NCBI RefSeq assembly: GCF_040564635.1
Contig: NZ_CP159837.1
Span: forward strand, 99,801 to 163,800
DNA from: Planktothricoides raciborskii GIHE-MW2
GTDB taxonomy: Bacteria > Cyanobacteriota > Cyanobacteriia > Cyanobacteriales > Laspinemataceae
Reading direction: 5' to 3'
Length of the DNA stretch: 64,000 nt
Shown: positions 1-64,000 of the stretch, piece after piece
Layout of the letters: every line of letters begins with the position of its first letter
Position numbering within the stretch: position 1 is the first letter of the stretch
Notes under the pieces: generated by a model
Told to the model about the DNA's origin: nothing
The model's database searches: none
The model's input: the letters and a program-made list of their open reading frames with translations, nothing else
Made by a program: the position numbers and the translations under genes

Positions 1-8
1 ACCCCGAA

Positions 9-776
9 GTGGTCAAACCCCATCAGCGATCGATTTTACCTGCGGGGTCTAAAGTCTTACATGAACTCTATCAACTCGGTCTGGATCAAGACGCCTGGAC
101 TTTGTGGCAAAAAGAATTTAAGAACCGCATCAACCCCACTGTTCCCGAACAATTTACCGATGGCGTAATCCGGATCGGCATCGGCGACAACTTAGATGGG
201 ATGTTCATGCTTTCTAGTTTATCGCAGCGAACTAAACCGGAAGAAATTGCCCAATATCAGGAACTCAGAAAAACCACCCTCTATGGAGAAGCCCTTTATC
301 CATTTCCCTATCAGGATATAATTCTCAACTGGTCAAACCAGCGACAACTCAACCCCCTACTGGTGACAGCCTTAATCCGCCAAGAATCTCGATTTATGCC
401 CAAAATTAAATCCTGGGTTGGGGCGACCGGACTAATGCAAGTGATGCCCGAAACTGGGGAATGGATTGCCAGCAAAATCAACGTTAAAGAATATAACCTA
501 GAAAAACCAGAAGACAACATTAAATTCGGGACTTGGTACTTAGACTATACCCATCGAGAATATCAAAATAACTCTATGTTGGCAGTCGCCAGTTACAATG
601 CTGGTCCCGGTAGTGTTGCCGACTGGTTAAAGCGATTTGGCTGGAACGATCCCGATGAATTTCACGAAAAAATCCCTTTTCCAGAAACTAAAGGGTATGT
701 CGAGCACGTCTTTGGCAATTACTGGAATTATCTGAGACTTTATAATCCAGAAGTAGCTAAACGCTTAAATCCTTAA
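9..776 (+). CDS. Lytic transglycosylase (SLT domain), probably 5'-truncated by the window edge
   Basis: The reading frame is open to base 1. It carries the SLT catalytic-region motifs (ALIRQESRF, GATGLMQVMPETGEW, AVASYNAGPGSV). Confidence 0.8.
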   Translation: MVKPHQRSILPAGSKVLHELYQLGLDQDAWTLWQKEFKNRINPTVPEQFTDGVIRIGIGDNLDGMFMLSSLSQRTKPEEIAQYQELRKTTLYGEALYPFPYQDIILNWSNQRQLNPLLVTALIRQESRFMPKIKSWVGATGLMQVMPETGEWIASKINVKEYNLEKPEDNIKFGTWYLDYTHREYQNNSMLAVASYNAGPGSVADWLKRFGWNDPDEFHEKIPFPETKGYVEHVFGNYWNYLRLYNPEVAKRLNP

Positions 777-975
777 TTGTTCTGCGATCGCCCAAAAAAT
801 CTCCTCATCTTTTCCGCAGCGAGGGGCGCTTGGACGTAGCGCCCCTACATAATCTGTTGATTTGCTTCTTTGGGCGCAATGCTTGCGCTCCTAGATAAGT
901 TATATTAATCTAAAAAATATTACCAATTTCAAAATAATCCAGAGTCGGTTTTAACCGACTTGCGCTATTAGCCGG

Positions 976-1222
976 GGGTTTTAACCCCTGGGGATTTATC
1001 TACCCCCGCAATTAACCGACGATTGCGGGGATTAAAATCCCCGTAGGGGTCAACGGCCGTTGACCCCTACAGTCGGTTAAAGGGGTTTTAACCCCCGGGG
1101 ATTTATGTACCCCCGCAATTAACCGACGATTGCGGGGATTAAAATCCCCGTAGGGGTCAACGGCCGTTGACCCCTACAGTCGGTTAAAGGGGTTTTAACC
1201 CCCGGGGATTTATCTACCCCCT
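976..1222. repeat. Tandem ~108-bp stacked-palindrome elements (about 2.3 copies)
   Basis: Each unit holds several perfect hairpins, e.g. GTAGGGGTCAACGGCCGTTGACCCCTAC and CCCCGCAAT..ATTGCGGGG. There are no unique spacers between units. Confidence 0.9.
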
Positions 1223-1242
1223 TTACCGATCTTCATTCTCTG

Positions 1243-3564
1243 CTATTCTGCTTCACCAATTAAAGTAAACGCCGCCCAAAAAGAAGGATTGGGATATTGA
1301 TTTTTCATCGTTAACATCGCCTGTCGTAACGCTTGGGCTTTGTTCGGTGTCGTCTGTAAGTTCTGATAAAATTGTACCATCAATTGAGAGGTTGTTCGAT
1401 CATCTACAGCCCATAACGACATCACTAAACTCGGAACTCCTGCATTCAAAAACGAACGAGATAACCCAATCATCCCATCCCCGGTTAACTGTCCAAGTCC
1501 AGTGTCACAGGCACTTAAAACCACTAATTCTGCATTTAATTTTAAGTCAAAAATTTCATCCGCCGTTAATAATCCATCCTCCGAACCCCCAGGAGTTAAC
1601 GCTACGCCACTATTTAAAGGTTGAATATTATCAACAAATCCGTGAGTAGCAAAATGAATAATTCGAGCAGTTTTCAAGCGTTCAACTACCGTTGATTCTG
1701 TTGCATTGGCTCCAATTAAAGCCGAAGTATTGAACATTTTAGCAATCTCAATCGCTTCTTTTTCAGCATAGTGAAGGGGGGCTAACGGTTTAGGTTCTTC
1801 CCCTGGACTCGGTGCAAGTTTCGGCATTTGCGGATTACCCACAATCACAATATCTTGGGCAGAAGAAGATAAATTTTGCCGTTGTTTGTGAGTCGTTTCT
1901 AACACAGTAATGGCAGGAGACATTACAATTGTATGTTTTTCAATTAAGAATTTTCCTTCTTCATCTACCAAAGCAGCAAAAGGTAGATAAAATAAAGCAT
2001 CTGTGGGAACAAAAATCACTCGTTCATCTGGGTTAGTCGGTAATAAATCTTCAATGGGTTTAATTAACAGTTTATGGAGTTCTTTTAACTCTCGATATTG
2101 ATGCGGATTAATATCGATATTCTGTGCTTCTCTTAGAGCATCAGCTTGGGAATTAAATAGAGGACTGCTTGTCAAATTAGAACGAGTTACATTAGAACTA
2201 GCTGAAGCGTTAATAAAATCACTTTTACAGGCATCATTACCAAAGCAACGCGCTGCGAAAATGAGATGACCTAGAGAGGTGTTTTGTTCTTGCCAAAGAA
2301 GTTTAAGATCGGCTTGTCTAAACTCAACTTCTCCAGTGGGCTTAATTACCCAAATATATAATTCTGATTCTCGGTTTTGTTGTTTACGTGAAAATTCATC
2401 GCCAATCCTAGAATATTGAGCAATTGTTGCATTTTGTTGTCGAGCAATGGCTTGGATTTGGGCTAAAGAAACAACCGGAGAAAAGGGTTCTGAATTGGGG
2501 TTGAATCGTTGAGTTAATAACTCGACTAACGCTCTCCCCCGACCTCGTTCAGAAACTTCTAAAGCTGGCTCAGTTTTATTTTGAGCAATTAAAACTTGTT
2601 GAAGCAGATTATAGGAATTGCGTTGAGTGTCGGAAAGAGATACTTTATCGAGGTCGTCTTGAATTCCTTGTCGCAGAGATTCCTTAACTTCGAGACTAGA
2701 AAACAGATATTTTTCATGTTCAGGAAAATTCTTCAATTTAAACAAAGCAAGACCCAAATTATTGAGAGCACTTCCTTCTATATTGCGATCGCCGATTTCA
2801 CGGGCAATAGTTAAAGACGGTTGATAAAACTCAATTGCTTTTTGATATTGTCCTAAGTTATCGTAAGCATTACCCAAATTACCGAGAGAATTTCCTTCTC
2901 CATTGCGATCGCCGATTTCACGGGCAATAGTTAAAGACTGTTGATAAAACTCAATTGCTTTTTGATATTGTCCTAAGCTATTGTAAGCATTACCCAAACC
3001 TATGAGAGCTTTTCCTTCTCCATTGCGATCGCCGATTTCACGGGCAAGAGTTAAAGACTGTTGATAAAACTCTTCTGCTGCTTTTTGATATTGTTCTAAG
3101 CTATAGTAAGCATTACCCAAATTACCGAGAGAATTTCCTTCTCCATTGCGATCGCCGATTTCACGGGCAAGAGTTAAAGACTGTTGATAAAACTCAATTG
3201 CTTTTTGATATTGTTCTAAGCTATAGTAAGCATTACCCAAATTACCGAGAGAATTTCCTTCGCCATTGCGATCGCCGATTTCACGGGCAATAGTTAAAGA
3301 CTGTTGATAAAACTCAATTGCTTTTTGATATTGTCCTAAGCTATCGTAAACATTACCCAAATTATTGAGAGCAGTTCCTTCTATATTGCGATCGCCGATT
3401 TCACGATAAATGTTTAATGCAGTTTCTAAAGACTGAATTGCGGCTTGGTATTGGCTAGTTGTATATTGTTGTCTTCCCTGCTCTAATAATCGGTCTGCTT
3501 CGGCTTTTCGTTCTGTAACTGTTTGGGCGAATACTCCATTACCCATCTCAAATTTTTTCCCCAA
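1243..3564 (-). CDS. TPR-repeat + CHAT-domain (caspase-like) protein, intact copy A
   Basis: The N-terminal half is built of 40-aa TPR-like repeats (EGNSLGNLGNAY..YQKAIEFYQQSLT..AREIGDRNG). The C-terminal CHAT domain has the His/Cys dyad context IIHFATHG and LVVLSACDTGLG. Confidence 0.85.
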   Translation of the reverse strand: MGKKFEMGNGVFAQTVTERKAEADRLLEQGRQQYTTSQYQAAIQSLETALNIYREIGDRNIEGTALNNLGNVYDSLGQYQKAIEFYQQSLTIAREIGDRNGEGNSLGNLGNAYYSLEQYQKAIEFYQQSLTLAREIGDRNGEGNSLGNLGNAYYSLEQYQKAAEEFYQQSLTLAREIGDRNGEGKALIGLGNAYNSLGQYQKAIEFYQQSLTIAREIGDRNGEGNSLGNLGNAYDNLGQYQKAIEFYQPSLTIAREIGDRNIEGSALNNLGLALFKLKNFPEHEKYLFSSLEVKESLRQGIQDDLDKVSLSDTQRNSYNLLQQVLIAQNKTEPALEVSERGRGRALVELLTQRFNPNSEPFSPVVSLAQIQAIARQQNATIAQYSRIGDEFSRKQQNRESELYIWVIKPTGEVEFRQADLKLLWQEQNTSLGHLIFAARCFGNDACKSDFINASASSNVTRSNLTSSPLFNSQADALREAQNIDINPHQYRELKELHKLLIKPIEDLLPTNPDERVIFVPTDALFYLPFAALVDEEGKFLIEKHTIVMSPAITVLETTHKQRQNLSSSAQDIVIVGNPQMPKLAPSPGEEPKPLAPLHYAEKEAIEIAKMFNTSALIGANATESTVVERLKTARIIHFATHGFVDNIQPLNSGVALTPGGSEDGLLTADEIFDLKLNAELVVLSACDTGLGQLTGDGMIGLSRSFLNAGVPSLVMSLWAVDDRTTSQLMVQFYQNLQTTPNKAQALRQAMLTMKNQYPNPSFWAAFTLIGEAE
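2760..3420. repeat. Five near-identical ~120-bp coding repeats (TPR units) inside the CHAT gene
   Basis: The block ttgcgatcgccgatttcacgggcaa(t/g)agttaaagactgttgataaaactc... recurs with a 120-bp period. Copy B has fewer units. Confidence 0.8.
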
Positions 3565-4239
3565 TAGGAGTGGGGAGGGAATTGTTAGGGTTAAACTTGC
3601 TAATAAAGTGAATAAAGTTGTTAATCCTAGACGCGGGTTAATGGTACTGGGGTAGATACTTCAGGTATTAGTATCAATTTAACCTCGTTTTTGGCGAGCG
3701 GCAAGATTATTAAAAAATTGTTATTAAAGTTATTAAAATTTTACATTTTTTTTACCTATCTGCCAGGGAGGGCGGGTTGCTACCTCTTCGCACTTGCGCC
3801 CTGCCTTCCCTGAAACTTTTGTGAATTGGGCATGGCATCTTATTAATGTATGGCGGTAGTCTCGTGGTATAGGACACTTACCAAGCCAAAAGAACTAATA
3901 CCAATTTCAAAAATTATTGCTACAATTTCGGGGTTAATTGGGGCGCTTGCGCTCCTGCCCATTGCGCGGTGGGCGCTTGGACGTAGCCCCCTACCCACTA
4001 CCAATAACTACAGCGATCGCTTATTTGATTGTCCCGGATGTGGTGGGTTACGGCGGAGGAAGCTAAATATTGAAATGTTTTCCGCCAAATTTTCACCGCC
4101 TAACCCACCCTATTAATAACTGCTATAGCAAAATAAAGATGTCGATCCCCCCAACCCCCTCCCCCCTGCCCGTTCGCGAAGCGTGCCGGAGGCATTTGGC
4201 GGTCAAACGGGGGTGAGGGGCTTTGCACGAATTTTGCAA

Positions 4240-4600
4240 GAAGTCTAATATCTTTTGCAGAAGAAGATAAATTTTGCCGTTGTTTGTGAGTTGTTTCTAA
4301 CACAGTAATGGCAGGAGACATTAAAATTGTATGTTTTTCAATTAAAAATTGTCCTTCTTCATCTACCAAGGCAGCAAAAGGTAGATAAAATAAAGAATCT
4401 GTGGAAACAAAAATCACTCGTTCATCCGGGTTAGTGGGTAATAAATTTTCAACTGGTTTAATTAACAGTTGATTTCTTGTAATTCTCGATATTGAGGCGG
4501 ATTAATATGGACATATCGACATTTTGTCTGGCTTGTTCCCGCTCATCAGCCCTGGAATTAAATAAATAACTGCCTTCCAAATTAGAGGAGAGAGGAGAGA
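4240..4600 (-). pseudogene. Internal fragment of a third CHAT-domain gene copy
   Basis: ORF 4100-4417 encodes ...VSTDSLFYLPFAALVDEEGQFLIEKHTILMSPAITVLETTHKQRQNLSSSA, which matches the middle of copy A. The flanking DNA matches 1860-2190. Confidence 0.75.
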
Positions 4601-4699
4601 GGAGAGAGGAGAGAGAATATCTTTCCTATTTACTCTTTCCTATGCCTCCTCTTTCCTCTTTCCTATAATGAAGTCTGTAGTGAATTTATTTATATCGGT

Positions 4700-6583
4700 T
4701 TATAAGATCGTCTTCAAACTTTCCGCTTGTTTATTCAAAGTTTCTACTCCCTGCTTAGTATAACTGATAGCTTTCACACTTTCCGCCGATTTTTGGTTCA
4801 GATCGACCATAATATGCACCAGTTCTTCCATAGAAACTGCTTGTTTTTTCGCATTAAAAGACATTTGTTGATTACTAATAAACACCTCATTGGCTGCCTG
4901 CCGCACGCCACTAAAAGCTTGAGCCGCTTGTTCCGCAATAGTCATCCCAGTTTCCAGGGTTTTTGCCCCCGCTTGGGTGGCTTGAACCGTAGCCGCGATC
5001 GCCCCTTGAAGTTCTGGCACGATCGCATTAATATTTTCTGCTGCCTTCCGACTTTCATCGGAAAGTTTGCGAATTTCGGCGGCCACCACCCCAAAACCCT
5101 GCCCATGTTCACCAGCGCGGACTGCTTCCACCGAAGCATTCAAAGCTAACATATTCGTTTGCTTGGCCAAATCGCTCACCACGCGAGCTAAATTGGTAAT
5201 ATTACCAATCTGAGAGGTTTGACTTCCTAATCGTTGCGCTTGCTGAGAAATAACTGCCACTTTTTCTTGCACCGAAAGCAGCCCCTTCAGAGTTTCTTTT
5301 ACCAAGCTATCTCCCCGATCTGCTAAAGTTAATGACTGCTGGGCATTTTTCGCCACGTTTTCCGCTTCTTGGGCGGTTTGTTGGGCAAATTTTCCCAAAT
5401 CCTCCAGAGTATTGCTAGTATCATTAACCGTTGAAGACTGATGGTATAAAAGGATCTCTTGTTGATTTAACGTTGTCAAAACTTCCAAAGAAAAATTTGA
5501 AATATTATTAATTAAAATTTTTAAGCGATTAATTAATTTACGAATTTGTATAACCGAAAATGGTAAAACAATCGCCAAAGTAATCAAGACAATAGAAACA
5601 TTAAACTTCTTCAAGTCGTCAACTGGTTTAGTAATTTGTTTTCGGTCAGTTTTGAAAATTAATTTTAAATAAGAGTTTTCGTCTTTATTTAAAGGAATAC
5701 CATAAGAGTTAAAAAAAGTATTGTTAAGCGTCAAACCATCAACATCCTGGTTGATGGAGATTAATTTACTGGCTAAATCTGATTGATAATCTTTAAAGAT
5801 TGTTTCATTATGATTTAAATCAAAGCCCCATTGCTTTTCCGGATCTTTATGATATAAATAATATCCATCTTGATTTACTAATATCACTTCAGATGTTTGA
5901 TTAAGGTGGAAATTTTTAATCATATCAAATACAGGTTCAGCGGACACCTTACTCATCAGCATTCCTTTTCTTTGACCCATGACATCAAAAATTGGCATCC
6001 CATAATAAATCACTGGCTGATAAGGAGTAGCGATCGCGCCCCGCTCCTTATTTAATTGTAAGGATGAAGTATAAATTTCGCGAGAATTTAATTTGCTCGT
6101 TTCCTGAAAAAATACTCCATCCGACTTATTTTCTAGCTGATTGGGCGGAGTCGCGGTGATCTTTGTCCCATCTGAATCCACTCTGACCATTTCGTCTCCT
6201 TTTTCATTTAAATAGCGAAGCTCCATATAAGCAGAATTATTTTTCATCGTCGCTTCAAAAATCCCATTCAGTCGTTTTACCCAAATCTCATAAGAAGAGT
6301 TTTGTTGGCGATCGATGCCGCCCGCTTCTCTAGCGCGGATAATTCCTTGAACCGGGGGTACTTCACTTAAAAATAAAAGGTCTTTTTGAAAAATTTGTAT
6401 AAAGTTAACGATTTTTTCCGTATTTTGCACTCCTTGGTTATTCGTCTGCTGTAAATATAAGTCCGTTAAAGCATTGGAGTAAACCGAAATGCTATAACCT
6501 CCCAGAACGAATACCGGAAATAAAATACTACAAATGAGCAGAGACACCAATTGATTTTGGATTTTTTTGAAGAAAGCGTTCAT
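4700..6583 (-). CDS. Methyl-accepting chemotaxis protein with an N-terminal periplasmic Cache-like sensor
   Basis: It has an N-terminal TM segment, a ~300-aa extracytoplasmic region, a second TM and a HAMP. The MCP hairpin-tip signature is present: [36 protein letters not shown]. Confidence 0.85.
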   Translation of the reverse strand: MNAFFKKIQNQLVSLLICSILFPVFVLGGYSISVYSNALTDLYLQQTNNQGVQNTEKIVNFIQIFQKDLLFLSEVPPVQGIIRAREAGGIDRQQNSSYEIWVKRLNGIFEATMKNNSAYMELRYLNEKGDEMVRVDSDGTKITATPPNQLENKSDGVFFQETSKLNSREIYTSSLQLNKERGAIATPYQPVIYYGMPIFDVMGQRKGMLMSKVSAEPVFDMIKNFHLNQTSEVILVNQDGYYLYHKDPEKQWGFDLNHNETIFKDYQSDLASKLISINQDVDGLTLNNTFFNSYGIPLNKDENSYLKLIFKTDRKQITKPVDDLKKFNVSIVLITLAIVLPFSVIQIRKLINRLKILINNISNFSLEVLTTLNQQEILLYHQSSTVNDTSNTLEDLGKFAQQTAQEAENVAKNAQQSLTLADRGDSLVKETLKGLLSVQEKVAVISQQAQRLGSQTSQIGNITNLARVVSDLAKQTNMLALNASVEAVRAGEHGQGFGVVAAEIRKLSDESRKAAENINAIVPELQGAIAATVQATQAGAKTLETGMTIAEQAAQAFSGVRQAANEVFISNQQMSFNAKKQAVSMEELVHIMVDLNQKSAESVKAISYTKQGVETLNKQAESLKTIL

Positions 6584-6880
6584 AACTATTGATTAAGTTC
6601 CCTCTTTAAACCAGGTTTCAGCAATAAGTAGGTGAAGATAATTAATTGCACTTTTCGTTCCCCGCCGATAGGCTTTGAATTCCCGCCTGTAGGAAGGAGA
6701 GAGAATAGAGAATAGAGAATAGAGAATAGAGAATTTTCCTCTTTCCTATGCATCCTCTTTCCTATGCATCCTCTTTCCTCTTTCCTATGCATCCTCTTTC
6801 CTATGCATCCTCTTTCCTCTAATGGGGTCTGTGGTGCATTTATTTCTGCCCGTAAACTTATTAGACAATATTATACAATA

Positions 6881-8671
6881 TTAGACAATACCTTGCAGGG
6901 TTTGAGCCGCTTGGCTGAGTTCTTGGGTGCGGGTTTTCACTTGACTAATTCCCTGAACATTTTCCTGTGCCGATGAGTTCAAGCTATTCATCGCATCGAC
7001 CACTTGTTGAATGGCCGTCACCTGCTGTTCTGCGTTCAAGGAAATTTGCTGGCAACTTAGGACCATATCATTAATCGCATTGCTGACCCCAGAAAAAGCT
7101 TTCTCTGTCTCTTGGGCAATTTTTACTCCGTCTTCTACAGTTTTTGTCCCTTCATCAGTCACCATTACCGTGAGGTCAATAGAATTTTGGATATCTGCTA
7201 CTAATGTATTAATTTTTTCAGCGGAATTTTTGCTTTGGTCGGCGAGTTTACGAATTTCACTGGCCACCACCCCAAATCCCTTACCATGTTCGCCAGCCCG
7301 AACTGCTTCCACGGAAGCATTCAGGGCTAACATATTGGTTTGGTTGGCTAGGTCAGCCACAATGGTGGAAATATTGCCAATTTGATTGGTTTGTTGGCTG
7401 AGTCGCATAATTTGTTGCGCGATCGCCCCAACCTTTTCCCGGAGAGTATTCATCCCTTCGAGGGTATCTTCTACCGCATTACTGCCTTGCTTGGACAAAT
7501 TTAACGCCTGACGAGCTCCGTGAGCGGATCCTTCCGCTTGCTCTGCGGACTGTCGAGCGGAATTATTCAACTCATTCATAGTGCTAGTTGTTTGATTCAC
7601 CGCCATCGCTTGTTGGCTGGTACTGCGTTCTTGCTGTTCCATTGTGCTGGCAATTTCTACCGATGATTCGGCGATGACATTGGCAATTTCCGTAATCGTG
7701 CGGGTAGTGCGATTGGCAAATAAAGCCGCAATAATGCTCACCACTACAGAGGTGATTATCACCACCACAGTCAATACCCAAAACAACTGTTTTTCTGTAG
7801 CAAAAACTTCTTTCGTATCGTGAGTGACAACCACACTCCAGTTAAGGTTAGCTACTTCGGCGATCGCGGGTATAGGGATATAAGTGATCAGTATATTTTC
7901 CTTGGTGGCAGGATTAAACAATTCTTGACTGATGCTTTGCTTATTTTGGGATAACTGGCGAAATTCGGGAATCTGATTCTCAATTTTTTGCCCCACTAGA
8001 CTCTGGTTACTAGAGAGAAATATACTCCCTTCCCCATCAATGAGATGATAATTTTCACTCTGAAATTTTTCCGAGGCTTCCGCTAATCGTTCCGCAGCGA
8101 AGCTCAAGACTTTTGTCAACTCTTTTACCGGCATAAGTGTACGCACCACGCCCATCGGCTGTGAACTGTTGATATTCCGTAAAGGTGCGGCCATAAGAAT
8201 GACATACTCACCTCCTTGTTCTCTGCGTTTGACAACGGTGATTTGATTGGTGCGTTGGACTTGCTGAAAATAGTCTTCGTTGCTAATGTTAGAGACAGCA
8301 GATCCCTGGGTTTGTAACATGACTTTGCCGGTGAGGTCAGAGACCAAGATGCTTTGATACATCCCATAAGATTGGCGAAAGTTTTCCATCAGCGCATTCA
8401 GTGGATTATATGTTCTCCCGGAAACGACTTTTTGATCGTTGAAAATACCCAAACCAGAGATAACTTTCAGATCGTTGACCCGTTCGCTGGTCAGTTGATG
8501 GATGCGATTGCTGATGCCAATTGCCAGAGTTTTTTGATAGCGAATAACTCCAGTTTTAATCGTTGGGTTGGTGATCCAATAAGCGATCATTCCGGTGGCG
8601 ATTACCGGGATAGTTCCCAGGGCGATGGCAAAGATAATTGATTGATTTCTTAGAGACATTTTATAAGACAT
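6881..8671 (-). CDS. Methyl-accepting chemotaxis protein (paralog of 4700-6583)
   Basis: It has the same architecture as the preceding MCP. The MCP signature is [35 protein letters not shown]. Confidence 0.85.
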   Translation of the reverse strand: MSYKMSLRNQSIIFAIALGTIPVIATGMIAYWITNPTIKTGVIRYQKTLAIGISNRIHQLTSERVNDLKVISGLGIFNDQKVVSGRTYNPLNALMENFRQSYGMYQSILVSDLTGKVMLQTQGSAVSNISNEDYFQQVQRTNQITVVKRREQGGEYVILMAAPLRNINSSQPMGVVRTLMPVKELTKVLSFAAERLAEASEKFQSENYHLIDGEGSIFLSSNQSLVGQKIENQIPEFRQLSQNKQSISQELFNPATKENILITYIPIPAIAEVANLNWSVVVTHDTKEVFATEKQLFWVLTVVVIITSVVVSIIAALFANRTTRTITEIANVIAESSVEIASTMEQQERSTSQQAMAVNQTTSTMNELNNSARQSAEQAEGSAHGARQALNLSKQGSNAVEDTLEGMNTLREKVGAIAQQIMRLSQQTNQIGNISTIVADLANQTNMLALNASVEAVRAGEHGKGFGVVASEIRKLADQSKNSAEKINTLVADIQNSIDLTVMVTDEGTKTVEDGVKIAQETEKAFSGVSNAINDMVLSCQQISLNAEQQVTAIQQVVDAMNSLNSSAQENVQGISQVKTRTQELSQAAQTLQGIV

Positions 8672-9066
8672 TACTCTAGATTACATTGATTTATAGCCAG
8701 CGGAGCCTGCGGATTTATTTGGTGAAATTTTTTGCCCAAAAAAAATCCAAGCCCGCAACTACCACACCGCAGATATGTATTAATCTTCAGTGTTTATGAT
8801 AGTCTATAATCTTAGCATATTTAGTTATGAATCGTTAAGTTTTATAAAATAATTATCAAAAAACTTAAATTATGTTACCTGAGATAAAAGCAAAGCCACT
8901 GAGCAGACTAATTTTGGTAAATGGCCGGCTAATTGGGTGACTATCGCCCTGGCTTTAGAGCCTAAAATTTAAAATTAGACCATAAAAATATAACGGACAA
9001 ATCTCGCCTTTCTCGGAGGGAGAGTCTGGGGAATATCTGGGGTCTGGGGAATATCTGGGGAATAGA

Positions 9067-10479
9067 TTAAACTGCCCGATCGCCCAAAAAAGACTTTAAG
9101 TGCCAAGCTAATTGGTGCAGTTTTTGGATTTGAATCGTTGTTTCAGCGATGCCACAAGCCATAGTCATACCGATTTCCTCTAATTGCTCTTTAGAATCCA
9201 ACAGTTGCTCGCTATTAGCCGCTTGCTGTTGGCTAGACAACGCCAATTGTGAAATCTGAATTTTAATTTGTTCACACAGAATCAACAGGCGATCGCTCAA
9301 TTCACTAGGACTGGTGAATCCATCATGGCTGATTAAATCCGGGCTGATTGGGTATTGATTGTTTCCCCCCCAACTGGGGGCATAAAAAGAGATATTCGAG
9401 GCCAGATTCGCCGATTCACCGACAATTTGATTCAGTGTGCGATCCAGTTTTTGCGCGTAATTGGTTATATTTTTAAGTTCGGTATTTAAAAACAAAAACA
9501 TTCGATAATTTTCTGTATATTTATGGCCAATTTTCAGGCTAATATTAAGGGAAAGTTTTTTGCTGTAATCCACTAGGCGATCGCTAATTTCCCGGAGAGA
9601 TTTAATCTGCTGAAGCTGAGAACGAACTTCGCTCAAATGTATGGAAAGTTCGGCAAAATCTCGATCGATGGATGTGGAATTTTCCCTGGATAACTGGCAA
9701 AATTCACGTAATTCTTGCAGTTGAGGCGTGGTGAGACTCAATATCTGGGCTTGATTTTGGCCACTCTGTTGGTGATCGTTCATTTCTTGGACGATCGCCC
9801 CTGAAGATTTTACTATGGGTTCAAGCAACTGCTTCGCCTTGCCCAAAATGCGATCGGCCATCACCAAACCCAGGGCGATCGCCAACAGGGAAAAAATCAA
9901 AGTCGCCAAAGCCCCCAGGAACACTAACTGCCGCATTGAAGTATTAACTGCTTGGATTTTTAGCGACTCTGCGTGAATTTCGGCCATTCTCACCCGCTCA
10001 ATTTCTGCGGTTAATGCTAACCAAATTTGCCGACTTTCATCCGCACCAATAGCCCGAATCGCCTGGTCAGTTTTTCCGGATGCGATCGAAGCTAAAATAT
10101 ATTGATTTAAATCATTTAATTCTTTAGCCAGGAGCAAAATTTTTTGTCCCGAATTTGCCGATTCGAGCGGCATATCTGTTTTCCGTTGCTCCCAAACAGC
10201 GATCGCATTGTTCAATTGCCGCAAATTGACATCATAAGACTCAAGAAAAACCTGGTCTTTTGTACTAACATAGCCCAAGATAGATTCTTGGAGTTTAATT
10301 TTAGCCTCAGACAGTTGATTTGCCAGTAAGTTTTGGCTAATTTCTGGGGTTTGGTGGGCAAATTTTTGAGCATTCAGGTAAAAGTAAGCAGGGGCGATCG
10401 CTCCAGGAATACTTAAAAACACCAGATAAACTAAATAAGACAAAAAAATGCGGGATTTCAGCGTTAAATTAGCCAACAT
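9067..10479 (-). CDS. Two-TM sensor protein with a CHASE3-like periplasmic region and a coiled-coil cytoplasmic tail; possibly a degenerate MCP
   Basis: TM1 (IFLSYLVYLVFLSIP) is followed by a ~150-aa periplasmic region and TM2 (LVFLGALATLIFSLLAIALGLV), then a long coiled coil. The canonical MCP tip is absent; only a degenerate SLNISLKIG stretch remains. Confidence 0.35.
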   Translation of the reverse strand: MLANLTLKSRIFLSYLVYLVFLSIPGAIAPAYFYLNAQKFAHQTPEISQNLLANQLSEAKIKLQESILGYVSTKDQVFLESYDVNLRQLNNAIAVWEQRKTDMPLESANSGQKILLLAKELNDLNQYILASIASGKTDQAIRAIGADESRQIWLALTAEIERVRMAEIHAESLKIQAVNTSMRQLVFLGALATLIFSLLAIALGLVMADRILGKAKQLLEPIVKSSGAIVQEMNDHQQSGQNQAQILSLTTPQLQELREFCQLSRENSTSIDRDFAELSIHLSEVRSQLQQIKSLREISDRLVDYSKKLSLNISLKIGHKYTENYRMFLFLNTELKNITNYAQKLDRTLNQIVGESANLASNISFYAPSWGGNNQYPISPDLISHDGFTSPSELSDRLLILCEQIKIQISQLALSSQQQAANSEQLLDSKEQLEEIGMTMACGIAETTIQIQKLHQLAWHLKSFLGDRAV

Positions 10480-10936
10480 GATTCTCCTAGAAATGGCACA
10501 TTAGCCCTTGTGAACTGAGTAAGCATTGCCAGTCAATTCCTTTATTCGAGGATAATCCGCCATTATCCGTATTCTGGTCTAGATTTAATTTTGTTGTTGG
10601 TTGTTGGTTGTTGGGTAGGGATTCTTTGTTGGTTGGGGAACGGGGAACAGTTATCGGGGAACGGGGAAAGTGAAAAGTTAAAAGTGAAAAGTGATGCATT
10701 GAAAAGTCGTAGGGGCTTTCTGGCCATATAGCCTGACGGATTATGCTTCGCAAGGACGCCCGTACAAGTGAAAAGTTAAAAGTGAAAATTCGTAGGGGCT
10801 TTCTGGCCATATAGCCTGACGGATTATGCTTCGCAAGGAAGCCCGTACAAAAGAAGTATCACTATTCACTATCTACTATTGACTATTAATTATTAACTAT
10901 TTATTATTTAATATTCGTTATTTACTATTTATTATT

Positions 10937-11139
10937 CACTATTCCCTGTTCCCTGTTCCCTGTTCCCTGTTCCCTATTCCCTGTTCCCTATTCCCTGTTC
11001 CCTATTCCCTGTTCCCTGTTCCCTGTTCCCTATTCCCTGTTCCCTATTCCCTGTTCCCTATTCCCTGTTCCCTGTTCCCTATTCCCTGTTCCCTATTCCC
11101 TGTTCCCTATTCCCTGTTCCCTGTTCCCTATTCCCTGTT
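10937..11139. repeat. Heptanucleotide array (TTCCCTG/TTCCCTA)n of about 28 copies, STRR-like
   Basis: The array is read directly. The complementary heptamer GGGAACR appears about 300 bp upstream at 10620-10650. A ~62-bp direct duplication at 10670-10860 lies between the two. Confidence 0.9.
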
Positions 11140-11240
11140 GTTAGTTGTTGTTTGGGTAGGGATTCTTTGGTTATTTGCTATTTGCTATTTTTTATGGGCG
11201 GTTGGTTATTTGCATTCACCTGGCGATCGGCAATATTTTA

Positions 11241-11297
11241 GGGGCGAAGCATTCGCGCAGATATCTTGTCACTTCAACCCTGATGTCTATGCGCGAA
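11241..11297. other. 17-bp-stem inverted repeat directly downstream of cheB; possible transcript-end hairpin
   Basis: GGGGCGAAGCATTCGCGC ... GCGCGAATGCTTCGCCC. No clear U-run follows. The same GGGCGAAGCATTCG motif recurs at 63186-63455. Confidence 0.4.
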
Positions 11298-11311
11298 TGC
11301 TTCGCCCTTAA

Positions 11312-12358
11312 TTAAAATAAAGCCAGAATCGCGTTGGCCATATTTTCCAGTGTCACCACGCGATCGCTTAACCCAGCTTCCACCACCGACCGAGGCATAC
11401 CATAGACCACACAACTAGATTCTGCTTCAGTAAAAATCATGCCCCCTTGGGATTTAATCCAGGCAGCACCTTGTTTGCCATCATTACCCATTCCGGTCAT
11501 CACAATGCCCAAAACACGGTCGCGATAGACTTCAGCCGCCGATTCAAACATCACATCCACACTAGGACGATGCAAAGTATCAAAAGGACGAGTATCCAAA
11601 TGAGTCATCACCGTATTTGTCACCGGCCTGCGAATAAACGTTAAATGTCGGCCTGCGGGTGCGATCATCACCATTCCAGGTTTCAAATCTTCTCCTTCCA
11701 CCGCCTCAACCACGGTCAGCGCAGAAATGTTATTCAGTCGTTCGGCATAAAGTTTTGTATAACCCACGGGCATATGCAACACAATCGCCACTGGGACGGG
11801 CAAATTCCTAGGCAACTGGGGAATCAAATAGGTGAGGGCTTGTGGACCGCCAGTAGAAATCCCAATTGCAATTAAATCGAGGGATTTAGATGTCATTGTT
11901 TTGACAATGGGCTGCTGAACTTCTGGGAGGAACTTTTTCGCTGGCATCCCCTTGGGATGGACTTTCGCCGCCGCTTTGACTTTCTCGATCAACTCCTCAG
12001 TCAGATCAAATATCTTTTCATTAGCCAGTGCAGTAGGTTTTTGCACAAAATCAACAGCCCCCTCATTCAGAGCCGCTAAAGCCATTTCCCCCGCCTCATC
12101 AGCAATGCTAACAATCACCACCGGAATAGGAAACTTGGACATTTGCGCTTTGAGAAACTGCACCCCATCCATATTGGGCATAATTAAGTCTAATGTAATC
12201 ACATCCGGTTGGAGTTCTTCGACTTTGTTTAACGCTTCTTCTCCATCGGTTGCAGCTCCCACCACTTCAATGAACGGACTGCGTAAGAGCATTTGCTTCA
12301 CGACTTTCCGTACATAAGCTGAATCATCCACCACTAAAACTTTGACCACCCGATCCAT
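11312..12358 (-). CDS. cheB: Chemotaxis response regulator protein-glutamate methylesterase CheB
   Basis: An N-terminal receiver (VLVVDDSAYVRKVVKQML..D..MPNMDG) is joined to a C-terminal CheB methylesterase domain (GISTGGPQAL, GMIFTEAESSCVVYGMP). Confidence 0.9.
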   Translation of the reverse strand: MDRVVKVLVVDDSAYVRKVVKQMLLRSPFIEVVGAATDGEEALNKVEELQPDVITLDLIMPNMDGVQFLKAQMSKFPIPVVIVSIADEAGEMALAALNEGAVDFVQKPTALANEKIFDLTEELIEKVKAAAKVHPKGMPAKKFLPEVQQPIVKTMTSKSLDLIAIGISTGGPQALTYLIPQLPRNLPVPVAIVLHMPVGYTKLYAERLNNISALTVVEAVEGEDLKPGMVMIAPAGRHLTFIRRPVTNTVMTHLDTRPFDTLHRPSVDVMFESAAEVYRDRVLGIVMTGMGNDGKQGAAWIKSQGGMIFTEAESSCVVYGMPRSVVEAGLSDRVVTLENMANAILALF

Positions 12359-12409
12359 AAAAATTACCTATAGAAGAATATATTTTGACTCACCATTAAA
12401 AATCTATGA

Positions 12410-13258
12410 TTATACTTTTTTTTGATACACAAATGCTCCATTAATCTGCTCCAAATCAAAGTCATTCGTTAACCTTAATAAAGATTCGGAAGCACTCACA
12501 AATAAATAACCAGGCACTGGCATCATTTGAGCAAATATCTGCAAGGTTTTTTTGATGGCTTCCTGCGAAAAATAAATAAACACATTGCGGCAAAAAATAA
12601 ACGGCGCTGTGGCCATAGGACGGACATCATGTTCACTCATCAAATTCCTATTAGACCATTGGACTCGTTGATGAATTTCTGGAAGAATTTTCCAGGCGTT
12701 TTGATCCTGCTGCTGAAAATATTTTTTTTGCAAATATAAAGGGAAACTGCGAAAAGAACGTTCTCGGTATAAACCTCGTTTGGCCATTTCAATCGATCTA
12801 GCACTGCCATCACTAGCATAAATCTCGATCGGTAAACCTTGATGAAACCAACCTTTTTCATTCAAAGCCATCGCAATGGTTAACGGTTCTTCTCCCGTGG
12901 CACAGGCCGCACTCCAAATTCTTAAAGGTTCTTGATTTCCCTGGGCAAAATATTGGGGGACTAAGACATCAACCATTGATTTAATTTGATCAAACTCCCG
13001 CCAAAAAAATGTTTCTGGCACGGAAATAATATTCATCAACTGTATCCACTCCTCTTTCGCTCCAGCATCATATTTTAGCAAATAATAGTAGTCCAAAAAC
13101 GAGTCTAATCCCAAGGTGAAAATCCGAGGAGCTAATTTATCTTGTAGTATTTGGCATTGGCTTTGATCGTAATGAACTCCTGTATGTGTTTCAATTAAAT
13201 CTCGTAGTAGTTGAAAAGTTGTCCCGGACAAGTGTAAAGAGTCTGAATTAAATTCCAT
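12410..13258 (-). CDS. cheR: Chemotaxis protein methyltransferase CheR
   Basis: It has the CheR N-terminal domain, TFFWREFDQ, and the SAM-binding motif RIWSAACATGEEPLTIAMAL. Confidence 0.9.
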   Translation of the reverse strand: MEFNSDSLHLSGTTFQLLRDLIETHTGVHYDQSQCQILQDKLAPRIFTLGLDSFLDYYYLLKYDAGAKEEWIQLMNIISVPETFFWREFDQIKSMVDVLVPQYFAQGNQEPLRIWSAACATGEEPLTIAMALNEKGWFHQGLPIEIYASDGSARSIEMAKRGLYRERSFRSFPLYLQKKYFQQQDQNAWKILPEIHQRVQWSNRNLMSEHDVRPMATAPFIFCRNVFIYFSQEAIKKTLQIFAQMMPVPGYLFVSASESLLRLTNDFDLEQINGAFVYQKKV

Positions 13259-13339
13259 ATCAAACTAATCAGTCATCATAAGTGGTTGTTGTTGGCTTAA
13301 CCAGCAAGTTAGCCAAGGAGTCGGAGGGCTTTCGGCGCC

Positions 13340-13432
13340 CGCCATCGGCTTTCGGAGCTTCGGGAGCTTCGGGAGCTTCGGGAGCTTCGGGAGCTTCGGG
13401 TGCTTCGGGAGCTTCGGGAGCGAAAGCCCCTC
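13340..13432. repeat. Nonamer tandem repeat (GCTTCGGGA) x about 10
   Basis: The repeat is read directly. It generates spurious ORFs on both strands. Confidence 0.9.
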
Positions 13433-13516
13433 ATCTTCCCTGCCGACGGCGGTCTCCTCTGCCCCTGATCTCCTCTGCTCCGAAAGCCCCTGAGCCGATC
13501 GCAGGCTGATCGCAGG

Positions 13517-16516
13517 TTAATCCTGGAGCAATTTTTGGGCTGCCCGACGGACTCTGGCATTGGGATCGTTACGAGTCATCATTTGCAGTTTTTCCTCGAT
13601 ACCACGATGACCTAGGTGTGCCAGGGCTCGGATACAGGATAAGCGAACGGAGGCATCGGTATCATCCAAGGCTTGCACTAATAGTCTGGAAGCGAGAGGA
13701 TGTTTAAATCGGGTCAGCACTTCCACCAATCCCGATCGCACCATTGGATCTGGGTGAGTCAACCCTTTAGCCAGCCATTCGATTTGTTCTTCAGTGGTAG
13801 GAGCAGAACCTGATATGCTTTGATGCCGGGGTAGAGCATTGGCGGTGAGGGCGGAAATTGCCGCTTCCCGATATTGTGAATGACATAAAAGCTCAATTAA
13901 AGTGGTTGTGGCTGATGCCGATCTCAATTCACCCAGGGTTTGAATGGCCACATTCACCACTCTGGTTTCACTTTCCTCATTGAGTAATTCTTCGATCGGC
14001 TCAACCACACTCTCGTTGCCACAGGTTCCCAGCATTTCTAAGGCATCAATCCGTCTGGTAGGCAAGGGAGATTTGAGGAGATCTAACAACGGTGTTAAAG
14101 CATCAGCATGACCAATGCTTCCCAAGGCAGCGATCGCCGTCCGCGCCACATCTTCCTCACTATTTCCTGAAGTGGCGAGGGGAGCTAAGGTTTGAACCAA
14201 AGTCGCTTTAATCTGATTCTGAAGCTCTAAAGACTCGGTTTTCTGAGCGAGAGACTTACCAATTTGTCCCAGGGCTTCGATCGCCGCCGCCCGAACATGA
14301 GTAGCGGGATCATTCTGGCTTAAGCGAGACAAAGGATCTAAGGCTTGAATATCCGCGTGCCATCCCAAAGACCGCGCACTATAATATCGTACCCAGGGTT
14401 CGATATCGTTTAAAGCCTGGAGCAGATGGGGGAGGGCTGTCTCTGGGTCTATTTGACCGAAAGCGCGGGCAGCGGAGGCTCGAACATTGGGCTGTTCATT
14501 GTGGATGGCTTCGACTAATGCCGCAATCACCCGATCGCTTTCTAAATAAGGCAGATGTTCGATCGCCGCCCGACGGACGCGATTATTAGGGTCGTGACAT
14601 AACTGCAAAAGCAAATCGACACAATTTGGCCAAGCAAAGTAACCAGCAATTTTCACCGCTGATTCCCGGACTTTGGGGTTTTCATCCTGTAAGCGCTGGA
14701 AAATTTGCCCGGACATATCGGGATGACCGAGAGAATTTAAAGCGGCGATCGCTGCTTGACGGACGCCTGCGTCCCCATTACCCAACAAGGACATCAGGGC
14801 TTCAAACGACCGGCGATCGCCTATTTTGGCCAAAGCCTCAGCCGCAACAATAATTAATTCTGGATCTGTGGGCAAATGAGCCAAACGCTCCAAAATAATC
14901 CACAGCCGTCTTTGCTCTTGTTCAGCCAGGGATAATTCTAATGAGGACTCAGAGGCAAAAGTTGAATCAATAGCACTTTGGGGGGAATCAAGGGGGGGAT
15001 TGATCCGCTGACTGTCAATATCCCCCAACACAACCGTCAGGGCTGGCACGGCCAAGGGATCGCCAATTTGTCCCAAAATCACCACCGCGCAGCGACGAGT
15101 TTCTAACTGCTCGGCGGTCAGTTGTTCAATTAACAGATTGCAGACCCGCGAGCGAATGTCTTTTCCTTGTCGGCCATAGTTAACCAAGGTTTCCATCACC
15201 ATTGAGCGGACGATGGGTTCGCCCAAGAGTTGCGTTAAAGCTTGTTCCACTGCCAGACCGGAACGCCAAGTTAACAGTAGGGTGACAGCGACGAGTTCTT
15301 CCCCCTTCGCTTCCGATAAAGCAGCAATGAGATTAGATTCCCCTTGCTGCTTGATGCCACGATTAGCTAAATCGGCAATATGCTGTCCTTCCCCATAAAC
15401 TTTTTCATATCGTTCATAGAGGGTGGCAATGGCTCGAGAAATGGCGATCGTTGGGCCATCTGGACTATTCAACAACTGGGCTAAAGGCTCGACGACTTGT
15501 TTATCCCCCAGTTTTCCCAAAGCCCCAGCAGCGGGTTCGCACAGCATTTCATCTTCCAGCAGGGGGACGAGGCGATCGGCCCCTAGGGGATCGCCAATCC
15601 GCATCAAAGCTTCCAAAGCCGGAAACGCTAAAAAGAAATCCCGAGATTCGGCAATTTCCGCCAAGGTTTCCACCGCTTCCACCGCCCTTAAGTTCCCCAA
15701 AGCCTCGATCGCGTGGTAGCGGACATTGATATCCTCATCTTTTAAAACTGCAATCAGGGGGGGAATGGCGCGGGGGTCTTTTTGTTCTCCCAACAACAAA
15801 GCGGTATAAATCCGCAGATCCGGATCTTCGCTTTGGGTCAGCCAATCGATCAGCGTCGGCAAAGTATCAATATTACTCAGGGCTAAGACCTGCAAGGCAC
15901 TATTGAGCGCACTTAGATTCGTATGTTCTTCGCGCAAGATGCTCAAGATGCGATTAATGGTGGTTTCTTGCGCTTGCACCACCAAGGTATTCACGGCGGT
16001 CTGACGTACCCGCCAACTTTCATCGCCCATCGCGGATACTAAAGGATTATCCGGTAAATCAGTGCTTTGATTGGCCAAAGCTTGCGCGGCTTGCAGGCGA
16101 ATGGTTTCATCGGGATTGGCCAATTTTTCGGCCATTTCTCGTTCTAGATCCATCAGCGGGGTGACATCCTCGATACTGATAGTTGTGCCGCGAATCCGAT
16201 CGCCTTCTCGCCAGGGGGAAATCGTCACCCGCTGCTGCATTTGTTGAAAATAGGCGGATGACTTGGTGGGGACACAAGGAATTAAGGGCTGATCGAAGTG
16301 AGGGGTGTTGGTTTGAATTTCCCCTTCATCTAACACCCGTTGAAATCGGGCTAACCAGTCCCCTAAATCCATATTGGGCGCGATCACATTCAAGGGTTTG
16401 CCGCACACAGTGGTAGATGACAGCCCGGTAATCTGTTCTAACAGCGGATCCCAAGAAGTCACCGTCAGATTTCTGTCTGTTTTTAGAATATAGATTTGAG
16501 AGTTAAACGAATACAT
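13517..16516 (-). CDS. 999-aa PBS-lyase-type HEAT-repeat protein with a ~130-aa non-HEAT N-terminal domain, in an operon-like arrangement with cheR-cheB
   Basis: HEAT-like units of the E/Z type recur more than 15 times, e.g. D..VR..A..ALG.IGD..A...L..LL.D.D..VR..A. Examples are DPDLRIYTALLLGEQKDPRAIPPLIAVLKDEDINVRYHAIEALGNL and DPMVRSGLVEVL. Confidence 0.8.
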   Translation of the reverse strand: MYSFNSQIYILKTDRNLTVTSWDPLLEQITGLSSTTVCGKPLNVIAPNMDLGDWLARFQRVLDEGEIQTNTPHFDQPLIPCVPTKSSAYFQQMQQRVTISPWREGDRIRGTTISIEDVTPLMDLEREMAEKLANPDETIRLQAAQALANQSTDLPDNPLVSAMGDESWRVRQTAVNTLVVQAQETTINRILSILREEHTNLSALNSALQVLALSNIDTLPTLIDWLTQSEDPDLRIYTALLLGEQKDPRAIPPLIAVLKDEDINVRYHAIEALGNLRAVEAVETLAEIAESRDFFLAFPALEALMRIGDPLGADRLVPLLEDEMLCEPAAGALGKLGDKQVVEPLAQLLNSPDGPTIAISRAIATLYERYEKVYGEGQHIADLANRGIKQQGESNLIAALSEAKGEELVAVTLLLTWRSGLAVEQALTQLLGEPIVRSMVMETLVNYGRQGKDIRSRVCNLLIEQLTAEQLETRRCAVVILGQIGDPLAVPALTVVLGDIDSQRINPPLDSPQSAIDSTFASESSLELSLAEQEQRRLWIILERLAHLPTDPELIIVAAEALAKIGDRRSFEALMSLLGNGDAGVRQAAIAALNSLGHPDMSGQIFQRLQDENPKVRESAVKIAGYFAWPNCVDLLLQLCHDPNNRVRRAAIEHLPYLESDRVIAALVEAIHNEQPNVRASAARAFGQIDPETALPHLLQALNDIEPWVRYYSARSLGWHADIQALDPLSRLSQNDPATHVRAAAIEALGQIGKSLAQKTESLELQNQIKATLVQTLAPLATSGNSEEDVARTAIAALGSIGHADALTPLLDLLKSPLPTRRIDALEMLGTCGNESVVEPIEELLNEESETRVVNVAIQTLGELRSASATTTLIELLCHSQYREAAISALTANALPRHQSISGSAPTTEEQIEWLAKGLTHPDPMVRSGLVEVLTRFKHPLASRLLVQALDDTDASVRLSCIRALAHLGHRGIEEKLQMMTRNDPNARVRRAAQKLLQD

Positions 16517-16621
16517 AAGGCCTAAAAAATCAGAATTAAATTAATTACACTTCATTTTTTCAGATTTCTTTTCAGATTTCTTTTCAGATTTTTTCAGATT
16601 TTTATTTCTTGTTTATTTGTG

Positions 16622-16661
16622 AAACATAGAAATTTTGACCTAGGTCAAAATTTCTATGTTT
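16622..16661. promoter_or_regulatory. 40-bp perfect palindrome in the 0.9-kb intergenic region upstream of the HEAT-cheR-cheB unit
   Basis: AAACATAGAAATTTTGACCTAGGTCAAAATTTCTATGTTT is exactly self-complementary. Confidence 0.4.
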
Positions 16662-17452
16662 TATCCCATTGGGTATTTTTACCCCCATATGTTCAAAATT
16701 TTTCACAAACAACCTGAAAAAATCTAATATTTTTTGACCATTAATTTTCTAACATTAGAAAACCTTGTCTAACATTAGAAAACCTTGTCTAACATTGTCT
16801 ATTTTGATTGGGTGATGTCTTTTATATAAAAATACCAATATGGTTAAATTTTGTGATTGTTGAATCATTGGATTAAATCCATTGCTAAGGGGTGTGGGGT
16901 AATGTCTACCCCAATCATTAATTACAAAGGAGCGATGCCGCGCAGCGGATCCCGAAGCTTGCCCCCGCGAATGCGGGGGGGGAATCGCCCCTTTGCCGAA
17001 AGGTTCAGAAGCCTTAAACTTCCTCCTCAAAAGCCTAAATCGGTAATCAGCGATCGGTGGTTTCCCAGAAGAACCTAATCTGAGATTTTTCCACGATTTT
17101 TCGACTTTGCCATCCAAAAAGATCAAATCCGGTGAATGTGTGACAATAAATTATCCGGTCATCCCTGCCCACGGATCTTGCCGATTAAATATCGGTTGCT
17201 CTTGCGTTCAACCGACTGGCGGTTCTCAGGGGATGTGAGGAAAATCAAAATTATCGCTCGCTATTTCACCGGACTGAACCTGACCAATTGACTTTATTTT
17301 ATCCGATTGTGATATCCGATTGTGAGTCCTCGTGTGAGTCGTCGTGTGAGTCGTCGTGTGAGTCGTCAAACTTAGGTAAATTGCCAGGGTAAGCTCATCA
17401 AGCCTAGTCTCACCTTTGATTCCTGTCTTTGATTCCTGTCAAATATCACCAA

Positions 17453-19558
17453 TCAATCACTTAAGCGATCCATAATCATCGCCAATTGATTCGATCGTTC
17501 TAGCAAAGAAGAGGCGGCTTTTTGGGTCGTTTTCACCCCTTGAGCATTCCGTTCGGCAATGGTGGTGATTTCCTGAATCGCTTCCAGTTGGGCTGCTGCA
17601 AGCTGGGAATGATCCCGATTAGACTTGGTAATCTGACTAATCTGTTTATTCACGTTTTGGGCGGCAATGGTCATGTCCTTAATCGTGCGAGATTGTTCGG
17701 TCATCGCTTTGGACAGTTGCTCCGACTGCTGCCGCATACTTTCCACCGCTTGGGTAATTTGACCTGCGGCAACGGATTGACTACTCATGGACTTGTTCAC
17801 ATTGCCAATCATCCGAGTCAGTCGGTCTACCTCCTGAGAAATTTGTTCGCTGGCGGTGGCTTGTTCTGACAAAGCCCGGGCTGTAGTCGAAGCACTTCGG
17901 CGCATGGATTCCACTGCTTGCATAATTTGCTGCGAACCTTTCACCTGTTCCGCCGCTGCTTTACGGACTTGGGTGGTCAAGGAATTGGTATTTTGTGCCG
18001 CTTTTAAAACATCTCGAGCCGCACGAGCTTGCTCGTTCATCGCCTGGGTCACTTGCTGAGTGATTTTCCGCATTTGCAAGGTGGCGTCCACAATCGTTTG
18101 GGTGGATTTAGCTTGTTCTTTGGTGGCTTGAGCCACTTCTTTAGCTTGAATCACCGTAGTGTCGATCGCCTTTACCACATTTTGACCGGCGATCAGTTGT
18201 TCTTCTGTGGCTCGCATAATTTGTCCGACCACCTGGGTGGTTTCTTGAATCCCATTCAGAATGGTTTTTAACCCTTTAGCTCCTTCTTCCGCTTGAGTCG
18301 AACTCTGTTCTGCCACTCGTACCGCATCCGTGGACGCATTAATCGCTTCTTGAACCACCCCCTGTAACGTTTTAATAATAGAAGCAATCTCCGTAGTTGC
18401 CTGAGCCGCGCGATCTGCTAAATTACGGATTTCTTCCGCCACCACCGCGAACCCTCGTCCCGCCTCCCCAGCCCGGGCTGCTTCAATGGAGGCATTCAGG
18501 GAGAGTAAATTCGTCCGTTCAGAAATCAAATTAATCGTATCCACAATCGAACTAATTTCACTGGTGCGCTTGCCCATATCATTAATCACATCAGCAGATT
18601 GCACCATCGCATCCCGCACCCGGCCCATACCTTGAATCGCTTTTTGGATGGTTTCCCCACCATTTTGGGCATCGCGGGTGACTCTGGTGGTCAATTCCGA
18701 GGCTTGTTTCGTCAGATTATTTACACTGCGGATCGATCGCTCTAATTCTTGGGAACTCACTGCTGCGGTATTGGCTACATCGGTAATGCGTTCCGCATTT
18801 TGGGCTACCCCCTGAACCGATCGCCCCATTTCTTCCATTGACGTGGAGACATCTTGGACACTGGTGGCCAGATTTTCGATCGTCGCCGAGACTTGTTCAA
18901 TGGAAGTCCCCATTTCATTCATGGAGGCGGTAGTTTCTTCTGCGGCTGCGGTGACATCATCGGCATTTTGGGACACACTTTGAATCGAGCGGGTCATTTC
19001 CTCAATGGTCGCCGCAGTTTCATTAATGGAACTAGACAGACTATCCGTATCCCGACTCACACTTTTAATCGATGCGGCAATTTCATTCACTGAGCCACTG
19101 ACTTCATTGGCAGAAGTCGCCATGCTATCAGTATTTTCCGCCACATTTTTAATGGAAATATTGGTTTCTTGAATCGAGCTAGAGACTTGGCGGATCGCCG
19201 CCGTCAACTGTAATGAATTCCCAGAGACTTGCTCGCTGGATGCGGCCATTTCATTGATCGAGGAGACTAATTCTTCACTGGAATTAAACAAAGACTCCGC
19301 TTGTTGAGCGGTTTCTGCCAAGGTGACAGCGATCGACCGAGTTTGACTACGGGTTTCTTCCAGGGATTTCAACTGAGCCGTTGCGCCTTGTTGCACGTCC
19401 TCAGAAATCTGATAAATTTCATTAGCCGACGCCGTGACTTGATTGCCTTGATCCCGGACGCGGGCAATTTCTGCCGCTAACGCAAAATTATTGTCAGCTT
19501 GTTGAGGGGCTGCGGAAGATGAATTTCTATTATATTGGGGTTTAGGTTTGCGAGCCAT
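17453..19558 (-). CDS. Large soluble MCP (PilJ/HmpD-like) with extended repetitive coiled-coil arrays and no obvious TM segment
   Basis: It carries the MCP signature [37 protein letters not shown]. Many ~36-aa degenerate repeats (..[17 protein letters not shown]..) occur. There is no hydrophobic N-terminus. Confidence 0.8.
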
Positions 19559-19575
19559 AAGATAATTCTCCTAAG

Positions 19576-19655
19576 TTTGATTTCAATTACAGATCCAATT
19601 ACAGATCCAATTACAGATCCAATTACAGATCCAATTACAGATCCAATTACAGATG
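19576..19655. repeat. 12-mer tandem repeat (ATCCAATTACAG) x about 7
   Basis: The repeat is read directly and lies between the MCP start and the cheW stop. Confidence 0.9.
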
Positions 19656-19689
19656 AATCACCGAGCGAGATTTCCGGAGGTTTCCGGCG

Positions 19690-20160
19690 TCAAGAGCGAA
19701 CCGTCGGCAAGTCGGTGATTTCATCTGCGATCGTTAAGAGTTGCTCCACATTCAGTAACAGAATGATTCTTTCTCCGAGACGGATAATTCCGGAAATATA
19801 TTTGCTCGAAGCGCCGATCGCGTCTGGTGGGGGTTGAATCGCATTTGTGGGAATAGAAACAAATTCTCTGGCACTATCCGCGATCGCCCCCACAGTGCGG
19901 GTGCCAGTTTGAATCACAATCAGGCGAGTCCGCAGATTATATTCAGCTTTTTTTAAGCCTAACCGAGTGCGTAAATTGATCACCGGAATCACTTGTCCCC
20001 GGGAAAATACCACCCCCTCTACAAAATTTGGCGCATTGGGCACCGGAGTAATCGTTTCAATCATTTCCATTTGCTGGACTAACTTGGCCTGAATCGCATA
20101 ATTTGTCTGAGCAATTTCAAACAAAATAAAAGGCTCTGATGATTGCTGATCTAAATTCAT
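19690..20160 (-). CDS. cheW: CheW coupling protein
   Basis: It is a 156-aa single CheW-like domain (FVEGVVFSRGQVIPVINLRTRLGL). Confidence 0.85.
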   Translation of the reverse strand: MNLDQQSSEPFILFEIAQTNYAIQAKLVQQMEMIETITPVPNAPNFVEGVVFSRGQVIPVINLRTRLGLKKAEYNLRTRLIVIQTGTRTVGAIADSAREFVSIPTNAIQPPPDAIGASSKYISGIIRLGERIILLLNVEQLLTIADEITDLPTVRS

Positions 20161-20364
20161 AATTTATCAGTTATTAAATCTCTCTAGATTTACTAAATGT
20201 GTACTCACACCGGATATTTTTGCTGAATTAATTCTAGGATTGCCTGAAACAGTGAAAATATTCAGTATGGAATCCCTAGTATCCTTAATCTCCCGAATAT
20301 GCCTAGTATTCCTAGTATCCCTGGGGAATATCCCTGGGGAAATATTAGGTTTCCCTAGGAAAAC

Positions 20365-22776
20365 TTAGGTTTGGCTCCATTTTTCACTATCTTTACTTAA
20401 TCTAATTAAGGCCGACACATCCAGAATTAACACCACCCGACCATCCCCTAATTCTGTGGCTCCGGCTAAACCGGGAACTTGAATTAAGGGATCGCTCAGA
20501 GGTTGAACCACGATTTCCCGGCGACCAATAATCCGATCCACAATAATGCCGACAGTATTTAAATCTTTGCCAATAATCACCGCATGGAAACGATCTTGAT
20601 CTATTTGACTTAAGCCAAACAGGTGAGCTAACCGTCGGAGAGGCAAAACATCTTGGCGAAAAGAAAGCAGTTCGGTATAGCGATGCTGGACTTCCGAGAG
20701 TCCTTGATTTCCGCCTAAGCCGGCATTACAAGCAGCATTATGCTCCCAATTGTCCAGGGTGGTAATCTTGTGGGATTCCACTTCAATCACTTCCCGCACG
20801 GAAGACTCCGGCACGGCAAAAGTTTGCCCCCCTACGGAAACAATCAAGGCATCGGCGATCGCCAAGGTTAAAGGCAGTTCAATAGTAAACTTGGTTCCGC
20901 GTCCTGGGGCGGTGGTCAACGACAAAACCCCGCCTAGTTCCTGCACCGTATTTTTGACCACTGCCAAGCCCACCCCTCGACCGCTGGTCAGATCCGCCTG
21001 CTCTTTCGTGGAAAAGCCCGATAAACATAAAATATCCAATAAAGATATCAGGTCAACCTGGGTCTCAGAATCGAGTACGCTCATCTTTCTAGCCCTTTCT
21101 GTCACCTGGTTAACATCCACCCCGCGTCCATCATCTTCAATTTCCAGGATTACCATTTCCCCGGAAGTGGCCGCTCGCAGGGCTAAATTCCCCTGAGCCG
21201 GTTTTCCCGATTGTAATCGGTCTGATTCCGATTCCAGCCCATGACTAATGGCATTGCGGACAATATGTAACAGCGGATCCATCAATCGTTCGACGACATA
21301 CTTATCAATTTCTGTCTCCTCTCCCTTAATCTCCAGGTAAACTTTCTTGTGAGTCTCTCTGGCCACATCTCGCACCACAAACTGCATCCGCGAAAAGATT
21401 TGACCAATCGGCACTAAGCGCACTCGCATCACGCCCTGGCGCAAATCTCGCAATTGTCGCTCTAAAGTTTGGCTGGTTTCGCGAATGGGGCGTAAATGCT
21501 TCGTAGGGACGGTATTGCCCAGGCGAACTAATTGATCTTCCAGGCGAGCTCGACTAATCACCAGTTCTCCCAGCATCCGCATCAGATCGTCAAGTCGGGC
21601 TAAGTCCACCCGCACCACATTGGATGGCATCACGGAGACTCCGGGCGATCGCTTAGAAGGCGTCCCTTCCGGTCGGGGCGTCGGCACTGCTTCGGTAACT
21701 TCTTCTTCCCCGACTTCGGGAGATGTGACTGGCGTTTCTTCGGTAGGTTTTCCGGTCGGTTCTAGGGGTTTTGCTTGCTGAGTCATTGGTGCCTGAGTCA
21801 TCGGTGGGGGAGCCTGGGTTTCTGCCTCGGTGGTGACCGATTCTGTCGCCTCGGCGGGGGCGATCGCTTCCGGCTCAGGAGGGTAAAAGCGACGATAGCC
21901 GATCCCATCCTGTTCTGGATGGGGAAACAAGTTTTCATCGGCGCTGGTGGTAGCGACCACAAAATCAAACAGAGTTTTCCCCCCTGGCGCCAGCCGAGGC
22001 GAGGCATGAATTAAGTCGCCAATTTCTTGCAACCGACTGCGAATATAGTTGACATTAATCCCCCGTTCGGCTCGCTCGCGATCAGGGAAAAACTCAATAT
22101 GCCACGCTTGAGCGCCTTTTGTAATCGCCGTTTGTAACCGTTGCAACTCCTCTGGTTTTAATTGAACCGGGGACTCCTCTGGGGCGGGCGGCGGGGATGC
22201 AGGGGGGCTTGCCGTCGGCAGAGGAGCACAGGGGCCTGCCGACGGCAGAGGGGAAATATCTCCTCCGGCTCTCCCGCTCCCTTCCCCGCTCCCCCGCTCC
22301 TGGGCGACCAGGGGTGAATCGCCCCTAAAGCCGTTCCTGGGCAACTGGGCGGCAATTTGTCCCATGATGGCGCTGATATTTGGGGGCTCGGTTTTGGTGC
22401 GACGAGCGGCGATCGTCTCTTCTAACACTTTCACCCCAGCAATCACCGCTTCCATCGCTGACCGAGAAAGACTAACTTGTTCCTCTCGTAAAGCCCGAAG
22501 ACAACTCTCTAGTTGGTGAGCCAAGGCTTCAGCCTCTTTGATGCCCACCATCCCGGACAAACCTTTAAGAGTATGAAAACTCCGCAATAGTTCATCCACT
22601 AAAGACTTCATCTCTAGTTTTATTTCTGAAGTTAATTGTTCATTAATGATGTGATCCAGCAACGATTCTAAGGAAAGTAAATTACTCCGAATACTCGTGA
22701 GGTGGGTGTCACTTTCAGCAAAGTAATCGTCTAAGAATTCATCAAAAAATGGAGATTGTCCTTCATTCTCAGACAT
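20365..22776 (-). CDS. cheA: Chemotaxis histidine kinase CheA (P1-P5, no receiver)
   Basis: The domains are Hpt (SFHTLKGLSGMVG), a Pro-rich linker, a dimerization domain, an HATPase (HIVRNAISHG...GRGVGLAVVKN) and a C-terminal CheW-like domain. Confidence 0.9.
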   Translation of the reverse strand: MSENEGQSPFFDEFLDDYFAESDTHLTSIRSNLLSLESLLDHIINEQLTSEIKLEMKSLVDELLRSFHTLKGLSGMVGIKEAEALAHQLESCLRALREEQVSLSRSAMEAVIAGVKVLEETIAARRTKTEPPNISAIMGQIAAQLPRNGFRGDSPLVAQERGSGEGSGRAGGDISPLPSAGPCAPLPTASPPASPPPAPEESPVQLKPEELQRLQTAITKGAQAWHIEFFPDRERAERGINVNYIRSRLQEIGDLIHASPRLAPGGKTLFDFVVATTSADENLFPHPEQDGIGYRRFYPPEPEAIAPAEATESVTTEAETQAPPPMTQAPMTQQAKPLEPTGKPTEETPVTSPEVGEEEVTEAVPTPRPEGTPSKRSPGVSVMPSNVVRVDLARLDDLMRMLGELVISRARLEDQLVRLGNTVPTKHLRPIRETSQTLERQLRDLRQGVMRVRLVPIGQIFSRMQFVVRDVARETHKKVYLEIKGEETEIDKYVVERLMDPLLHIVRNAISHGLESESDRLQSGKPAQGNLALRAATSGEMVILEIEDDGRGVDVNQVTERARKMSVLDSETQVDLISLLDILCLSGFSTKEQADLTSGRGVGLAVVKNTVQELGGVLSLTTAPGRGTKFTIELPLTLAIADALIVSVGGQTFAVPESSVREVIEVESHKITTLDNWEHNAACNAGLGGNQGLSEVQHRYTELLSFRQDVLPLRRLAHLFGLSQIDQDRFHAVIIGKDLNTVGIIVDRIIGRREIVVQPLSDPLIQVPGLAGATELGDGRVVLILDVSALIRLSKDSEKWSQT

Positions 22777-22777
22777 C

Positions 22778-23155
22778 TTATCCCTCTTGATAATTCAACA
22801 AAACGTTGGCTTGTGCCGATAGCACTTGCGGTTCAAATGGTTTAGTGATATATCTTGAAGCTCCAGCCGCTAAAGCGGCGACACAACTGGCGTCGTCGTT
22901 GCGGGTTGTTAAAACAATTACCGGGATTTCTCGGTAGCTTTCGTGGTTCCGCACAAATTTAAGGACTTCTAAACCATGCATATCCGGCATATTTAAGTCT
23001 AATACCATTAAATCAACCGGACCAAAGACTAAACGCTCGATCGCTTCCAGGCCACTGCTGGCTTCATCGAACTTAACATTTTCTATTTTTTCTAAGGATT
23101 TTTTGACCATCCGTCGCATGGTAGAAGAATCATCAATTACCAAAATCTTTTTCAT
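22778..23155 (-). CDS. cheY: CheY-like single-domain response regulator
   Basis: MKKILVIDDSSTMRR..DLMVLDLNMPDMHG..ITKPF. The ORF track starts at 23224, but the conserved domain begins at MKKIL. Its stop overlaps the cheA start. Confidence 0.8.
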   Translation of the reverse strand: MKKILVIDDSSTMRRMVKKSLEKIENVKFDEASSGLEAIERLVFGPVDLMVLDLNMPDMHGLEVLKFVRNHESYREIPVIVLTTRNDDASCVAALAAGASRYITKPFEPQVLSAQANVLLNYQEG

Positions 23156-23276
23156 ACAATTTACCTCTAAGGTTGTACAAATAAAATCAAGCTTTATGGG
23201 ACTAAGTTTGGATGGAGTTATCAATGTTACTCCAATTTTAGGTGGCTGGGTTGATGAGTTCCCTGGGCTTGTTTGG

Positions 23277-24346
23277 TTATACCATGTCCTGAAAATCTTG
23301 GACTACGAAGTTTAACTCTTTAGTTGTATTTTTGGCTTGGGAAATGCCGATCGCAATCTGTGCCGCCAAGCGGTTAATTTCGTTCATCGCTAAAACAATC
23401 TGTTGCAGGGCAGTTTGCTGCTGTTTGGCGCTCATAGAGATTTGCTGATTACTCAGGGCTACTTCATTAATCGCTGACACAATTTTGTTCACCGTTTGGT
23501 TCGCTTGTTCCGTGACGGTGACGGAAGACTCCATCGACCGTTGGATCTGGCCGACGATCTCGCGAATTTTTTTAGCAGATTGTTTACTTTGCTCCGCCAA
23601 TTTGCGAATTTCCGCCGCCACGACCGCAAACCCCTTCCCATGATCTCCGGCTCTGGCTGCTTCCACAGCCGCATTCAGGGATAGCATATTAGTCTGACTG
23701 GCAATGTCCCCGACCAAATCAGAAATATTGGCAATCTGATTGCTCTGTTCGCTCAAGCGCAAAATTTGCTGAGAAATCCCATTCATAATTTGTTTGAGAG
23801 TTGGGTCTTGAGCAACCAGGAATTCTGGGTATTGCTCCACCAGTGCCAAAACTTCTCGCACTCGGTTAGCAGCAATTTCTGCTTGTTTGGTGGTTTGTTG
23901 AGAAGAGACATTTAACTGCTCAATAGTCACCGTGGTTTTATTCACCGAATTGGATTGACCCACGGTGGTGCGTTCTTGTTGTTCTACGGTAGTGGCAATC
24001 TGACTCGCTGAGGCCGCAATGATATTCATTGACTCGGTAATTCTGCCAGAAATCCGAGCGTGTTAGCCATGTACTGAGTCCGATCGCTACGATCCCAAAG
24101 ATAAAAGTACCGCCAACGATGATCCAACGCAACTGAGCGATCGCTCTTGAAGCCGTCATCTCTTGCACCGATTGAATTTGATCCGCTTGAAAAATCAAGG
24201 GATCTAGGGCATTGGTGAGTTGGTTGGACTGGGTAAACGTTGTATTGTAAAACATGAGCCACCAGATTACTTTTTGGCATTTTTGGATTAGCTTCGGAAG
24301 TCTCTTGGGTCAACTGTTGTGTAGTTTGCTGAATAATTTCACCCAA
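23277..24346 (-). pseudogene. Small MCP with an intact 250-aa signalling domain but a frameshifted N-terminal/TM region
   Basis: ORF 23277-24029 has [33 protein letters not shown]. The upstream TM segment (WIIVGGTFIFGIVAIGLSTW) and N-terminus lie in two other frames. A stop at about 24064 ends the signalling-domain frame. Confidence 0.5.
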
Positions 24347-24404
24347 CTGTTTCTGATTAGAGAGCGGTGTAGCGAATTTTTAACGGAGATGATCGCGAAA
24401 TCGT

Positions 24405-25649
24405 TTAGCCTTCTTGATTCACTACTAATTCATGCTCTGTAATCATTTTATTAAAATCAATCAATCCAAGGATTTTGTCTCGGTAGGGAGCCGTTCCCCG
24501 TAGATATTCATTATTGCCGGAATGTCCAGAAGTCGGTGCGGCCTTAATCTCATATGGCTGGAGGTAAATCACATCACAGACTTCATCAATCGTAATTCCC
24601 GCCACAATATCTTTCAGATGCACAACCATCGCTTTGGCTACGTCATTCACGCCGTCCCCAGAGAGGTTTAAAAACTGGCGAATATCTACTAAGGTGACAA
24701 TTTCACCTCGCAGGTTCATATTACCCAGAATAAAATCTGCACAACAAGGAACTGGAGTGATTTGTCGGATCTCCGTAAACTCCCGGACTAAGTTGAGATC
24801 CAAGCCAAAGTATTCTCCATTTAACATCACCACGGCTAAAGACATTAAACCAGCAATATCTTGGCGATCGCTGGCTAAAATTAAATTAGCCGCCCGCTCC
24901 CGAAAAATCGCTCGTTCTTCCAGAGTGGCTTCGGGACAAAAATACTCATAACCATCAACCCGAGGATCGCCGCGATCGGGCAACTCGGTGCTTTTGTCCC
25001 GGGAAGCCCCTGACATTGTTTCAGCCCCAGGTATTGCTTTGGGGGCTTCGCGAAGCGCCCCGAAGCGATACTTTTTTTGGGGGTCCGAGGTTCCAGCAAT
25101 AGGAGTCATCTCTGCTTCTGGGTCAAATCGATCCACCAACTCTGGATCTTCAGAACCACTTTGCCTCAGAGAAGGATTCTTTTTGCCTGGAAAGGGAATC
25201 AGGGGATTCACCACTTCAGAATACTCGATCAGATTTTGAGGATTGAGTAAGGTGACAATATCCGTATTGAGTTTGGCAAAACCCGCGACAAAATGGTGTG
25301 CTTCCGTGGTAATTTTGCGTCCGTAAGAAATTTGCGTCTGGATCAGGGCTGTTTCAATTTCTTTCACTTCTTCAACGGCGTTAACAATTATGCCCACACT
25401 GAAGCCTTGCCACTGGATCACAATCACGCTATCCGTAATCTGGTATTCCATCGAGCGATGGCCAAACCGCAACGCCAAATCCATCACGGGCAAAATATTT
25501 CCCCGCAAATTCAATACACCCACAATATCCCGTGGAGCCTCTTCAACCGGAGTCAACTCTGGCAAGAAGAAAATTTCTTGCACCACAGATGTTTCCAAAC
25601 CATAACGATGTTGATTAAGTTTAAAGATTAAATAAGATTTATGTTCCAT
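24405..25649 (-). CDS. Tandem-CheW-domain protein (CheW-CheW)
   Basis: Two CheW-like domains are present: residues 1-150 (VGVLNLRGNILPVMDL) and about 250-400 (ILGNMNLRGEIVTLVDI). Confidence 0.8.
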   Translation of the reverse strand: MEHKSYLIFKLNQHRYGLETSVVQEIFFLPELTPVEEAPRDIVGVLNLRGNILPVMDLALRFGHRSMEYQITDSVIVIQWQGFSVGIIVNAVEEVKEIETALIQTQISYGRKITTEAHHFVAGFAKLNTDIVTLLNPQNLIEYSEVVNPLIPFPGKKNPSLRQSGSEDPELVDRFDPEAEMTPIAGTSDPQKKYRFGALREAPKAIPGAETMSGASRDKSTELPDRGDPRVDGYEYFCPEATLEERAIFRERAANLILASDRQDIAGLMSLAVVMLNGEYFGLDLNLVREFTEIRQITPVPCCADFILGNMNLRGEIVTLVDIRQFLNLSGDGVNDVAKAMVVHLKDIVAGITIDEVCDVIYLQPYEIKAAPTSGHSGNNEYLRGTAPYRDKILGLIDFNKMITEHELVVNQEG

Positions 25650-26020
25650 TGTAACAATTCTGAGTCATTGATTAAACCGGCTTGTAAAAGCTTCTGTTTA
25701 AATATATCATTATTGGAGGTATTTGAAAGCCAGTTATAGTAAAAATTCAGGGGGCGGAAGTTGGCCTGAATTATCCCCCAGTCAAGCCGGTTTTTCTCAA
25801 GACAAATTTGCCCAAAAATTTAACAAAAATTTAACAAAAATTTAACACTTAATCCAAGTATAATCGGCGGGTATATCAAGGATGTAATGGGCGTAAAAAC
25901 CCTAGTTATTCCTCGCCTCTGCCCCCAGCTTAGGGGGCTTTCCCCGATTTTTACCGGACTGAGAGCCTCCTCTCAGCCCAAAGCATCACAAAGCATCAGA
26001 CCATTAGCCGCGAAAAAACC

Positions 26021-27796
26021 TTAATCTACTAATAGTTTTTTCATATACTTTAATAAATCTTCGACTTTGATTTGATCATCTTCCCGGCCAATCCAGGTAT
26101 TAATCGGCATTTTTTCTAACAAAAAAATTACATTAATTCTCATTTTCTTGGCTCTAGTAAAATCCCCTTCTTTTTCGTAAAGTTCTGCAATTTGCAAATA
26201 AGCATCAATTGAAGAAGGAAATAAATAGATAATTTTTCTTAAAATAGACTTAGCCGTATCCACATCTCCTTTTTCTTCCGCGATGCCTGCCATCAGATAA
26301 TAAGGTTCAATCCAGTTATAGTTTAGTTTAATTGCCTGATGACAATATTTTTCGGCTTCTAGATAGTTCCCTAAATTGGCAAAAGTTTTCGCCAGCAGAT
26401 AATAAGCTTCACAATTGTTCGGATCTACACTAATTATTTTTTTGGCGATTTTAATGACTTCAGAATATTGATGGGTTTTAAACAGTAAATTGAGTTCTTC
26501 CAGTTTGACATCCACGGATGTTTCCGCTGACGAGAGGCTGACCTCTGATTCTAAAGCCCCTAATTCCAAGGGTTCCGCAATGGGCGGCACGATACTCAAG
26601 GATAAAGAATCGTGAGGGCTGCCCGAAGCAATTGGCGTCATATTTGCATCCAGCTTGGGATTGATTAAATGATGTTTCAACCGAGAGTTGTGGGCTTTCG
26701 GGTGATGGGTGGGATGTAAGTAAGATGAAGATAACGAGTTAGAAAAATCAGCCGATCGCCCATTAGGGAGATCCACTGCGATCTGACCTTTGTGTGGCAG
26801 TTGTAGTTCTCCGGTATGTCCCGGATGGGTGTCTACAAAGTCTGACACTAAGGGTCGTTGATAAACCACCGATTCCGGAAAAACTTTCGTCGAAAACCCA
26901 TCAAGTTGCTGACCATAAAGTTCTGCATGGGCAGTGAACAAATAGCCCCCCGGTCTTAAGGTCTGATAAAATTTTCTCAGCACATGGGCGATCGCCTCCG
27001 CTTCAAAATAGACAAAAACATTGCGGCAGACAATCAAATCTATATTAGCGATATCGGCGCTAAAATCTGGGAAATTATCCTTGACTAAATTACCATATTC
27101 AAACTTGACTAACTGCTTAATTGAATCTTTGATTTGCCAGCCACTTTTTCCCGGAATAAAATAAGAATTTTTTTTCTGCTCATCCACGGTGCGAAATGAC
27201 CAAGAACCATATAGTCCTTTTTTGGCTTTTTTGATCGAATCGCTATTAATATCCGTGCCTACAATATGCAGATGCCAAAATTGCCAATCGGGAATTATTT
27301 CTGTGAGTAAAATCGCCAAAGAATAAGGTTCTTCACCCGTTGAGCAGCCCGCACTCCAGATTCGCAAGGTAGGCCGATCTTTTCCCTGTTGCTGCCAGAC
27401 TTTTCTTTGCTCGGCAATTAATTCGGGCAAAATGATATTCTTTAACAATAAAAATTGACCAGAATCTCTAAAAAAATAACTTTCTCCAGTGGTCAACAGT
27501 TGCAGCAGTTCTTTCCATTCCTTTTGACCGCCCATTTCTGATGATAGCCCATTATCACCATTGTCCATCGCCGGTTTCAAAGGATAAGAAAAAGGAGAAG
27601 AAAGCTGTAATTGGATTCGATTTTGGTAAGTATCTTTGCTTAAAAGCTGATAATACTCTTCTAAAGAAGATAATTTTAAGGCGTTGACACGCACCAAAAG
27701 CTTTCTCTGTAAAGTGTGCCAATCTTGGGGGCGAATGAATAACCCCGTATTATGGGCAATGATTTTAACAAAATGCTCGATTAAAAATTGATTCAT
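26021..27796 (-). CDS. CheR-type methyltransferase fused to a C-terminal TPR domain (FrzF/WspC-like)
   Basis: The N-terminal half is a CheR domain (FFRDSGQF, RIWSAGCSTGEEPYSLAILL, VCRNVFVYF). The C-terminal ~200 aa are TPR repeats (AYYLLAKTFANLGNYLEAEKYCHQAIKLN...). Confidence 0.8.
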   Translation of the reverse strand: MNQFLIEHFVKIIAHNTGLFIRPQDWHTLQRKLLVRVNALKLSSLEEYYQLLSKDTYQNRIQLQLSSPFSYPLKPAMDNGDNGLSSEMGGQKEWKELLQLLTTGESYFFRDSGQFLLLKNIILPELIAEQRKVWQQQGKDRPTLRIWSAGCSTGEEPYSLAILLTEIIPDWQFWHLHIVGTDINSDSIKKAKKGLYGSWSFRTVDEQKKNSYFIPGKSGWQIKDSIKQLVKFEYGNLVKDNFPDFSADIANIDLIVCRNVFVYFEAEAIAHVLRKFYQTLRPGGYLFTAHAELYGQQLDGFSTKVFPESVVYQRPLVSDFVDTHPGHTGELQLPHKGQIAVDLPNGRSADFSNSLSSSYLHPTHHPKAHNSRLKHHLINPKLDANMTPIASGSPHDSLSLSIVPPIAEPLELGALESEVSLSSAETSVDVKLEELNLLFKTHQYSEVIKIAKKIISVDPNNCEAYYLLAKTFANLGNYLEAEKYCHQAIKLNYNWIEPYYLMAGIAEEKGDVDTAKSILRKIIYLFPSSIDAYLQIAELYEKEGDFTRAKKMRINVIFLLEKMPINTWIGREDDQIKVEDLLKYMKKLLVD

Positions 27797-27880
27797 TAGA
27801 ATAGTTTTTTAATGGCGTTTAATAAAGGTAAGCTTCTGGCTTTTTTATACCAACTCATCCAAAAAAAATTGTGCGACAGC

Positions 27881-27965
27881 GATCAAATTAAGAATTCAAA
27901 TTAAGAATTCAAATTAAGAATTCAAATTAAGAATTCAAATTAAGAATTCAAATTAAGAATTCAAA
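27881..27965. repeat. 14-mer tandem repeat (AAGAATTCAAATTA) x6
   Basis: The repeat is read directly. Confidence 0.9.
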
Positions 27966-28183
27966 CTAAAAACCAAGAGTTAGGTATTCTATCAGAGGCA
28001 ACATAGCGGCCATAATCTAGGATACTCAAACGACACCGCGCATCAGCCCTCTGAGGTTCGCACACCCCTTTGAGGTCTAATTGGCCTAATTATTTAGGCA
28101 CTGCCTTGAGATCCTACCAAGGATTGCATTCAATGTTTCTCATTCCCGATCGCACTCTTTGACTATTTATAACAAAAAATGGC

Positions 28184-28357
28184 GATGTTTTAGCCAAGAT
28201 GTTTTAGCCAAGATGTCTTAGCCAAGATGTCTTAGCCAAGATGTCTTAGCCAAGATGTCTTAGCCAAGATGTCTTAGCCAAGATGTCTTAGCCAAGATGT
28301 CTTAGCCAAGATGTTTTAGCCAAGATGTTTTAGCCAAGATGTTTTAGCCAAGATGTT
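28184..28357. repeat. 13-mer tandem repeat (GCCAAGATGTYTTA) x about 13, abutting or overlapping the truncated 3' end of tnpB
   Basis: The repeat is read directly. Confidence 0.9.
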
Positions 28358-29720
28358 GACGGCGATCTTCGAGACAATCGAGGGTAAGGTGCTGGGGATG
28401 TTTGAAGCCAGAGTATTTTAGCTGCTCCACTTGGGGAAACCCCAAGACCGCACAGGCTCCCCAAGTCAGCATACTTCTGACTGTTTTAGACCTAATTTTT
28501 CTTCTTGACTTGGCTACCATAAGGGAAGACTCAAAGCGAGGTAGAAAAATTAATCCATAGTTATTAGTCAGGTAATGGGCTGCTTTTTTATGCACTTCGT
28601 CAATTAAGTTTTGGATCTTTTCTCGAATCCGATTAGCCGCTTTTCTCATGGAACGGCGTCGTTTGGCATTCACTTTAGTCGAGCGACTAATTAAATCATA
28701 TTCGTGTTGACATCATCGAGTAATTCGACCCATGTCGCCGTTGCCAATTTCAATGACTCGATCGCCGTCATACCCAGTCAAAAAAGTTCTGACCCCAGGG
28801 TCTAAGGCAATTATTTTCCTTGAAGATGTATGACTTTTAATTACAGGTTCAGGAAAAACAGCGAACCATTTACCACGCCGATAAGTCAATTGAGTGCCAT
28901 AATCCCATTTATCTGGTATAGGTTCACTTGCCTTAAACTTAAGCGTATTTGTTAACCTGCTATACCATGTTCCTTTGGTGAAATTGTCATCATTGAATTT
29001 GATGGTCTGTCGGGGGTTACGGACACTTCGGAATCGGGCATCACGGCTCGCTTTATAGGCTTGATGTGCGTCAAAGATAGCATTTTGTCTGATATGGCAA
29101 GGCGTTTCTTTAACCCACTGAGGTAAATCCGATTGCATGACCAGATTTCGCAATTTTAGCTTACCAATCCGAGTCGTTGATTGACGCTGCATGGCGATCG
29201 CTTGGTTAAAACAATAACGGCAAGCCGCCCGCCATTTTTTCCAAATTTTTTCCAGTTCAGGACTGGGATAAATCCGGATCTTCTTTGATTGCAGACTTAT
29301 ATTTTGTAAGTCTGTAGAGTTGGCGACTGAAGATGTGAACAATGGCAAGGATGTCCTCAACCAATTCTCGTTCTGGGGATAAACTGTCTTGGTTGAGAAC
29401 CAAGATTTTTGTGCCGTCAAGTTCACACAACCAGGAAATGAGATCAAACCCGAAACGGACAAGTCTGTCTCTGTGGGCAACCACAATAAATCCGACATCG
29501 CCTTGACGGACTCGCTCCAAAATGGCTCTAAGTCCTTTTCTTTTGAAATTAAGACCACTGGCGATATCAGTGACGAGCTCGGCGTTAGGGTAGAGTTCGA
29601 GTAATTTTGCAGCTTGGCGATCGAGGTCTGCTTTTTGTCCACGGCTTGAAACGCGGGCGTAAGCGATAATTGCCCGTTGCGTTCTCTCGTTTGAAATTCC
29701 CGTGTAAGACGCAATATCAT
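28344..29720 (-). pseudogene. tnpB: TnpB (OrfB, RuvC-like) split into two ORFs and lacking the zinc finger and RuvC-III
   Basis: ORF 28713-29720 has the N-terminal region and RuvC-I (IALDPGVRTFLTGYDGD). ORF 28344-28673 has the RuvC-II region (RRKIRSKTVRSMLTW). After that the sequence runs into the 13-mer array. Confidence 0.7.
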
Positions 29721-29844
29721 ATCGCCTCTGCCCTGATGGTGTTCTTATGGCTTGAATCTTGCCGTCTCTTTCCCATCTTCTTAGGGTATGTAAGCATACA
29801 CCAAAGTATTGAGAGGTTTCACTTGGTGATGTATATTTCGGCAT
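29257..29844 (-). CDS. tnpA: IS607-type serine-recombinase transposase TnpA
   Basis: It has an N-terminal HTH plus a resolvase-domain catalytic Ser context YARVSS. Confidence 0.8.
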   Translation of the reverse strand: MPKYTSPSETSQYFGVCLHTLRRWERDGKIQAIRTPSGQRRYDIASYTGISNERTQRAIIAYARVSSRGQKADLDRQAAKLLELYPNAELVTDIASGLNFKRKGLRAILERVRQGDVGFIVVAHRDRLVRFGFDLISWLCELDGTKILVLNQDSLSPERELVEDILAIVHIFSRQLYRLTKYKSAIKEDPDLSQS

Positions 29845-29960
29845 TTAGCTCGCTTGTTGTGTACTCGTCTAGCTTAACGCAATTGTTCAGCTTTGTCAAT
29901 CGTTGTTCAGTGAATTGGCGCGCCAGGAAGAGACTCTATGATTGATCCTGCATCCGGGCT

Positions 29961-30402
29961 TTAGGCGATTGCTGGGGAACCGACGGGCAAGTTTTCTGTC
30001 GAACTTTGTTGCAAGTATTTTTTAACAATTTCCAGAACTTGATGGAGGTCGGGTGGTTTGGATAAAAAGTCCGACGCCCCATTCAATTTAGCTTTGGTTC
30101 GATCCATTAATCCATTTTGGCTGGTTAGAATAATAATCGGCGTGTCCCTAAACAAAGAACTCTGCCGTAAAACAGCTACATACATTATAACCGCTGGTTT
30201 GCGGCATGACCACATCTAGAAAAATCAAATCCGGTTTTTCTTCGGCCAGCTTGGCAAATCCCTGCATTGGGTTATTAATTTTTAGGACTCTAAACCCGGC
30301 GGGTTGCAAAATTTGCTCCAATCTTTCGGCAGTTATCGGGCTATCATCAATACAGGCAATTAAAGGTTTTTTCCTGGGTAGTTTTAAGGCTGAACGCACC
30401 AA
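29961..30402 (-). pseudogene. CheY-like receiver domain split by a frameshift
   Basis: ORF 30148-30402 has PLIACIDDSPITAERLE..DLIFLDVVMP. ORF 29961-30215 has TPIIILTSQNGLMDRTKAKLNGASDFLSKP. Together they make one REC domain in two frames. Confidence 0.6.
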
Positions 30403-30539
30403 TAAGAATTGTTCTATAGGAGAGGGAATATCGGCGGGAGTCGTCAGGGATATTTTACCAGCTTTAATGAAATAATCTAGGGCTGGAGACAGGGTTTAAA
30501 TTTCTGACTAAAGTTGGTTAAACTTACTCGTTTTTTTTG

Positions 30540-31150
30540 CTATCATAAGGTTATGAGTAAGTTTAGTATTTACGAAGCAGCAAAAATTATGCAGAGTATC
30601 ACCATCTACATTAAGACGTTGGGAATCAGAAGGGAAATTAATCCCTGAGCGTAGAGGGTCTGGTCATCGGAGACACTCTATGTCTCAATTACTGGCTGTT
30701 GAATCTCATAGAGCCTATACAATCGGTTATGCACGAGTCAGTAGTCACGACCAGAAACAAGACCTAGAACGTCAAAAGGAAATTATTGAATTGTTCTGCG
30801 CTCAAAATGGCTGGGAGCATGAAATTATCCAAGATTAACAACTTACTTAGCCAAGAATCACGGTGAAGTCAAAATCGAAGACTTAAATGTGTCAGGGATG
30901 CTAAAAAATCACAAGCTGGCTGGTGCTATTGCTGATGGTGGGTTTTATGAGTTTCGTCGTCAGCTTGAGTATAAATGCGAGTGGTATGGGAGCAAATTAA
31001 CGCTGATTGACCCCTGGTATCCCAGTTCACAGATATGTTGCAATTGCGGACACCGACAAAAAATGCCACTAGATCAAAGACAGTATGATTGTCCGAACTT
31101 TCACATCTCACTCTTATCGTGACTTAAATGCGGCAATTAAATTAATTTAG
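30540..31150 (+). mobile_element. Internally deleted second IS607-family copy (TnpA N-terminus joined to TnpB C-terminus), opposite strand
   Basis: 30540-30838 encodes MSKFSIYEAAKIM... then, after a frameshift, AYTIGYARVSSHDQKQDLERQKEIIELF. 30840-31150 encodes the TnpB C-terminus: KIEDLNVSGMLKNHKLAGAIADGGFYEF...CCNCGH...DCPN, another frameshift, then RDLNAAIKLI. Confidence 0.7.
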
Positions 31151-31194
31151 AAAACGCGGATAGTTCAGCCGTGTAAGCAAGCGTGATGGAAAGG

Positions 31195-31315
31195 CATCAG
31201 TATAGACACCGGACAAAGCCCAAACGTTACGACAAGCGATGTTAACGATGAAAAATCAAAATCCCAATCCTTATTTTTGGGCGGCATTTGCTTTAATGGG
31301 TCAAGCAGAATAATA
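31195..31315 (+). pseudogene. 3' fragment of a CHAT-domain gene (C-terminal 32 codons)
   Basis: It translates to QAQTLRQAMLTMKNQNPNPYFWAAFALMGQAE*. Compare the copy A C-terminus KAQALRQAMLTMKNQYPNPSFWAAFTLIGEAE*. Confidence 0.75.
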
Positions 31316-34030
31316 TCTCCCCAATCCCAGGTAGGTTTTCTTTTACTACTATCAACATAGAGGTAGCAACCCGCCCTCCCTGGCAGATAGGTAAAAAAAA
31401 TGTAAAATTTTAATAAATTTAATAACAATTTTTTAATAATATTGCCGCTCGCCAAAAACGAGGTTAAATTGATACTAATACCTGAAGTATCTACCCCAGT
31501 ACCATGAACCCACGTCTAGGATTAATCGCTTTATTCACTTTATTAACCAGTTTAACCCTAACAATTCCCTCTCCACTCCTATTGGGGAAAAAATTTGAGA
31601 TGGGTAATGGAGTATTCGCCCAAACAGTTACAGAACGAAAAGCCGAAGCAGACCGATTATTAAATCAGGGAAGACAACAATATACAACTAGCCAATACCA
31701 AGCCGCAATTCAGTCTTTAGAAACTGCATTAAACATTTTCCGTGAAATCGGCGATCGCAATGAAGAAGGAAATGCTCTCATAGGTTTGGGTAATGCTTAC
31801 AATAGCTTAGGACAATATCAAAAAGCAGCAGAAGAGTTTTATCAACAGTCTTTAACTATTAAACGTGAAATCGGCGATCGCAATGGAGAAGGAAATGCTC
31901 TCATAGGTTTGGGTCTTGCTTACAGTGACTTAGGACAATATCAAAAAGCAATTGAGTTTTATCAACAGTCTTTAACCATTGCCCGTGAAATCGGCGATCG
32001 CAATGGAGAAGGAACTGCTCTCTATAATTTGGGTCTTGCTTTGTTTAAATTGAAGAATTTTCCTGAACATGAAAAATATCTGTTTTCTAGTCTCGAAGTT
32101 AAGGAATCTCTGCGACAAGGAATTCAAGACGACCTCGATAAAGTATCTCTTTCCGACACTCAACGCAATTCCTATAATCTGCTTCAACAAGTTTTAATTG
32201 CTCAAAATAAAACTGAGCCAGCTTTAGAAGTTTCTGAACGAGGTCGGGGGAGAGCGTTAGTCTAGTTATTAACTCAACGATTCAACCCCAATTCAGAACC
32301 CTTTTCTCCGGTTGTTTCTTTAGCCCAACTCTAAGCAATTGCTCGACAACAAAATGCAACAATTGTTCAATATTCTAGGATTTCCGATGAATTTTCACGT
32401 AAACAACAAAACCTAGAATCAGAATTATATATTTGGGTAATTAAGCCCACAGGAGAAGTTGAGTTTAGACAAGCCGATCTTAAACCCCTTTGGCAAGAAC
32501 AAAACACCTCTCTAGGTCATCTCATTTTCGCAGCGCGTTGCTTTGGTAATGATGCCTGTAGAAGTGATTTTATTACCGCTTCACCTAGTTCTAATGTAAC
32601 TCGTTCTAATTTGACAAGCAGTCCTCTATTTAATTCCCAAGCTTATGCTCTAAGAGAAGCACAGAATATCGATATTAATCCGCATCAATATCGAGAGTTA
32701 AAAAAACTCCATAAACTGTTAATTAAACCCATTGAAGATTTATTACCGACTAACCCAGATGAACGAGTGATTTTTGTTCCCACAGATGCTTTATTTTATC
32801 TACCTTTTGCTGCTTTGGTAGATGAAGAAGGAAAATTCTTAATTGAAAAACATACAATTTTAATGTCTCCTGCCATTACTGTGTTAGAAACAAGTCACAA
32901 AAAACGGCAAAATTTATCTTCTTCTGCCCAAGATATTGTGATTGTGGGTAATCCGCAAATGCCGAAACTTGCACCGAGTCCAGGGGAAGAACCTAAACCG
33001 TTAGCCCCCCTTCACTATGCTGAAAAAGAAGCGATTGAGATTGCTAAAATGTTCAATACTTCGGCTTTAATTGGAGCCAATGCAACAGAATCAACGGTAG
33101 TTGAACGCTTGAAAACTGCTCGAATTATTCATTTTGCTACTCACGGATTTGTTGATAATATTCAACCTTTAAATAGTGGCGTAGCGTTAACTCCTGGGGG
33201 TTCGGAGGATGGATTATTAACGGCGGATGAAATTTTTGACTTAAAATTAAATGCAGAATTAGTGGTTTTAAGTGCCTGTGACACTGGACTTGGACAGTTA
33301 ACCGGGGATGGGATGATTGGGTTATCTCGTTCGTTTTTGAATGCAGGAGTTCCGAGTTTAGTGATGTCGTTATGGGCTGTAGATGATCGAACAACCTCTC
33401 AATTGATGGTACAATTTTATCAGAACTTACAGACGACACCCAACAAAGCCCAAGCGTTACGACAAGCGATGTTAACGATGAAAAATCAATATCCTGATCC
33501 TTATTATTGGGCGGCGTTTACTTTAATAGGTGAAGCAGAATAGCAGAGAATGAAGATCGGTAAAGGGGGTAGATAAATCCCCGGGGGTTAAAACCCCTTT
33601 AACCGACTGTAGGGGTCAACGGCCGTTGACCCCTACGGGGATTTTAATCCCCGCAATCGTCGGTTAATTGCGGGGGTACATAAATCCCCGGGGGTTAAAA
33701 CCCCTTTAACCGACTGTAGGGGTCAACGGCCGTTGACCCCTACGGGGATTTTAATCCCCGCAATCGTCGGTTAATTGCGGGGGTACATAAATCCCCGGGG
33801 GTTAAAACCCCTTTAACCGCCTGTAGGGGTCAACGGCCGTTGACCCCTACGGGGATTTTAATCCCCGCAATCGTCGGTTAATTGCGGGGGTACATAAATC
33901 CCCGGGGGTTAAAACCCCTTTAACCGCCTGTAGGGGTCAACGGCCGTTGACCCCTACGGGGATTTTAATCCCCGCAATCGTCGGTTAATTGCGGGGGTAC
34001 ATAAATCCCCGGGGGTTAAAACCCCCGGCT
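31312..34030. repeat. Right arm of the inverted duplication (promoter region, CHAT-TPR copy B, palindromic tandem units)
   Basis: See the left arm. Copy B has about 4.5 of the 108-bp palindromic units versus about 2.3 on the left, and fewer TPR units. Confidence 0.85.
31504..33543 (+). pseudogene. TPR+CHAT protein copy B, interrupted by two in-frame stop codons
   Basis: ORFs 31504-32265 and 32611-33543 are collinear with copy A. In the same frame, ALV*LLTQ and AQL*AIARQ replace ALVELLTQ and AQIQAIARQ. Confidence 0.75.
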
Positions 34031-34432
34031 AATAGCGCAAGTCGGTTAAAACCGACTCTGGATTATTTTGAAATTGGTAATATTATTTACAAAAATTCAT
34101 ACAACAGTAGGGGAGCAATGCTTGCGCCCAAATAGACCAGTACATAAATCGCCGGGGGTTAAAACCCCCGGCTAATAGCGCAAGTCGGTTAAAACCGACT
34201 CTGGATTATTTTGAAATTGGTAATATTATTTACAAAAATTCATACAACAGTAGGGGAGCAATGCTTGCGCCCAAATAGACCTGGGGTTAAAACCCCCGGC
34301 TAATAGCGCAAGTCGGTTAAAACCGACTCTGGATTATTTTGAAATTGGTAATATTTTTGAAATTGGTAATATTATTTACAAAAATTCATACAACAGTAGG
34401 GGAGCAATGCTTGCGCCCAAATAGACCTGGGA
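34008..34432. repeat. Three tandem ~125-bp units; a single inverted copy is at 835-975
   Basis: The unit ggctaatagcgcaagtcggttaaaaccgactctggattattttgaaattggtaatattatttacaaaaattcatacaacagtaggggagcaatgcttgcgcccaaatagacc occurs three times. Confidence 0.85.
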
Positions 34433-34462
34433 ATTGTATAGTTTCTAAAATTGGTATTAATT

Positions 34463-34600
34463 ATGTTCACCTACTTAACAAGTTTAACCGTAACAATTCC
34501 CTTTCCATTAGTATTGGGGAAAAAATTTGAGATGGGCGATCTCGGGTATTCGCCCAAACTGTTACAGAACGAACAGCAGAAGTCGCCCGGTAAGCTTTCG
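34463..34600 (+). pseudogene. 5' fragment of yet another CHAT-TPR gene copy
   Basis: It translates to MFTYLTSLTVTIPFPLVLGKKFEMG... Compare the copy B N-terminus LTSLTLTIPSPLLLGKKFEMGNG. It diverges and stops after about 45 codons. Confidence 0.6.
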
Positions 34601-35044
34601 CTATGCCGCTAGGCTATATGCGTGAGCCTGTACAGACGGTCATGGCCCGCGCATTCGGATCAAGAGTTTTCTGTTTACTCCATACAGGAAGTGATTGTCT
34701 GAGGAAAAAGTCCACGATTGACAATTGACAATGGATAATTGACAACTATTTATTATCAACCATAGAATCCCTACCTATCAACCATAGAATCCCTAACCAT
34801 TAACTATCGATTATTAACTATTAATTATCGACTATCAAGCATCAATTTCCTCTATTATCCATTATCCATTAAAGTTTAGTTGGACATTGCGTCCCTGCCT
34901 TGTGGGTTTTTTGTTGCCCAGGTGACAGGGCGATCGCGGTAGAGTTGCGGAGCAATATCGCGATAGCAGTGCGGAGCACTTTCGCCTAATTCCGACAATT
35001 CACACAAATTCACTCTTAATTATCAGTCACACCACAAATTTGCT

Positions 35045-36472
35045 ATGAGCAAGATTAATACTTTAAGGAATAAACTGTACTTAGGATTTTTTATTATCCC
35101 AGCAGTGATTCTCTCAACAGTCAGTGGTTACTCGTTATATTCATTTTACCGCATGGATCGACAAGTGGGAAAAATTTTTGACGATCATGTAGTTACTTTA
35201 AGAGAAGTGAATGCTTTACTGGATCATTATGCTGTGGTGATTGTTGATGCCACCAATAAAGCTAGGGTGGGGATTATTACAACTGATGAAGCTTTAAATT
35301 TAATTTCTCGATCTCAGACAGAAATTCGGCAAAGCTTAGATAGATATTCATTGACAGAACAAACTGAGGAAGAACAATCGATTATGCAGAAATTATATGG
35401 TTTATTTATCAAAGCAGATCGAGAAATTGAAAGAGAAAAAATATTATTAAAAGCAGGAAATATTGCTCAATTAAACCAAGGTCAAAATGCCATGTATTTA
35501 GCCATTGATCCGATTAGCAATTATTTAAGAAAACTTAGAGACTTGCAACTGGAAAATGCCGCTAAAGAACGGGAAAAAGCTCAACATATTTTTTCCCAAA
35601 CCCTCTGGATTTTTGGGTTTTTAGTCTTTTTAACTGTAGTCGGTGCTTCGCCTTTTGGCTATCTGATTAGTCAAGCGATTATCGGTAAACTGAAAAATAC
35701 GGTGAGTGATATTAGTGAGAGTGCGAGGCGGATTTTGATCGCGAGTGAAGAACAAGAGCGGATTGCTTCTAGCCAAGCTAGTTCGGTGAATGAAACAACT
35801 ACTACAATGGATGAACTTAAAGCTTCTTCTCAGAAATCAGCAGAGCAAGCGGAAGCGGCACTGAATGGAGCAAGACAAGTGTTATTATTAGTTAGAGGAA
35901 ATGAACAAAAATCAGAAGATGAAGCATGGCATAACAACTACAATTCTAGCTTAAGTGAAAAAGTTGCAGAAATTGCCGATCAAATTAAAAATCTTAATAA
36001 CCAAGTACAGCAAATTAATACCATTGCTGTACTGGTGAGTAGTTTAGCCGACCAAACCAATATGCTGGCTATTAATGCGGCAGTAGAAGCGGTGCGGGCT
36101 GGGGAGCAAGGGAAAGGATTTGGGGTGGTGGCGACAGAAATTCGTAAACTGGCCGATCGCAGCCGAGAATCAGCGGTGCAAATTAATCATTTGGTTCGGG
36201 ATATTCAAACGGCTACGGTAGCCACGGTTTCTGCCACGCAAGAAGGCAAAACAACAGCCTCCATAATTGTTGATGCGGTCAATAATATTGTGTTAAATTC
36301 ACAAAAAATCTCTCTGACTGCACAGCAACAAGCAACGGCCATTCAACAAGTGGTTGGGGCGATGAATATTTTAAACAGCAGCGCCCAACAAACGGCGATC
36401 GGGATTGCCGAAACCAAAAACAGTACCGAGCAACTAAAATCCGCTGCGGAAAATTTGGATATTATGCTTTAA
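35045..36472 (+). CDS. Methyl-accepting chemotaxis protein with a helical periplasmic sensor
   Basis: It has an N-terminal TM, a ~160-aa extracytoplasmic helical region, a second TM and a HAMP. The MCP signature is [35 protein letters not shown]. Confidence 0.85.
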
Positions 36473-36742
36473 CGGTGAACCTGTTCAACCGGGCTGTAGC
36501 AACGGTAAGTTAAGTCAGGGGAGACGGGGTAAACCCTGCCGTTGATATGGTGATTTTATACCTGCTCAGAAGGTGCGAATAATTCAGGGAGTAGATATAA
36601 TTGATTTCAAGGAATCATTTCAAGCCATTTGTAGGGTGGGCAAATTTTGCCCACTTTACTGACTACTACTGATTACTATATTGATAATCGTTGATGATTA
36701 ATTTATAAAAATTTTGCCCAATCCGTTGAAGGACACAAACCG

Positions 36743-39700
36743 ATGATGATAGAAGATGATGAACTCCGCACTACCTTTCAGTTTGCCAGTGAAGAACATT
36801 TGCAGAAATTAGATGAAGGGTTGTTATATTTAGAAAAACATCCCGAAGACCAGGAAAAGCTGGCAGAAATGATGCGAGAAGCTCATAGTCTAAAAGGGGA
36901 TGCCGGGATGTTGGGGGTGAAAGATGTGGCAACTTTAGCCCACCAATGGGAGCATTTGTTGGGGACATTAAAGGATGGCGAAGCTTCTTTGCGCGAGGGG
37001 ATTTACGATCGCCTCTATTCTGGTTTAGACGCTATTCGTAAATTAGTGCAGGAAGCGATTACTGGAGAACCGAGTGGAGTTAATACCTTTTATGCCTTGG
37101 CTGAATTAATGGGAGCGAAATCTCACTCGGAATCCCCAGAAAGCCGCGCTAACCTGGAAGCATCATCGTCGGTGCCATCATCTGTCCCACCATCTGTCAG
37201 TGATGAAGTACCACCACCAGCCCCAATCCCATCAGAAACGTCGCCTGTCAGCCCGGAAGTACCAGAAATTATTCCCCCACCTGTGAGCCTTGAACCCGGA
37301 AGTACCAGTTCTCTGCTGATTGATGATGAAGAACTGCGGATGACTTTCAAATTTGCCAGTGAAGATCATCTACAAAAGTTAGATGAAGGTTTGCTGTATT
37401 TAGAGACCCATCCCCAAAACCAGGAAAAATTGGCGGAAATGCTCCGAGAAGCCCATAGTCTCAAAGGGGATGCGGGGATGTTGGGGGTGAAAGATGTGGC
37501 GACTTTAGCCCATGAATGGGAGCATTTGTTAGGCAGTTTAAAGGAAGAAACGACTTTCCTAACCGGGGAATTGTGCGATCGCCTCTATTTCGGCTTAAAC
37601 GCCATCCGTCAACTGGTGCATGAAGCAATTACCGGGGAACCCAGTGGGATTAATGTGCCGGATGTCCTCGCTCAGTTAACCGCTCAAGTGGCAACGGGCA
37701 ACGGGCAAGTGGCAACGGGCAACAGGCAAGTGGCAGAGGAGATGAGGAGCAGAGGAGATGAGGAGCTTTCCCTCCCCGGCTCCCCTGCACCACCGCTCCC
37801 CGGCTTCTCCGGCTCCCCGGCAGCCGATGGCGGCGATGGCGGTTCCCCCGTTCCCAGTTCCCTGGACAACAACATTGCCGACTCATCATATGAGAGGAAA
37901 ACCTCGGACTTAGAACCCTTCACCAGCACACAGTCGAGCACATCGAGCAGAACCGGGGCTTATCGGATTGAGTCCATTCGGGTGGAAACGCGAAATCTGG
38001 ATGAACTGATGACTCAAGCGGGTGAATTGACCGTGACCAAGAGTCGGATTAACCATCGACTCGCGGAAGTAGAAGAAATTGTCAGCCTGTGGGAAGAGTG
38101 GAACCGCGATGTCTTTGTCAATCGCTTCTGTATTGATGAAGTAGTCAAAGGCAATCGTAATGGGTCTGTGGAGCAGTTAAAAAACTTTCATCATCGCACA
38201 GAAGACCGTCTGCAAAAGTTCGGTGAGTTGATTAGCAGTCTAAGAAGTTCTATTTATGAAGATACGGCGCGATTGGATCTGATCGTAGATGAGCTAGAAG
38301 AAGGAATTCGGACTTTGCGGCTGTTACCAATGTCCACGATAGTGAATTTATTCCCCCGCATGGTAAGGGAACTAGCTAAAGAGTACGGTAAACAAGTAAA
38401 CCTGATTTTAGAAGGAGCCGAAACCAGAGCCGATAAGCTGATTCTAGAAGAAATGAAAGACCCCTTGATTCATATTATTCGGAATGCGGTGGATCATGGG
38501 ATTGAAACCCCAAAAGAACGGATACAGCAGGGCAAACCGGAGACGGCAACGATTCGGATTAAATGCTACCAAACCACTAACAATATTATTATTGAAGTGA
38601 GTGATGATGGTCAGGGATTGGATCTTGAAAAAATTAAGCAAACAGCCCTGAAACGCGGCATTTGTCGTCCTGATGAACTGGCGAATATGACCACCAATCA
38701 GATTCAAGCATTAATTTTTGCCCCCGGTTTTTCTACCCGCACCTTTGTCACGGAAGTTTCCGGCAGAGGTGTGGGTTTGGATGTGGTGCGGACGAATGTA
38801 GAACGACTCAAAGGCGCGATCGCGGTTCACTCCACTCCGGGCAAAGGTTGCACCTTACGACTCCAATTAGGCACCACCTTAGCCACCGCCCATGTTTTGT
38901 TGGTGCAGGTGGATCAACTGGTCTATGCTTTGCCCGTCGAAGCCGTTCAAATGGCCAAGTTTATCTCCAAAGATGAGATTTTTTCTTTGGAAGGGCGGAA
39001 AACCATGATTATAGAAGGGCAACCTATTTCCGTGGCCAGATTGAGCGATTTACTGCCGATTAATTCAAAGATTCCAGAACATCTGCGAATCAGTCGGAAT
39101 CATACTAGGTTTGAGACAAAAAGTCATCAAGAAGACAACACCAATTCTCAGGAGCATAAAATACCTTGTATTATTCTACAAATCGGCGAAGAACGATTAG
39201 GATTATTAGTAGATGCCCTGATCGATGAGCAAGATGTAGTCCTGAAACCTCAAAGTAAACTGCTCAAGCGAGTCCGCAATATTTCCGGTGCGACAATATT
39301 AGGTACTGGGGAAGTTTGTATGGTACTAAACCCCCAAGACTTGATCAAATCTGTCCGCCAACAAGCTATTATTATTAGCGATGCTCAACCTCTGGAAGAG
39401 AAAATTACCGAACAACGCAAAAAGGTCATTTTGTTGGTAGAAGATTCTATCGCTACCCGCACCCAAGAAAAGCGGATTCTCCAAAGTGCTGGCTATGAAG
39501 TGGTGACAGCAGTGGATGGTTTGGATGGTTGGAATAAGCTGAAAACTCGTCAATTTGATGCGGTGGTTTCCGATATTCAAATGCCTAATCTTGATGGGCT
39601 AGGACTCACAACAAAAATTCGTCAACATAAAGAATATAGTGAGTTGCCGATTATTTTGGTGACATCTCTGGCCAAAGATGATGATAAGCGACGCGGGGCA

Positions 39701-39781
39701 GAAGCGGGGGCAAATGCCTATATTACTAAGAGTAGTTTTAATCAACAAATGCTCTTAGAAACTATCGAAAGATTAATTTAA
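36743..39781 (+). CDS. CheA-type hybrid histidine kinase with two tandem Hpt domains, HATPase, CheW-like domain and C-terminal receiver (PilL/HmpE/TaxAY-like)
   Basis: Two nearly identical Hpt units are present (LAEMMREAHSLKGDAGMLGVKDVATLAHQWEHLLG and LAEMLREAHSLKGDAGMLGVKDVATLAHEWEHLLG). The HATPase has HIIRNAVDHG..GRGVGLDVVR. The C-terminal REC has ILLVEDSIATR..DIQMPNLDG..ITKS. Confidence 0.9.
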   Translation: MMIEDDELRTTFQFASEEHLQKLDEGLLYLEKHPEDQEKLAEMMREAHSLKGDAGMLGVKDVATLAHQWEHLLGTLKDGEASLREGIYDRLYSGLDAIRKLVQEAITGEPSGVNTFYALAELMGAKSHSESPESRANLEASSSVPSSVPPSVSDEVPPPAPIPSETSPVSPEVPEIIPPPVSLEPGSTSSLLIDDEELRMTFKFASEDHLQKLDEGLLYLETHPQNQEKLAEMLREAHSLKGDAGMLGVKDVATLAHEWEHLLGSLKEETTFLTGELCDRLYFGLNAIRQLVHEAITGEPSGINVPDVLAQLTAQVATGNGQVATGNRQVAEEMRSRGDEELSLPGSPAPPLPGFSGSPAADGGDGGSPVPSSLDNNIADSSYERKTSDLEPFTSTQSSTSSRTGAYRIESIRVETRNLDELMTQAGELTVTKSRINHRLAEVEEIVSLWEEWNRDVFVNRFCIDEVVKGNRNGSVEQLKNFHHRTEDRLQKFGELISSLRSSIYEDTARLDLIVDELEEGIRTLRLLPMSTIVNLFPRMVRELAKEYGKQVNLILEGAETRADKLILEEMKDPLIHIIRNAVDHGIETPKERIQQGKPETATIRIKCYQTTNNIIIEVSDDGQGLDLEKIKQTALKRGICRPDELANMTTNQIQALIFAPGFSTRTFVTEVSGRGVGLDVVRTNVERLKGAIAVHSTPGKGCTLRLQLGTTLATAHVLLVQVDQLVYALPVEAVQMAKFISKDEIFSLEGRKTMIIEGQPISVARLSDLLPINSKIPEHLRISRNHTRFETKSHQEDNTNSQEHKIPCIILQIGEERLGLLVDALIDEQDVVLKPQSKLLKRVRNISGATILGTGEVCMVLNPQDLIKSVRQQAIIISDAQPLEEKITEQRKKVILLVEDSIATRTQEKRILQSAGYEVVTAVDGLDGWNKLKTRQFDAVVSDIQMPNLDGLGLTTKIRQHKEYSELPIILVTSLAKDDDKRRGAEAGANAYITKSSFNQQMLLETIERLI

Positions 39782-39785
39782 GCAA

Positions 39786-39822
39786 CCTAAAAACCGGGTT
39801 TCTTGCCGAAACCCGGTTTTGG
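39786..39822 (+). terminator. Hairpin terminator after the CheA hybrid; founding member of the AAACCGGGTTT palindrome family
   Basis: AAAACCGGGTTTCTTGCCGAAACCCGGTTTTGG has an 11-bp perfect stem, a 7-nt loop and a short U-run. Confidence 0.6.
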
Positions 39823-39834
39823 CGATGATAGGCG

Positions 39835-41805
39835 ATGATAATTTATTTTTGTTTTGGTGTTATGGTTGGTGTACATTGGTTGGTAAACATGGTTGGTAAA
39901 CTTTGCCCTCTAAAATTTTGCACATTTGGCGCGTTCGCGATAGCGGTGCGGAGCGCGATCGCGATAGGAATTTTTTTCAGAATTATTTGTCTGGGTAGGC
40001 GAGAGTTTTGGTACGATGAAGTGCTATCTTTACTTTTGAGTAATGGCCAAAAAATTGCCTACCAAACCCCAGGAGATTTGCCGGTAAAATTGGCAGACTA
40101 TTCTGCTTTGTTAAGCTTACCTCGTACCTCTGGGGTGAGCGACTTTCTGACTAATTTGGTGAATTTACTCAAAGGAATTGCCGGAGGTGAACCTCATCCC
40201 CCACTATTTTATCTGAGTCAACATTTTTGGCTGTATCTGTTTGGCAATAGCGAGGCAGGAATGCGGAGTTTGGGGGTGGTTCTCAGTATTGCCGCGATCG
40301 CTGCTGCCTATTTTTTGGGCAAACTACTTTTGGGACATCGTGGCGGACTTTTACTCGCCGCTTTATTGGCCATAAATCCATTTTATCTGTTTCATTCCCT
40401 AAATTTGCGAATGTATGGCCCCCTAGTTCTTTGGGTGACATTGACTACCTTATCTCTGCTACAACTGATTCGCCTAGAAATAAATGCCCCAGAAATAAAT
40501 TCCCCAGAAATAAATTCCCCAGAAATAAATTCCCCAGAAATAAATTCCCCAGAAATAAATTCCCCAGAAATAAATTCCCCAGAAATAAATGCCCTAGAAA
40601 TTAATTCATCTAAACTCCTGTGGACATTATTACTAATCGGTTCCGTAACTGCGGGTTGTCTCACTTTTTACTTATTTGCCTATTGGATGATTACCCTGGG
40701 AGTCGTGGTACTTTTTTTAGATCGGCAACATTGGTGGCAACATGGATTACGGTTAATCGCCGGAGTTTTACTCACAATTCCTTGGGCACTTTGGGGCACC
40801 TTGCAGCAACTTAGAAATGCTGATTTTGGCCGATTTAATGCCAGTAATGGATTTTTCGCGAGTATGCTGCAACATTTACAAGATTTAGCCAGCACTCTGG
40901 GGATTCATTTACTAATCGGCGATTGGGCTACTAGCCTACCGAATTCTATGCAGGCGATCGCGGGTTTTCTGGTTATGGGATTACTCACCGCAGGGATAAT
41001 CTATGGGTGGCAGAATCCTCATAAACCGGGTTTCTTGAAGAAACCCGGTTTCTCGGAATCATTCATCAAGTCTCCGCGCCGTCTCCTGATATTAGGCTTT
41101 TTATTGAGTCTTTTTCCCCTATTAATAGCCTTAGCAGTGGATATAATCACCGGCAAATTTACCCTAGGCTTTGGGTGGGGCAGAAGCATGATTTTTATTC
41201 TTCCGGGCTGCTTACTATTACTCACTATTTTAATCATGCAATTAATCAGGGTATCAAACAAAATATCCGCTTCTACCCCTGAATCCCCTCAGCCGCGCCC
41301 ATTAAATCCCCGTTGGCCTCAAATATTCGCCGTAATTCTTCTCTTATTATATTTAGGAATTAACGTGGGAGATTTTACCCTTCGACCCCGCTGGATGTTT
41401 CATCAAATTGCCGATATTCTTCAGGGCGAACCGAATAGTCCCACCTTAATTGCCATGAACTCAAAAGCCTGGGGTCATGTCATGCGGTTAGCGTATTATA
41501 TTCCCGCAAACTTGCCGGTCATGCTATTAGCGGAACCCGCCCCAGAATTAGCGATATCCTTAGAAAAAAGCTTAGAAAAAAGCCAGGAAAAAACCTCTAG
41601 TCAATATCAGCGAATTATCTGGATAGATAGTCATACCCCCATTTGGTCAAATCCAACCACAGAAACCGAAAAAGAAGCTATCACAAAAGTTTTAGAATCT
41701 CAATTTCAATTAGAAAAAACTTGGCAAGTTTCTGGCACCATGAATAGTGATGAATTTACGCTCAAACTTTATCATCTATCTGCTCAATTGATAATTAATA
41801 ATTGA
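39835..41805 (+). CDS. GT-C superfamily membrane glycosyltransferase (PMT_2/ArnT-like, GT39/GT83-like); the start codon is uncertain
   Basis: It has more than 10 predicted TM segments. The first-loop motif is REFWYDEVLS. It contains an internal PEINS x8 repeat and an in-frame hairpin element. Met at 39889 (MVGKL..) is a possible alternative start. Confidence 0.65.
   Translation: MIIYFCFGVMVGVHWLVNMVGKLCPLKFCTFGAFAIAVRSAIAIGIFFRIICLGRREFWYDEVLSLLLSNGQKIAYQTPGDLPVKLADYSALLSLPRTSGVSDFLTNLVNLLKGIAGGEPHPPLFYLSQHFWLYLFGNSEAGMRSLGVVLSIAAIAAAYFLGKLLLGHRGGLLLAALLAINPFYLFHSLNLRMYGPLVLWVTLTTLSLLQLIRLEINAPEINSPEINSPEINSPEINSPEINSPEINSPEINALEINSSKLLWTLLLIGSVTAGCLTFYLFAYWMITLGVVVLFLDRQHWWQHGLRLIAGVLLTIPWALWGTLQQLRNADFGRFNASNGFFASMLQHLQDLASTLGIHLLIGDWATSLPNSMQAIAGFLVMGLLTAGIIYGWQNPHKPGFLKKPGFSESFIKSPRRLLILGFLLSLFPLLIALAVDIITGKFTLGFGWGRSMIFILPGCLLLLTILIMQLIRVSNKISASTPESPQPRPLNPRWPQIFAVILLLLYLGINVGDFTLRPRWMFHQIADILQGEPNSPTLIAMNSKAWGHVMRLAYYIPANLPVMLLAEPAPELAISLEKSLEKSQEKTSSQYQRIIWIDSHTPIWSNPTTETEKEAITKVLESQFQLEKTWQVSGTMNSDEFTLKLYHLSAQLIINN
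40478..40606 (+). repeat. In-frame 15-bp tandem repeat x8 inside the CDS, encoding (PEINS)8
   Basis: CCCCAGAAATAAATT x8 translates to APEINSPEINSPEINSPEIN... in the frame of ORF 39835-41805. Confidence 0.9.
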
Positions 41806-41855
41806 TAATTATTAATTATCAATTATTAATTATCAATTATTAATTATCAGAGCAA

Positions 41856-42767
41856 CTATCGATCGCTCATATTTGCTAAACGCAAATACAGTTGAGGATC
41901 TTCTGCCACCCAACCGAGATCGGAATTTGATCGCACCTCAAAATGCAAATGGGGTTCGTGAACATCCGGGCTTCCCGTGGTGCCTACAGTGCCAATTTGT
42001 TGTCCCTTTTTCACCTGTTGACCTGGTTGCACCGACATTAACTCCAAATGGGCATAACGAGTTTGCTTACCGCTGGCATGGTTAATCACCACCAAATTGC
42101 CATAAGCCCCACGGGAGTCAGCAAAAGCCACCACCCCATCCCCCACAGTCAACACGGGAGTACCCACTGCTGCTTGGAGGTCAACGCCACTGTGAAAAGC
42201 CACTTCACTGCTGGTCGGTCGTAAGCGCCAGCCATAGCCCAGTAATTCTACTGACTGCCCTGGTAAGGGGAAACCGCCCAAAACTCCTTGTCGCACTACT
42301 TGACTAGCAGATGCTGCGGAATTAATCGGCGACCAATTGACTCCAGGAACAAATACCACTCGCGGGTTAGCTTGACAACCATTCACCTCAAACAAAACAT
42401 CGGGCCGCAAGTTATACTTTTGGGCTACGTCTTGCCAAGTTTCACCTGCCGGAACCTCGACGCGGATGCCGTTGTAGGGGGGAATCAAAATCTCTGCACC
42501 GACCGGCGCATTCCCTTGCTGTAATATGGGATTCATTCCCATCAGGGTGGCAGGAATCAGATTATATTCTGCGGCAATAGTTTCCAGGGTTTCACCGGCA
42601 GCAATGCGATGCTTTTGCAGCCGGGATAAGGCCGGTAACGGACAACCTGATTCCTGTGAAATTTGCCGATTTTCTGTTTGGGCAATTTGATTGGCCGTGG
42701 CATTTAACCCGGGCATAAGTAAATATATAACTGTAGAGAGCAAACACAGCCTCAACGGTGAATTCAT
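41856..42767 (-). CDS. LysM-domain M23 family metallopeptidase
   Basis: It has a signal peptide, two LysM motifs (HRIAAGETLETIAAEYNL, VPAGETWQDVAQKYNL) and an M23 core (HSGVDLQAAVGTPV...GNLVVINHASGKQTRYAHL...HLHFEV). Confidence 0.85.
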   Translation of the reverse strand: MNSPLRLCLLSTVIYLLMPGLNATANQIAQTENRQISQESGCPLPALSRLQKHRIAAGETLETIAAEYNLIPATLMGMNPILQQGNAPVGAEILIPPYNGIRVEVPAGETWQDVAQKYNLRPDVLFEVNGCQANPRVVFVPGVNWSPINSAASASQVVRQGVLGGFPLPGQSVELLGYGWRLRPTSSEVAFHSGVDLQAAVGTPVLTVGDGVVAFADSRGAYGNLVVINHASGKQTRYAHLELMSVQPGQQVKKGQQIGTVGTTGSPDVHEPHLHFEVRSNSDLGWVAEDPQLYLRLANMSDR

Positions 42768-43183
42768 ATTAATAATAGATGTGAGAAATTTCTAAGTTAT
42801 TAGTTATTAGTTATTGGTTATTTAACAAACAACTTGCCAACAAATAACTAATAACTAATAACAATTTATCTGTGCGATCGCCTGAAGCAACCATACCTCA
42901 ATGCTACCCAACTGACTTCAGCGATCGCCACTCCATACCCGGACAGGGGGAGCGGAGGGGCTGGGGTGCAGGGGAGCGGGGGAGAATTTTTGCCCTCACC
43001 CCCCCTGCCCCTCATCCCCCCTGCTCCTTATCCCCGTTCCCCGCTCCCTGATAACTGTTCCCCTTTCCCCAACCACCAACCAACAACAACTAAATTTTAT
43101 TTCTGGCAGGGATTAACCTACGGCGATCGCTCATATTACAATATGTAAAGAAAGTAAAAAAATTCAGTAGGAAAGGGCAGAGA

Positions 43184-44620
43184 ATGCGAGTTGCGATCGC
43201 CGGTGCGGGACTAGCAGGTATGGCCACCGCAATAGACTTAGTAGACGCGGGACACGAAGTAGAAATCTTTGAATCCCGTCCGTTTGTCGGTGGCAAAGTA
43301 GGCAGTTGGGTAGACCCCGACGGCAATCATATTGAAATGGGGTTGCACGTCTTTTTTGGCTGCTACTACAACCTCTTCGACTTAATGAACAAAGTGGGGG
43401 CAGGAAATAACCTCCGACTCAAAGAGCATACCCACACCTTTGTCAATCACGGGGGCAAAATCGGCGAATTAGATTTTCGGTTTTTTACCGGCGCCCCGTT
43501 CAATGGGTTAAAAGCCTTCTTCACCACCTCTCAGCTATCAGTCCAGGATAAACTCCAAAATGCGATCGCCCTGGGAACCAGCCCGATCGTCCGTGGATTA
43601 GTGGACTTCGACGGCGCCATGAGAAATATCCGCGACCTAGATAAAATCAGCTTTGCGGACTGGTTCCGCAAACATGGGGGCAGCGACGGCAGCATCAAAA
43701 GAATGTGGAACCCGATCGCCTACGCCTTGGGGTTCATCGACTGTGAAAACATCTCAGCCCGGTGTATGCTGACCATCTTCCAATTCTTTGCGGTCAAAAC
43801 GGAAGCCTCAGTCCTGCGAATGCTAGAAGGTTCCCCCCATGAATACTTGCATAAACCCATCGTCAAGTATCTCGAAGACCGGGGCACCAAAATCCACACC
43901 CGACGGCAAGTCCGGCAAATCTTATTTGAAGATCGCCCCATTACAACCGTCACAGGTCTACGGGTTGCCAACGGGGAAAGCGAAGAAACCATCACCGCTG
44001 ACGCCTATCTTTTCGCCTGTGATATCCCCGGCATTCAGAAAGTGTTGCCCCAGGAATGGCGGAAATGGCCGGAATTTGACAATATCTATAAACTCGAAGC
44101 GGTCCCCGTCGCCACCGTACAACTGCGCTTTGATGGCTGGGTGACAGAACTCCATGACGCGGAAAAACGCAAACAATTACAGGAAGCAGCAGGATTAGAT
44201 AATCTGCTTTATACCCCAGACGCGGACTTTTCTTGTTTTGCAGATTTAGCCTTAACCTCTCCCGCTGATTACTATCGCCAGGGACAAGGTTCTCTAATGC
44301 AGTTGGTGTTAACTCCAGGAGATCCATTTATTAAACAGAGTAACCAGGAGATCGCCGACCATGTACTCAAACAAGTGCGGGACTTATTCCCCTCAGCCCG
44401 CGACCTCAACATGACCTGGTATAGTGTGGTCAAACTGGCCCAATCCCTCTATCGGGAAGCCCCTGGCATGGATCCTTATCGTCCCGCCCAAAAAACCCCC
44501 ATTCCCAACTTCTTCCTCGCGGGTGCCTATACCCAACAGGATTATATCGACAGTATGGAAGGGGCGACCATTTCTGGACGACAAGCGGCCAAAGTGATTC
44601 TGGAATTTGCCGGTAAATAG
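43184..44620 (+). CDS. pds: 15-cis-phytoene desaturase (plant/cyanobacterial type)
   Basis: The N-terminus is [57 protein letters not shown] is characteristic of Pds/CrtP. Confidence 0.9.
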
Positions 44621-44742
44621 TTGATTTTTATCCCTTCAAACAGAAAAAACACGAGGATTTCTCTTCGTGTTTTTTCTGTAGAAATTCGTCCGATCCAGAA
44701 GTAAAGGTTTAATCGATATTTTCGATATTTTAATCCAAATTT

Positions 44743-45588
44743 TTAATCCAAATTTTGGCGTTGCCACGATGGGGTTGCTTCAGTCGATCCATTATTTTCC
44801 ATCATCCAAGGAATGTGATTAGAAACTGGCTTAGGGGAGAACGGAATTGATAAAGGTGATATTCCTTGACCAAGTTGTTTGGTTTCTCCTAAAGTCTCTA
44901 ATCCTTCTAAAAGCGCTTCCCGAACCAAAGGTTCAGGTTCTCGACTCCACATTAAATGAAAATAGTCGGCGATCGCCTCTTGTTGTTCTCGCTGACCATA
45001 ATTTTTTCTGATTAAACTGGTTAGCTGACGCACAGAAATTAACCGTTTCAGGGGATCGGCATCGGTTAAATTGACAATTAACTGATTCAGGCTCAGTTCT
45101 GCTTCACTGGATTTATGGGTCAAAAAATGCCAAACTAATAAGCACAAAGTGGCAAAAATCCCCATTGTTTGCAGTGCAATAATCCCCTGGGTCGCCCCGG
45201 TAGCTATCCAGTGGTCTTCCGTTGACAACCAGATAGACACAGCCAGATAAGTCAACAAGCTAGTCATGCCACCTGTAGCCACGGAGATCGCCACCGCTTG
45301 ATTTGTCCCCCGGAAAAACCGATGCCACTGCTGAAAAATTCGCCGCCAATCCCATTGTTGCATAAAATACATCGCCAGCATCGCGACGATGCCAGCCCCG
45401 GTTGCCAACAACAGTTGCCAATTCCACAATAGAATTGCCACCGCCATCCCTAATACCACCAAATGGCCGGTCTGTTTGCGCCATCTCAACCGAGTCAACG
45501 GCTTGAGAAATTGCTGCACCTCTTTTGGATCCCACAACTCCGAAATCAGATTAACCAGTTGTTGCCATTGCGACGAAGCTTGTGCCAC
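44743..45588 (-). CDS. Hypothetical membrane protein (about 4 TM segments)
   Basis: It is a long ORF with hydrophobic segments (LVVLGMAVAILLWNW, IVAMLAMYFM, LLTYLAVSIWL, IFATLCLLVWHF). Confidence 0.5.
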   Translation of the reverse strand: MAQASSQWQQLVNLISELWDPKEVQQFLKPLTRLRWRKQTGHLVVLGMAVAILLWNWQLLLATGAGIVAMLAMYFMQQWDWRRIFQQWHRFFRGTNQAVAISVATGGMTSLLTYLAVSIWLSTEDHWIATGATQGIIALQTMGIFATLCLLVWHFLTHKSSEAELSLNQLIVNLTDADPLKRLISVRQLTSLIRKNYGQREQQEAIADYFHLMWSREPEPLVREALLEGLETLGETKQLGQGISPLSIPFSPKPVSNHIPWMMENNGSTEATPSWQRQNLD

Positions 45589-45770
45589 GTTAATTTACCT
45601 AGTTATTGCCCAGCAAAGAAAATCACCTAGTTTAGGACTTTATCACTGAAACCAGGTTTTTATCATAGCTTTTTTTTCTCCAGTCTCTATCACCAGGGTC
45701 TTGGTCAGCCCCCAGGTCGATGATTCAGGATTCATTGAGCGTCGATCGCTCATAAGCGATCGCCACTTGC

Positions 45771-46334
45771 TTATTTCCTAAAACTAATCGCATCCAAAGT
45801 CAGTTGGCCATCAAATGCGTAGAAAGTGACTTTATGGATATTCCGTGCTTGGACAAACAATAACTCATTGGGCGAAATCGCTGCATTACTGCCTGCTAAA
45901 TTGGCGCTGGGGAGTTTTTTCCGCATCAGTTCTTGGCCTAGAGAATTATAGGCGGTAAAAATCGTGGGGCGAGAACTGGTGACTCGGCCACTGACATAAG
46001 AAACGGGTTGGGCAAACGTCATAGAAATGAACCCATTGTCAGGAGATGCTAACAATAGCATTTGTCCTGAGTAGGTGGGAAAAGCGGGATTGGAGGGTTT
46101 CAGGGCGATCGCATTGTTAAAAGTAATGCCTAATGACTCAAATTGGTGATCGATCGCTTCAAAAGGTGTCAACGTTTCCAAATTCAAGCAGTGTAACTCA
46201 GAAGTTTCCCCTTTGACCCTCAACCGAGCGTCCTCAGACTCACCGGCAAATAAGCGCGATCGGTGAAACGGCGGCAAAGTTGGCTCGAAAGCTTCGATGA
46301 TGCTACGGGTGGTAAAACTAGATGACTGAAACAT
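45771..46334 (-). CDS. Hypothetical protein
   Basis: It is a 187-aa ORF with no recognizable motif. Confidence 0.4.
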   Translation of the reverse strand: MFQSSSFTTRSIIEAFEPTLPPFHRSRLFAGESEDARLRVKGETSELHCLNLETLTPFEAIDHQFESLGITFNNAIALKPSNPAFPTYSGQMLLLASPDNGFISMTFAQPVSYVSGRVTSSRPTIFTAYNSLGQELMRKKLPSANLAGSNAAISPNELLFVQARNIHKVTFYAFDGQLTLDAISFRK

Positions 46335-46974
46335 AAGACCCTATTGACCTATTGCGTGCTGTTTGCTTGTCGTGGGATGACAAACCAATCCTTTCACGGG
46401 CTTGATGAGGGGTCTGACCCCTCACTAAACTATTATGTATGATTTCTTCAGATTTGGCATCTGAGAACAGGATTCACCCACTCCGATGCTTTATCCGGAA
46501 AGAAAAAAATTCCCGCAAAAATTTTTTAAGCTCATCAGGTATAATCAGAATAATTCCGTTAATCTAATCAGCGAATATGCTTTAAATTAGTCATTCAGAA
46601 ATATTTGAATTCAAACAACCAAAAAATCAATGCCTCCCTGGTTGCTTAATAATTTTTCAAAATCCTTCAAAATCATTTAACAATAATTGCCTAATCAGCA
46701 ATGATTGGGGTTCAGATTCCTAGGAATATAAATGAGTCAATGATATCAATAAACTGGCGGAACAAATCTTAAAATAAGCTGAGGAATTCACCAAAGATAA
46801 ATGATTTAAAGCGAGGGAAAACAGAAATCAGTGACATCAACGGAGGGGGCGCGATTCGCCCCTAAGCGCGATAGCTTCGCTTCACGCTCGCATCACTCGC
46901 ATACTTAGATAGAGGCTATACAATAGAAGATAAGTGACTAGAATGTTCCATGTTTATGGTTATGGAGTTTTACT

Positions 46975-48096
46975 ATGGCACAAGCGGTAGGTGAGAAACC
47001 CACAAAAGGGTTTGATTTCTCACAACTGGAAGAAAGGTTCAACATGATGATGTCGAGTATCACGGTGAAGGATAAAGCCGTGTTCTCCCGTCAGTTAGCC
47101 ATGATGTTCGCTTCTGGGATTGCCTTGATGAAAGCGATCGACATCTTGGGCAGTCAAGCAGAAAATGCCAAAATGAAGTACGCCCTCAAAAGGATCAAGG
47201 CAGACCTGGAAACCGGGGTGCCTTTGTCCGTGTCAATGGGCAAATTTCCCGATGTGTTTGATGACCTCTATTGCGCGATGGTAGAGTCCGGTGAAATTGG
47301 GGGGGTTTTGGATACGGTGCTGAACCGGCTGGCGATCGCCCTGGAAAAGTCCGCGAAAATGGAAAACGAAATTAAATCAGCTTCGTCTTATCCCAAAGCC
47401 GTGGGATCGATCGCGGTGATTGTGTTTTTCGCCATGACCACCTTTCTTCTGCCCACATTTGCGAAGATTTTTGAAGACCTAGGCGCTAAATTACCGTTTA
47501 TCACCGTTGCGCTGCTGGAAATTAGTAAATTTTCCCGAGATCCCATGAGAATGGGGCCGGCGATCGGCGTGTTGTGGTTTGTAATCTTCTTGATCAAGAC
47601 CTATTACAAAACCCCGGTAGGTCGTCTGATGATCGATCGGGGGATGCTTTACTTGCCCATTATTGGAGAACTGCTGAAACTGATTGCCGTGGCTCGTTTT
47701 TGTAACACCTTTGCCATGTTAACCGCTGCGGGGGTGCCCATGCTGACCTGCTTTGATATTGTGGGCAGAACCGCTGGCAACCAGGCAATCTGTAATGCGA
47801 TTACCAGTGCCAAAAGCGAAGTCCAACAGGGTGGCAGTTTAACGGAAGCCTTTGAACGAGAAAAAATATTTCCCAACATGGCTATTTCCATGATGAGAAT
47901 TGGGGAAGAAACCGGGGAACTGGATAAAATGCTTTCTAAAGTGGGCGAATTCTACGAAGATGAAGTGGAACAAGCCATCAAAGGTCTGACCAGTACCTTG
48001 GAACCAATTATGATGGTGGGGATTGCGGCGTTGGTAGGTTCCATTCTGATGTCGATGTATTTGCCCATGTTTGCTGTGTTTGACAAATTAGGTTAA
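46975..48096 (+). CDS. pilC: GspF/PilC-family type IV pilus or T2SS inner-membrane platform protein
   Basis: Two T2SSF repeats are present (VFSRQLAMMFASGIALMKAIDIL; FCNTFAMLTAAGVPMLTCFDIV) and there are 3 TM segments. Confidence 0.75.
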   Translation: MAQAVGEKPTKGFDFSQLEERFNMMMSSITVKDKAVFSRQLAMMFASGIALMKAIDILGSQAENAKMKYALKRIKADLETGVPLSVSMGKFPDVFDDLYCAMVESGEIGGVLDTVLNRLAIALEKSAKMENEIKSASSYPKAVGSIAVIVFFAMTTFLLPTFAKIFEDLGAKLPFITVALLEISKFSRDPMRMGPAIGVLWFVIFLIKTYYKTPVGRLMIDRGMLYLPIIGELLKLIAVARFCNTFAMLTAAGVPMLTCFDIVGRTAGNQAICNAITSAKSEVQQGGSLTEAFEREKIFPNMAISMMRIGEETGELDKMLSKVGEFYEDEVEQAIKGLTSTLEPIMMVGIAALVGSILMSMYLPMFAVFDKLG

Positions 48097-48235
48097 TCCC
48101 AATTTGTGTCCATGAATCCAGCCATGAATTATTTCAAGGGCGATCGCAAATCTTGTCACATTAAATTGAGTCGGTGCAGTGCATCTAACTTGATAATTAG
48201 ACCGCTGGCCAAACCGCAACTCATCTCTTAAGCAT

Positions 48236-48937
48236 ATGCGACGGGCTGGATTCTTCAGACAGCAATATTCTCATAAAAATGATGATTTTCTGAACGGTAA
48301 AAATTTGTCCATACCTAAAATACTGGAGAGGGAAATTAGCAAAAATATGCCTATTCAACAATCTCATTACGAAGAGCTACTTTCTGACTATAGCGACTCC
48401 ACTAAAGTAGTGGAACTGTTGAAAAAATATCGACCTTACATGGAAATGATTCCCAGTATGCGTCGGCCAAAAGAAAGTGTGATTCCTATTCCTTTGCCCA
48501 CAGTGCGAGTCCGTGAACCGATATCACCGTCTAAACCCGGTGGCTTTAGTGCATCGGCACAAGAAGTGATTAGCCTTCCTTGCGATCTGGGGATTATTAT
48601 GTGCGATCCAGAATGGCAAATTAAAGTAGGAGTAGAAATTTTTGTCTTTATTTATCGTCCCCATGAAGAATTTTCTGAGTTACTGATGCGTTGGCGGAAT
48701 ACTCAGGTCTGGTTGAGTCACGGGTATGAATGGTTAATGCCCCTACAACATAAATATATTCTCGGTGAAGCGGCTGAATCCATTTATCCACTTTTTGTCA
48801 TTTTTGAGGAAACCCCTGAGCGAATTAAAAAAGGCTTAAAAGGAGCATCTCTTCCCTTTGTTGTGGAAACTATCAGACAACCTTATGAATATCAACCAGA
48901 AGAAAGTATAGAAGAAGTGATTACGCCTGCGGAGTAA
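48236..48937 (+). CDS. Hypothetical protein
   Basis: It is a 233-aa ORF with no recognizable motif. Confidence 0.4.
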   Translation: MRRAGFFRQQYSHKNDDFLNGKNLSIPKILEREISKNMPIQQSHYEELLSDYSDSTKVVELLKKYRPYMEMIPSMRRPKESVIPIPLPTVRVREPISPSKPGGFSASAQEVISLPCDLGIIMCDPEWQIKVGVEIFVFIYRPHEEFSELLMRWRNTQVWLSHGYEWLMPLQHKYILGEAAESIYPLFVIFEETPERIKKGLKGASLPFVVETIRQPYEYQPEESIEEVITPAE

Positions 48938-49057
48938 ATAATTAAGCATATTTGAGCATATTTGCTCTGCGGGCAATTGAGCGTCTACTGATTCAGCTAA
49001 GTCTCCGTTAATATTTCCCTAGCCATACTGCATACACATAATCAATAATGAATTTAG

Positions 49058-50173
49058 ATGATTTCGCTAGATGAAGTGAAAGCGGCTTTTGATGCCGGTG
49101 ACTATCGAGAAGCCACAAAATTACTGAAAATTTTACTTAAGGATTCCCCAGATAATCCTTGGGTGCAATTTTATGTGGGAAAGTTGTATGAAGTCACTGA
49201 TAAGCTAGAAGCGGCAGAAAAAGTTTACCGCAAATTGCTCAGTCAGGGGAGAAATCCCAAGGTGGTTTCACTGGCAAGGGAAGGTTTGAAGCGGGTGGAA
49301 ATGATTCCCAAAGAACGCCGCCAAGCCGCGATCGCCCGTGCCAAAGAAGACCCCAGTCAGCTTTTGCCCGGACTACTGGTACTCGAACCCATTGACCCAG
49401 AGTTGAAAACCCAAGCGGCTCAAAGCTTTGCCCGAATTATGCAGTTGGATCCATACTCAGCCCGACTGCTACTGCCAACCCGCAGTTGGCGGATGTATCG
49501 GACTGGGGTGATCGGTGAATTGCGGGTATTTGTCGATGAGCTTCGCAAGGCGAACATCCCTGCGTTTTGTGCCACAATAGAGCAAATTAATCGGATTCGC
49601 GTCTTTCGCACCAGCTATTTTCAGTCGATTTCCCCTCAAGCCACGGTGGTTTGTCAGAATGAAATGAATCAGGTCGGGCAAATTTCTTTTAACTGGTCAG
49701 AAGTCACACAACTTGTATCGGGATTACTGCCTATTTTTGAAGAAGTGGGAGTACAAAATCATCGGCGGACTCGGACAAACTATAAGCAGAAAATTAGTAA
49801 TTATGTGGGGGTTTGCGATTTACATCTACCCCAGCGGGGCTGTATTTTACGTTTGTGCCAAGATAGTTATGAATTTCAGCAAGGCTTTGATTTCACTCCA
49901 GAAGCCAATCAGCCTGCTAAAGGGTTGACGCCAAAAATTGAAAAGTTCAGTACACAACTCAAATGGCAAAATATGTTAAAAATTCTGAAAGAAAAATTAC
50001 CCCTGATTGCCTGTTGGTCTGATTTTACTGCTTTTGCTGAAACCACTTTACAAGAATTAGATATGCTCGATCGCATTACTTCTCATATCGATTTATTGCG
50101 CGAAGTACCGACAAATTGGGATCCAGCATTTCAAGTTTATAGTGGCTTAGTGTTTCTCAGGCCAAATTTGTAA
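49058..50173 (+). CDS. Hypothetical protein with an N-terminal TPR-like helical region
   Basis: It is a 371-aa ORF. The N-terminus is DYREATKLLKILLKDSPDNPWVQFYVGKLYEVTDKLEAAEKVYRKLL. Confidence 0.45.
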   Translation: MISLDEVKAAFDAGDYREATKLLKILLKDSPDNPWVQFYVGKLYEVTDKLEAAEKVYRKLLSQGRNPKVVSLAREGLKRVEMIPKERRQAAIARAKEDPSQLLPGLLVLEPIDPELKTQAAQSFARIMQLDPYSARLLLPTRSWRMYRTGVIGELRVFVDELRKANIPAFCATIEQINRIRVFRTSYFQSISPQATVVCQNEMNQVGQISFNWSEVTQLVSGLLPIFEEVGVQNHRRTRTNYKQKISNYVGVCDLHLPQRGCILRLCQDSYEFQQGFDFTPEANQPAKGLTPKIEKFSTQLKWQNMLKILKEKLPLIACWSDFTAFAETTLQELDMLDRITSHIDLLREVPTNWDPAFQVYSGLVFLRPNL

Positions 50174-50699
50174 AAAATTTGTCAGCAAACTTGTAAAATT
50201 TGCTTGATTTTAAATCCGGCGATCGCTATACGATCGCTCTATGATACCTCTATGATCCCTCTATGTTGAAAGATGGTGATGACAATGTTGGGTAATAAAT
50301 GTTGGGTAATAAATGTTATCGACGGCCTCTAACATGGATCGGGTCTTTTTCTCCAGCATCACTGACTTGGCCATTTAGGGCTGCATAAGCTTTAGCTGTT
50401 TGATGCTCAACTGGAAATGACTTAATGGTGATTCCCACACTGAGAAGAAGTAAGAATATCATCGATGTGTAAAAGCGCATATTAAATCTCCTGTTTTTTA
50501 GGCTGCTACTCCTGATTACGCAAGTTCGATTCTGGAATCAGGACAAAACACCCTAAAATGTGAATTTTTTTAGAGAAAGCTTTATTTTATGATGCTGAAA
50601 TATTTTTTTTGAGAGATTTTCCCTAATTTCCGTAAATTTGGATTAAGATAGTTACAGATAAGTATATCGATGTCTCTTGAATTCCTCTTGGCAAGTCCA

Positions 50700-50815
50700 G
50701 GAGGTATTTTTTGCGGGTATTTTTTGCGGGTATTTTTTGCGGGTATTTTTTGCGGGTATTTTTTGCGGGTATTTTTTGCGGGTATTTTTTGCGGGTATTT
50801 TTTGCGGGTATTTTT
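50700..50815. repeat. 13-mer tandem repeat (GGGTATTTTTTGC) x9
   Basis: The repeat is read directly. Confidence 0.9.

Positions 50816-64000: not shown

Follow-up and report, generated by a model that had tools for sequence, protein, structure and literature searches.

Inverted copies of a Planktothrix-like TPR-CHAT gene bound a chemotaxis-like cluster in Planktothricoides raciborskii, probably inverted between them

Why should a whole cluster of chemotaxis-like genes run on one strand, between neighbours that run on the other, with inverted copies of one TPR-CHAT gene at both of its ends? The question is raised by a window of 64,000 nt (the whole stretch of DNA analyzed here) from Planktothricoides raciborskii GIHE-MW2, for which the preliminary description had proposed either a flip-flop segment or a fixed inversion. 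In our assessment, the arrangement is probably a derived and apparently fixed inversion of the 25.9-kb cluster, produced in Planktothricoides by homologous recombination between the two arms.

Each arm (904-3787 on the left, 31359-34096 on the right) is the reverse complement of the other. The two are 97.3% identical over 2073 nt (975-3043 against 33811-31740; 2.07 kb) and 92.6% identical over a further 685 nt (3108-3787 against 32041-31359; 0.69 kb), a match which, because of its length and identity, is not due to chance. Their outer ends lie at 904-911 on the left and 34089-34096 on the right, and the limits proposed for them earlier (835-3800 and 31312-34030) were correct within about 70 nt. 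The promoter-proximal sequence, TPR-CHAT gene and palindrome units that had been ascribed to each arm were likewise all found in both. The left arm is one CHAT unit on the minus strand (904-3787), comprising a head (3643-3787), a TPR-CHAT reading frame (1243-3564, the frame being open to 3642) with 120-nt TPR units at 2745-3405, 107-nt palindrome units (975-1221) and a tail (904-974). The right arm, on the plus strand, comprises the head (31359-31503), a TPR-CHAT pseudogene (31504-33543), the 107-nt units (33565-34025) and a tail that is repeated as 143-nt units reaching 34364. The upstream head common to both arms starts with GAGGTAGCAACCCGCC, and three additional 120-nt TPR units make the left arm exceed the right by about 360 nt. 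The nested-palindrome units, of which the left arm has 2.3 copies (975-1221) and the right arm 4.3 (33565-34025), are confined to the arms within the whole window and have a folding z of -11.9; an Rfam search of positions 1-42000 returned no match, which places them outside every described RNA family. The G+C content of the arms (38-41%) is slightly below that of most of the block, a difference that is not decisive and is not used as evidence.

Between the arms lies the inverted block (4641-30492, 25.9 kb, minus strand), in which 14 genes and one IS607 were recognized with the help of Pfam. Read along the minus strand, the order is a truncated patA-REC (30492-29961), the IS607, CheR-TPR, CheW-CheW, an MCP, CheY and CheA, followed by CheW, an MCP, a HEAT-repeat protein, CheR, CheB, an MCP-like gene, MCP596 and MCP627; the first of these MCPs (24346-23277, minus strand), which follows CheW-CheW, is frameshifted. 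The left flank is unmoved and consists of the 3' part of an SLT lytic transglycosylase gene (9-776, plus strand; Pfam SLT, 1e-32). The right flank (34689-41805, plus strand, assigned by Pfam), also unmoved, carries MCP475 (35045-36472), a CheA-REC hybrid (36743-39781) and GT-C/PMT_2 (39835-41805). Every real gene in 4700-30492 is on the minus strand, and the opposed strands of block and flanks, as first described, were confirmed for the genes between the arms and for SLT, MCP475, CheA-REC and GT-C, with one exception between the arms that had been overlooked, a degraded plus-strand IS607 remnant at about 30500-31150.

The ancestral order can be read from two relatives, each of which shows one of the two joints only: a sister MAG, Oscillatoriales S07.Bin090 (L027), for the MCP627/MCP475 side and a 45-kb JGI contig of a more distant relative (L056) for the SLT/patA side. 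On the sister contig, which has no N gaps, MCP470-like and MCP596 genes, MCP627, two MCPs, MCP475, CheA-REC and GT-C follow one another on one strand, and its positions 9668-16072 are collinear with the right flank at 77-86% nucleotide identity. On the other contig, SLT (1163-1930, 79% nucleotide identity to the SLT of the window) is followed on the same strand by a patA-like REC gene, CheR, CheW-W, MCP, CheY and CheA. The block is collinear in reverse with both contigs, and the CHAT gene is absent from the junction of each. These are the un-inverted joints that a fixed inversion predicts, and the proposed comparison of synteny thus came out in favour of that half of the earlier reading. Homology to the relatives ends at window positions 776, 30492, 4640 and 34689, which locates both breakpoints in the lineage-specific stretches that hold the arms (777-4640 and 30493-34688). 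Since the junctions of the window contain foreign DNA, a 5'-truncated patA and IS debris while the genes of the relatives are intact, the window state can be taken as derived, and the comparison supports an inversion relative to both related cyanobacteria. To speak of one clean inversion simplifies matters, as two additional MCP genes at the joint of the sister MAG and a further synteny break at 41805/41856 indicate that the region underwent several events. A match to SLT at 94% identity (P0001/L057) lies on a contig that ends short of whatever follows SLT, and a scan of JGI metagenome contigs for MCP627 gave distant relatives only, at 41% identity or less.

The first gene of the block, noted earlier as 30402-29961, encodes a patA-type receiver but is frameshifted and has lost its 5' part; of the L056 protein, which is full-length (429 aa, PatA_N+REC), residues 241-416 alone are retained. 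Between it and CheR-TPR sits an IS607-family insertion (28344-29900, minus strand) with an intact TnpA (29844-29257) and a broken TnpB (29720-28344). TnpA combines a MerR-type HTH with a serine recombinase (MerR 2.5e-8, Resolvase 5e-20), as is characteristic of IS607, and the broken TnpB has an HTH_OrfB_IS605 domain and a Cas12f/TnpB-like match. The insertion is missing from L056, where the gap between patA and cheR is just 393 nt. A second, different IS607-type remnant (30500-31150, plus strand) was recognized from ORF translations and sequence; it adjoins the point of patA truncation, just inside the right arm, and retains a TnpA N-terminal part (30680-30838) and a TnpB C-terminal part (30889-31122).

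The arms code for TPR-CHAT only (Pfam CHAT 1e-77, TPR_12 6e-52), and the origin of this gene could be traced. The left arm (1244-3725) matches Planktothrix agardhii at 93.8% nucleotide identity over 2492 nt, and the right arm at 93.9%; in the non-repeat part of 1.5 kb the identity is 96.0-96.4%, with third codon positions likewise at about 96%. Genes of the window are only 88-90% identical to those of the sister MAG, and an identity to Planktothrix that exceeds the identity to the sister lineage argues for horizontal acquisition followed by amplification. In P. agardhii the CHAT gene lies between hemA and trpA, a context repeated in another assembly (L066, GCA_947495855.1), and two Planktothrix assemblies share 98.6% identity in it, against only 93% in the adjoining hemA. 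With identity above the genome background, absence from the joints of the relatives and a conserved donor locus, the repeat is, judged by its sequence, a foreign gene recently obtained from Planktothrix. A search with the highly conserved zeta-carotene desaturase (ZDS) found no Planktothrix protein among its best 120 matches, all of which were at least 83% identical apart from one partial match at 69%. The head and tail common to both arms are missing in Planktothrix, which points to duplication inside the Planktothricoides genome. The CHAT genes beside ZDS in the sister MAG (L070) were considered as a source of the arms and discarded, there being no tblastn match at E<1e-5.

Both CHAT copies look damaged at the level of their reading frames. 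Two in-frame stops (32263-32265 and 32332-32334) make the right copy a pseudogene, and the left has ATT where the right arm has the ATG of a signal-peptide start. Three decayed fragments bring the CHAT unit to five whole or partial copies in 34 kb. Fragment X (3889-4586, minus strand), in tandem upstream of the left arm, consists of a mid-gene piece (4247-4586) and a tail-like piece (3889-3929); it is 91% identical to the arms (4247-4508) and 85% to Planktothrix (4247-4586), and its ORF at 4100-4417 gives a weak CHAT match. Fragment Z (31205-31312, plus strand) corresponds to the 3'-terminal 108 nt of a CHAT gene, 92% identical to 1244-1351, and ends 46 nt upstream of the right-arm head; fragment W (34459-34582, plus strand) comes from the N-terminal region of another CHAT unit and is 83-85% identical to 3498-3619. 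Fragments at the arm edges had been reported before and are indeed present (4247-4586 on the minus strand, 31205-31312 and 34459-34582 on the plus strand), but they are more plausibly what is left of tandem CHAT units than a sign of repeated recombination.

Other assemblies inform on the orientation and on the exchange between arms. Arms are present at the same junctions in strain SR001, in a FACHB strain and in several metagenomes, and in the TPR array of the arms all short-read assemblies break or are gapped with N, whereas the window covers 660 nt of tandem 120-nt TPR units free of gaps. Besides the window, the only arm-crossing contigs are two JGI scaffolds (L001 and L002), both of which pass through N runs in the TPR array; they tie the left head to the left-type centre, one of them (L001) continues to SLT, and both agree with the window in orientation, the support for which is thus one assembly and two scaffold links through N runs. 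Within the species, where short-read contigs cannot cross the arms, no contig joins the SLT and patA sides or MCP627 to MCP475, and a look-up of the fragment X ORF for long arm-crossing contigs yielded one 3-kb contig, the patA fragment having no entry of its own. According to the list of differences between the arms, about 540 nt (1883-1346) are free of any, which would be ample substrate for RecA. Among the derived changes in the arms, right-arm-derived ones occupy the centre and left-arm-derived ones are clustered towards the 3' end; six left-arm-derived changes fall within 66 nt (1345-1280) and are polymorphic among strains, and two right-arm-derived alleles occur in the left arms of other strains. 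No direct trace of a crossover can be recovered from the arms, since these derived changes do not form a simple inner/outer switch between them. The mosaicism is conversion-like, and the 97-98% likeness of the arms has probably been maintained by gene conversion.

On this basis we infer the following course, the mechanism, the sequence of events and the fixed rather than flipping state being its conditional parts. The ancestral order on one strand would have been SLT, patA-REC, CheR-TPR, CheW-W, MCP, CheY and CheA, continued by CheW, MCP, HEAT, CheR, CheB, MCPs, MCP475, CheA-REC and GT-C. A TPR-CHAT gene would then have been taken up horizontally from a Planktothrix-like donor and would have gained its local flanks, namely the 62-nt head and the tail of 107-nt palindrome units. 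Amplification within the genome may have given rise to the tandem units and to two sites in opposite orientation, one in the MCP627/MCP475 interval and one in the SLT/patA interval, where an IS607-type element and a deletion would have removed the 5' half of patA. This course requires a gene that has no transposase to have spread to a second, inverted site 26 kb away, and no strain combining both arms with the un-inverted order was found. General homologous recombination of the RecA type between the inverted 2.5-2.9-kb copies would finally have flipped the intervening DNA, after which the arms would have stayed 97-98% alike while decaying, the left by loss of its ATG and the right by two nonsense codons. 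Long inverted repeats, a reversed segment with unchanged flanks and breakpoints at the repeats are all found here, and homologous recombination between the arms appears to be the likeliest mechanism.

The same repeats could also sustain an active flip-flop, in which continual homologous recombination would keep both orientations in coexistence among chromosome copies or cells. Kilobase-scale inverted repeats invert at measurable rates by RecA-dependent recombination, and cyanobacteria are often polyploid; the arms, 2.5-2.9 kb long, 97-98% identical and difference-free over about 540 nt, would suit such a process, and the mosaic alleles in the arms of other strains show that the copies still interact. 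Both arm-bridging scaffolds are nevertheless in the phase of the window, switching brings no evident functional gain (it relocates no promoter, and the gene that leads the block is truncated already) and no contig of the species has the alternative joint, a weak argument given that short-read contigs cannot cross the arms; we regard continued flipping as unlikely. A more speculative extension, in which the CHAT unit would be a cassette moving across genera and genomes though lacking its own transposase, and its repeats would keep the chemotaxis cluster flipping, is hinted at by the 96% cross-genus identity, the 98.6% identity against 93% for hemA and the five copies in 34 kb, and is held to be quite improbable. 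It may further be asked whether there was only one initial CHAT site, a single event having copied the unit in inverted form and flipped the segment at once, either by intramolecular replicative transposition or by fold-back/template-switch repair. One such event would account for the same foreign unit at both breakpoints, neither relative has CHAT at its visible junction, and remains of an IS607-type element border the right arm on its inner side. Against this, the arms lack a transposase, terminal inverted repeats and an inverted target-site duplication: inspection by eye for transposon-like ends and target duplications found head and tail of the arm to be unrelated and no shared duplication in the flanks (3788 onward and 34097 onward; up to 31358 and up to 903). 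The IS607 (serine recombinase) family is not known to make replicative cointegrates. The decayed CHAT fragments at both sites, X and W belonging to the first and Z to the second, moreover imply a longer residence at each, and a duplicative event of this kind seems rather improbable.

Mis-orientation of the block during assembly, between near-identical 2.9-kb repeats in a genome that is truly co-directional, has to be weighed because the TPR array breaks or gaps every short-read assembly and makes orientation hard to determine; yet the gap-free 660-nt array of the window suggests long reads, and two independent JGI scaffolds, one reaching SLT, tie the left head to left-type central alleles, which leaves an artefact very improbable. 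Much the same may be said of a reversed polarity, with the window orientation ancestral and the inversion or inversions in the two relatives. Only two relatives with one joint each speak to this point, but matching changes would be needed in two lineages of unlike depth (about 89% and 78% nucleotide identity), and the relatives have an intact patA and simple intergenic joints where the joints of the window hold horizontally acquired sequence besides IS remnants and a truncated gene; we consider it very doubtful. A site-specific invertase acting on short sites in the arms in the manner of phase variation finds a candidate in the intact serine-recombinase gene within the block (IS607 TnpA, 29257-29844). 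That recombinase is, however, the transposase of the IS607 missing from L056, the repeats are kilobases rather than tens of bases long, and a flip toggles no promoter or gene, there being no promoter at the edges of the segment; a programmed switch is thereby rendered extremely improbable.

The rearrangement is real, its kind is ordinary and well known, and its mechanism is not new; what is new here is the apparent Planktothrix-derived origin of the repeat. As in bacterial inversions between inverted rrn operons, IS elements or paralogues, long and near-identical inverted repeats stand exactly at the breakpoints, the order is reversed against relatives and no dedicated recombinase is necessary, but the repeat in this case is an acquired TPR-CHAT gene with a palindrome-array tail, both copies of which are decaying. 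The flip-flop systems of plastids and herpesviruses likewise have a unique segment bounded by kilobase inverted repeats that gene conversion keeps similar; they are, however, defined by coexisting isomers, whereas one orientation is known here, from assemblies, and the arms have diverged by 2-3% and carry unequal numbers of TPR units. Inversions of the IS26/Tn3 type share with this locus the same insert, inverted, at both ends of the segment and its absence from the joints of relatives, and differ from it in that the arms are without transposase, terminal inverted repeats and target duplications. The locus is unlike the Hin/Gin/Fim switches in having no short sites with a cognate invertase and no on/off effect.

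The locus exemplifies a horizontally acquired, non-transposable gene that seems to have become the substrate for a large rearrangement, one that breaks a long co-directional chemotaxis-like run of a bloom-forming cyanobacterium into opposed parts. It also records that genes moved very recently between Planktothrix and Planktothricoides, which inhabit the same reservoirs (PMC5460452). For practical purposes, the repeats that bound the block are beyond the reach of short reads, which calls for caution with assemblies, and annotation should treat patA, one MCP, the right-arm CHAT copy and tnpB as pseudogenes.

TPR-CHAT proteins, often present in multiple copies, are discussed as proteins of NLR-like conflict or of regulated proteolysis. 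PADLOC gave generic TPR and HEAT matches only for the CHAT and HEAT proteins of the window, that is, no known defence system. The arm genes have the same domain architecture as other TPR-CHAT proteins of filamentous cyanobacteria (PF12770 with TPR_12/TPR_10 arrays), a large family with 5753 matches at E<=1e-60, and differ from those genes in their role, which at this locus would be that of the recombination substrate and not of the product.

Synteny with two relatives supports the main proposal of the preliminary description, that the block of chemotaxis-like genes on the minus strand (4641-30492) represents an apparently fixed inversion with inverted repeats at its two ends; rearrangements of this kind are well known, and this is a new example. 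On L027, a contig of the sister metagenome-assembled genome S07.Bin090, a gap-free series on a single strand comprises an MCP-like gene (75% nucleotide identity to window 10635-9079), MCP596 (94%), MCP627 (92.6%), two MCP genes at the joint that are absent from the window, and MCP475, CheA-REC and GT-C (77-86%). L056, a 45-kb JGI contig of a more distant relative found via its SLT protein (80% identical), carries on one strand SLT, PatA_N+REC, CheR, a TPR ORF, CheW-CheW, MCP (464 aa), CheY and CheA; a 777-nt spacer separates SLT from the full-length 429-aa PatA_N+REC protein, and its DNA matches window 8-775 forward and then 30477 down to 20744 reversed. The two joints expected of an un-inverted block therefore both exist in relatives, and in neither contig is a CHAT gene present at the joint shown. 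Homology to the relatives ends at 776 / 30492 on one side and at 4640 / 34689 on the other, and the arms and CHAT fragments lie exactly in the lineage-specific breakpoint DNA (777-4640 and 30493-34688). In the relatives the genes are intact and the spacers plain, whereas foreign DNA, IS debris and a truncated patA mark the window; the polarity is clear from these comparisons, which point to the window state as derived.

Read from 30492 downward, the block opens with a frameshifted patA-type receiver fragment, of which only residues 241-416 remain, and continues with an IS607 element (TnpA intact, TnpB broken), CheR-TPR, CheW-CheW and a frameshift-split MCP gene (23277-24346, minus strand), whose residues 143-237 lie in one frame and 205-464 in another when compared with the 464-aa L056 orthologue; the split is also present in SR001 and JGI contigs. 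CheY, CheA, CheW and a soluble MCP come next, and CheR, CheB, the MCP-like protein, MCP596 and MCP627 are last. Between the MCP gene and CheR/CheB lies a 999-aa HEAT-repeat protein of the PBS-lyase type (13517-16516, minus strand), for which PADLOC gives a generic HEAT-ARM model as the top match. The plus strand carries the genes outside the arms: SLT on the left flank, and MCP475, the CheA-REC hybrid and the GT-C glycosyltransferase on the right. It had been claimed that every gene between the arms is on the minus strand; this holds for the block genes but not for a degraded second IS607-type element (~30500-31150), the sole plus-strand item inside the arms. Block spacers contain long arrays of short tandem repeats, perfect or almost so, at 10861-11139, 19584-19654, 27883-27969 and 28184-28356 (the heptamer TATTCCC x29, a 12-mer x6, a 13-mer x6.7 and a 14-mer x12.4), at which the L027 scaffold and several short-read contigs terminate. 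Within the GT-C/PMT_2 gene, an in-frame 15-nt tandem repeat of 8.8 copies (40476-40607, plus strand) encodes EINSP; the protein measures 656, 647 and 638 aa among strains, plus one 372-aa call, so the copy number of the repeat varies.

The inverted-repeat arms were borne out by the pairing of 975-3043 with 33811-31740 (97.3% over 2073 nt) and of 3108-3787 with 32041-31359 (92.6% over 685 nt); the repeat is real, chance being ruled out, and the outer limits of similarity are 904-911 and 34089-34096. Each arm has a common head (starting GAGGTAGCAACCCGCC), one TPR+CHAT gene (CHAT 1e-77), downstream 107-nt tandem units (2.3 copies at 975-1221 on the left, 4.3 at 33565-34025 on the right) and a short tail ending TTTTGAAATTGGTAATATT, which in the right arm is reiterated as 143-nt units as far as 34364. 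The left arm is ~360 nt longer because of three extra 120-nt units in its TPR region. The 107-nt units are stacked or nested perfect palindromes, for example GTAGGGGTCAACGGCCGTTGACCCCTAC, and fold far better than shuffled sequence (z = -11.9); no further copy was found within the window or in Planktothrix loci, and no Rfam family was matched. CHAT fragments at 4247-4586 (minus), 31205-31312 (plus) and 34459-34582 (plus), previously taken as a sign of repeated recombination, each stand in tandem with the adjoining full unit when read in the sense direction, and therefore represent what is left of CHAT units in tandem, not scarring from recurrent inversion.

At the protein level, the top matches to the CHAT gene all come from Planktothrix (78-91% identity), and the best outside that group reach at most 72%. 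In L065, a contig of a P. agardhii assembly, and in L066 (GCA_947495855.1), hemA and trpA flank the gene in a housekeeping neighbourhood. Compared with L065, window 3725-1244 shows 93.8% identity over 2492 nt and the right arm 93.9%; identity of the arms to L065 and L066 rises to 96.0-96.4% in the 1.5-kb non-repeat part (~96% at third codon positions), where the two arms are 98.2% identical to each other. This intergenus identity exceeds that of the window to its own sister lineage, and the 120 best matches of zeta-carotene desaturase (ZDS), a very conserved protein, include none from Planktothrix (all are at least 83% identical except one partial match at 69%); by this sequence comparison, the CHAT gene has therefore moved recently between the two genera. 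The donor was probably Planktothrix, given the stable locus there and the absence of the gene from the joints of Planktothricoides relatives. Similarity to Planktothrix is confined to the ORF and ~80 nt of upstream sequence. Both arms have the 62-nt head and palindrome tail, which were not found in Planktothrix, so the arms stem from a duplication inside this genome, and two separate transfers are ruled out on the same ground. Recent acquisition of the repeat gene from a different bloom-forming genus adds modest interest to the case. Within Planktothrix, too, a recent exchange of the gene seems likely: its non-repeat part is 98.6% identical between L065 (5918-8405) and L066 (9918-12525), the adjacent hemA only 93.1%.

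For the mechanism, the best-supported reading is that the two inverted units underwent general homologous recombination with each other; the arms would offer a substrate of 2.5-2.9 kb, including ~540 nt free of differences. A site-specific switch is unlikely, as the repeats are kilobases long, the sole recombinase belongs to an IS607 absent from L056, and a flip switches nothing. Duplicative inversion of the transposon type is not supported, the arms carrying no transposase, terminal repeats or target duplications, but as a repair-type event it is possible. Homologous recombination does not account for how the unit came to occupy two locations 26 kb from each other in inverted orientation.

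The right TPR-CHAT copy has two in-frame stop codons, and the left copy has ATT in place of the ATG that starts a signal-peptide-like N-terminus in the right copy, as do all other strains' left arms examined. With Planktothrix as the outgroup to polarise changes, right-arm-derived changes, both stops among them, occupy the central part of the gene, and six left-arm-derived changes lie within 66 nt at the 3' end, where they are polymorphic between strains; two right-arm-derived alleles occur in left arms of other strains. This mosaic fits ongoing gene conversion between the copies.

Contigs of Planktothricoides sp. SR001 (GCA_001276715.1, LIUQ01) share ~99.5% nucleotide identity with the window; LIUQ00000000 is the accession of that strain in its genome paper (PMC5460452). 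The window ZDS is 100% identical to an NCBI protein labelled 'MULTISPECIES [Planktothricoides]'. S07.Bin090 is the sole close relative in the species-representative genome collection, and its genes elsewhere show 88-90% nucleotide identity to the window. Short-read assemblies all break in the TPR array of the arms, the SR001 block being a separate 28.6-kb contig with each end in an arm. Two JGI scaffolds (L001 and L002) bridge the left arm through runs of N; in them the left head is joined to central alleles of the left type, and L001 runs on into SLT; support from them for the window orientation in other samples is at scaffold level only.

The region has undergone further events besides the inversion, as indicated by the extra MCPs of L027, a synteny break and the join in L003. 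L003 (metagenome contig ERZ4201039 NODE_1592) is 98.7% identical to the window; its positions 1-9710 adjoin the counterpart of window 6861-3199 (MCP627 and the inner part of the left arm), and unrelated genes (GFA, glycogen phosphorylase, a cNMP-binding protein and a helicase) neighbour MCP627 in place of MCP596. The switch point is the MCP596 stop codon, beside a small GC-rich palindrome, and L003 represents a third arrangement, present in another strain, or else is chimeric. The synteny break, relative to two relatives, falls at 41805-41856 between GT-C and an M23 peptidase gene: from 41855 on, L070 (also from S07.Bin090) and L067/L068 align with the window at 86-96% nucleotide identity, but their genes upstream of that point are of quite another kind (other CHAT/DUF1822/ThiF genes, or glycosyltransferases). 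Farther along, a 2566-aa ORF occupies 52674-60374 (minus strand), and its FACHB-strain counterpart is listed with Laminin_G_3 domains.

Follow-up and report, generated by a model that had tools for sequence, protein, structure and literature searches.

What kind of element is the tandem, hairpin-rich array that follows two CHAT protease genes in Planktothricoides raciborskii GIHE-MW2? The window considered here is a 64,000-nucleotide stretch of the chromosome (contig NZ_CP159837.1, positions 99,801 to 163,800; coordinates below count from its first letter), and the array occurs in it at two sites, A and B. It is probably a group of REP-like palindromes that has been amplified in tandem and that amounts to a bacterial minisatellite. 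Because it is built around a short palindrome that recurs across many cyanobacterial genomes, it counts as a rather ordinary repeat of bacteria (REP cluster or minisatellite) and not as a new kind of element.

The layout of the arrays is simple. Tandem Repeats Finder gives a period of 107 bp at both sites: array A (975-1221, minus strand) has 2.3 copies with 97% matches, and array B (33565-34025, plus strand) has 4.3 copies of the same unit with 99% matches. Each array is the reverse complement of the other, and both can be followed unit by unit in the sequence itself. A preliminary description of the locus, made from the sequence, had recognized the tandem arrangement and the 2.3 copies at site A correctly, with a unit about one base too long (108 bp); its 4.5 copies at 33557-34028 for site B give way to the values above. 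In the CHAT sense, the unit reads GGGGGTA(G/C)ATAAATCCCC GGGGGTTAAAACCCC TTTAACCG(A/C)CT GTAGGGGTCAACGGCCGTTGACCCCTAC GGGGATTTTAATCCCC GCAATCGTCGGTTAATTGC, that is, a 28-bp REP-like core (GTAGGGGTCAACGGCCGTTGACCCCTAC) and 79 bp of non-REP sequence that holds the other hairpins. Units are contiguous and 97-100% identical. The array is not an assembly artefact, since it is seen in independent assemblies: a separately assembled metagenome contig (L121) spans site A and also has 2.3 copies there, and a Planktothricoides genome assembly (L127) terminates within the site-B array. Other assemblies stop within or beside repeats. A chemotaxis protein encoded in the window is identical in assembly GCA_001276715.1 (contig LIUQ01000068.1) and in several metagenomes; the prefix of that contig accession agrees with LIUQ00000000, which the genome paper on Planktothricoides sp. 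SR001 gives (PMC5460452).

Several familiar classes of element can be set aside. A CRISPR array is defined by unique spacers and accompanying cas genes; there are zero spacers between the 107-bp units, as had been noticed at the outset, and a Pfam scan of 22 ORFs in the window found no Cas family except Cas12f1-like_TNB on a TnpB fragment. An integron attC site is rejected on three counts: the TCAAC/GTTGA of the palindrome does not match RYYYAAC/GTTRRRY, no cassettes separate the units, and there is no integrase among the ORFs scanned. A TnpB guide RNA or insertion sequence end is rejected as well, the nearest TnpB fragment being 2.4 kb away, beyond the gene. Finally, the units are not coding sequence: none contains an ORF of 30 aa or more.

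What the units do contain is dense self-complementarity. The central feature is a perfect 28-bp palindrome, the GTAG-headed REP-like core GTAGGGGTCAACGGCCGTTGACCCCTAC, with a 12-bp stem and a 4-nt loop (predicted at -21.2 kcal/mol as RNA). The copy at 1043-1070 is joined by further copies at 1150-1177, 33609-33636, 33716-33743, 33823-33850 and 33930-33957. These six occurrences in the window compare with 0 expected in shuffles, and the same numbers (6 versus 0) hold for the hairpin CCCCGCAAT...ATTGCGGGG; a GGGGAT...ATCCCC hairpin is also present in every unit, so all three hairpins originally named are indeed there. Each unit has in addition small G/C-clamped hairpins with AT loops (GGGGGTA.ATAAATCCCC and GGGGGTTAAAACCCC) and a 9-bp long-range pair (TTAACCGAC/GTCGGTTAA); in all, the non-REP part holds four short hairpins, built of a G4/C4 stem and an AT-rich loop. 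Adjacent hairpins use common G4/C4 runs, for example CCCCGCAAT takes the CCCC that belongs to the GGGGAT hairpin, and therefore they cannot all form simultaneously. They are partly alternatives to each other, and the preliminary picture of a stack of hairpins keeps its self-complementarity and loses its full stack. The predicted RNA fold is nevertheless far better than that of shuffled sequence, which was one of the checks first proposed: a single unit reaches -61.4 kcal/mol (z = -6.7), and for the site-A region as a whole the value is -185 kcal/mol (z = -12).

The arrays have related repeats as neighbors. A second tandem array, with a 143-bp unit in about 2.6-3 copies, adjoins array B (33997-34428, plus strand; identified by Tandem Repeats Finder, membership of the repeat family and sequence), and a single 143-bp unit at site A, found as a repeat pair, overlaps the last partial 107-bp unit (904-1003, minus strand). 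The two kinds of unit have the module GTACATAAATCCCCGGGGGTTAAAACCCC in common. Within the 143-bp array lie the hairpins CCGGGGGTTAAAACCCCCGG and AGTCGGTTAAAACCGACT as well as a degenerate hairpin of the GTAG type (GTAGGGGAGCAATGCTTGCGCCC); the array also has the end motif GAAATTGGTAAT. A GTAG-headed hairpin, GTAGGGGCGCTACGTCCAAGCGCCCC, lies at 820-848 (minus strand), in the same intergenic region as array A, and has a relative near 3994; GTAG-headed hairpins of the types GTAGGGGGCTACGTCCAAGCGCCC and GTAGGGGCGCTACGTCCAAGCGCCCC are found at 3890-3995, 820-848 and 34396-34455. The end motif (TACCAATTTCAAAA / GAAATTGGTAAT / AAATTGGTATTA) flanks the arrays and occurs again at 3899 and near 34440. 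The GTAG hairpins together with the recurring end motif (TACCAATTTCAAAA / AAATTGGTATTA) suggest a local REP/MITE-like mosaic family around the CHAT paralogues.

The position of the arrays is best understood from the genes beside them. Site A sits between two convergent genes, one encoding an SLT-domain protein (end at 776) and the other TPR-CHAT copy A (end at 1243). Copy A is an intact ORF of 773 aa (1243-3564, minus strand) that matches TPR families and CHAT (PF12770, E = 1e-77). Copy B (31504-33543, plus strand) also matches CHAT (E = 1e-77 and 2e-79 for the two copies), and judging from Pfam and the alignment of the duplicated arms it is probably a pseudogene: two stops interrupt its reading frame (GAG to TAG at 32263, and codon 276), and 360 bp of copy A, corresponding to three TPR units, are missing from it. 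The distance from stop codon to array is 21 nt at both sites (ORF ends 1243 and 33543; array edges 1221 and 33565), and the first palindrome lies 66 nt past the CHAT stop; the initial observation that the arrays directly follow the genes, placed to be transcribed as a 3′ UTR, is thus borne out. The two sites are arms of one inverted segmental duplication of about 2.9 kb and 95-97% identity. Arm 1 (904-3787) and arm 2 (31359-34096) pair over 1985 nt at 97% and over 469 nt at 95%, with divergence that is patchy along their length, and each holds the gene and its array. Since both arrays lie within a single duplication, the sites are not independent, and the association with CHAT genes does not count as independent evidence.

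Comparison of the individual units gives the history of the arrays. Unit A1 is identical to B1 and A2 to B2, including a unit-specific G/C variant, and B3 is identical to B4, the two having a private A-to-C change in common. It follows that the ancestral array had about 2.3 copies and that copy B gained two units after the duplication. The variants and the arms together establish an order of events: tandem duplication, then segmental duplication, then expansion at copy B. A 107-bp non-coding segment was first duplicated head-to-tail 3′ of a TPR-CHAT gene; gene and array were next copied jointly in the inverted duplication of about 2.9 kb; and copy B later gained its two units while its gene decayed to a pseudogene. 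Slippage during replication, or unequal recombination among units that are identical and prone to form hairpins, could account for the changes in copy number; transposition of the unit would not be required.

The same arms bear on a second reading of the locus, namely that selection maintains the array as a cis-regulatory 3′ UTR (multi-hairpin terminator or mRNA-stability module) dedicated to the CHAT protease gene, with a copy number that tunes expression. The start of the array 21 nt after the stop in both copies and the very stable predicted fold are what such a module would look like. A consensus terminator scan of the CHAT sense strand picks out one site in each unit, the 28-mer plus GGGGAUUUUAAU, with a short U-tract of 4 consecutive U. 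Moreover, the arms differ at 7 positions in the last 138 nt of the gene and at none in the two shared units, so the units are identical while the adjoining gene end is not. This could hint at constraint on the array; however, a 538-nt stretch of the gene also has 0 differences and is thus equally identical, and constraint was for that reason rejected as a conclusion. Patchy divergence of this kind fits gene-conversion mosaicism, which explains it equally well, with no clear sign of constraint. The longer array is found 3′ of the pseudogene, which argues against selection for CHAT regulation. Only one substitution falls in a stem, an A-to-C change in the 9-bp long-range pair, and no second change restores the pairing; with copies so nearly identical, covariation offers no test. 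Rfam gave 0 matches over the whole window at gathering thresholds, and its permissive matches fell far under threshold. A CHAT-specific regulatory module is therefore improbable. A more modest terminator or mRNA-stability role is plausible by analogy: enterobacterial REPs have been shown to act as terminators or as barriers to 3′ exonucleases. The first 12-14-bp GC-rich hairpin plus GGGGAUUUUAAU could serve in the same way on transcription from the CHAT side, with the extra units largely neutral.

The regulatory reading also meets the distribution of arrays beside CHAT genes. A third CHAT 3′-end remnant in the window (31205-31312) has no array 3′ of it, and the array is absent at the closest CHAT homologues (Planktothrix, 80-91% identity) and at one more distant homologue; the homologue loci reached were Planktothrix hemA-CHAT-trpA and CHASE2-DUF928-CHAT, with an array at neither. 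As far as these loci go, the array appears not to be a general companion of CHAT genes, and the early statement that it lies 3′ of each of them holds for copies A and B, fails for the remnant, and rests on two sites that are arms of one duplication. An exact-protein look-up returned no record for the CHAT ORF or for a repeat-derived 48-aa ORF. Other features of the homologues were observed along the way. The closest are proteins of Planktothrix agardhii and P. rubescens (80-91% identity; L171-L175), and Planktothrix CHAT homologues range from 662 to 902 aa in length through TPR copy number. Several Planktothrix strains have an 89-bp tandem duplication across the CHAT stop codon, and the hemA-CHAT-trpA locus has a gene for a 117-aa Y1 transposase about 4.5 kb upstream.

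Tandem repeats are not confined to the CHAT genes. An unrelated tandem hairpin array at 63202-63453 consists of a 63-bp unit in 4 copies with 100% identity, and its hairpin has a stem of about 20 bp (predicted -38 kcal/mol, z = -5.4). The array follows GGTAGGGG and directly adjoins the stop (63453) of a minus-strand, Rnf-like ORF. It is also located upstream of the part of a DUF2330 ORF that Pfam matches, and the listed extent of that ORF (61833-63422) overlaps the array. There are also many short intergenic tandem arrays with 7-, 13-, 14- and 15-bp units in up to 29 copies, and an 83-bp x 2 repeat with GTAGGGG heads (short arrays including this repeat: 10933-11139, 28184-28356, 40476-40607, 50703-50815 and 10700-10855). 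The occurrence of other tandem hairpin arrays after stop codons in the window suggests a genome-wide tendency and not a device specific to CHAT.

It had further been proposed that the palindromic arrays are a recombination hotspot driving the rearrangements of the region, which would include the inverted duplication. Two observations point in this direction. First, the duplication has its outer edge (904 / 34096) within the cluster of REP and 143-bp repeats. Second, other Planktothricoides-like assemblies (L123 1-10000; L164 3800-12246) have window genes joined to different neighbors. However, the arrays lie inside the duplicated segment and not at both of its ends. The inner edge (3787 / 31359) is without an array; next to it are a TnpB fragment, a pair made up of an IS607-like serine recombinase and TnpB, and the CHAT remnant. 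In the order of the window, this neighborhood contains a TnpB N-terminus (28713-29720), the IS607-like serine recombinase (29257-29844; single-copy in the exact-protein look-up), a response regulator split in two (29961-30402) and a TnpB C-terminal fragment (30889-31122); the insertion sequence debris beside the inner edge of copy B spans 28713-31455 altogether. The strain-specific junctions, for their part, are at MCP paralogues and at TnpB and not at the arrays, indicating strain-level rearrangements in the chemotaxis-gene region. The IS607/TnpB remnants are more obvious candidates for rearrangement than the arrays, though the outer edge does fall in a repeat cluster. It is decidedly improbable that the arrays were behind these rearrangements.

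The palindrome at the heart of the preferred reading, a REP cluster amplified in tandem, occurs widely outside the array. A scan of genome contigs found the 22-bp core of GTAGGGGTCAACGGCCGTTGACCCCTAC at 120 or more stretches in other cyanobacteria, including Crocosphaera, Cyanothece, Oscillatoria sp. SIO1A7, Zarconia, Pleurocapsa, Roseofilum and others; there are at least 21 sites across the 6.1-Mb chromosome of Crocosphaera watsonii WH 8501 and at least 24 in Oscillatoria SIO1A7. The features of these sites, among the matches listed, are those of a dispersed extragenic repeat: GTA stands on the left in 105 of 122 and TAC on the right in 99 of 122, only 1-3 of the 122 lie inside long ORFs, 55 sites have tandem neighboring genes, 28 have convergent and 15 divergent ones, and the median distance from palindrome to the nearest gene 3′ end is 43 nt. 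Variants of the palindrome stay palindromic through compensatory changes, and the flanks vary by site. The exact 28-mer is common to non-coding DNA of several cyanobacterial orders. In Crocosphaera it forms the center of MITE-like elements, long palindromes of about 110 bp with ends AATACCAATTTC/GAAATTGGTATT (reported example sites: L030 2098 and L073 1786), and in Oscillatoria SIO1A7 it is the center of different elements of the same size and kind with ends GGACTTACGC/GCGTAAGTCC (L025 921 and L084 2292). To judge by these sequences, the 28-bp palindrome belongs to a pan-cyanobacterial family of dispersed, presumably mobile palindromes. In Planktothricoides, it was seen only in the two arrays within the approximately 90 kb examined. 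A scan of viral contigs with the 22-mer core gave 1 match, and a text search of the literature for the sequence gave none. Neither ORF clustering nor tblastn with a Planktothrix Y1 query turned up a RAYT/Y1 transposase gene in the window or at 120 palindrome loci. The palindrome may have reached this locus through whatever mobilizes the REP family, by analogy with GTAG REPs elsewhere most likely a RAYT-type HUH tyrosine transposase.

Mobility of the palindrome leaves the question of the unit. In a third reading, the unit of 107 bp is a mobile element in its own right, non-autonomous and MITE- or REPIN-like, which has spread in the Planktothricoides genome and builds the arrays by inserting beside its own copies. 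The place of the exact 28-mer at the center of the Crocosphaera and Oscillatoria SIO1A7 elements speaks for such a unit, as do the similar end motif that flanks the arrays and recurs nearby, and the tendency of short-read assemblies to break at the repeats. The remainder of the unit behaves differently, however. The 107-bp unit as a whole was not found beyond the two sites in the 64-kb window, and it was absent from about 25 kb of extra Planktothricoides DNA, the 120 palindrome loci, PLSDB plasmids, phage records and viral contigs. Nor did the four non-REP hairpins turn up elsewhere in the window, in the same 25 kb or so of further Planktothricoides DNA, or in 912 kb of 28-mer loci. A blastn search of the array sequence against plasmids and phages found no match, and a scan of viral contigs with the 19-mer GCAATCGTCGGTTAATTGC gave 0 matches. 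(A metagenome scan with CCCCGGGGGTTAAAACCCC returned 28 unrelated stretches and did not return a known JGI carrier contig, and is thus uninformative on dispersal.) The edges of the unit have neither terminal inverted repeats nor a target-site duplication, one segmental duplication explains both sites, and the unit variants fit local duplication. Independent mobility of the whole unit is accordingly unlikely; of the MITE-like mobile palindrome first suggested, what survives is the 28-bp part, a member of a dispersed and presumably mobile family.

A separate observation came from the metagenome data. Contigs of an unrelated organism (L134, L140, L142, L153 and L157) carry dense arrays, with 72-bp spacing and others, of a repeat that includes GGATTCCGGGACCCCGGGGGTTAAAACCCCCACCCCGGAATGACA; these arrays surfaced only via a 19-mer shared with the scan query.

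The tandemly amplified REP cluster matters mainly for annotation and assembly. The arrays break short-read Planktothricoides assemblies, several public contigs ending in them, and an annotator could take them for CRISPR-like or regulatory elements. As a VNTR marker, they can also serve for strain typing in a bloom-forming, odor-producing cyanobacterium. The more interesting side result is the exact 28-bp palindrome that is common to several orders and forms the center of different MITE-like elements; if a dedicated enzyme maintains the 28-mer, that system is uncharacterized in cyanobacteria. A bolder version can be imagined, in which a HUH (RAYT-like) system, conserved across cyanobacterial orders and still active, would recognize the GTAG palindrome as its hairpin. 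The 107-bp unit would be a REPIN-like composite that this system inserts beside existing copies, and array length a heritable, rapidly variable setting of transcript 3′-end formation for the genes nearby. This combination would be a very long shot.

How does the cluster compare with known systems? The enterobacterial BIMEs are intergenic mosaics of palindromic units and linkers that follow genes and vary in unit number by site, as here. In E. coli, BIMEs are transcribed as stable hairpins and can block 3′ exonucleases or terminate transcription; they have REPs of alternating orientation together with defined linker motifs, and IHF, gyrase or Pol I binds to them. Unlike BIMEs, the arrays here repeat one 107-bp composite head-to-tail, and because the core is a perfect palindrome, REP orientation is undefined. 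Cyanobacterial MITEs (for example, Nezha) and the 28-mer-centered palindromes of Crocosphaera and Oscillatoria SIO1A7 resemble the unit in size (about 110 bp), in the same 28-bp core, and in a AATACCAATTTC-like end motif near the arrays. They differ from it in three respects: terminal inverted repeats and target duplication, by which MITEs are recognized, are lacking in the 107-bp unit; its internal complementary segments are in crossing and not mirrored order; and no dispersed copies were found in the DNA examined.

REPINs are mobilized by RAYTs, and those of Nostoc punctiforme are included among them (Bertels and Rainey, 2011, PMC3116915). Like the 28-mer, which can be read as two inverted 14-nt GTAG-headed halves, they are symmetric, hairpin-forming REP doublets; unlike it, they are about 70-120 bp long and consist of two REPs and a spacer. 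Closer still are the GTAG-tagged REP families, which occur in cyanobacteria as GTAG-12, -15 and -16 (Di Nocera, De Gregorio and Rocco, 2013, PMC3733652). The likeness rests on the published description of these families and not on their consensus sequences. According to that description, they are short, GC-rich, GTAG-headed palindromes with many dispersed extragenic copies in cyanobacteria, located mostly just 3′ of ORFs between tandem or convergent genes, and they form clusters in which a REP plus flanking DNA is reiterated in tandem (PMC3733652). Much of this is seen here, the many dispersed extragenic copies being those in the other cyanobacteria: the 28-mer falls within the 20-40 bp of a GC-rich stem-loop REP, it lies downstream of ORFs, and it is repeated in tandem with its flanking DNA, as in a REP cluster or the palindrome-linker mosaic of a BIME. 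There are also differences. The tag of a tagged REP is described as unpaired (PMC3733652), whereas GTAG here pairs with CTAC in a perfect 28-bp palindrome and stands at the 5′ end on both strands. In addition, no RAYT gene was found nearby, and 79 of the 107 bp of the unit are non-REP.

The tandem organization, finally, is that of bacterial minisatellites (VNTRs): head-to-tail units of about 100 bp are 97-100% identical, the paralogous copies differ in their number of units, and the way variants are distributed among the units points to local duplication. The 107-bp unit is unlike that of a typical minisatellite in being unusually rich in nested palindromes and in carrying a member of a dispersed repeat family.

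Follow-up and report, generated by a model that had tools for sequence, protein, structure and literature searches.

A probable Che7-like chemosensory cassette nested within a second, later inverted chemosensory system in Planktothricoides raciborskii

The window analysed here, a stretch of 64,000 nucleotides from the filamentous cyanobacterium Planktothricoides raciborskii GIHE-MW2, encodes both a CheR-TPR fusion and a classical CheR/CheB pair, raising the question of how many chemosensory systems the locus holds and where the boundary between them lies. A first-pass annotation had described a composite, Frz/Wsp-like locus in which a unit running from CheR-TPR to a large MCP is followed by a HEAT-cheR-cheB unit, with a second CheA-REC system just outside. 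Its calls for CheR-TPR, CheW-CheW, CheY, CheA, CheW, MCP, HEAT, CheR and CheB are upheld, coordinates included, by open reading frames and by Pfam domains, which confirm the products as Che homologs, and its view of the locus as composite stands insofar as two systems are present, but the partition between them was misdrawn. The locus probably comprises two separate chemosensory systems, a Che7-like cassette (System A) nested inside System B, with a later inversion. System A (11312-23155) is a single cheY-cheA-cheW-soluble MCP-(PAS)HEAT-cheR-cheB cassette, and System B is a native Oscillatoriales system consisting of CheR-TPR, CheW-CheW, a decayed MCP, transmembrane (TM) MCPs and, as its kinase, a hybrid CheA-REC. 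These are known parts in an instructive nested arrangement rather than a novel type of system; finding CheR-TPR together with CheR/CheB is no longer odd, because there is one methyltransferase for each system.

The seven cassette genes lie on the minus strand. CheY (22778-23155), a single-domain response regulator (Pfam Response_reg), has an ATG start giving 125 aa in agreement with its orthologues, retains D8, D9, D53 and K105, and is 99% identical to its L001 orthologue and 61–70% identical to cassette CheYs from other phyla. A single base separates the cheY stop from the cheA start, and translational coupling is therefore suggested. CheA (20365-22776, 803 aa) contains Hpt, dimerisation, HATPase and CheW-like domains, with His68 in the HTLKG motif of Hpt, and the Pfam scan detected no receiver (REC) domain; its nearest relatives belong to cassettes in the Oscillatoriales, Syntrophobacteraceae, Verrucomicrobiota and Nitrospirota. 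CheW (19690-20160, 156 aa, Pfam CheW) precedes a 701-aa MCP (17453-19558, Pfam MCPsignal) in which no hydrophobic or TM segment, HAMP or sensor domain was found. The core of this MCP is 44H-like, with a hairpin tip at approximately residues 363–366, A..EQ motifs recurring along the C-arm with a 28-residue period, and residues 217–503 aligning gaplessly to residues 8–294 of the 44H protein TM1143 (2CH7); an AF2 model (pLDDT 62) shows four long helices symmetric about residues 363–366 and predicts an all-helical protein. The 0.9-kb gap noted earlier downstream of this gene measures 936 nt (16517-17452) and contains short tandem repeats, no conserved gene and a 123-aa ORF (16755-17126) that lacks support; its sequence is not conserved with L001, and the equivalent gap in non-cyanobacterial cassettes spans about 50–100 nt. 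Other spacers measure 120–370 nt, and operon structure is left open because of these distances; promoter and terminator scans of the locus returned signals at noise level. The 999-aa PAS-HEAT protein (13517-16516; Pfam HEAT_2, HEAT and HEAT_PBS) has an N-terminal PAS domain that scores 27.4 bits with TIGR00229 (residues 6–127; cut-off 22.9), after which come about 20 HEAT/HEAT_PBS repeats; PAS_4 is matched in six of seven orthologues, and MQQRVTI and EDVT motifs are invariant in their aligned N-termini. The cassette ends with a classical CheR without TPR (12410-13258, 282 aa, Pfam) and a CheB with REC and methylesterase domains (11312-12358, 348 aa; Pfam, NF001965 above cut-off) and an intact GISTGG serine motif.

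The order CheY-CheA-CheW-MCP-HEAT-CheR-CheB holds in L001, L003 and L006 wherever the contig has room, and the same seven genes recur in the same order in cassettes of Syntrophobacteraceae, Verrucomicrobiota, Nitrospirota, Oscillatoria and soil metagenomes (L002-L014, L036-L115), the Oscillatoria loci (L002, L014) keeping the order minus CheB and encoding two CheYs. Among 80 metagenome loci, with each gene counted only where the contig has room, MCP is present in 55/55, CheW in 51/51 (always upstream of MCP), CheA in 33/33, CheY in 30/31, CheR, downstream of HEAT, in 53/53 and CheB in 40/42. No separate CheW-CheW or CheR-TPR gene was found at the metagenome cassette loci, where matches to these queries coincide with the cassette's own CheW and CheR. 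HEAT-cheR-cheB hence makes up the 3' half of a single conserved cassette, and the cheY-to-cheB synteny rules out a CheR-TPR-to-MCP unit followed by an independent HEAT-cheR-cheB unit. Furthermore, all orthologues of the large MCP are located in Che7-type cassettes, which overturns its earlier description as PilJ-like. Identity between the window and non-cyanobacterial cassettes lies mostly at 53–70% for CheY, 49–67% for CheW, 57–71% for CheB, about 50–58% for MCP, 38–48% for HEAT and 34–52% for CheA; Oscillatoria and close-relative loci show higher MCP and HEAT identities. Several other cassettes add, downstream of cheB or cheR, an extra REC and a CheC/CheX phosphatase, both absent from the window. 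The cassette is maintained in Planktothricoides, its ORFs being intact across 10 assemblies save where CheA is split in L027 and where contigs end, and a GC3 test did not mark it as foreign.

The HEAT-repeat "Che7" type is widespread and was first studied in Myxococcus. System A matches this type, a likeness judged from the literature (gene order, protein sizes, domain tables) rather than by alignment. In M. xanthus, MXAN_6965 to 6959 encode CheY7 (125 aa), CheA7 (683 aa, no REC), CheW7 (148 aa), Mcp7 (821 aa; a cytoplasmic protein of reported class 40H that lacks HAMP and has its signalling domain mid-protein), an unlisted gene at 6961, CheR7 (273 aa) and CheB7 (348 aa) (PMC3945109), and CheY7 is reported to bind the HEAT protein Cpc7 (Darnell 2014, cited by PMC11514114 and PMC9040617). 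Gene order is identical in Che7 and the window cassette and protein sizes are very similar; neither CheA has a receiver domain, both MCPs are cytoplasmic, without TM segments or HAMP and with the signalling domain mid-protein, and both systems have a classical CheR and a REC-CheB. The slot between mcp and cheR, which in the window holds the HEAT/PBS-lyase-type repeat protein, is occupied in Che7 by MXAN_6961, a gene absent from published tables that presumably encodes Cpc7. The window cassette differs in its cyanobacterial host, its 0.9-kb repeat-rich mcp-HEAT spacer, the lack of an adjacent desaturase gene, an MCP core that fits 44H (gapless with TM1143) rather than the 40H of Mcp7, and a recognisable N-terminal PAS domain in the HEAT protein, no mention of which was found for Cpc7. 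In the mechanism proposed for System A, the soluble, sensorless MCP, CheW and REC-less CheA would form cytoplasmic signalling complexes, CheA would phosphorylate the single-domain CheY, and phosphorylated CheY would bind the PAS-HEAT solenoid, its presumed partner by analogy with M. xanthus CheY7-Cpc7, presumably as output or scaffold though an input role is conceivable, while the cassette CheR and CheB would adapt the soluble MCP through its many EE/EQ sites.

The remaining chemosensory genes belong to System B. CheR-TPR (26021-27796, minus strand, 591 aa, Pfam) and the tandem CheW-CheW (24405-25649, minus strand, 414 aa, two CheW stretches in Pfam) are always paired in Laspinema, Crinalium and other cassette-free cyanobacteria; the window CheW-CheW is 100% identical to a Planktothricoides protein and has homologues widespread in filamentous cyanobacteria. 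The hybrid CheA-REC (36743-39781, plus strand, 1012 aa), with two Hpt domains (His48, His238) whose duplication is visible as repeat D11 in the repeat scan, and its MCP (35045-36472, plus strand; Pfam and synteny), whose orthologue immediately precedes the hybrid kinase in every relative, were correctly called in the first-pass annotation (ORFs and Pfam). Their placement in a system outside the locus does not hold, the kinase forming its own cluster with CheR-TPR and CheW-CheW in other Oscillatoriales. Cassette-free arrangements are seen in Laspinema (SLT-RR-CheR-TPR-CheWW-MCPs), in Crinalium (CheR-TPR-CheWW-MCPs, as far as the locus reaches) and in Phormidium (MCPs-CheA-REC-CheB, with CheWW on the same contig), and in other genera CheA-REC is followed by its own CheB, which System B lacks here. 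Two further TM MCPs, previously both taken as Cache receptors, lie on the minus strand: the 627-aa protein at 4700-6583 does have a Cache-type sensor (HK_sensor_dom_bact, beside a dCache_1 match below cut-off), whereas the 596-aa, 44H-like protein at 6881-8671 matches MCPsignal only in Pfam. The supposed degenerate MCP-like sensor at 9067-10479 (minus strand, 470 aa) shows the two TM segments of an MCP topology, but its colinear similarity to MCP cytoplasmic domains is faint (18–20% identity), and it has no Pfam or NCBIfam match and no recognisable signalling domain; orthologues occupy the same position in L033 and L036 with 59–61% identity.

Two System B genes have decayed. The "small MCP" at 23277-24346 (minus strand) does not form a single ORF: its length is not divisible by three, it spans three reading frames with at least two frameshifts, and it lacks about 140 N-terminal residues relative to the intact 498-aa, two-TM orthologue in L001. 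This first TM MCP of System B is found only as fragments in each of the 10 independent Planktothricoides assemblies examined and is therefore a genuine pseudogene. Likewise, a frameshifted remnant at 29961-30402 (minus strand) retains only the REC part of a PATAN-type response regulator, with 246 N-terminal codons missing; the intact 422-aa L001 orthologue has REC and a weak DUF4388/PATAN match. An IS607-type element (28344-29844, minus strand; serine recombinase and split OrfB/TnpB-like gene) adjoins the destroyed regulator gene, and further IS fragments lie at 30680-31122. These two lesions, present in all assemblies, the IS607-type element and fragments, a split TPR-CHAT copy and extra MCP-remnant frameshifts in L022, L023 and L029 would fit a relic locus that, at least for System B, no longer signals in the planktonic Planktothricoides lineage. 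This reading is rather unlikely, since full-length, intact ORFs remain for CheR-TPR, CheW-CheW, three TM MCPs, CheA-REC and each of the seven cassette genes, catalytic residues are conserved where checked (CheY, CheA, CheB and CheA-REC motifs), and protein lengths from CheR-TPR through HEAT are equal across independent assemblies.

The resemblance to Frz/Wsp applies to System B and not to the cassette, which matches Che7. As in Wsp (Pseudomonas) and Frz (Myxococcus), System B combines a CheR-TPR (WspC/FrzF), a CheA-REC (WspE/FrzE) and two CheW domains (WspB and D, FrzA and B), with CheB (WspF/FrzG) matched only in other cyanobacteria. Unlike them, it fuses its CheW domains in one protein, has multiple TM MCPs, the only soluble MCP belonging to System A, and has as its output a PATAN-type response regulator, decayed to a pseudogene here, instead of a REC-GGDEF (WspR) or double-REC (FrzZ) protein, neither of which was found among the window ORFs scanned. 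With Synechocystis Tax/Pix and Nostoc Hmp/Ptx, System B shares a PATAN-type response regulator at the start and, at the end, a hybrid CheA-REC in which Hpt occurs more than once; it differs in having CheR-TPR, plus CheB in other genera, no separate CheY and a fused double CheW. System A has nothing specific in common with those systems.

Nesting of both gene sets is conserved within the Planktothricoides clade (L001, L030, L033, L036) and, among the cassette-bearing loci compared, occurs only there. Together with the loss from System B of a CheB, encoded after CheA-REC in other genera, this could indicate one integrated super-system, in which the two kinases, the two methyltransferases, three CheW domains, the only CheB and every MCP share a mixed Frz/Wsp-type array. 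The heptad classification proposed at first pass gives gapless alignments of cassette and native MCPs to the 44H register, making mixed arrays sterically conceivable. Nevertheless, such integration appears quite unlikely: each gene set is complete and found alone elsewhere, no FrzZ- or WspR-type output accompanies them, and the System B regulator and first MCP are pseudogenes while the cassette genes are all intact, which argues for independent selection. Moreover, native MCPs share 34–51% identity among themselves and only 28–40%, along shorter stretches, with the cassette MCP, and on sequence grounds form a separate receptor family. Under the two-system reading, functional cross-talk may still occur, and is conceivable because both families fit the 44H register and System B has no CheB of its own here.

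Close relatives carry the whole gene set in colinear order on a single strand, and L033 reads HEAT-CheR-CheB-unk-MCP-MCP-MCP-CheA-REC-PMT. In the window, a 27.6-kb block is inverted between 2.9-kb inverted TPR-CHAT repeats, the left arm (904-3787) holding an intact TPR-CHAT gene (1243-3564) and the right arm (31359-34096) a split one (ORFs 31504-32265 and 32611-33543); the L001 SLT gene matches window positions 3-782 on the plus strand and its cluster matches in reverse. The arms (I1-I3) are 95–97% complementary over about 2.9 kb, and all short-read assemblies break at the repeat, leaving orientation untested in them, so that a misassembled genome, truly colinear as in its relatives, might be suspected. 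Such an artefact is very unlikely, given that a 7.2-Mb contig exists for the CheW-CheW protein cluster, implying long-read assembly, and that TPR-CHAT copies lie exactly at both breakpoints, are absent there in L001, L030 and L033, and are laid out as expected for a real repeat-mediated rearrangement. In the history proposed for the nested systems, the cassette would have entered System B downstream of its first MCP in an ancestor of the Planktothricoides clade; later, in this genome, the inversion would have split the System B kinase and last MCP from CheR-TPR and CheW-CheW, the PATAN response regulator gene would have been lost beside the IS607-type remnants and the first MCP would have decayed. 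Among the relatives, L036 covers CheA through the orthologue of MCP_6881; its contig measures 27,381 bases, as does that carrying the CheA-REC homologue P0249.

The locus is best explained as two chemosensory systems, a Che7-type cassette and a native system of the Oscillatoriales. ORF listing and Pfam scans recovered nearly all of the genes reported in the first-pass annotation in their places: on the minus strand, a CheR-TPR (26021-27796), a CheW-CheW protein with two CheW domains (24405-25649), a CheY of 125 aa (22778-23155), a CheA of 803 aa without receiver domain (20365-22776), a CheW of 156 aa (19690-20160), an MCP of 701 aa with no hydrophobic segment (17453-19558), a HEAT-repeat protein of 999 aa (13517-16516), a CheR of 282 aa (12410-13258) and a CheB of 348 aa (11312-12358); and on the opposite strand, an MCP (35045-36472) and a hybrid CheA-REC (36743-39781). 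The description of this locus as composite and in part Frz/Wsp-like stands, but its unit boundaries were misplaced and its closest known system misidentified. The presence of both a CheR-TPR and a CheR/CheB pair in one cyanobacterial che locus is accounted for by two systems with one methyltransferase each, and the locus adds a member to a known kind of system, the Che7-type cassette, rather than a new type; what is unusual is that this member is nested and rearranged.

The order cheY-cheA-cheW-mcp-HEAT-cheR-cheB occupies a single strand of the window. When CheA was used to scan species-representative genomes and all locus proteins were then mapped by tblastn, the same order was found in a related Oscillatoriales MAG (74-99% identity), in the CheB-less loci of Oscillatoria sp. 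PCC 10802 and its relatives, and in a Syntrophobacteraceae MAG (41-65% identity), with looser versions in Nitrospirota MAGs and in one Verrucomicrobiota MAG, the latter with an MCP-CheR interval lacking the HEAT gene. When metagenomes were scanned with the HEAT protein's conserved N-terminus, 129 relatives came back, and 80 loci were retained. Counting only loci whose contig leaves room for the gene in question, an MCP gene lies directly upstream of the HEAT gene in 55/55 loci and cheR downstream in 53/53, and its neighbours include CheW (51/51), CheA (33/33), CheY (30 of 31) and CheB (40 of 42); no separate CheW-CheW or CheR-TPR gene was found beside the cassette in any of the 80 loci. Furthermore, an exhaustive HMMER search with residues 1-220 of the HEAT protein, clustered at 50% identity, yielded 273 clusters with E <= 1e-10, most of them proteins of about 880-940 aa matching at the N-terminus, together with a few long proteins that match the HEAT repeats only. 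Given these near-constant neighbours in genome and metagenome loci and the HMMER clusters, the seven genes at 11312-23155 are, on comparative grounds, one widespread cassette, an almost invariant unit that is also present in filamentous cyanobacteria. HEAT-cheR-cheB, previously delimited as a unit of its own, is thus part of this cassette, and the large MCP, previously termed PilJ-like, has all of its closest relatives in Che7-type cassettes. No paper on cyanobacterial che clusters linked to a HEAT gene came up in a literature search. Outside the Planktothricoides clade, several cassettes have two additional genes after cheB or cheR, one for a single-domain REC and one for a phosphatase of the CheC/CheX type (cassette loci L003, 12987-14097, and L014, 20505-21529); the window has neither. 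Base composition was considered as a mark of horizontal transfer and gave no signal, the GC3 of the cassette (0.34-0.50) overlapping that of neighbouring genes (0.27-0.57), and promoter and terminator scans for operons gave counts near shuffled expectation.

To our knowledge, the HEAT-repeat-linked Che7 cassette has so far been studied only in Myxococcus, where the HEAT-repeat protein Cpc7 is presumably MXAN_6961. The gene order of the cassette is that of MXAN_6965-6959, which encode CheY7 (MXAN_6965, 125 aa), CheA7 (MXAN_6964, 683 aa, no REC), CheW7 (MXAN_6963, 148 aa), the cytoplasmic Mcp7 (MXAN_6962, 821 aa, no TM or HAMP, signalling domain at 317-534), CheR7 (MXAN_6960, 273 aa) and CheB7 (MXAN_6959, 348 aa), with MXAN_6961 missing from the published tables (PMC3945109); the corresponding sizes in the window are 125, 803, 156, 701, 999, 282 and 348 aa. 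This match is one of architecture (order, sizes and domains) and not of sequence alignment. The window retains the cytoplasmic MCP with no TM or HAMP and a mid-protein signalling domain, the CheA without receiver accompanied by a separate single-domain CheY, and the gene for a PBS-lyase-like HEAT protein between mcp and cheR. Mcp7 is reported as 40H; the MCP of the window gives a gapless alignment with one 44H protein, so the two may differ in class. CheY7 is reported to bind Cpc7 (Darnell et al. 2014, cited in PMC11514114 and PMC9040617), the only pair for which we know of phosphorylation-dependent binding between a CheY and a HEAT protein.

The catalytic residues and phospho-acceptors inspected in the cassette proteins are intact: His68 of CheA lies in an HTLKG motif, CheY retains D8, D9, D53 and K105 in a complete phospho-acceptor pocket, and CheB keeps its GISTGG serine motif and receiver aspartates, while Pfam finds no Response_reg domain in CheA. 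The MCP has neither a TM nor a HAMP nor a sensor domain, its best MCPsignal stretch spanning residues 288-466 of 701. Residues 217-503 align without gaps, over 287 residues, to residues 8-294 of Thermotoga maritima TM1143 (2CH7), which points to a 44H-type core. An AlphaFold (AF2) model based on 16 homologues (mean pLDDT 62) is all helix, with a turn at 363-366 and symmetric breaks near 174-180 and 549-557, and the C-terminal arm shows A..EQ motifs at 28-residue spacing. The HEAT protein bears an N-terminal PAS domain (TIGR00229 above cut-off in the window; PAS_4 in 6/7 orthologues), a call made from NCBIfam and Pfam, the single-sequence AlphaFold model of this region being unusable (pLDDT 42). 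Its MQQRVTI and EDVT motifs are invariant across phyla in the alignment. The repeats match HEAT_2, HEAT and HEAT_PBS in Pfam and resemble those of NblB, CpcE and CpcF only below family cut-offs. The conserved PAS domain offers a handle on how a poorly understood class of chemosensory systems senses or acts.

Apparent MCP-HEAT fusions among the database homologues (P0003, P0006 and P0096), considered as a sign that the two proteins are physically linked, proved to be frameshift artefacts, the linker of P0003 being out-of-frame garbage and the source assemblies L018 and L019 containing many split genes; a fourth apparent fusion, P0057, is set apart from that verdict. An apparent MCP-CheR fusion of 685 aa, P0052 (ncbi, jgi, lgn, ena), is seen on five contigs and is related to the cassette MCP and CheR; unlike the MCP-HEAT products, it may be genuine. 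The 936-nt gap between mcp and the HEAT gene contains a 123-aa ORF without family match and differs from the corresponding gap in the close relative L001, showing no conservation; Rfam returned nothing across the whole window. Shorter tandem repeats occur in this spacer at 16560-16640 and 17320-17370, and 14-nt tandem repeats form long arrays directly downstream of cheB (10831-11166) and upstream of the CheR-TPR gene (28156-28393). Such repeat-rich spacers are not seen in non-cyanobacterial cassettes.

The remaining che genes belong to a second system. Homologues of its CheW-CheW and CheA-REC are widely found among filamentous cyanobacteria, and the two window proteins are 100% identical to proteins listed at NCBI under Planktothricoides (Oscillatoriaceae). 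Laspinema sp. A4 carries SLT, a 439-aa REC-containing regulator, CheR-TPR, CheW-CheW and three MCPs with no cassette; Crinalium has CheR-TPR and CheW-CheW followed by MCPs; and Phormidium sp. CCY1219 has five MCPs, CheA-REC and then REC-CheB, with a CheW-CheW homologue (P0155) apparently on the same 20-kb contig as CheA-REC. In the close relatives L001 and L030, SLT, a 422-aa response regulator (REC with a weak PATAN/DUF4388 match), CheR-TPR, CheW-CheW and an intact MCP precede the cassette, and in L033 the cassette is followed, all on the same strand, by an orthologue of the 470-aa protein of the window, three MCPs, CheA-REC and a PMT_2 gene, an order shared by L036 as far as that locus extends, to the first of the three MCPs. 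From these contexts with and without the cassette, we infer that the cassette went into a system already in place, at a point following that system's first MCP. The native MCPs are 34-51% identical to one another, against 28-40% over shorter stretches to the cassette MCP, and one of them is also in the 44H register. A CheB gene follows CheA-REC in other genera and is missing at that position in the Planktothricoides clade. The two Hpt domains of CheA-REC (36744-36975 and 37314-37545) are 83% identical in DNA, which indicates a recent internal duplication.

Parts of the native system have decayed in Planktothricoides. The small MCP annotated at 23277-24346 is no intact gene: it crosses three reading frames and lacks about 140 of the first codons of its intact 498-aa, two-TM orthologue in L001. 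This remnant is fragmentary in 10/10 independent Planktothricoides assemblies, some with extra frameshifts, and is hence a real pseudogene. The PATAN-type regulator gene retains only its last ~176 codons, frameshifted, beside an IS607-type element (28344-29844) that comprises a MerR-HTH serine recombinase (29257-29844) and a split OrfB/TnpB-like gene; further resolvase/TnpB fragments lie at 30680-31122, and the two IS regions flank the regulator remnant. Of the two downstream MCPs described as Cache receptors, one has a Cache-type sensor and the other does not. The 470-aa protein (9067-10479, minus strand), initially regarded as a degenerate MCP-like sensor, does show MCP topology, but its colinear similarity to MCP cytoplasmic domains is faint.

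The locus has also been inverted. Relative to L001, the SLT gene matches window positions 3-782 on the plus strand, and the cluster matches in reverse. The inverted block (3787-31359, 27.6 kb) lies between 2.9-kb inverted repeats (904-3787 and 31359-34096) whose arms are 95-97% identical, each with a TPR-CHAT gene that is intact in the left arm and split in the right, and which coincide exactly with the breakpoints of the inversion relative to related genomes. Undoing the inversion restores the exact colinear order of L033; in the window, the last MCP and the kinase of the native system lie on the strand opposite CheR-TPR and CheW-CheW. The repeat layout resembles the product of intramolecular replicative transposition or of repeat-mediated recombination, and the segment could be reversibly invertible. 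A third CHAT fragment is found at 4100-4417. Tandem repeats of 107 nt and 143 nt (33458-34428 and 975-1188) lie along the outer edge of the repeat arms, in the interval that separates the CHAT gene from the MCP at 35045.

With its CheR-TPR, two CheW domains, two-Hpt hybrid kinase and, in other genera, CheB, the native system has a Wsp/Frz/Pil-Chp-like make-up. The FrzF-type CheR-TPR of the window is not a trait specific to Frz: such methyltransferases are common to many alternative-function systems, and both cyanobacterial CheR-TPR proteins and cyanobacterial alternative-function systems were already known (PMC3447774). Whereas Frz links the FrzE-type CheA-CheY to the cytoplasmic receptor FrzCD, in the window it is a REC-less CheA that is linked to the soluble MCP, and the CheA-REC is linked to transmembrane MCPs. 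No FrzZ-type double-REC output was found among the window ORFs scanned, and no GGDEF/WspR-type output was found either among these ORFs or beside the cluster in L030-L034. The Tax/Pix/Hmp systems combine PATAN-REC, CheY, CheW, MCP and hybrid CheA without CheR or CheB, a composition that neither system of the window shares. The native system has in common with them the PATAN-type regulator (a weak DUF4388 match, and a pseudogene in the window) and the hybrid CheA, but differs in its CheR-TPR, its CheB in other genera and its lack of a separate CheY; the cassette has neither a PATAN response regulator nor a hybrid CheA.

Under the two-system reading, the soluble receptor, CheW and CheA of the cassette would form cytoplasmic complexes in which CheA would phosphorylate CheY, CheY would bind the PAS-HEAT solenoid by analogy with CheY7 and Cpc7, and receptor adaptation would fall to CheR and CheB. 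The PAS-HEAT protein could serve as an output, could sense on behalf of the MCP that has no sensor domain, or could do both. The native system would sense through its transmembrane MCPs and signal through CheA-REC, its usual PATAN-type output being lost in this genome. The analysis itself shows which genes are there, that their domains and the inspected residues are intact, that the cassette's gene order is nearly constant, and that the locus is nested, inverted and in part pseudogenised; phosphotransfer, contact between CheY and the HEAT protein, the kind of output and the targets of either methyltransferase are deduced. Cross-talk between the two systems is possible, since there is a single CheB and the receptors of both fit one register. 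The shared 44H register, the loss of the native CheB in the clade and the dead response regulator here could even indicate that the nesting is functional and not accidental: the transmembrane receptors of the native system might now depend on the cassette for adaptation, for output or for both, and in one variant the repeat-flanked 27.6-kb block would be reversibly invertible and rewire the two systems by flipping; we consider this improbable. If true, it would carry environmental signals through CheY to a PAS-HEAT protein with phycobilisome-lyase/NblB-type repeats, which could act on phycobiliproteins or on the pilus machinery. As two nested systems, one partly decayed, the locus is a natural experiment on the insertion of one chemosensory system into another.

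Several other features of the window were recorded. A gene for a PilC-like T2SSF platform protein (46975-48096) lies some 7 kb away from the gene of the hybrid kinase and might bear on a possible link between the native system and pili. The coding region of the PMT_2 glycosyltransferase ORF (39835-41805) contains, at 40443-40637, some ten copies of the 15-nt repeat CCCAGAAATAAATTC, which would encode a pentapeptide repeat whose length could vary between strains. Further downstream, a 2566-aa ORF (52674-60374) carries four Laminin_G_3 (concanavalin-like lectin) domains, and 63-nt tandem repeats are found at 63139-63453 within a DUF2330 gene.

What the first reader, a model, noticed from the sequence alone, without database searches (positions are those of the whole stretch)
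13517..16516. 999-aa HEAT-repeat (PBS-lyase-like) protein immediately upstream of cheR-cheB: candidate chemosensory output or scaffold
A very large protein made of 15 or more E/Z-type HEAT repeats, with a ~130-aa non-HEAT N-terminal domain, sits immediately upstream of cheR-cheB on the same strand with short gaps, so they are probably co-transcribed. As far as I recall, a HEAT-repeat PBS-lyase homolog (Cpc7) is the output partner of the Myxococcus Che7 pathway. A similar adaptor or output role here would link this Che pathway to a non-motility target. The N-terminal domain (MYSFNSQIYILKTDRNLTVTSWDPLLEQITGLSS...) is unassigned.
Basis: partly seen in the sequence, partly recalled or inferred. 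Interest (0 to 1): 0.65.

Follow-up and report, generated by a model that had tools for sequence, protein, structure and literature searches.

The report
PAS–HEAT protein of a Che7-type operon
The 999-residue gene is real: it has a PAS sensor domain fused to about 25 HEAT repeats and holds a fixed position in a seven-gene chemotaxis-like operon found in at least eight bacterial phyla, the same layout as the little-studied Myxococcus Che7 system.

Summary
Window 13517-16516 (minus strand) encodes a 999-aa protein, with cheR and cheB directly downstream on the same strand.

The "unassigned" N-terminus is a PAS domain (residues 6-117). A Jα-like helix links it to about 25 HEAT hairpins (51 helices).

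The gene is not a chance neighbour:
- In 80 other species loci the order is always CheY-CheA-CheW-soluble MCP-PAS/HEAT-CheR-CheB.
- The MCP lies directly upstream in 70 of 70 testable loci, and CheR directly downstream in 64 of 64.
- The loci span Cyanobacteria, Acidobacteriota, Chloroflexota, Actinomycetota, Desulfobacterota-like lineages, Verrucomicrobiota and others.
- The order matches the Myxococcus xanthus che7 locus tags, where a HEAT protein (Cpc7) is reported to bind CheY7.

It is not a bilin lyase.

Most likely it is the pathway-specific partner of CheY~P, an adaptor or output scaffold whose PAS domain adds a second input. A serious rival is that it sits on the receptor side, because the partner MCP has no sensor domain anywhere.

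I could not obtain the Cpc7 sequence, so orthology rests on gene position only. Co-transcription in this genome is not shown: the flanking gaps are 936 and 258 nt.

Verdict: new member of a known but barely studied kind, of moderate interest.

The parts
13517..16516 (-). PAS-HEAT protein gene, 999 aa
   Evidence: ORF list and translation. Pfam HEAT_2 E 2.4e-106. 100% identical to a Planktothricoides protein, P0001.
16166..16501 (-). PAS domain (aa 6-117) of a distinct subtype. Invariant residues: T13 D14 W22 G39 G65 C81 P83 M93 Q94 P101 G110 E116 D117 T119.
   Evidence: NCBIfam TIGR00229 sensory_box scores 27.4 bits against a cutoff of 22.9. The AlphaFold model has pLDDT 90.4. Top Foldseek PDB matches are short LOV/PAS domains, E about 6e-6, TM about 0.6.
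16274..16276 (-). Codon of invariant Cys81, in the conserved LIPCxP motif of the long loop before strand H of the PAS domain
   Evidence: Invariant in 65 of 65 homologues. Codon checked. Replaced by Met in the related PAS domain of the cluster-linked hybrid kinase.
16121..16162 (-). Jα-like linker helix (aa 119-132), following the E-D-V-T motif at the end of the PAS sheet
   Evidence: Models. E116, D117 and T119 are invariant.
13523..16108 (-). HEAT/PBS-type α-solenoid (aa 137-998): 51 helices, about 25 hairpins, conserved along nearly its whole length
   Evidence: Model pLDDT 90.2. Conservation profile 0.6-0.8 per 20-aa block. PDB sequence matches to alphaRep and CpcE/F. Fold matches to long scaffolds such as CAND1, karyopherin-β2 and PP2A-A.
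14930..15028 (-). Lineage-specific disordered insertion (aa 497-529), absent from most homologues
   Evidence: pLDDT below 50 at 514-523. Alignment occupancy 0.07-0.10. Visible in the alignment.
12410..13258 (-). cheR (282 aa), next gene downstream
   Evidence: Pfam CheR E 2.5e-42. Follows the HEAT gene in 64/64 loci.
11312..12358 (-). cheB (348 aa; REC plus methylesterase)
   Evidence: Pfam CheB_methylest E 1.8e-61. NCBIfam PRK00742 scores 372.7 bits against a cutoff of 293.
17453..19558 (-). Soluble MCP with no sensor domain (701 aa). The signalling domain is central and the hairpin tip is near residue 362.
   Evidence: Pfam MCPsignal covers residues 288-466 only. No hydrophobic segment: maximum KD19 0.8. 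Directly upstream of the HEAT gene in 70/70 loci. Same architecture in 8 loci from 5 phyla.
19690..20160 (-). cheW (156 aa)
   Evidence: Pfam CheW E 3.7e-33.
20365..22776 (-). cheA (803 aa; Hpt, dimerisation, HATPase and CheW domains)
   Evidence: Pfam.
22778..23155 (-). cheY (probable start at MKKILVIDD; the listed ORF runs up to 23224)
   Evidence: Pfam Response_reg E 2.1e-28. Homologues align from 23155.
16517..17452 (-). 936-nt AT-rich, low-complexity spacer between mcp and the HEAT gene, with short tandem repeats and a palindrome near 16625-16660
   Evidence: Sequence. Not conserved in the 86%-identical relative L003, which carries different simple repeats. No Rfam match. The median gap in other species is 94.5 nt.

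Best explanation
The gene encodes the non-canonical core subunit of a Che7-type chemosensory pathway, one with a function other than flagellar motility.

Shown:
- The protein is a PAS domain joined by a Jα-like helix to a solenoid of about 25 HEAT repeats.
- Its gene sits at a fixed position between a soluble MCP that lacks a sensor domain and cheR-cheB. The seven-gene operon (cheY-cheA-cheW-mcp-PAS/HEAT-cheR-cheB) is conserved across many phyla.

Inferred, by analogy with M. xanthus Cpc7 and by elimination (it is the only non-canonical protein in the operon):
- CheA phosphorylates CheY. CheY~P then binds the HEAT solenoid and changes what the solenoid binds or how it assembles.
- The PAS domain, through the Jα helix, gates the same solenoid in response to a second intracellular cue of unknown ligand. 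The invariant Cys81 suggests a redox or cofactor cue.
- The protein therefore acts as a signal-integrating adaptor or output scaffold toward a target that is not motility and not yet identified.
For: - Anatomy.
- Synteny: 80 species loci all have the same order and strand. The MCP is upstream in 70/70 and CheR downstream in 64/64. Median intergenic gaps are 94.5 and 60.5 nt, and some genes overlap (L086).
- Conservation: the protein is 38-50% identical across phyla over its full length, comparable to CheA.
- Match to M. xanthus che7: the gene order equals locus tags MXAN_6965 to 6959. Mcp7 is cytoplasmic with no TM or HAMP, and CheB7 is 348 aa as here.
- Reported function there: Che7 acts through a HEAT-repeat protein that binds CheY7 and affects development and membrane composition rather than swimming.
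- Second precedent: a HEAT_PBS protein in the haloarchaeal che region is required downstream of CheY.
- Fold: matches are long protein-binding scaffolds.
- Elimination: in cyanobacterial loci no other candidate output gene is conserved in the operon.
Against: - No interaction data exist for this family outside M. xanthus.
- I could not obtain the Cpc7 sequence. M. xanthus was absent from the best 80 genome loci and from both lists of 120 protein hits. Cpc7 is described as having 27 helices, against 51 here, so it may be a shorter and distant relative.
- The MCP has no sensor domain, and PAS is the only recognisable input domain in the operon. This fits an input role just as well.
- A variant locus keeps CheW-MCP-PAS/HEAT without an adjacent CheY-CheA.
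- In non-cyanobacterial loci an extra response regulator, a CheX/CheC-like protein and a PAS histidine kinase follow cheB, and these could be the real output.
- In this genome the flanking gaps are long (936 and 258 nt), so co-expression is unproven.
Confidence: 0.5

Rival explanations
1. Receptor-side role. The PAS-HEAT protein is the sensory co-receptor or array scaffold of the soluble MCP. Its PAS domain detects the stimulus and the solenoid lies along the unusually long MCP helical bundle, passing the signal to CheA. It is an input rather than an output. The two roles could also coexist.
For: - The cognate MCP is about 700 aa with only a central signalling domain, no TM segment and no sensor domain. 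This holds in the window and in 8 loci from 5 phyla.
- PAS is the only sensor-type domain in the conserved seven genes.
- The HEAT gene always sits directly after mcp and before the adaptation enzymes, with gaps down to 2 nt in the 80-locus set and a 4-nt overlap in L086.
- A variant locus retains CheW-MCP-PAS/HEAT without an adjacent CheY-CheA.
- The solenoid is conserved along its whole length, as expected for an extended interface.
Against: - The only experimental data for a HEAT protein at this operon position report binding to CheY7, not to the MCP.
- The haloarchaeal HEAT_PBS protein also acts downstream of CheY.
Confidence: 0.3
2. In the full ancestral system the PAS-HEAT protein regulates the cluster-linked PAS histidine kinase, by PAS-PAS pairing or through a shared ligand. 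The kinase and the extra response regulator are the true output. In this cyanobacterium those partners are encoded elsewhere or have been lost.
For: - Acidobacterial and soil-metagenome loci carry cheB, then a REC-only response regulator, a CheX/CheC-like protein and a PAS-HisKA-HATPase(-REC) kinase.
- The kinase's PAS domain is homologous to the PAS domain of the window protein. A tblastn match gives 28% identity and E 4e-9, with shared FxTD, W, YLLPxxP, MQQ and DVTERI motifs.
Against: - The window and most cyanobacterial loci lack the kinase, and the window also lacks the CheX-like gene.
- This PAS subtype also occurs in unrelated multi-PAS proteins, so sharing it is not specific.
Confidence: 0.12
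3. It is a phycobiliprotein lyase or an NblB-like phycobilisome factor that merely lies next to che genes.
For: The repeats are of the PBS-lyase type. The best NCBIfam hits are NblB, CpcE and CpcF, and CpcE/F appear among the PDB sequence matches.
Against: - All three scores are far below the curated cutoffs: 133 against 300, 110 against 330, and 98.5 against 220.
- The protein is three to five times longer than those enzymes.
- The family is common in non-phototrophs that have no phycobilisomes, such as Blastocatellia, Anaerolineae and Desulfatiglandales.
- The linkage to che genes is invariant.
Confidence: 0.02

Closest known systems
Cpc7 (MXAN_6961) of the Myxococcus xanthus Che7 system
   Same: A HEAT-repeat, PBS-lyase-like protein is encoded inside a che operon. 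The slot lies between a cytoplasmic MCP with no sensor domain and cheR-cheB, and the operon starts with cheY-cheA-cheW. Cpc7 is reported to bind the single-domain CheY. The pathway is not for flagellar motility.
   Different: Sequence homology was not tested because the Cpc7 sequence was unobtainable. Cpc7 is described as having 27 helices, against 51 here. I do not know whether Cpc7 has a PAS domain. From my memory of Darnell et al. 2014, M. xanthus che7 also carries a desaturase gene (des7). No desaturase was seen in the window or in loci L001, L002 and L086. Mcp7 is 821 aa, against about 700 aa here.
OE2401F, the HEAT_PBS protein of the Halobacterium salinarum che/fla region
   Same: A HEAT_PBS-type repeat protein encoded among che genes, which interacts with Che proteins and is required for the pathway's output.
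   Different: It consists of HEAT repeats only, with no PAS domain. It is always next to a DUF439/CheF gene and controls the archaellum. None of these partners is present here. Homology beyond the repeat type was not tested.
CpcE/CpcF bilin lyases and NblB
   Same: Same HEAT_PBS repeat type. These are the best-scoring named families.
   Different: All scores are well below the family cutoffs. These proteins are small (200-280 aa) and have no PAS domain. They are tied to phycobilisomes, whereas this family is widespread in non-phototrophs.
PAS/LOV sensor modules with a Jα helix (for example the short LOV protein PpSB1-LOV)
   Same: Same fold plus a C-terminal helix that relays to an effector. 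These are the top structural matches. The E-D-V-T motif sits at the end of the last strand.
   Different: There is no GXNCRFLQ flavin-cysteine motif and no conserved His on the Fα helix. The invariant Cys lies in an extended loop before strand H. The ligand is unknown.
Long eukaryotic HEAT scaffolds (CAND1, karyopherin-β2, PP2A-A, SF3B1)
   Same: Overall architecture of a long, flexible solenoid that binds protein partners.
   Different: Fold-level analogy only, with TM scores of 0.2-0.3 and 12-14% identity. No evolutionary or functional link is implied.

Membership tests
Che7-type chemosensory operon with a Cpc7-like HEAT partner | HEAT-repeat protein encoded inside the che operon, between mcp and cheR | tested here: met
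   Window gene order. 70/70 and 64/64 loci. The M. xanthus locus tags leave exactly this slot, MXAN_6961.
Che7-type chemosensory operon with a Cpc7-like HEAT partner | Gene order cheY-cheA-cheW-mcp-X-cheR-cheB on one strand | tested here: met
   compared with MXAN_6965 to 6959.
Che7-type chemosensory operon with a Cpc7-like HEAT partner | Cytoplasmic MCP without TM, HAMP or a sensor domain, and with a central signalling domain | tested here: met
   Window MCP: MCPsignal at 288-466 of 701 aa, and no hydrophobic segment. Same in 8 other loci. Mcp7: signalling domain at 317-534 of 821 aa, with no TM or HAMP.
Che7-type chemosensory operon with a Cpc7-like HEAT partner | Sequence homology of the HEAT protein to Cpc7 beyond the generic repeats | not testable with these tools
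   The Cpc7 sequence was never reached. M. xanthus was absent from the best 80 genome loci, from both hit lists and from the named cluster members. The primary paper is not held.
Che7-type chemosensory operon with a Cpc7-like HEAT partner | Direct, phosphorylation-dependent binding of CheY to the HEAT protein | not testable with these tools
   This needs an experiment or a complex prediction. It is reported only for M. xanthus.
Che7-type chemosensory operon with a Cpc7-like HEAT partner | Linked fatty-acid desaturase (des7). This is an accessory feature recalled from memory of Darnell et al. 2014. | tested here: not met
   No desaturase among the flanking ORFs of the window or in L001, L002 and L086.
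PAS domain | Score above a curated sequence-model cutoff | tested here: met
   TIGR00229 scores 27.4 bits against a cutoff of 22.9. Pfam PAS_4 and PAS are below their cutoffs, with E 0.014 and 0.06.
PAS domain | Five-stranded antiparallel sheet flanked by helices (PAS fold) | tested here: met
   Model pLDDT 90.4. 142 PDB matches at E ≤ 0.001, and the 50 best listed are all PAS/LOV domains. The G strand is short and irregular and is followed by a long conserved loop.
LOV subclass of PAS | GXNCRFLQ motif with the flavin-adduct cysteine on helix Eα | tested here: not met
   The corresponding region reads GKPLNVIAPNMD (family consensus GxxLxxLxPDLE). The only invariant Cys is C81, in the loop before strand H.
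CpcE/CpcF/NblB phycobilisome HEAT proteins | Score at or above the NCBIfam equivalog cutoff | tested here: not met
   133.1 against 300 (NblB), 109.8 against 330 (CpcE) and 98.5 against 220 (CpcF).
CpcE/CpcF/NblB phycobilisome HEAT proteins | Restricted to organisms with phycobiliproteins | tested here: not met
   Full-length homologues occur in Blastocatellia, Pyrinomonadaceae, Anaerolineae, Actinomycetota, Syntrophorhabdaceae, Desulfatiglandales and Verrucomicrobiota.
Haloarchaeal HEAT_PBS Che protein (OE2401F type) | Adjacent to a DUF439/CheF gene in a che-fla region | tested here: not met
   The Pfam scans of the window ORFs and the Pfam labels on the called genes of L001, L002 and L086 show no DUF439 or fla genes. 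The family is as described.

The most novel reading that the evidence does not exclude
The PAS-HEAT protein is the actual stimulus-sensing subunit of a widespread and structurally uncharacterised type of cytoplasmic chemoreceptor array. A giant soluble MCP with no sensor domain (arms of about 350 residues) is read through a solenoid co-receptor. The co-receptor's PAS domain uses the invariant Cys81 to sense redox state or a cofactor. This would be a split-receptor design not described for any chemosensory class.
Probability: 0.2. Interest if true: 0.75.

Novelty: new member of a known kind. Interest (0 to 1): 0.5.

Why it matters
Chemotaxis-like pathways that control something other than swimming are common, but their outputs are mostly unknown. 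This one has a fixed extra subunit, a PAS sensor fused to a long HEAT scaffold, and the same seven-gene layout in filamentous cyanobacteria, soil Acidobacteriota, Chloroflexota and others.

In the paper library I could search, only five papers cite the one experimental study of a system with this layout (M. xanthus Che7).

Recognising the cyanobacterial and acidobacterial clusters as the same system gives three things:
- a testable candidate for the pathway's CheY target or its sensor;
- specific residues to mutate (Cys81 and the E-D-V-T/Jα junction);
- tractable organisms in which to ask what the pathway controls.

It also corrects the misleading "PBS lyase" reading of such genes in cyanobacterial genomes.

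Tried and rejected
**Reaching M. xanthus Cpc7**
- The full-length protein search returned no Myxococcus entry.
- The genome-collection scan with a 12-sequence profile returned none either.
- A profile built from three Desulfobacterota-type homologues returned none.
- I picked the ten full-length hits with the most high-GC-like amino-acid composition and read their cluster names. They gave Chloroflexia, Longimicrobiaceae or unnamed entries.
- I inspected the contexts of two of those hits for a des7-like desaturase and found none.
- The primary paper (Darnell 2014), Sharma 2018 and Wuichet & Zhulin 2010 are not held.

**Tools and checks that gave nothing**
- The AlphaFold-database fold library was unavailable, so named structural neighbours could not be used.
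- Promoter and terminator scans over 10400-17600 found no more sites than shuffled sequence does.
- Rfam found nothing in 9000-27000.
- The 936-nt spacer is not conserved even in the 86%-identical relative, so it says nothing about a promoter.

**Ideas rejected**
- The Geobacter 'β group' che clusters are not this system, because they have no mcp gene.
- LOV or flavin chemistry is rejected because the motif is absent.
- FixL/DOS-type haem binding is unsupported. No His is conserved on helix Fα, and the consensus HH before the Cys is F-D-Q in the window protein.

I left the third large protein search unused, because it had little chance of surfacing Cpc7.
Full report
**1. The observation**

The minus strand of the window carries a 999-codon ORF at 13517..16516. 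Its product is identical to a protein annotated in Planktothricoides, a filamentous cyanobacterium (P0001).

Pfam finds HEAT_2 in 12 stretches (E 2.4e-106), HEAT_PBS (E 5.7e-43) and HEAT_EZ (E 2.8e-22). An AlphaFold2 model built on 65 homologues is confident (mean pLDDT 90.2, pTM 0.73). It shows 51 helices between residues 137 and 998, about 25 two-helix repeats.

Downstream on the same strand lie cheR (12410-13258) and cheB (11312-12358). The gaps are 258 nt and 51 nt.

**2. The N-terminal domain**

Residues 6-127 (of which 6-117 is the fold proper and the rest the linker helix) pass the curated cutoff of NCBIfam TIGR00229, the PAS "sensory box" (27.4 against 22.9 bits). The Pfam PAS models stay below threshold.

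A separate model of residues 1-140 is confident (pLDDT 90.4, pTM 0.83). Its PDB neighbours are PAS domains: short LOV proteins, Rv1364c PAS and ThkA PAS (E about 6e-6 to 1e-4, TM about 0.6).

The order of elements is:
- two strands and four short helices;
- a short G strand;
- a long conserved loop;
- two long strands;
- a helix at 119-132 that runs into the first HEAT repeat.

Across 65 homologues G39, G65, C81, M93, Q94, P101, G110, E116, D117 and T119 are invariant. The E-D-V-T motif at the end of the sheet, followed by a helix, is the usual PAS-to-effector junction.

The domain is not a LOV domain, because the flavin-cysteine motif is absent. No His is conserved on helix Fα, so FixL/DOS-type haem binding is unsupported. 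The invariant Cys81 sits in an LIPCxP motif in the loop before strand H. What it binds or senses is unknown.

**3. The surroundings in the window**

Reading along the minus strand, the core genes are cheY (22778-23155), cheA, cheW, a 701-aa MCP, the PAS-HEAT gene, cheR and cheB.

The MCP has no hydrophobic segment and no domain other than a central signalling domain. Its hairpin tip is near residue 362.

More che genes flank this core on the same strand:
- a CheR-TPR fusion;
- a double CheW;
- a split MCP;
- two membrane MCPs;
- a two-TM protein with no Pfam match.

The 936-nt spacer before the HEAT gene is AT-rich and full of short tandem repeats. It has no Rfam match. It is not conserved even in an 86%-identical relative. 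Promoter-like and terminator-like sites in the region are no more frequent than in shuffled sequence, and none lies in either gap on the coding strand apart from one weak promoter-like match. Co-transcription here is therefore plausible but not shown.

**4. Related loci**

The family is large. The first protein search gave 1432 hits at E ≤ 1e-10.

A scan of one genome per species found 209 relatives, and I examined the best 80. They come from:
- Oscillatoriales-type cyanobacteria;
- Blastocatellia and Pyrinomonadaceae;
- Anaerolineae;
- an Actinomycetota MAG;
- Syntrophorhabdaceae, Desulfatiglandales and a 'Deltaproteobacteria' MAG;
- Verrucomicrobiota;
- a Clostridia-labelled MAG.

Chloroflexia and Longimicrobiaceae also appear among named cluster members.

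Mapping the window's Che proteins onto these loci gives the same order and strand every time: CheY-CheA-CheW-MCP-PAS/HEAT-CheR-CheB. Where the contig is long enough, the MCP is directly upstream in 70 of 70 loci and CheR directly downstream in 64 of 64.

Median gaps are 94.5 nt (MCP to HEAT) and 60.5 nt (HEAT to CheR). Some are near zero or overlapping.

The HEAT protein is 38-50% identical across phyla over its full length, similar to CheA. Conservation is even along the solenoid, apart from lineage-specific insertions. The cognate MCPs in eight loci from five phyla are all about 700 aa with only the central signalling domain.

**5. Comparison with the known system**

Moine et al. list the M. 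xanthus che7 genes as follows:

| Protein | Locus tag | Notes |
|---|---|---|
| CheY7 | MXAN_6965 | |
| CheA7 | MXAN_6964 | 683 aa |
| CheW7 | MXAN_6963 | |
| Mcp7 | MXAN_6962 | 821 aa, cytoplasmic, no TM or HAMP, central signalling domain |
| (not listed) | MXAN_6961 | the empty slot |
| CheR7 | MXAN_6960 | 273 aa |
| CheB7 | MXAN_6959 | 348 aa |

This is the same order as here, with one empty slot exactly where the HEAT gene sits.

Other papers state that Che7 works with a HEAT-repeat protein, Cpc7, which interacts with CheY7. They also state that the system affects aggregation, sporulation and membrane composition.

The recalled parallel is therefore real at the level of the whole operon. 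I could not obtain the Cpc7 sequence or the primary paper. M. xanthus did not appear in any hit list. Cpc7 is described as having 27 helices, about half the number here. Orthology of the HEAT proteins themselves remains untested, and M. xanthus may carry a shorter, diverged version.

A second precedent is OE2401F, a HEAT_PBS protein in the Halobacterium che region. It is needed for motor switching and acts downstream of CheY.

**6. What it is not**

The best named families are NblB, CpcE and CpcF. All three score far below their curated cutoffs. The protein is several times longer than those enzymes, and the family is common in organisms that have no phycobilisomes. A bilin-lyase role can be set aside.

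**7. How it most likely works**

The firm facts are:
- a PAS sensor wired through a Jα-like helix to a long protein-binding solenoid;
- an invariant operon position;
- a partner MCP with no sensor domain;
- no other non-canonical gene conserved in the cyanobacterial version of the operon.

From the M. xanthus and haloarchaeal precedents, I think the protein is most likely the pathway-specific partner of CheY~P. It would be an adaptor or output scaffold whose binding properties are also gated by the PAS domain. My confidence is about 0.5.

The main rival, at about 0.3, is a receptor-side role as co-receptor or array scaffold. The arguments for it are:
- PAS is the only input-type domain in the seven genes.
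- The gene is glued to mcp.
- One variant locus keeps CheW-MCP-PAS/HEAT without an adjacent CheY-CheA.

A third possibility comes from the longer version of the cluster. In Acidobacteriota and in a soil-metagenome contig, cheB is followed by three further genes:
- a REC-only regulator;
- a protein of about 205 aa with sub-threshold CheX/CheC matches and an E-x2-N motif;
- a PAS histidine kinase whose PAS domain is homologous to the one studied here, with Met in place of Cys81.

PAS-PAS pairing or a shared ligand could link the HEAT protein to that kinase. These models are not mutually exclusive.

**8. The PAS subtype**

A PAS-only profile was searched against 1.84 billion representative proteins. 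It found 154 proteins at E ≤ 1e-30 and 794 at E ≤ 1e-10. Of the 150 best, the full-length ones mostly carry the domain at the N-terminus of 870-1100-aa proteins; many of the rest are short, apparently partial, proteins. It also occurs in a few giant multi-PAS proteins. The subtype is characteristic of this family but not exclusive to it.

**9. Novelty and verdict**

A HEAT-repeat partner in a Che7-type operon is known from one experimental study, which only five papers in the searchable library cite. As far as I could read, four points are new:
- The partner is a PAS-HEAT fusion with an invariant Cys.
- The seven-gene layout is fixed across many phyla, including filamentous cyanobacteria.
- The MCP universally lacks a sensor domain.
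- A CheX-like gene and a PAS kinase with a matching PAS domain belong to the extended cluster.

I cannot exclude that the 2014 paper already reported part of the distribution.

I rate this a new member of a known kind, of moderate interest (0.5). The more novel split-receptor reading is not excluded.

Noticed in passing
L001:15245-15862; L002:16004-16633; at least 44 of the fetched loci: A protein of about 205 aa follows cheB, directly in many cyanobacteria and after an extra REC-only regulator in other phyla. It has sub-threshold CheX (E 5e-5) and CheC matches and a TEVGNILLNA (E-x2-N) motif, so it is probably a CheY~P phosphatase. The window has no copy.
   Followed up: partly
L001:15902-17626; L086:15533-16744: A PAS histidine kinase closes the extended cluster (a hybrid with a REC domain in L001). 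In L001 its PAS domain is homologous to the PAS domain of the HEAT protein (28% identity, E 4e-9) but has Met where the HEAT family has the invariant Cys81; the L086 kinase carries a PAS_4 label only and was not compared.
   Followed up: partly
window 17453-19558 (-), and the MCP genes of L001-L082: The operon's MCP is soluble and about 700 aa, with the hairpin tip near the middle. Each arm is therefore about 340-360 residues, which looks longer than the usual chemoreceptor length classes. The heptad class was not determined.
   Followed up: partly
window 23277-27796 (-): Extra che genes lie upstream of the seven-gene core on the same strand: a CheR-TPR fusion (26021-27796), a double-CheW protein (24405-25649), and an MCP that seems split over three overlapping ORFs (23277-24346). 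The split may be a frameshift or a pseudogene.
   Followed up: no
window 4700-10479 (-): Downstream of cheB lie a 470-aa protein with two predicted TM segments and no Pfam match (9067-10479), then two membrane MCPs (6881-8671, and 4700-6583 with a dCache-type sensor).
   Followed up: partly
window 16517-17452: This 936-nt AT-rich spacer holds several short tandem repeats (ACGACTCACACG, ATGTTAGACAAGGTTTTCTA, AAATCTGAAAA) and a near-perfect palindrome at about 16625-16660. The closest relative, L003, has a shorter spacer filled with CAACAA-type repeats instead.
   Followed up: partly
P0023, P0042, P0038 and other cyanobacterial homologues of about 1100 aa (alignment A1, columns about 135-355): The longer cyanobacterial forms carry a tandem duplication of the first HEAT block, about 170 aa. 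The motifs W-x-V-R, HRN..VLNS.LQVL, DLRIY, NVRYHAIEALG and DFFLAFPALDAL all occur twice.
   Followed up: no
L083-L085 (Logan contigs carrying P0178): A variant locus has CheW-MCP-PAS/HEAT preceded by unrelated genes (glyoxalase-like, FAD-binding) with no adjacent CheY-CheA. The contigs end just after the HEAT gene.
   Followed up: no
P0173 (4799 aa), P0282 (3417 aa), P0301, P0303: Giant proteins carry up to 32 tandem copies of this PAS subtype.
   Followed up: no
window 1243-3564 (-), 31504-33543 (+), 28713-29720 (-), 52674-60374 (-): Other features of the window: a TPR-CHAT protein, a separate TPR gene followed by a CHAT gene, an ORF with an IS605 OrfB-type HTH, and an unexamined 2566-aa ORF.
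   Followed up: no

Follow-up and report, generated by a model that had tools for sequence, protein, structure and literature searches.

A glycosyltransferase gene of the cyanobacterium Planktothricoides raciborskii GIHE-MW2 carries two in-frame repeats, a tandem array of 15-bp units and a 33-nt palindrome. The account that we consider probable is one functional GT-C gene in which two unrelated kinds of repeat DNA have settled in two structurally unconstrained loops. The gene lies in a 64-kb stretch of DNA, the whole of which was analyzed and is referred to below as the window; its relevant features are collected in Table 1.

Table 1. Gene and repeat features at and near the glycosyltransferase locus, in window coordinates.
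Feature	Coordinates	Strand	Remarks
GT39/PMT_2-family (GT-C fold) membrane glycosyltransferase gene	39889..41805	+	638 aa from the likeliest start
13-bp tandem repeat, ATGGTTGGTAAAC x3	39862..39901	+	TRF; two in-frame ATGs within
Coding 15-bp tandem repeat, 9 units	40474..40608	+	Residues 196-240 of the 638-aa protein
Palindromic element of 33 nt (11 codons), in frame	41021..41053	+	Encodes ..H KPGFLKKPGF S..
Intergenic member of the hairpin family	39790..39820		9 nt past the stop codon of ORF 36743-39781, a CheA-like hybrid kinase
Diverged third family member	52562..52599		Between convergent ORFs 51611-52531 (+) and 52674-60374 (-)
AT-rich 7/14-bp tandem repeat with palindrome	41786..41849		TRF; inverted repeat with 26-nt arms, 100% complementary

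The open frame at 39835-41805 (+, 656 aa) is a single GT39/PMT_2 gene of P. raciborskii with a GT-C fold. The first-pass annotation had named it a GT-C glycosyltransferase, and this identity is borne out on the following grounds: 1) a Pfam PMT_2 match (PF13231) at 42 bits, the cut-off being 26.1 (E 1.5e-10, residues 121-212 of the 656-aa ORF); 2) the NCBI cluster name, "glycosyltransferase family 39" protein; and 3) an AF2 model from 120 sequences (pLDDT 88.1, pTM 0.89), in which the protein forms one compact GT-C fold and for which Foldseek places GT-C enzymes at all of ranks 1-21, including STT3, AglB, PglB, ALG9, ALG12 and AftA (best E 6e-7, with TM-scores of just 0.35-0.45). A first AF2 run with 26 sequences had reached a pLDDT of 58.8, inadequate for a fold search, and was repeated with the larger set. 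Searching PDB sequences with the family profile gave no matches. Residues R38, E39, W41, Y42, D43 and E44 (638-aa numbering) are invariant in the 120 sequences and form an acidic motif within the loop that follows TM1, which we take to be catalytic from general knowledge of GT-C enzymes.

In-frame ATGs are found at 39835, 39862 and 39889. The last is most likely the start, rather than 39835, because it matches the N-termini of 25 aligned orthologues, M19 of the 656-aa ORF being an invariant column, and because GenBank models of the gene are 638 aa long. Two of the in-frame ATGs fall inside the 13-bp repeat, so the start codon itself would stand in repeat DNA. The RefSeq model of 594 aa begins inside the protein.

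The first-pass annotation also allowed that the ORF is really two genes with a terminator between them. In favor of this are the strong hairpin inside the ORF, which belongs to a family associated with terminators, and the 372-aa fragments reported by some gene callers. These calls begin upstream of the hairpin, at MITLG, and hence are not split there. We rejected this possibility, which has next to no chance of being correct: single proteins of 540-620 aa from more than 100 species are collinear through the hairpin site, and among the 120 collinear orthologues (the best 120 of 554 homologues) invariant residues flank each insert on both sides. The frame is intact in all strains and in the sister species, the model forms the single compact fold described above, and use of the next downstream Met would cost conserved helices.

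Within this one gene, the AlphaFold model, itself confident, puts both inserts in loops that join transmembrane helices and are modeled as low-confidence coil, an outcome that answers the topology check proposed in the first-pass annotation. The (PEINS)n loop lies between helices 176-199 and 232-259, with residues 200-231 as coil and a pLDDT of 58-68 over the repeat segment, and the hairpin-encoded segment lies between helices 352-375 and 396-421, with residues 376-395 as coil at a pLDDT of about 57; residues 200-231 and 376-395 are the lowest-pLDDT parts of the pLDDT-88 model. From helix counting and charge bias, the acidic (PEINS)n loop is predicted on the extracytoplasmic side and the basic hairpin-bearing loop on the cytoplasmic side.

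The 15-bp array had been described as PEINS x8 at 40478-40606. It is real, and read in codon phase it comprises nine units over a slightly longer stretch (Table 1): LEINA, six PEINS, PEINA and LEINS, the six being perfect CCAGAAATAAATTCC copies. TRF reports it at 40476-40607 (period 15, 8.8 copies, 95% matches, score 236). The predicted variability in length is also found, with nine units in the window, eight in conspecific sequence L003, three in L001 and 13 in L127; some of these alleles derive from metagenomes assembled from short reads, in which repeats can collapse, and the three-unit allele is present on three contigs. FACHB-1370, GIHE-MW2 and SR001 have nine units each. Over the remainder of the gene, L003 has one mismatch to the window, L001 none and L127 a handful. 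A metagenome scan for the locus-specific hairpin returned no matches and added no population alleles. Perfect units whose copy number is polymorphic, with 0-1 mismatches elsewhere for two of the alleles, are the properties of a slipped-strand variable tandem repeat. The array resembles known slipped-strand coding repeats and STRRs in its perfect head-to-tail units, its strain-variable number and its residence in a genome where short tandem repeats are plentiful. It differs from slipped-strand coding repeats in that its unit is a multiple of 3 and alters protein length rather than an on/off state. STRRs are classically heptamers in non-coding DNA.

In the sister species there are three degenerate 15-bp units, and among orthologues the repeat-bearing loop is hypervariable in length and sequence, with independent duplications in some. 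Three diverged units were probably already present in the ancestor that P. raciborskii shared with the sister species. In P. raciborskii one unit would then have been homogenized and would now be expanding and contracting, with replication slippage as the most plausible mechanism. With a unit of 15 bp, divisible by 3, each step alters nothing but the loop length, by five residues. Four length alleles among near-identical strains, in a tract that immediately follows the sole PMT_2-matched segment, might suggest an adaptive contingency-type locus in which length tunes activity, substrate access or periplasmic interactions. We regard this as very improbable, since all changes are in-frame and so provide no on/off switching, and since the loop is disordered in the model and hypervariable in all orthologues. 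Tandem repeats, furthermore, saturate the genome (TRF lists 109 rows over 64 kb), and the landing of one in a tolerant loop is therefore expected.

The second insert consists of perfect 14-nt arms (41023-41036 and 41038-41051) lying 1 nt apart, and folds into a 13-bp stem with a 3-nt loop (-23.4 kcal/mol, z = -5.5). Earlier placements of this hairpin at 41024-41056, and of a like one behind the CheA-type kinase ORF at 39786-39822, picked out real elements with coordinates slightly off, and the 11-bp stem first assigned to the coding hairpin falls short of the 13 bp in the fold. The pattern AAACCGGGTTTC-N5-GAAACCCGGTTT occurs exactly twice in the window, at 39791-39819 and 41023-41051, where 100 shuffles give an expectation of 0. 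As had been proposed, the spacer and coding copies differ in the loop alone: their 12+12 nt arms are identical and two loop bases are changed (TTGAA vs TTGCC). R1, a covariance model built from copies in other genomes only, scores the coding hairpin highest in the window (52.4 bits, E 2e-12), and also detects the spacer copy (38.6 bits, E 2e-8) and a diverged third member (27.7 bits, E 3e-5), the latter being the element near 52563-52602 whose resemblance had been noted. Over the 64-kb window R1 found nothing beyond these three members, the next best match having an E of 0.9, and all three are of the minority arm-centre type described below. An A-run and a T-run border the spacer hairpin, whose sequence is the same in three conspecific loci; it folds at -20.4 kcal/mol on the + strand and -22.8 on the - strand, and the third member folds at -18.2 kcal/mol. 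Rfam returned no matches for the whole window at gathering thresholds, and only chance snoRNA/miRNA matches (E ~0.2) for 39700-41900 at permissive thresholds. The AT-rich repeat at the other end of the gene overlaps the glycosyltransferase stop and fills the spacer to a convergent M23 peptidase gene (41856-42767, -). The final 10 glycosyltransferase codons run into it, the sister species stop at ..LYH, and its unit number and palindrome centre vary among strains.

A scan of 185,579 species genomes uncovered at least 120 stretches with the hairpin, mostly from filamentous cyanobacteria; by our own arithmetic, the random expectation of the scan pattern over 596 Gb is about 0.5. Among the matches listed, the family is commonest in Oscillatoriales, and 72 distinct copies with a 5-nt loop yield the 33-nt consensus AGAAACCCGGTTTCTTnAAGAAACCGGGTTTCT. 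The outer pair of these 72 listed copies covaries (G-C 52, A-T 10, T-A 3, C-G 1), and the two arm-centre types split 63:9 (p = 4e-11), a bias that speaks for a spreading master sequence and against convergence. Conservation does not extend beyond the 33 nt, whose ends read AG...CT. The listed hairpins avoid coding sequence, the median longest open frame spanning them being 66 codons versus 342 at random positions. They are found within 30 nt after an ORF stop in 27% of cases versus 6% of random intergenic sites, an approximately 4-fold enrichment, and show no enrichment before starts. About two of the 89 short-loop copies listed are convincing in-gene cases. Other long frames spanning hairpins (L025, L030, L035, L036, L061, L066 and L074) were rejected as high-GC spurious frames, 5' leaders or frames beside N runs. 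An Aerosakkonema gene for an nSTAND1 NTPase carries a 29-aa double-hairpin in-frame insert before its Walker B block, which is absent from 11 homologues; this is an independent second in-frame case, in an unrelated gene. The family model, the genome scan and the post-stop enrichment together uphold the first-pass reading of the window element as an in-frame copy of a dispersed hairpin that elsewhere follows genes. Scanning IMG/VR for the hairpin gave no matches and no sign of phage carriage, and a literature search by its sequence string, in DNA and RNA spellings, found unrelated primers only. In other genomes, the hairpin also forms the tip of a longer palindromic element of roughly 100 nt.

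The KPGF segment is missing from 116 of the best 120 orthologues. An altered form of the hairpin is present at the same codon position in sister species at ~77% amino-acid identity, and, judged from these versions, the insertion is not recent. L004 keeps the layout of WQNPH followed by two arms, one of them decayed, and L002 has two arms with swapped centres, where a 27-bp direct duplication at the site makes the second arm; 4-fold-site identity among these species is only 0.66-0.68. The loop of orthologues that lack the hairpin differs by ~17 residues, not a clean 11, and insertion boundaries therefore cannot be drawn. Changes to the hairpin within the species affect only the loop centre and a flank base that lengthens the stem, as in L127, where these account for 2 of 19 substitutions over 6.1 kb. 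The opposing expectation of an ancient, conserved tandem tract and KPGF segment with no similar hairpins elsewhere is contradicted by the variable tract, by the absence of KPGF from nearly all orthologues and by the hairpins of other loci.

The KPGFLKKPGF segment is probably a full-length copy, at 33 nt, of a family of REP-like hairpins, and it probably entered the basic loop in an ancestor shared by Planktothricoides and its sister lineage. Its length of exactly 11 codons, an open reading in the frame used and the lack of a free U-run would make it tolerable there. Palindromy is maintained at the nucleotide level, the arm-centre pair having been swapped from G-C to C-G between lineages, which points to selection on structure or to palindrome-homogenizing template switching or inversion. 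The hairpin could instead have arisen locally, by duplication and quasi-palindrome correction rather than as a mobile unit, with gene conversion or copying explaining its likeness to the terminator 1.2 kb away. The duplication that creates an arm in L002 is consistent with such an origin, as are the near-palindromic nature of each arm and the minority arm-centre type of all three window copies. The CheA-GT spacer hairpin, moreover, is found only in P. raciborskii and the coding copy is older, so the spacer copy could derive from it; sister-species spacers are unalignable, which makes an empty-site comparison impossible for this spacer. However, the coding copy fits the consensus from other genera at all 33 positions, including the TTnAA loop, and outscores the spacer copy, the same element is also carried in-frame by an unrelated gene from a different genus, and the 63:9 bias is that of a propagating family. 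A local origin is thus unlikely, and entry of a family member into a tolerant loop remains our preferred explanation.

Both hairpins had initially been labeled with reference to a terminator, a label that stands in part: the family clusters past stop codons as terminators do, and neither copy fits the simple consensus of a G+C-rich stem followed by a T run in a scan of 38800-43200. Four T of the spacer copy are paired with its A-run in the fold, and the coding copy is followed by CTCGG, its stem having no free U-run (CUCGGAAU). The spacer hairpin is presumed to be a terminator, and family members past stop codons would act as terminator or 3'-end-stabilizing hairpins. Inside the gene, the missing U-run after the stem would make termination inefficient, and we infer that transcription reads through. 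The intragenic hairpin may alternatively be a selected regulatory device, serving for attenuation within the gene, for RNase processing or for ribosome pausing, and so tuning expression or yielding a truncated N-terminal product. Its very stable stem, the post-stop clustering of its family, polymorphisms that spare or lengthen the stem, and palindromy kept through a compensatory arm-centre swap despite the low 4-fold-site identity would suit such a role. Its probability is nonetheless low, given the bases that follow the stem, the retention of the gene in L004 despite a decayed arm and the many orthologues without any hairpin; palindrome-correcting mutation can, in addition, look like selection.

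The first-pass annotation likened the hairpin to Rickettsia palindromic elements (RPEs), which are 100-150 bp long. The likeness holds for behavior and fails for size, at 33 nt, and for sequence. RPEs (Ogata et al. 2000, as cited in PMC3184786 and PMC3733652) are dispersed palindromes found in-frame within functional protein genes and recurring in unrelated genes. In-frame residence with tolerance of extra residues is seen in the window gene and in the Aerosakkonema nSTAND1 gene, whereas RPEs are Rickettsia-specific and many are intragenic, and the cyanobacterial hairpin is unrelated in sequence and overwhelmingly intergenic; it is not a member of the RPE family. REP and REP-like stem-loops (PMC3733652) and REPINs (PMC3116915) are also comparable. 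REPs are dispersed palindromes of 20-40 bp, mainly extragenic, often just 3' of genes and sometimes in arrays, and the hairpin is likewise a short palindrome at many dispersed sites, mostly extragenic and often 3' of genes. It differs in lacking the GTAG/CGTC terminal tag of the Di Nocera superfamilies and in having one copy in a gene. The small dispersed repeats (SDRs), reportedly 21-27 nt long, are also very small cyanobacterial repeat modules that nest in other repeats. They are described from Nostocaceae (Elhai et al. 2008, as relayed in PMC4390886 and PMC5861425), and according to PMC5861425 they do not occur outside this family. The 33-nt hairpin is, in contrast, commonest in Oscillatoriales among the matches listed, a distinction from SDRs that is drawn by description. 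The BRE of Bordetella (Hot et al. 2011), as outlined in PMC3184786, is a small repeat within ~9 protein genes and between genes. It shares this double residence with the hairpin and differs in phylum and sequence, the comparison being with review text only. MITEs, at 70-300 bp with terminal inverted repeats and a target-site duplication, do not correspond to an element of 33 nt without a flanking direct repeat.

These comparisons leave room for a broader reading, possible and in our view rather doubtful, in which the hairpin with the consensus given above is a REP-like module, as yet undescribed, that is actively spreading in filamentous cyanobacteria. Its length of 11 codons and its stop-free frames would let the module colonize protein loops in the fashion of RPEs; it would also occur nested within larger palindromic elements and 83-86-bp arrays, stay perfect by inversion or template switching, and might brake transcription or translation inside genes.

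The locus neatly illustrates how a working gene can tolerate selfish or slippery DNA, and does not amount to a new biological system. The 15-bp tract offers a ready VNTR marker for typing Planktothricoides strains. In-frame palindromic repeats are textbook knowledge for Rickettsia and, to our knowledge, poorly documented outside it; here, a much smaller hairpin family of many bloom- and mat-forming filamentous cyanobacteria stands in-frame in genes at least twice. The peptides KPGF, ETGF and RNRVS are signatures of DNA hairpins and not protein motifs, and the locus provides a dated case, at ~0.67 4-fold-site identity, for studying the persistence of perfect palindromes in coding DNA.

The GT39/PMT_2 open reading frame (39835-41805), open over 656 aa, is a single GT-C glycosyltransferase gene. 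A protein collection search returned 554 homologues of its product, the best 120 of which are filamentous cyanobacterial proteins of 540-620 aa, with "glycosyltransferase family 39" a frequent name among them; P. raciborskii strains FACHB-1370, GIHE-MW2 and SR001 have proteins in the 90% cluster of the closest match. Pfam PMT_2 covers residues 121-212 only, its match ending right at a 15-bp repeat. A sequence-profile search of the PDB with the family gave no match, so kinship to solved GT-C enzymes is remote. Fold comparison of an AlphaFold2 model built from 120 sequences (pLDDT 88.1, pTM 0.89) with the PDB by Foldseek gave 21 top matches that are all GT-C enzymes (STT3, AglB, PglB, ALG9, ALG12, AftA). 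The first-pass annotation had offered two genes separated by a terminator as an alternative; this is ruled out by alignments of 26 and 120 sequences, in which orthologues are collinear end to end and the residues flanking both inserts are invariant (e.g. REFWYDE near the N-terminus, GFGWGR, and NSxAWGH near the C-terminus). The ATG at 39889, one of three in-frame ATGs within short tandem repeats, aligns with the first Met of orthologues, and 638 aa is the length given by GenBank models. The 594-aa RefSeq model takes an internal GTG start, loses the first helix (TM1) with the invariant acidic motif REFWYDE, and looks like a mis-annotation.

Length variation of the 15-bp tract, anticipated in the first-pass annotation, was borne out by four conspecific DNA versions of the gene, with some alleles taken from short-read assemblies. 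In codon phase the window carries 9 units (LEINA, six perfect PEINS, PEINA and LEINS), L003 (GCA_030153465.1) 8, with 1 substitution in the rest of the gene, L001 (JGI metagenome) 3, with 0 substitutions in the rest, and L127 (JGI metagenome) 13, with 19 substitutions against the window in 6.1 kb. Named P. raciborskii strains have 9 units with one A/S difference, and the 3-unit protein is present on three contigs. Sister species (~77% aa identity) carry three degenerate units, LEINS-PKINS-AEIN and LEINS-PEINS-PQINS, which makes the 15-bp unit old and its expansion recent. Across orthologues this loop spans ~10 to >60 residues, with separate duplications in other lineages. In the AlphaFold2 model the tract, lying between helices 176-199 and 232-259, is coil and has the protein's lowest pLDDT values, and the loop's acidic composition (8 D/E, 1 K/R), together with a helix count from the conserved first loop, predicts an extracytoplasmic position. 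Since the window is an unusually repeat-rich stretch (109 TRF rows in 64 kb), a period-15 repeat in a tolerant loop is expected of this genome, and we interpret the tract as an ordinary coding VNTR, a near-neutral minisatellite that varies by slippage.

Other repeats in the window deserve mention. An AT-rich repeat overlapping the glycosyltransferase stop codon is also a perfect palindrome with 26-nt arms, and the P. raciborskii frame continues into it, reaching 10 codons further than sister-species frames, which end at ..LYH; L127 has one unit fewer and the palindrome centre differs in L001 and L003, differences that yield LIINN and LIIDN tails. The 107-bp and 143-bp tandem repeats consist of several perfect palindromes (GTAGGGGTCAACGG/CCGTTGACCCCTAC, GGGGTTTTAACCCC, GGGGATTAAAATCCCC), the first of which looks like a GTAG-tagged REP (PMC3733652). 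In the CheA-like hybrid kinase upstream of the glycosyltransferase, an N-terminal Hpt-like module of ~190 aa is duplicated, and the kinase has in-frame short repeats of its own, one encoding QVATGNG, and four further arrays are long and perfect.

Positions of the genes, repeats and hairpins (window coordinates unless a locus from another genome or metagenome, L, is named)
Feature	Position	Size, copies or R1 score	Remark
Repeats at glycosyltransferase 5' end	39821-39901	GGCGATGATA x2, ATGGTTGGTAAAC x3	in-frame ATGs 39835, 39862, 39889
15-bp tract, TRF	40476-40607	8.8 copies	
15-bp tract, codon phase	40474-40608	nine units	
Coding hairpin copy	41021-41053	52.4 bits	
Spacer hairpin copy		38.6 bits	9 nt 3' of CheA-like gene
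Diverged hairpin copy	52562-52599	27.7 bits	between convergent genes
AAACCGGGTTTC-N5-GAAACCCGGTTT	39791-39819, 41023-41051		
AT-rich tandem repeat	41786-41849	7/14 bp	
Palindromic tandem repeats	975-1221, 33565-34355	107 bp, 143 bp	
CheA-like hybrid kinase	36743-39781		
In-frame repeat in kinase	37685-37735	21 bp x2.4	
Tandem array	63202-63453	63 bp x4.0	
Tandem array	28184-28356	14 bp x12.4	
Tandem array	50703-50815	13 bp x8.7	
Tandem array	10933-11139	heptamer/14-mer x15-29	
ORF near diverged copy	52674-60374 (-)	2566 aa	
Tandem in-frame hairpins	L020 3005-3057		Aerosakkonema sp. BLCC-F183
Long palindromic element	L057 5940-5984, L091, L104, L106, L118, L123 (two sites); L024, L045	~100 nt	L024, L045 opposite orientation
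Arrays holding both arms	L031 6346-6556, L048 5752-5978, L080 5002-5626, L090 5170-5383, L093 6172-6645, L100 3223-3444	83-86-bp units	
Arms in MAGs outside cyanobacteria	L018, L026, L030, L035, L036, L049, L052, L059, L061, L066, L067, L097, L099, L101-L103, L110, L117	12+12 nt	

The in-frame hairpin of the first-pass annotation stands once its coordinates and stem length are slightly corrected: the coding copy contains two perfect 14-nt arms with one base between them and folds as RNA into a 13-bp stem (-23.4 kcal/mol, z = -5.5; spacer copy -20.4 kcal/mol). The motif AAACCGGGTTTC-N5-GAAACCCGGTTT occurs exactly twice in the window and gave zero matches in 100 shuffles. R1, a covariance model of the hairpin family built solely from foreign copies, found exactly three members in the window and no further match below E 0.9; each of the three has the minority arm-centre type. 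Between the third and the end of the 2566-aa ORF lie 69 nt.

Searching 185,579 species, each represented by one genome, for both arms with a 1-31-nt spacer returned at least 120 stretches. Among the matches listed, most belong to Oscillatoriales and Nostocales (Microcoleus, Tychonema, Oscillatoria, Phormidium, Planktothrix, Arthrospira, Lyngbya, Scytonema, Stigonema and others), and a minority to Chloroflexi, Planctomycetes, Vecturithrix, one Bacteroidetes and one Patescibacteria genome. Seventy-two distinct 5-nt-spacer copies among these listed matches align without gaps to the 33-nt palindrome AGAAACCCGGTTTCTTnAAGAAACCGGGTTTCT, beyond which conservation ends abruptly; in the same listing the outermost variable pair shows covariation (G-C 52, A-T 10, T-A 3, C-G 1) and, of the two arm-centre arrangements possible, one outnumbers the other 63:9 (p = 4e-11). 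Such a bias is not expected of convergent terminators and favours copying from a master sequence. The hairpins tend to lie outside genes: among the matches listed, the longest open frame across a hairpin has a median of 66 codons, compared with 342 for random positions in the same loci. The stop codon of an ORF of 150 aa or more lies no more than 30 nt upstream of 27% of the hairpins, compared with 6% of randomly chosen intergenic sites, and there is no enrichment before gene starts. No matching family was found in Rfam, no copy in IMG/VR, and nothing relevant in full-text literature searches by hairpin sequence. The arms are also present in MAGs that carry the labels Bacteroidetes, Vecturithrix/UASB270, Anaerolineae/Chloroflexi, Planctomycetes and Patescibacteria, which could reflect horizontal spread, convergence or mis-binning; Gemmataceae copies form a separate subtype with a 7-nt CAAAGCA loop. 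Several Oscillatoriales carry the hairpin as the apex of a long palindromic element, TATAGCGGTTTTCAGTTGGATGAAGTACGCCCCAG-hairpin-CTCAGTACCTCACTAATATGAAAACCGCTATA, a candidate MITE-like element or structured RNA. Tandem arrays in Microcoleus, Oscillatoria and Tychonema hold both arms, 17-25 nt apart, in each unit; a CRISPR identity was rejected, as the spacers are repeated too.

Within the best 120 of the 554 homologues, KPGF/KPGL peptides at the hairpin loop are confined to proteins P0001-P0004; in an intermediate group (P0005-P0013) the sequence there is similar in length but unrelated, and more distant orthologues have ~17 residues fewer. One sister species (L004) shares the window's DNA layout (TGG CAA AAT CCT CAT, arm, short spacer, arm), with differences at 5 of 15 first-arm positions and a second arm, TAAACCCGGTTTA, still self-complementary. 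In the other (L002), a 27-bp direct duplication has produced two arms that are perfect and separated by 14 nt, with both arm centres swapped relative to the window (G-C to C-G) and pairing preserved. That perfect arms survive even though these species and the window share an identity of only 0.66-0.68 at 4-fold sites, and the remainder of the loop is unalignable, points to maintenance at the nucleotide level. Two of the 19 substitutions in L127 (6.1 kb) fall within the hairpin: T41022G extends the stem to 16 pairs, and G41037C turns the unpaired centre into its complement, the change that inversion of the palindrome would produce. The spacer copy is confined to P. raciborskii relative to the sister species and is thus younger than the coding copy.

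The protein may tolerate the coding copy through its length (33 nt, exactly 11 codons), its open frame, its position in a coil (residues 376-395, pLDDT ~57, between helices 352-375 and 396-421 of the AlphaFold2 model) and the sequence following its stem, CUCGGAAU, which has no U-run. Helix parity from the C-terminal domain suggests that this K/R-rich loop (6 K/R vs 1 D/E) should face the cytoplasm. A consensus terminator scan called neither the coding nor the spacer copy, and we infer from sequence that transcription would read through the former. In Aerosakkonema, two tandem hairpins lie in-frame, in another frame than the window's (..SETRFFGKTGFLSHSETRFLQETGFLS..), within an ORF of >1100 codons with Peptidase_C14 (caspase), nSTAND1 and WD40 domains. 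They form a clean 29-residue insertion immediately ahead of the DQFEE Walker B block, within the nSTAND1 NTPase domain, absent from 11 of 11 homologues aligned. Convincing in-gene cases make up ~2 of 89 short-loop copies among the matches listed; with Aerosakkonema beside the window gene, in-frame residence recurs, though rarely.

The likeness to Rickettsia palindromic elements drawn in the first-pass annotation holds for behaviour, which also matches Bordetella BRE repeats (PMC3184786, PMC3733652); in its size, symmetry and placement the element is REP-like, without the GTAG/CGTC tags of described REP superfamilies (PMC3733652). Small dispersed repeats of Nostoc are, according to a statement in PMC5861425, absent outside Nostocaceae. 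We therefore file the hairpin family as new, but of an already known type of repeat.
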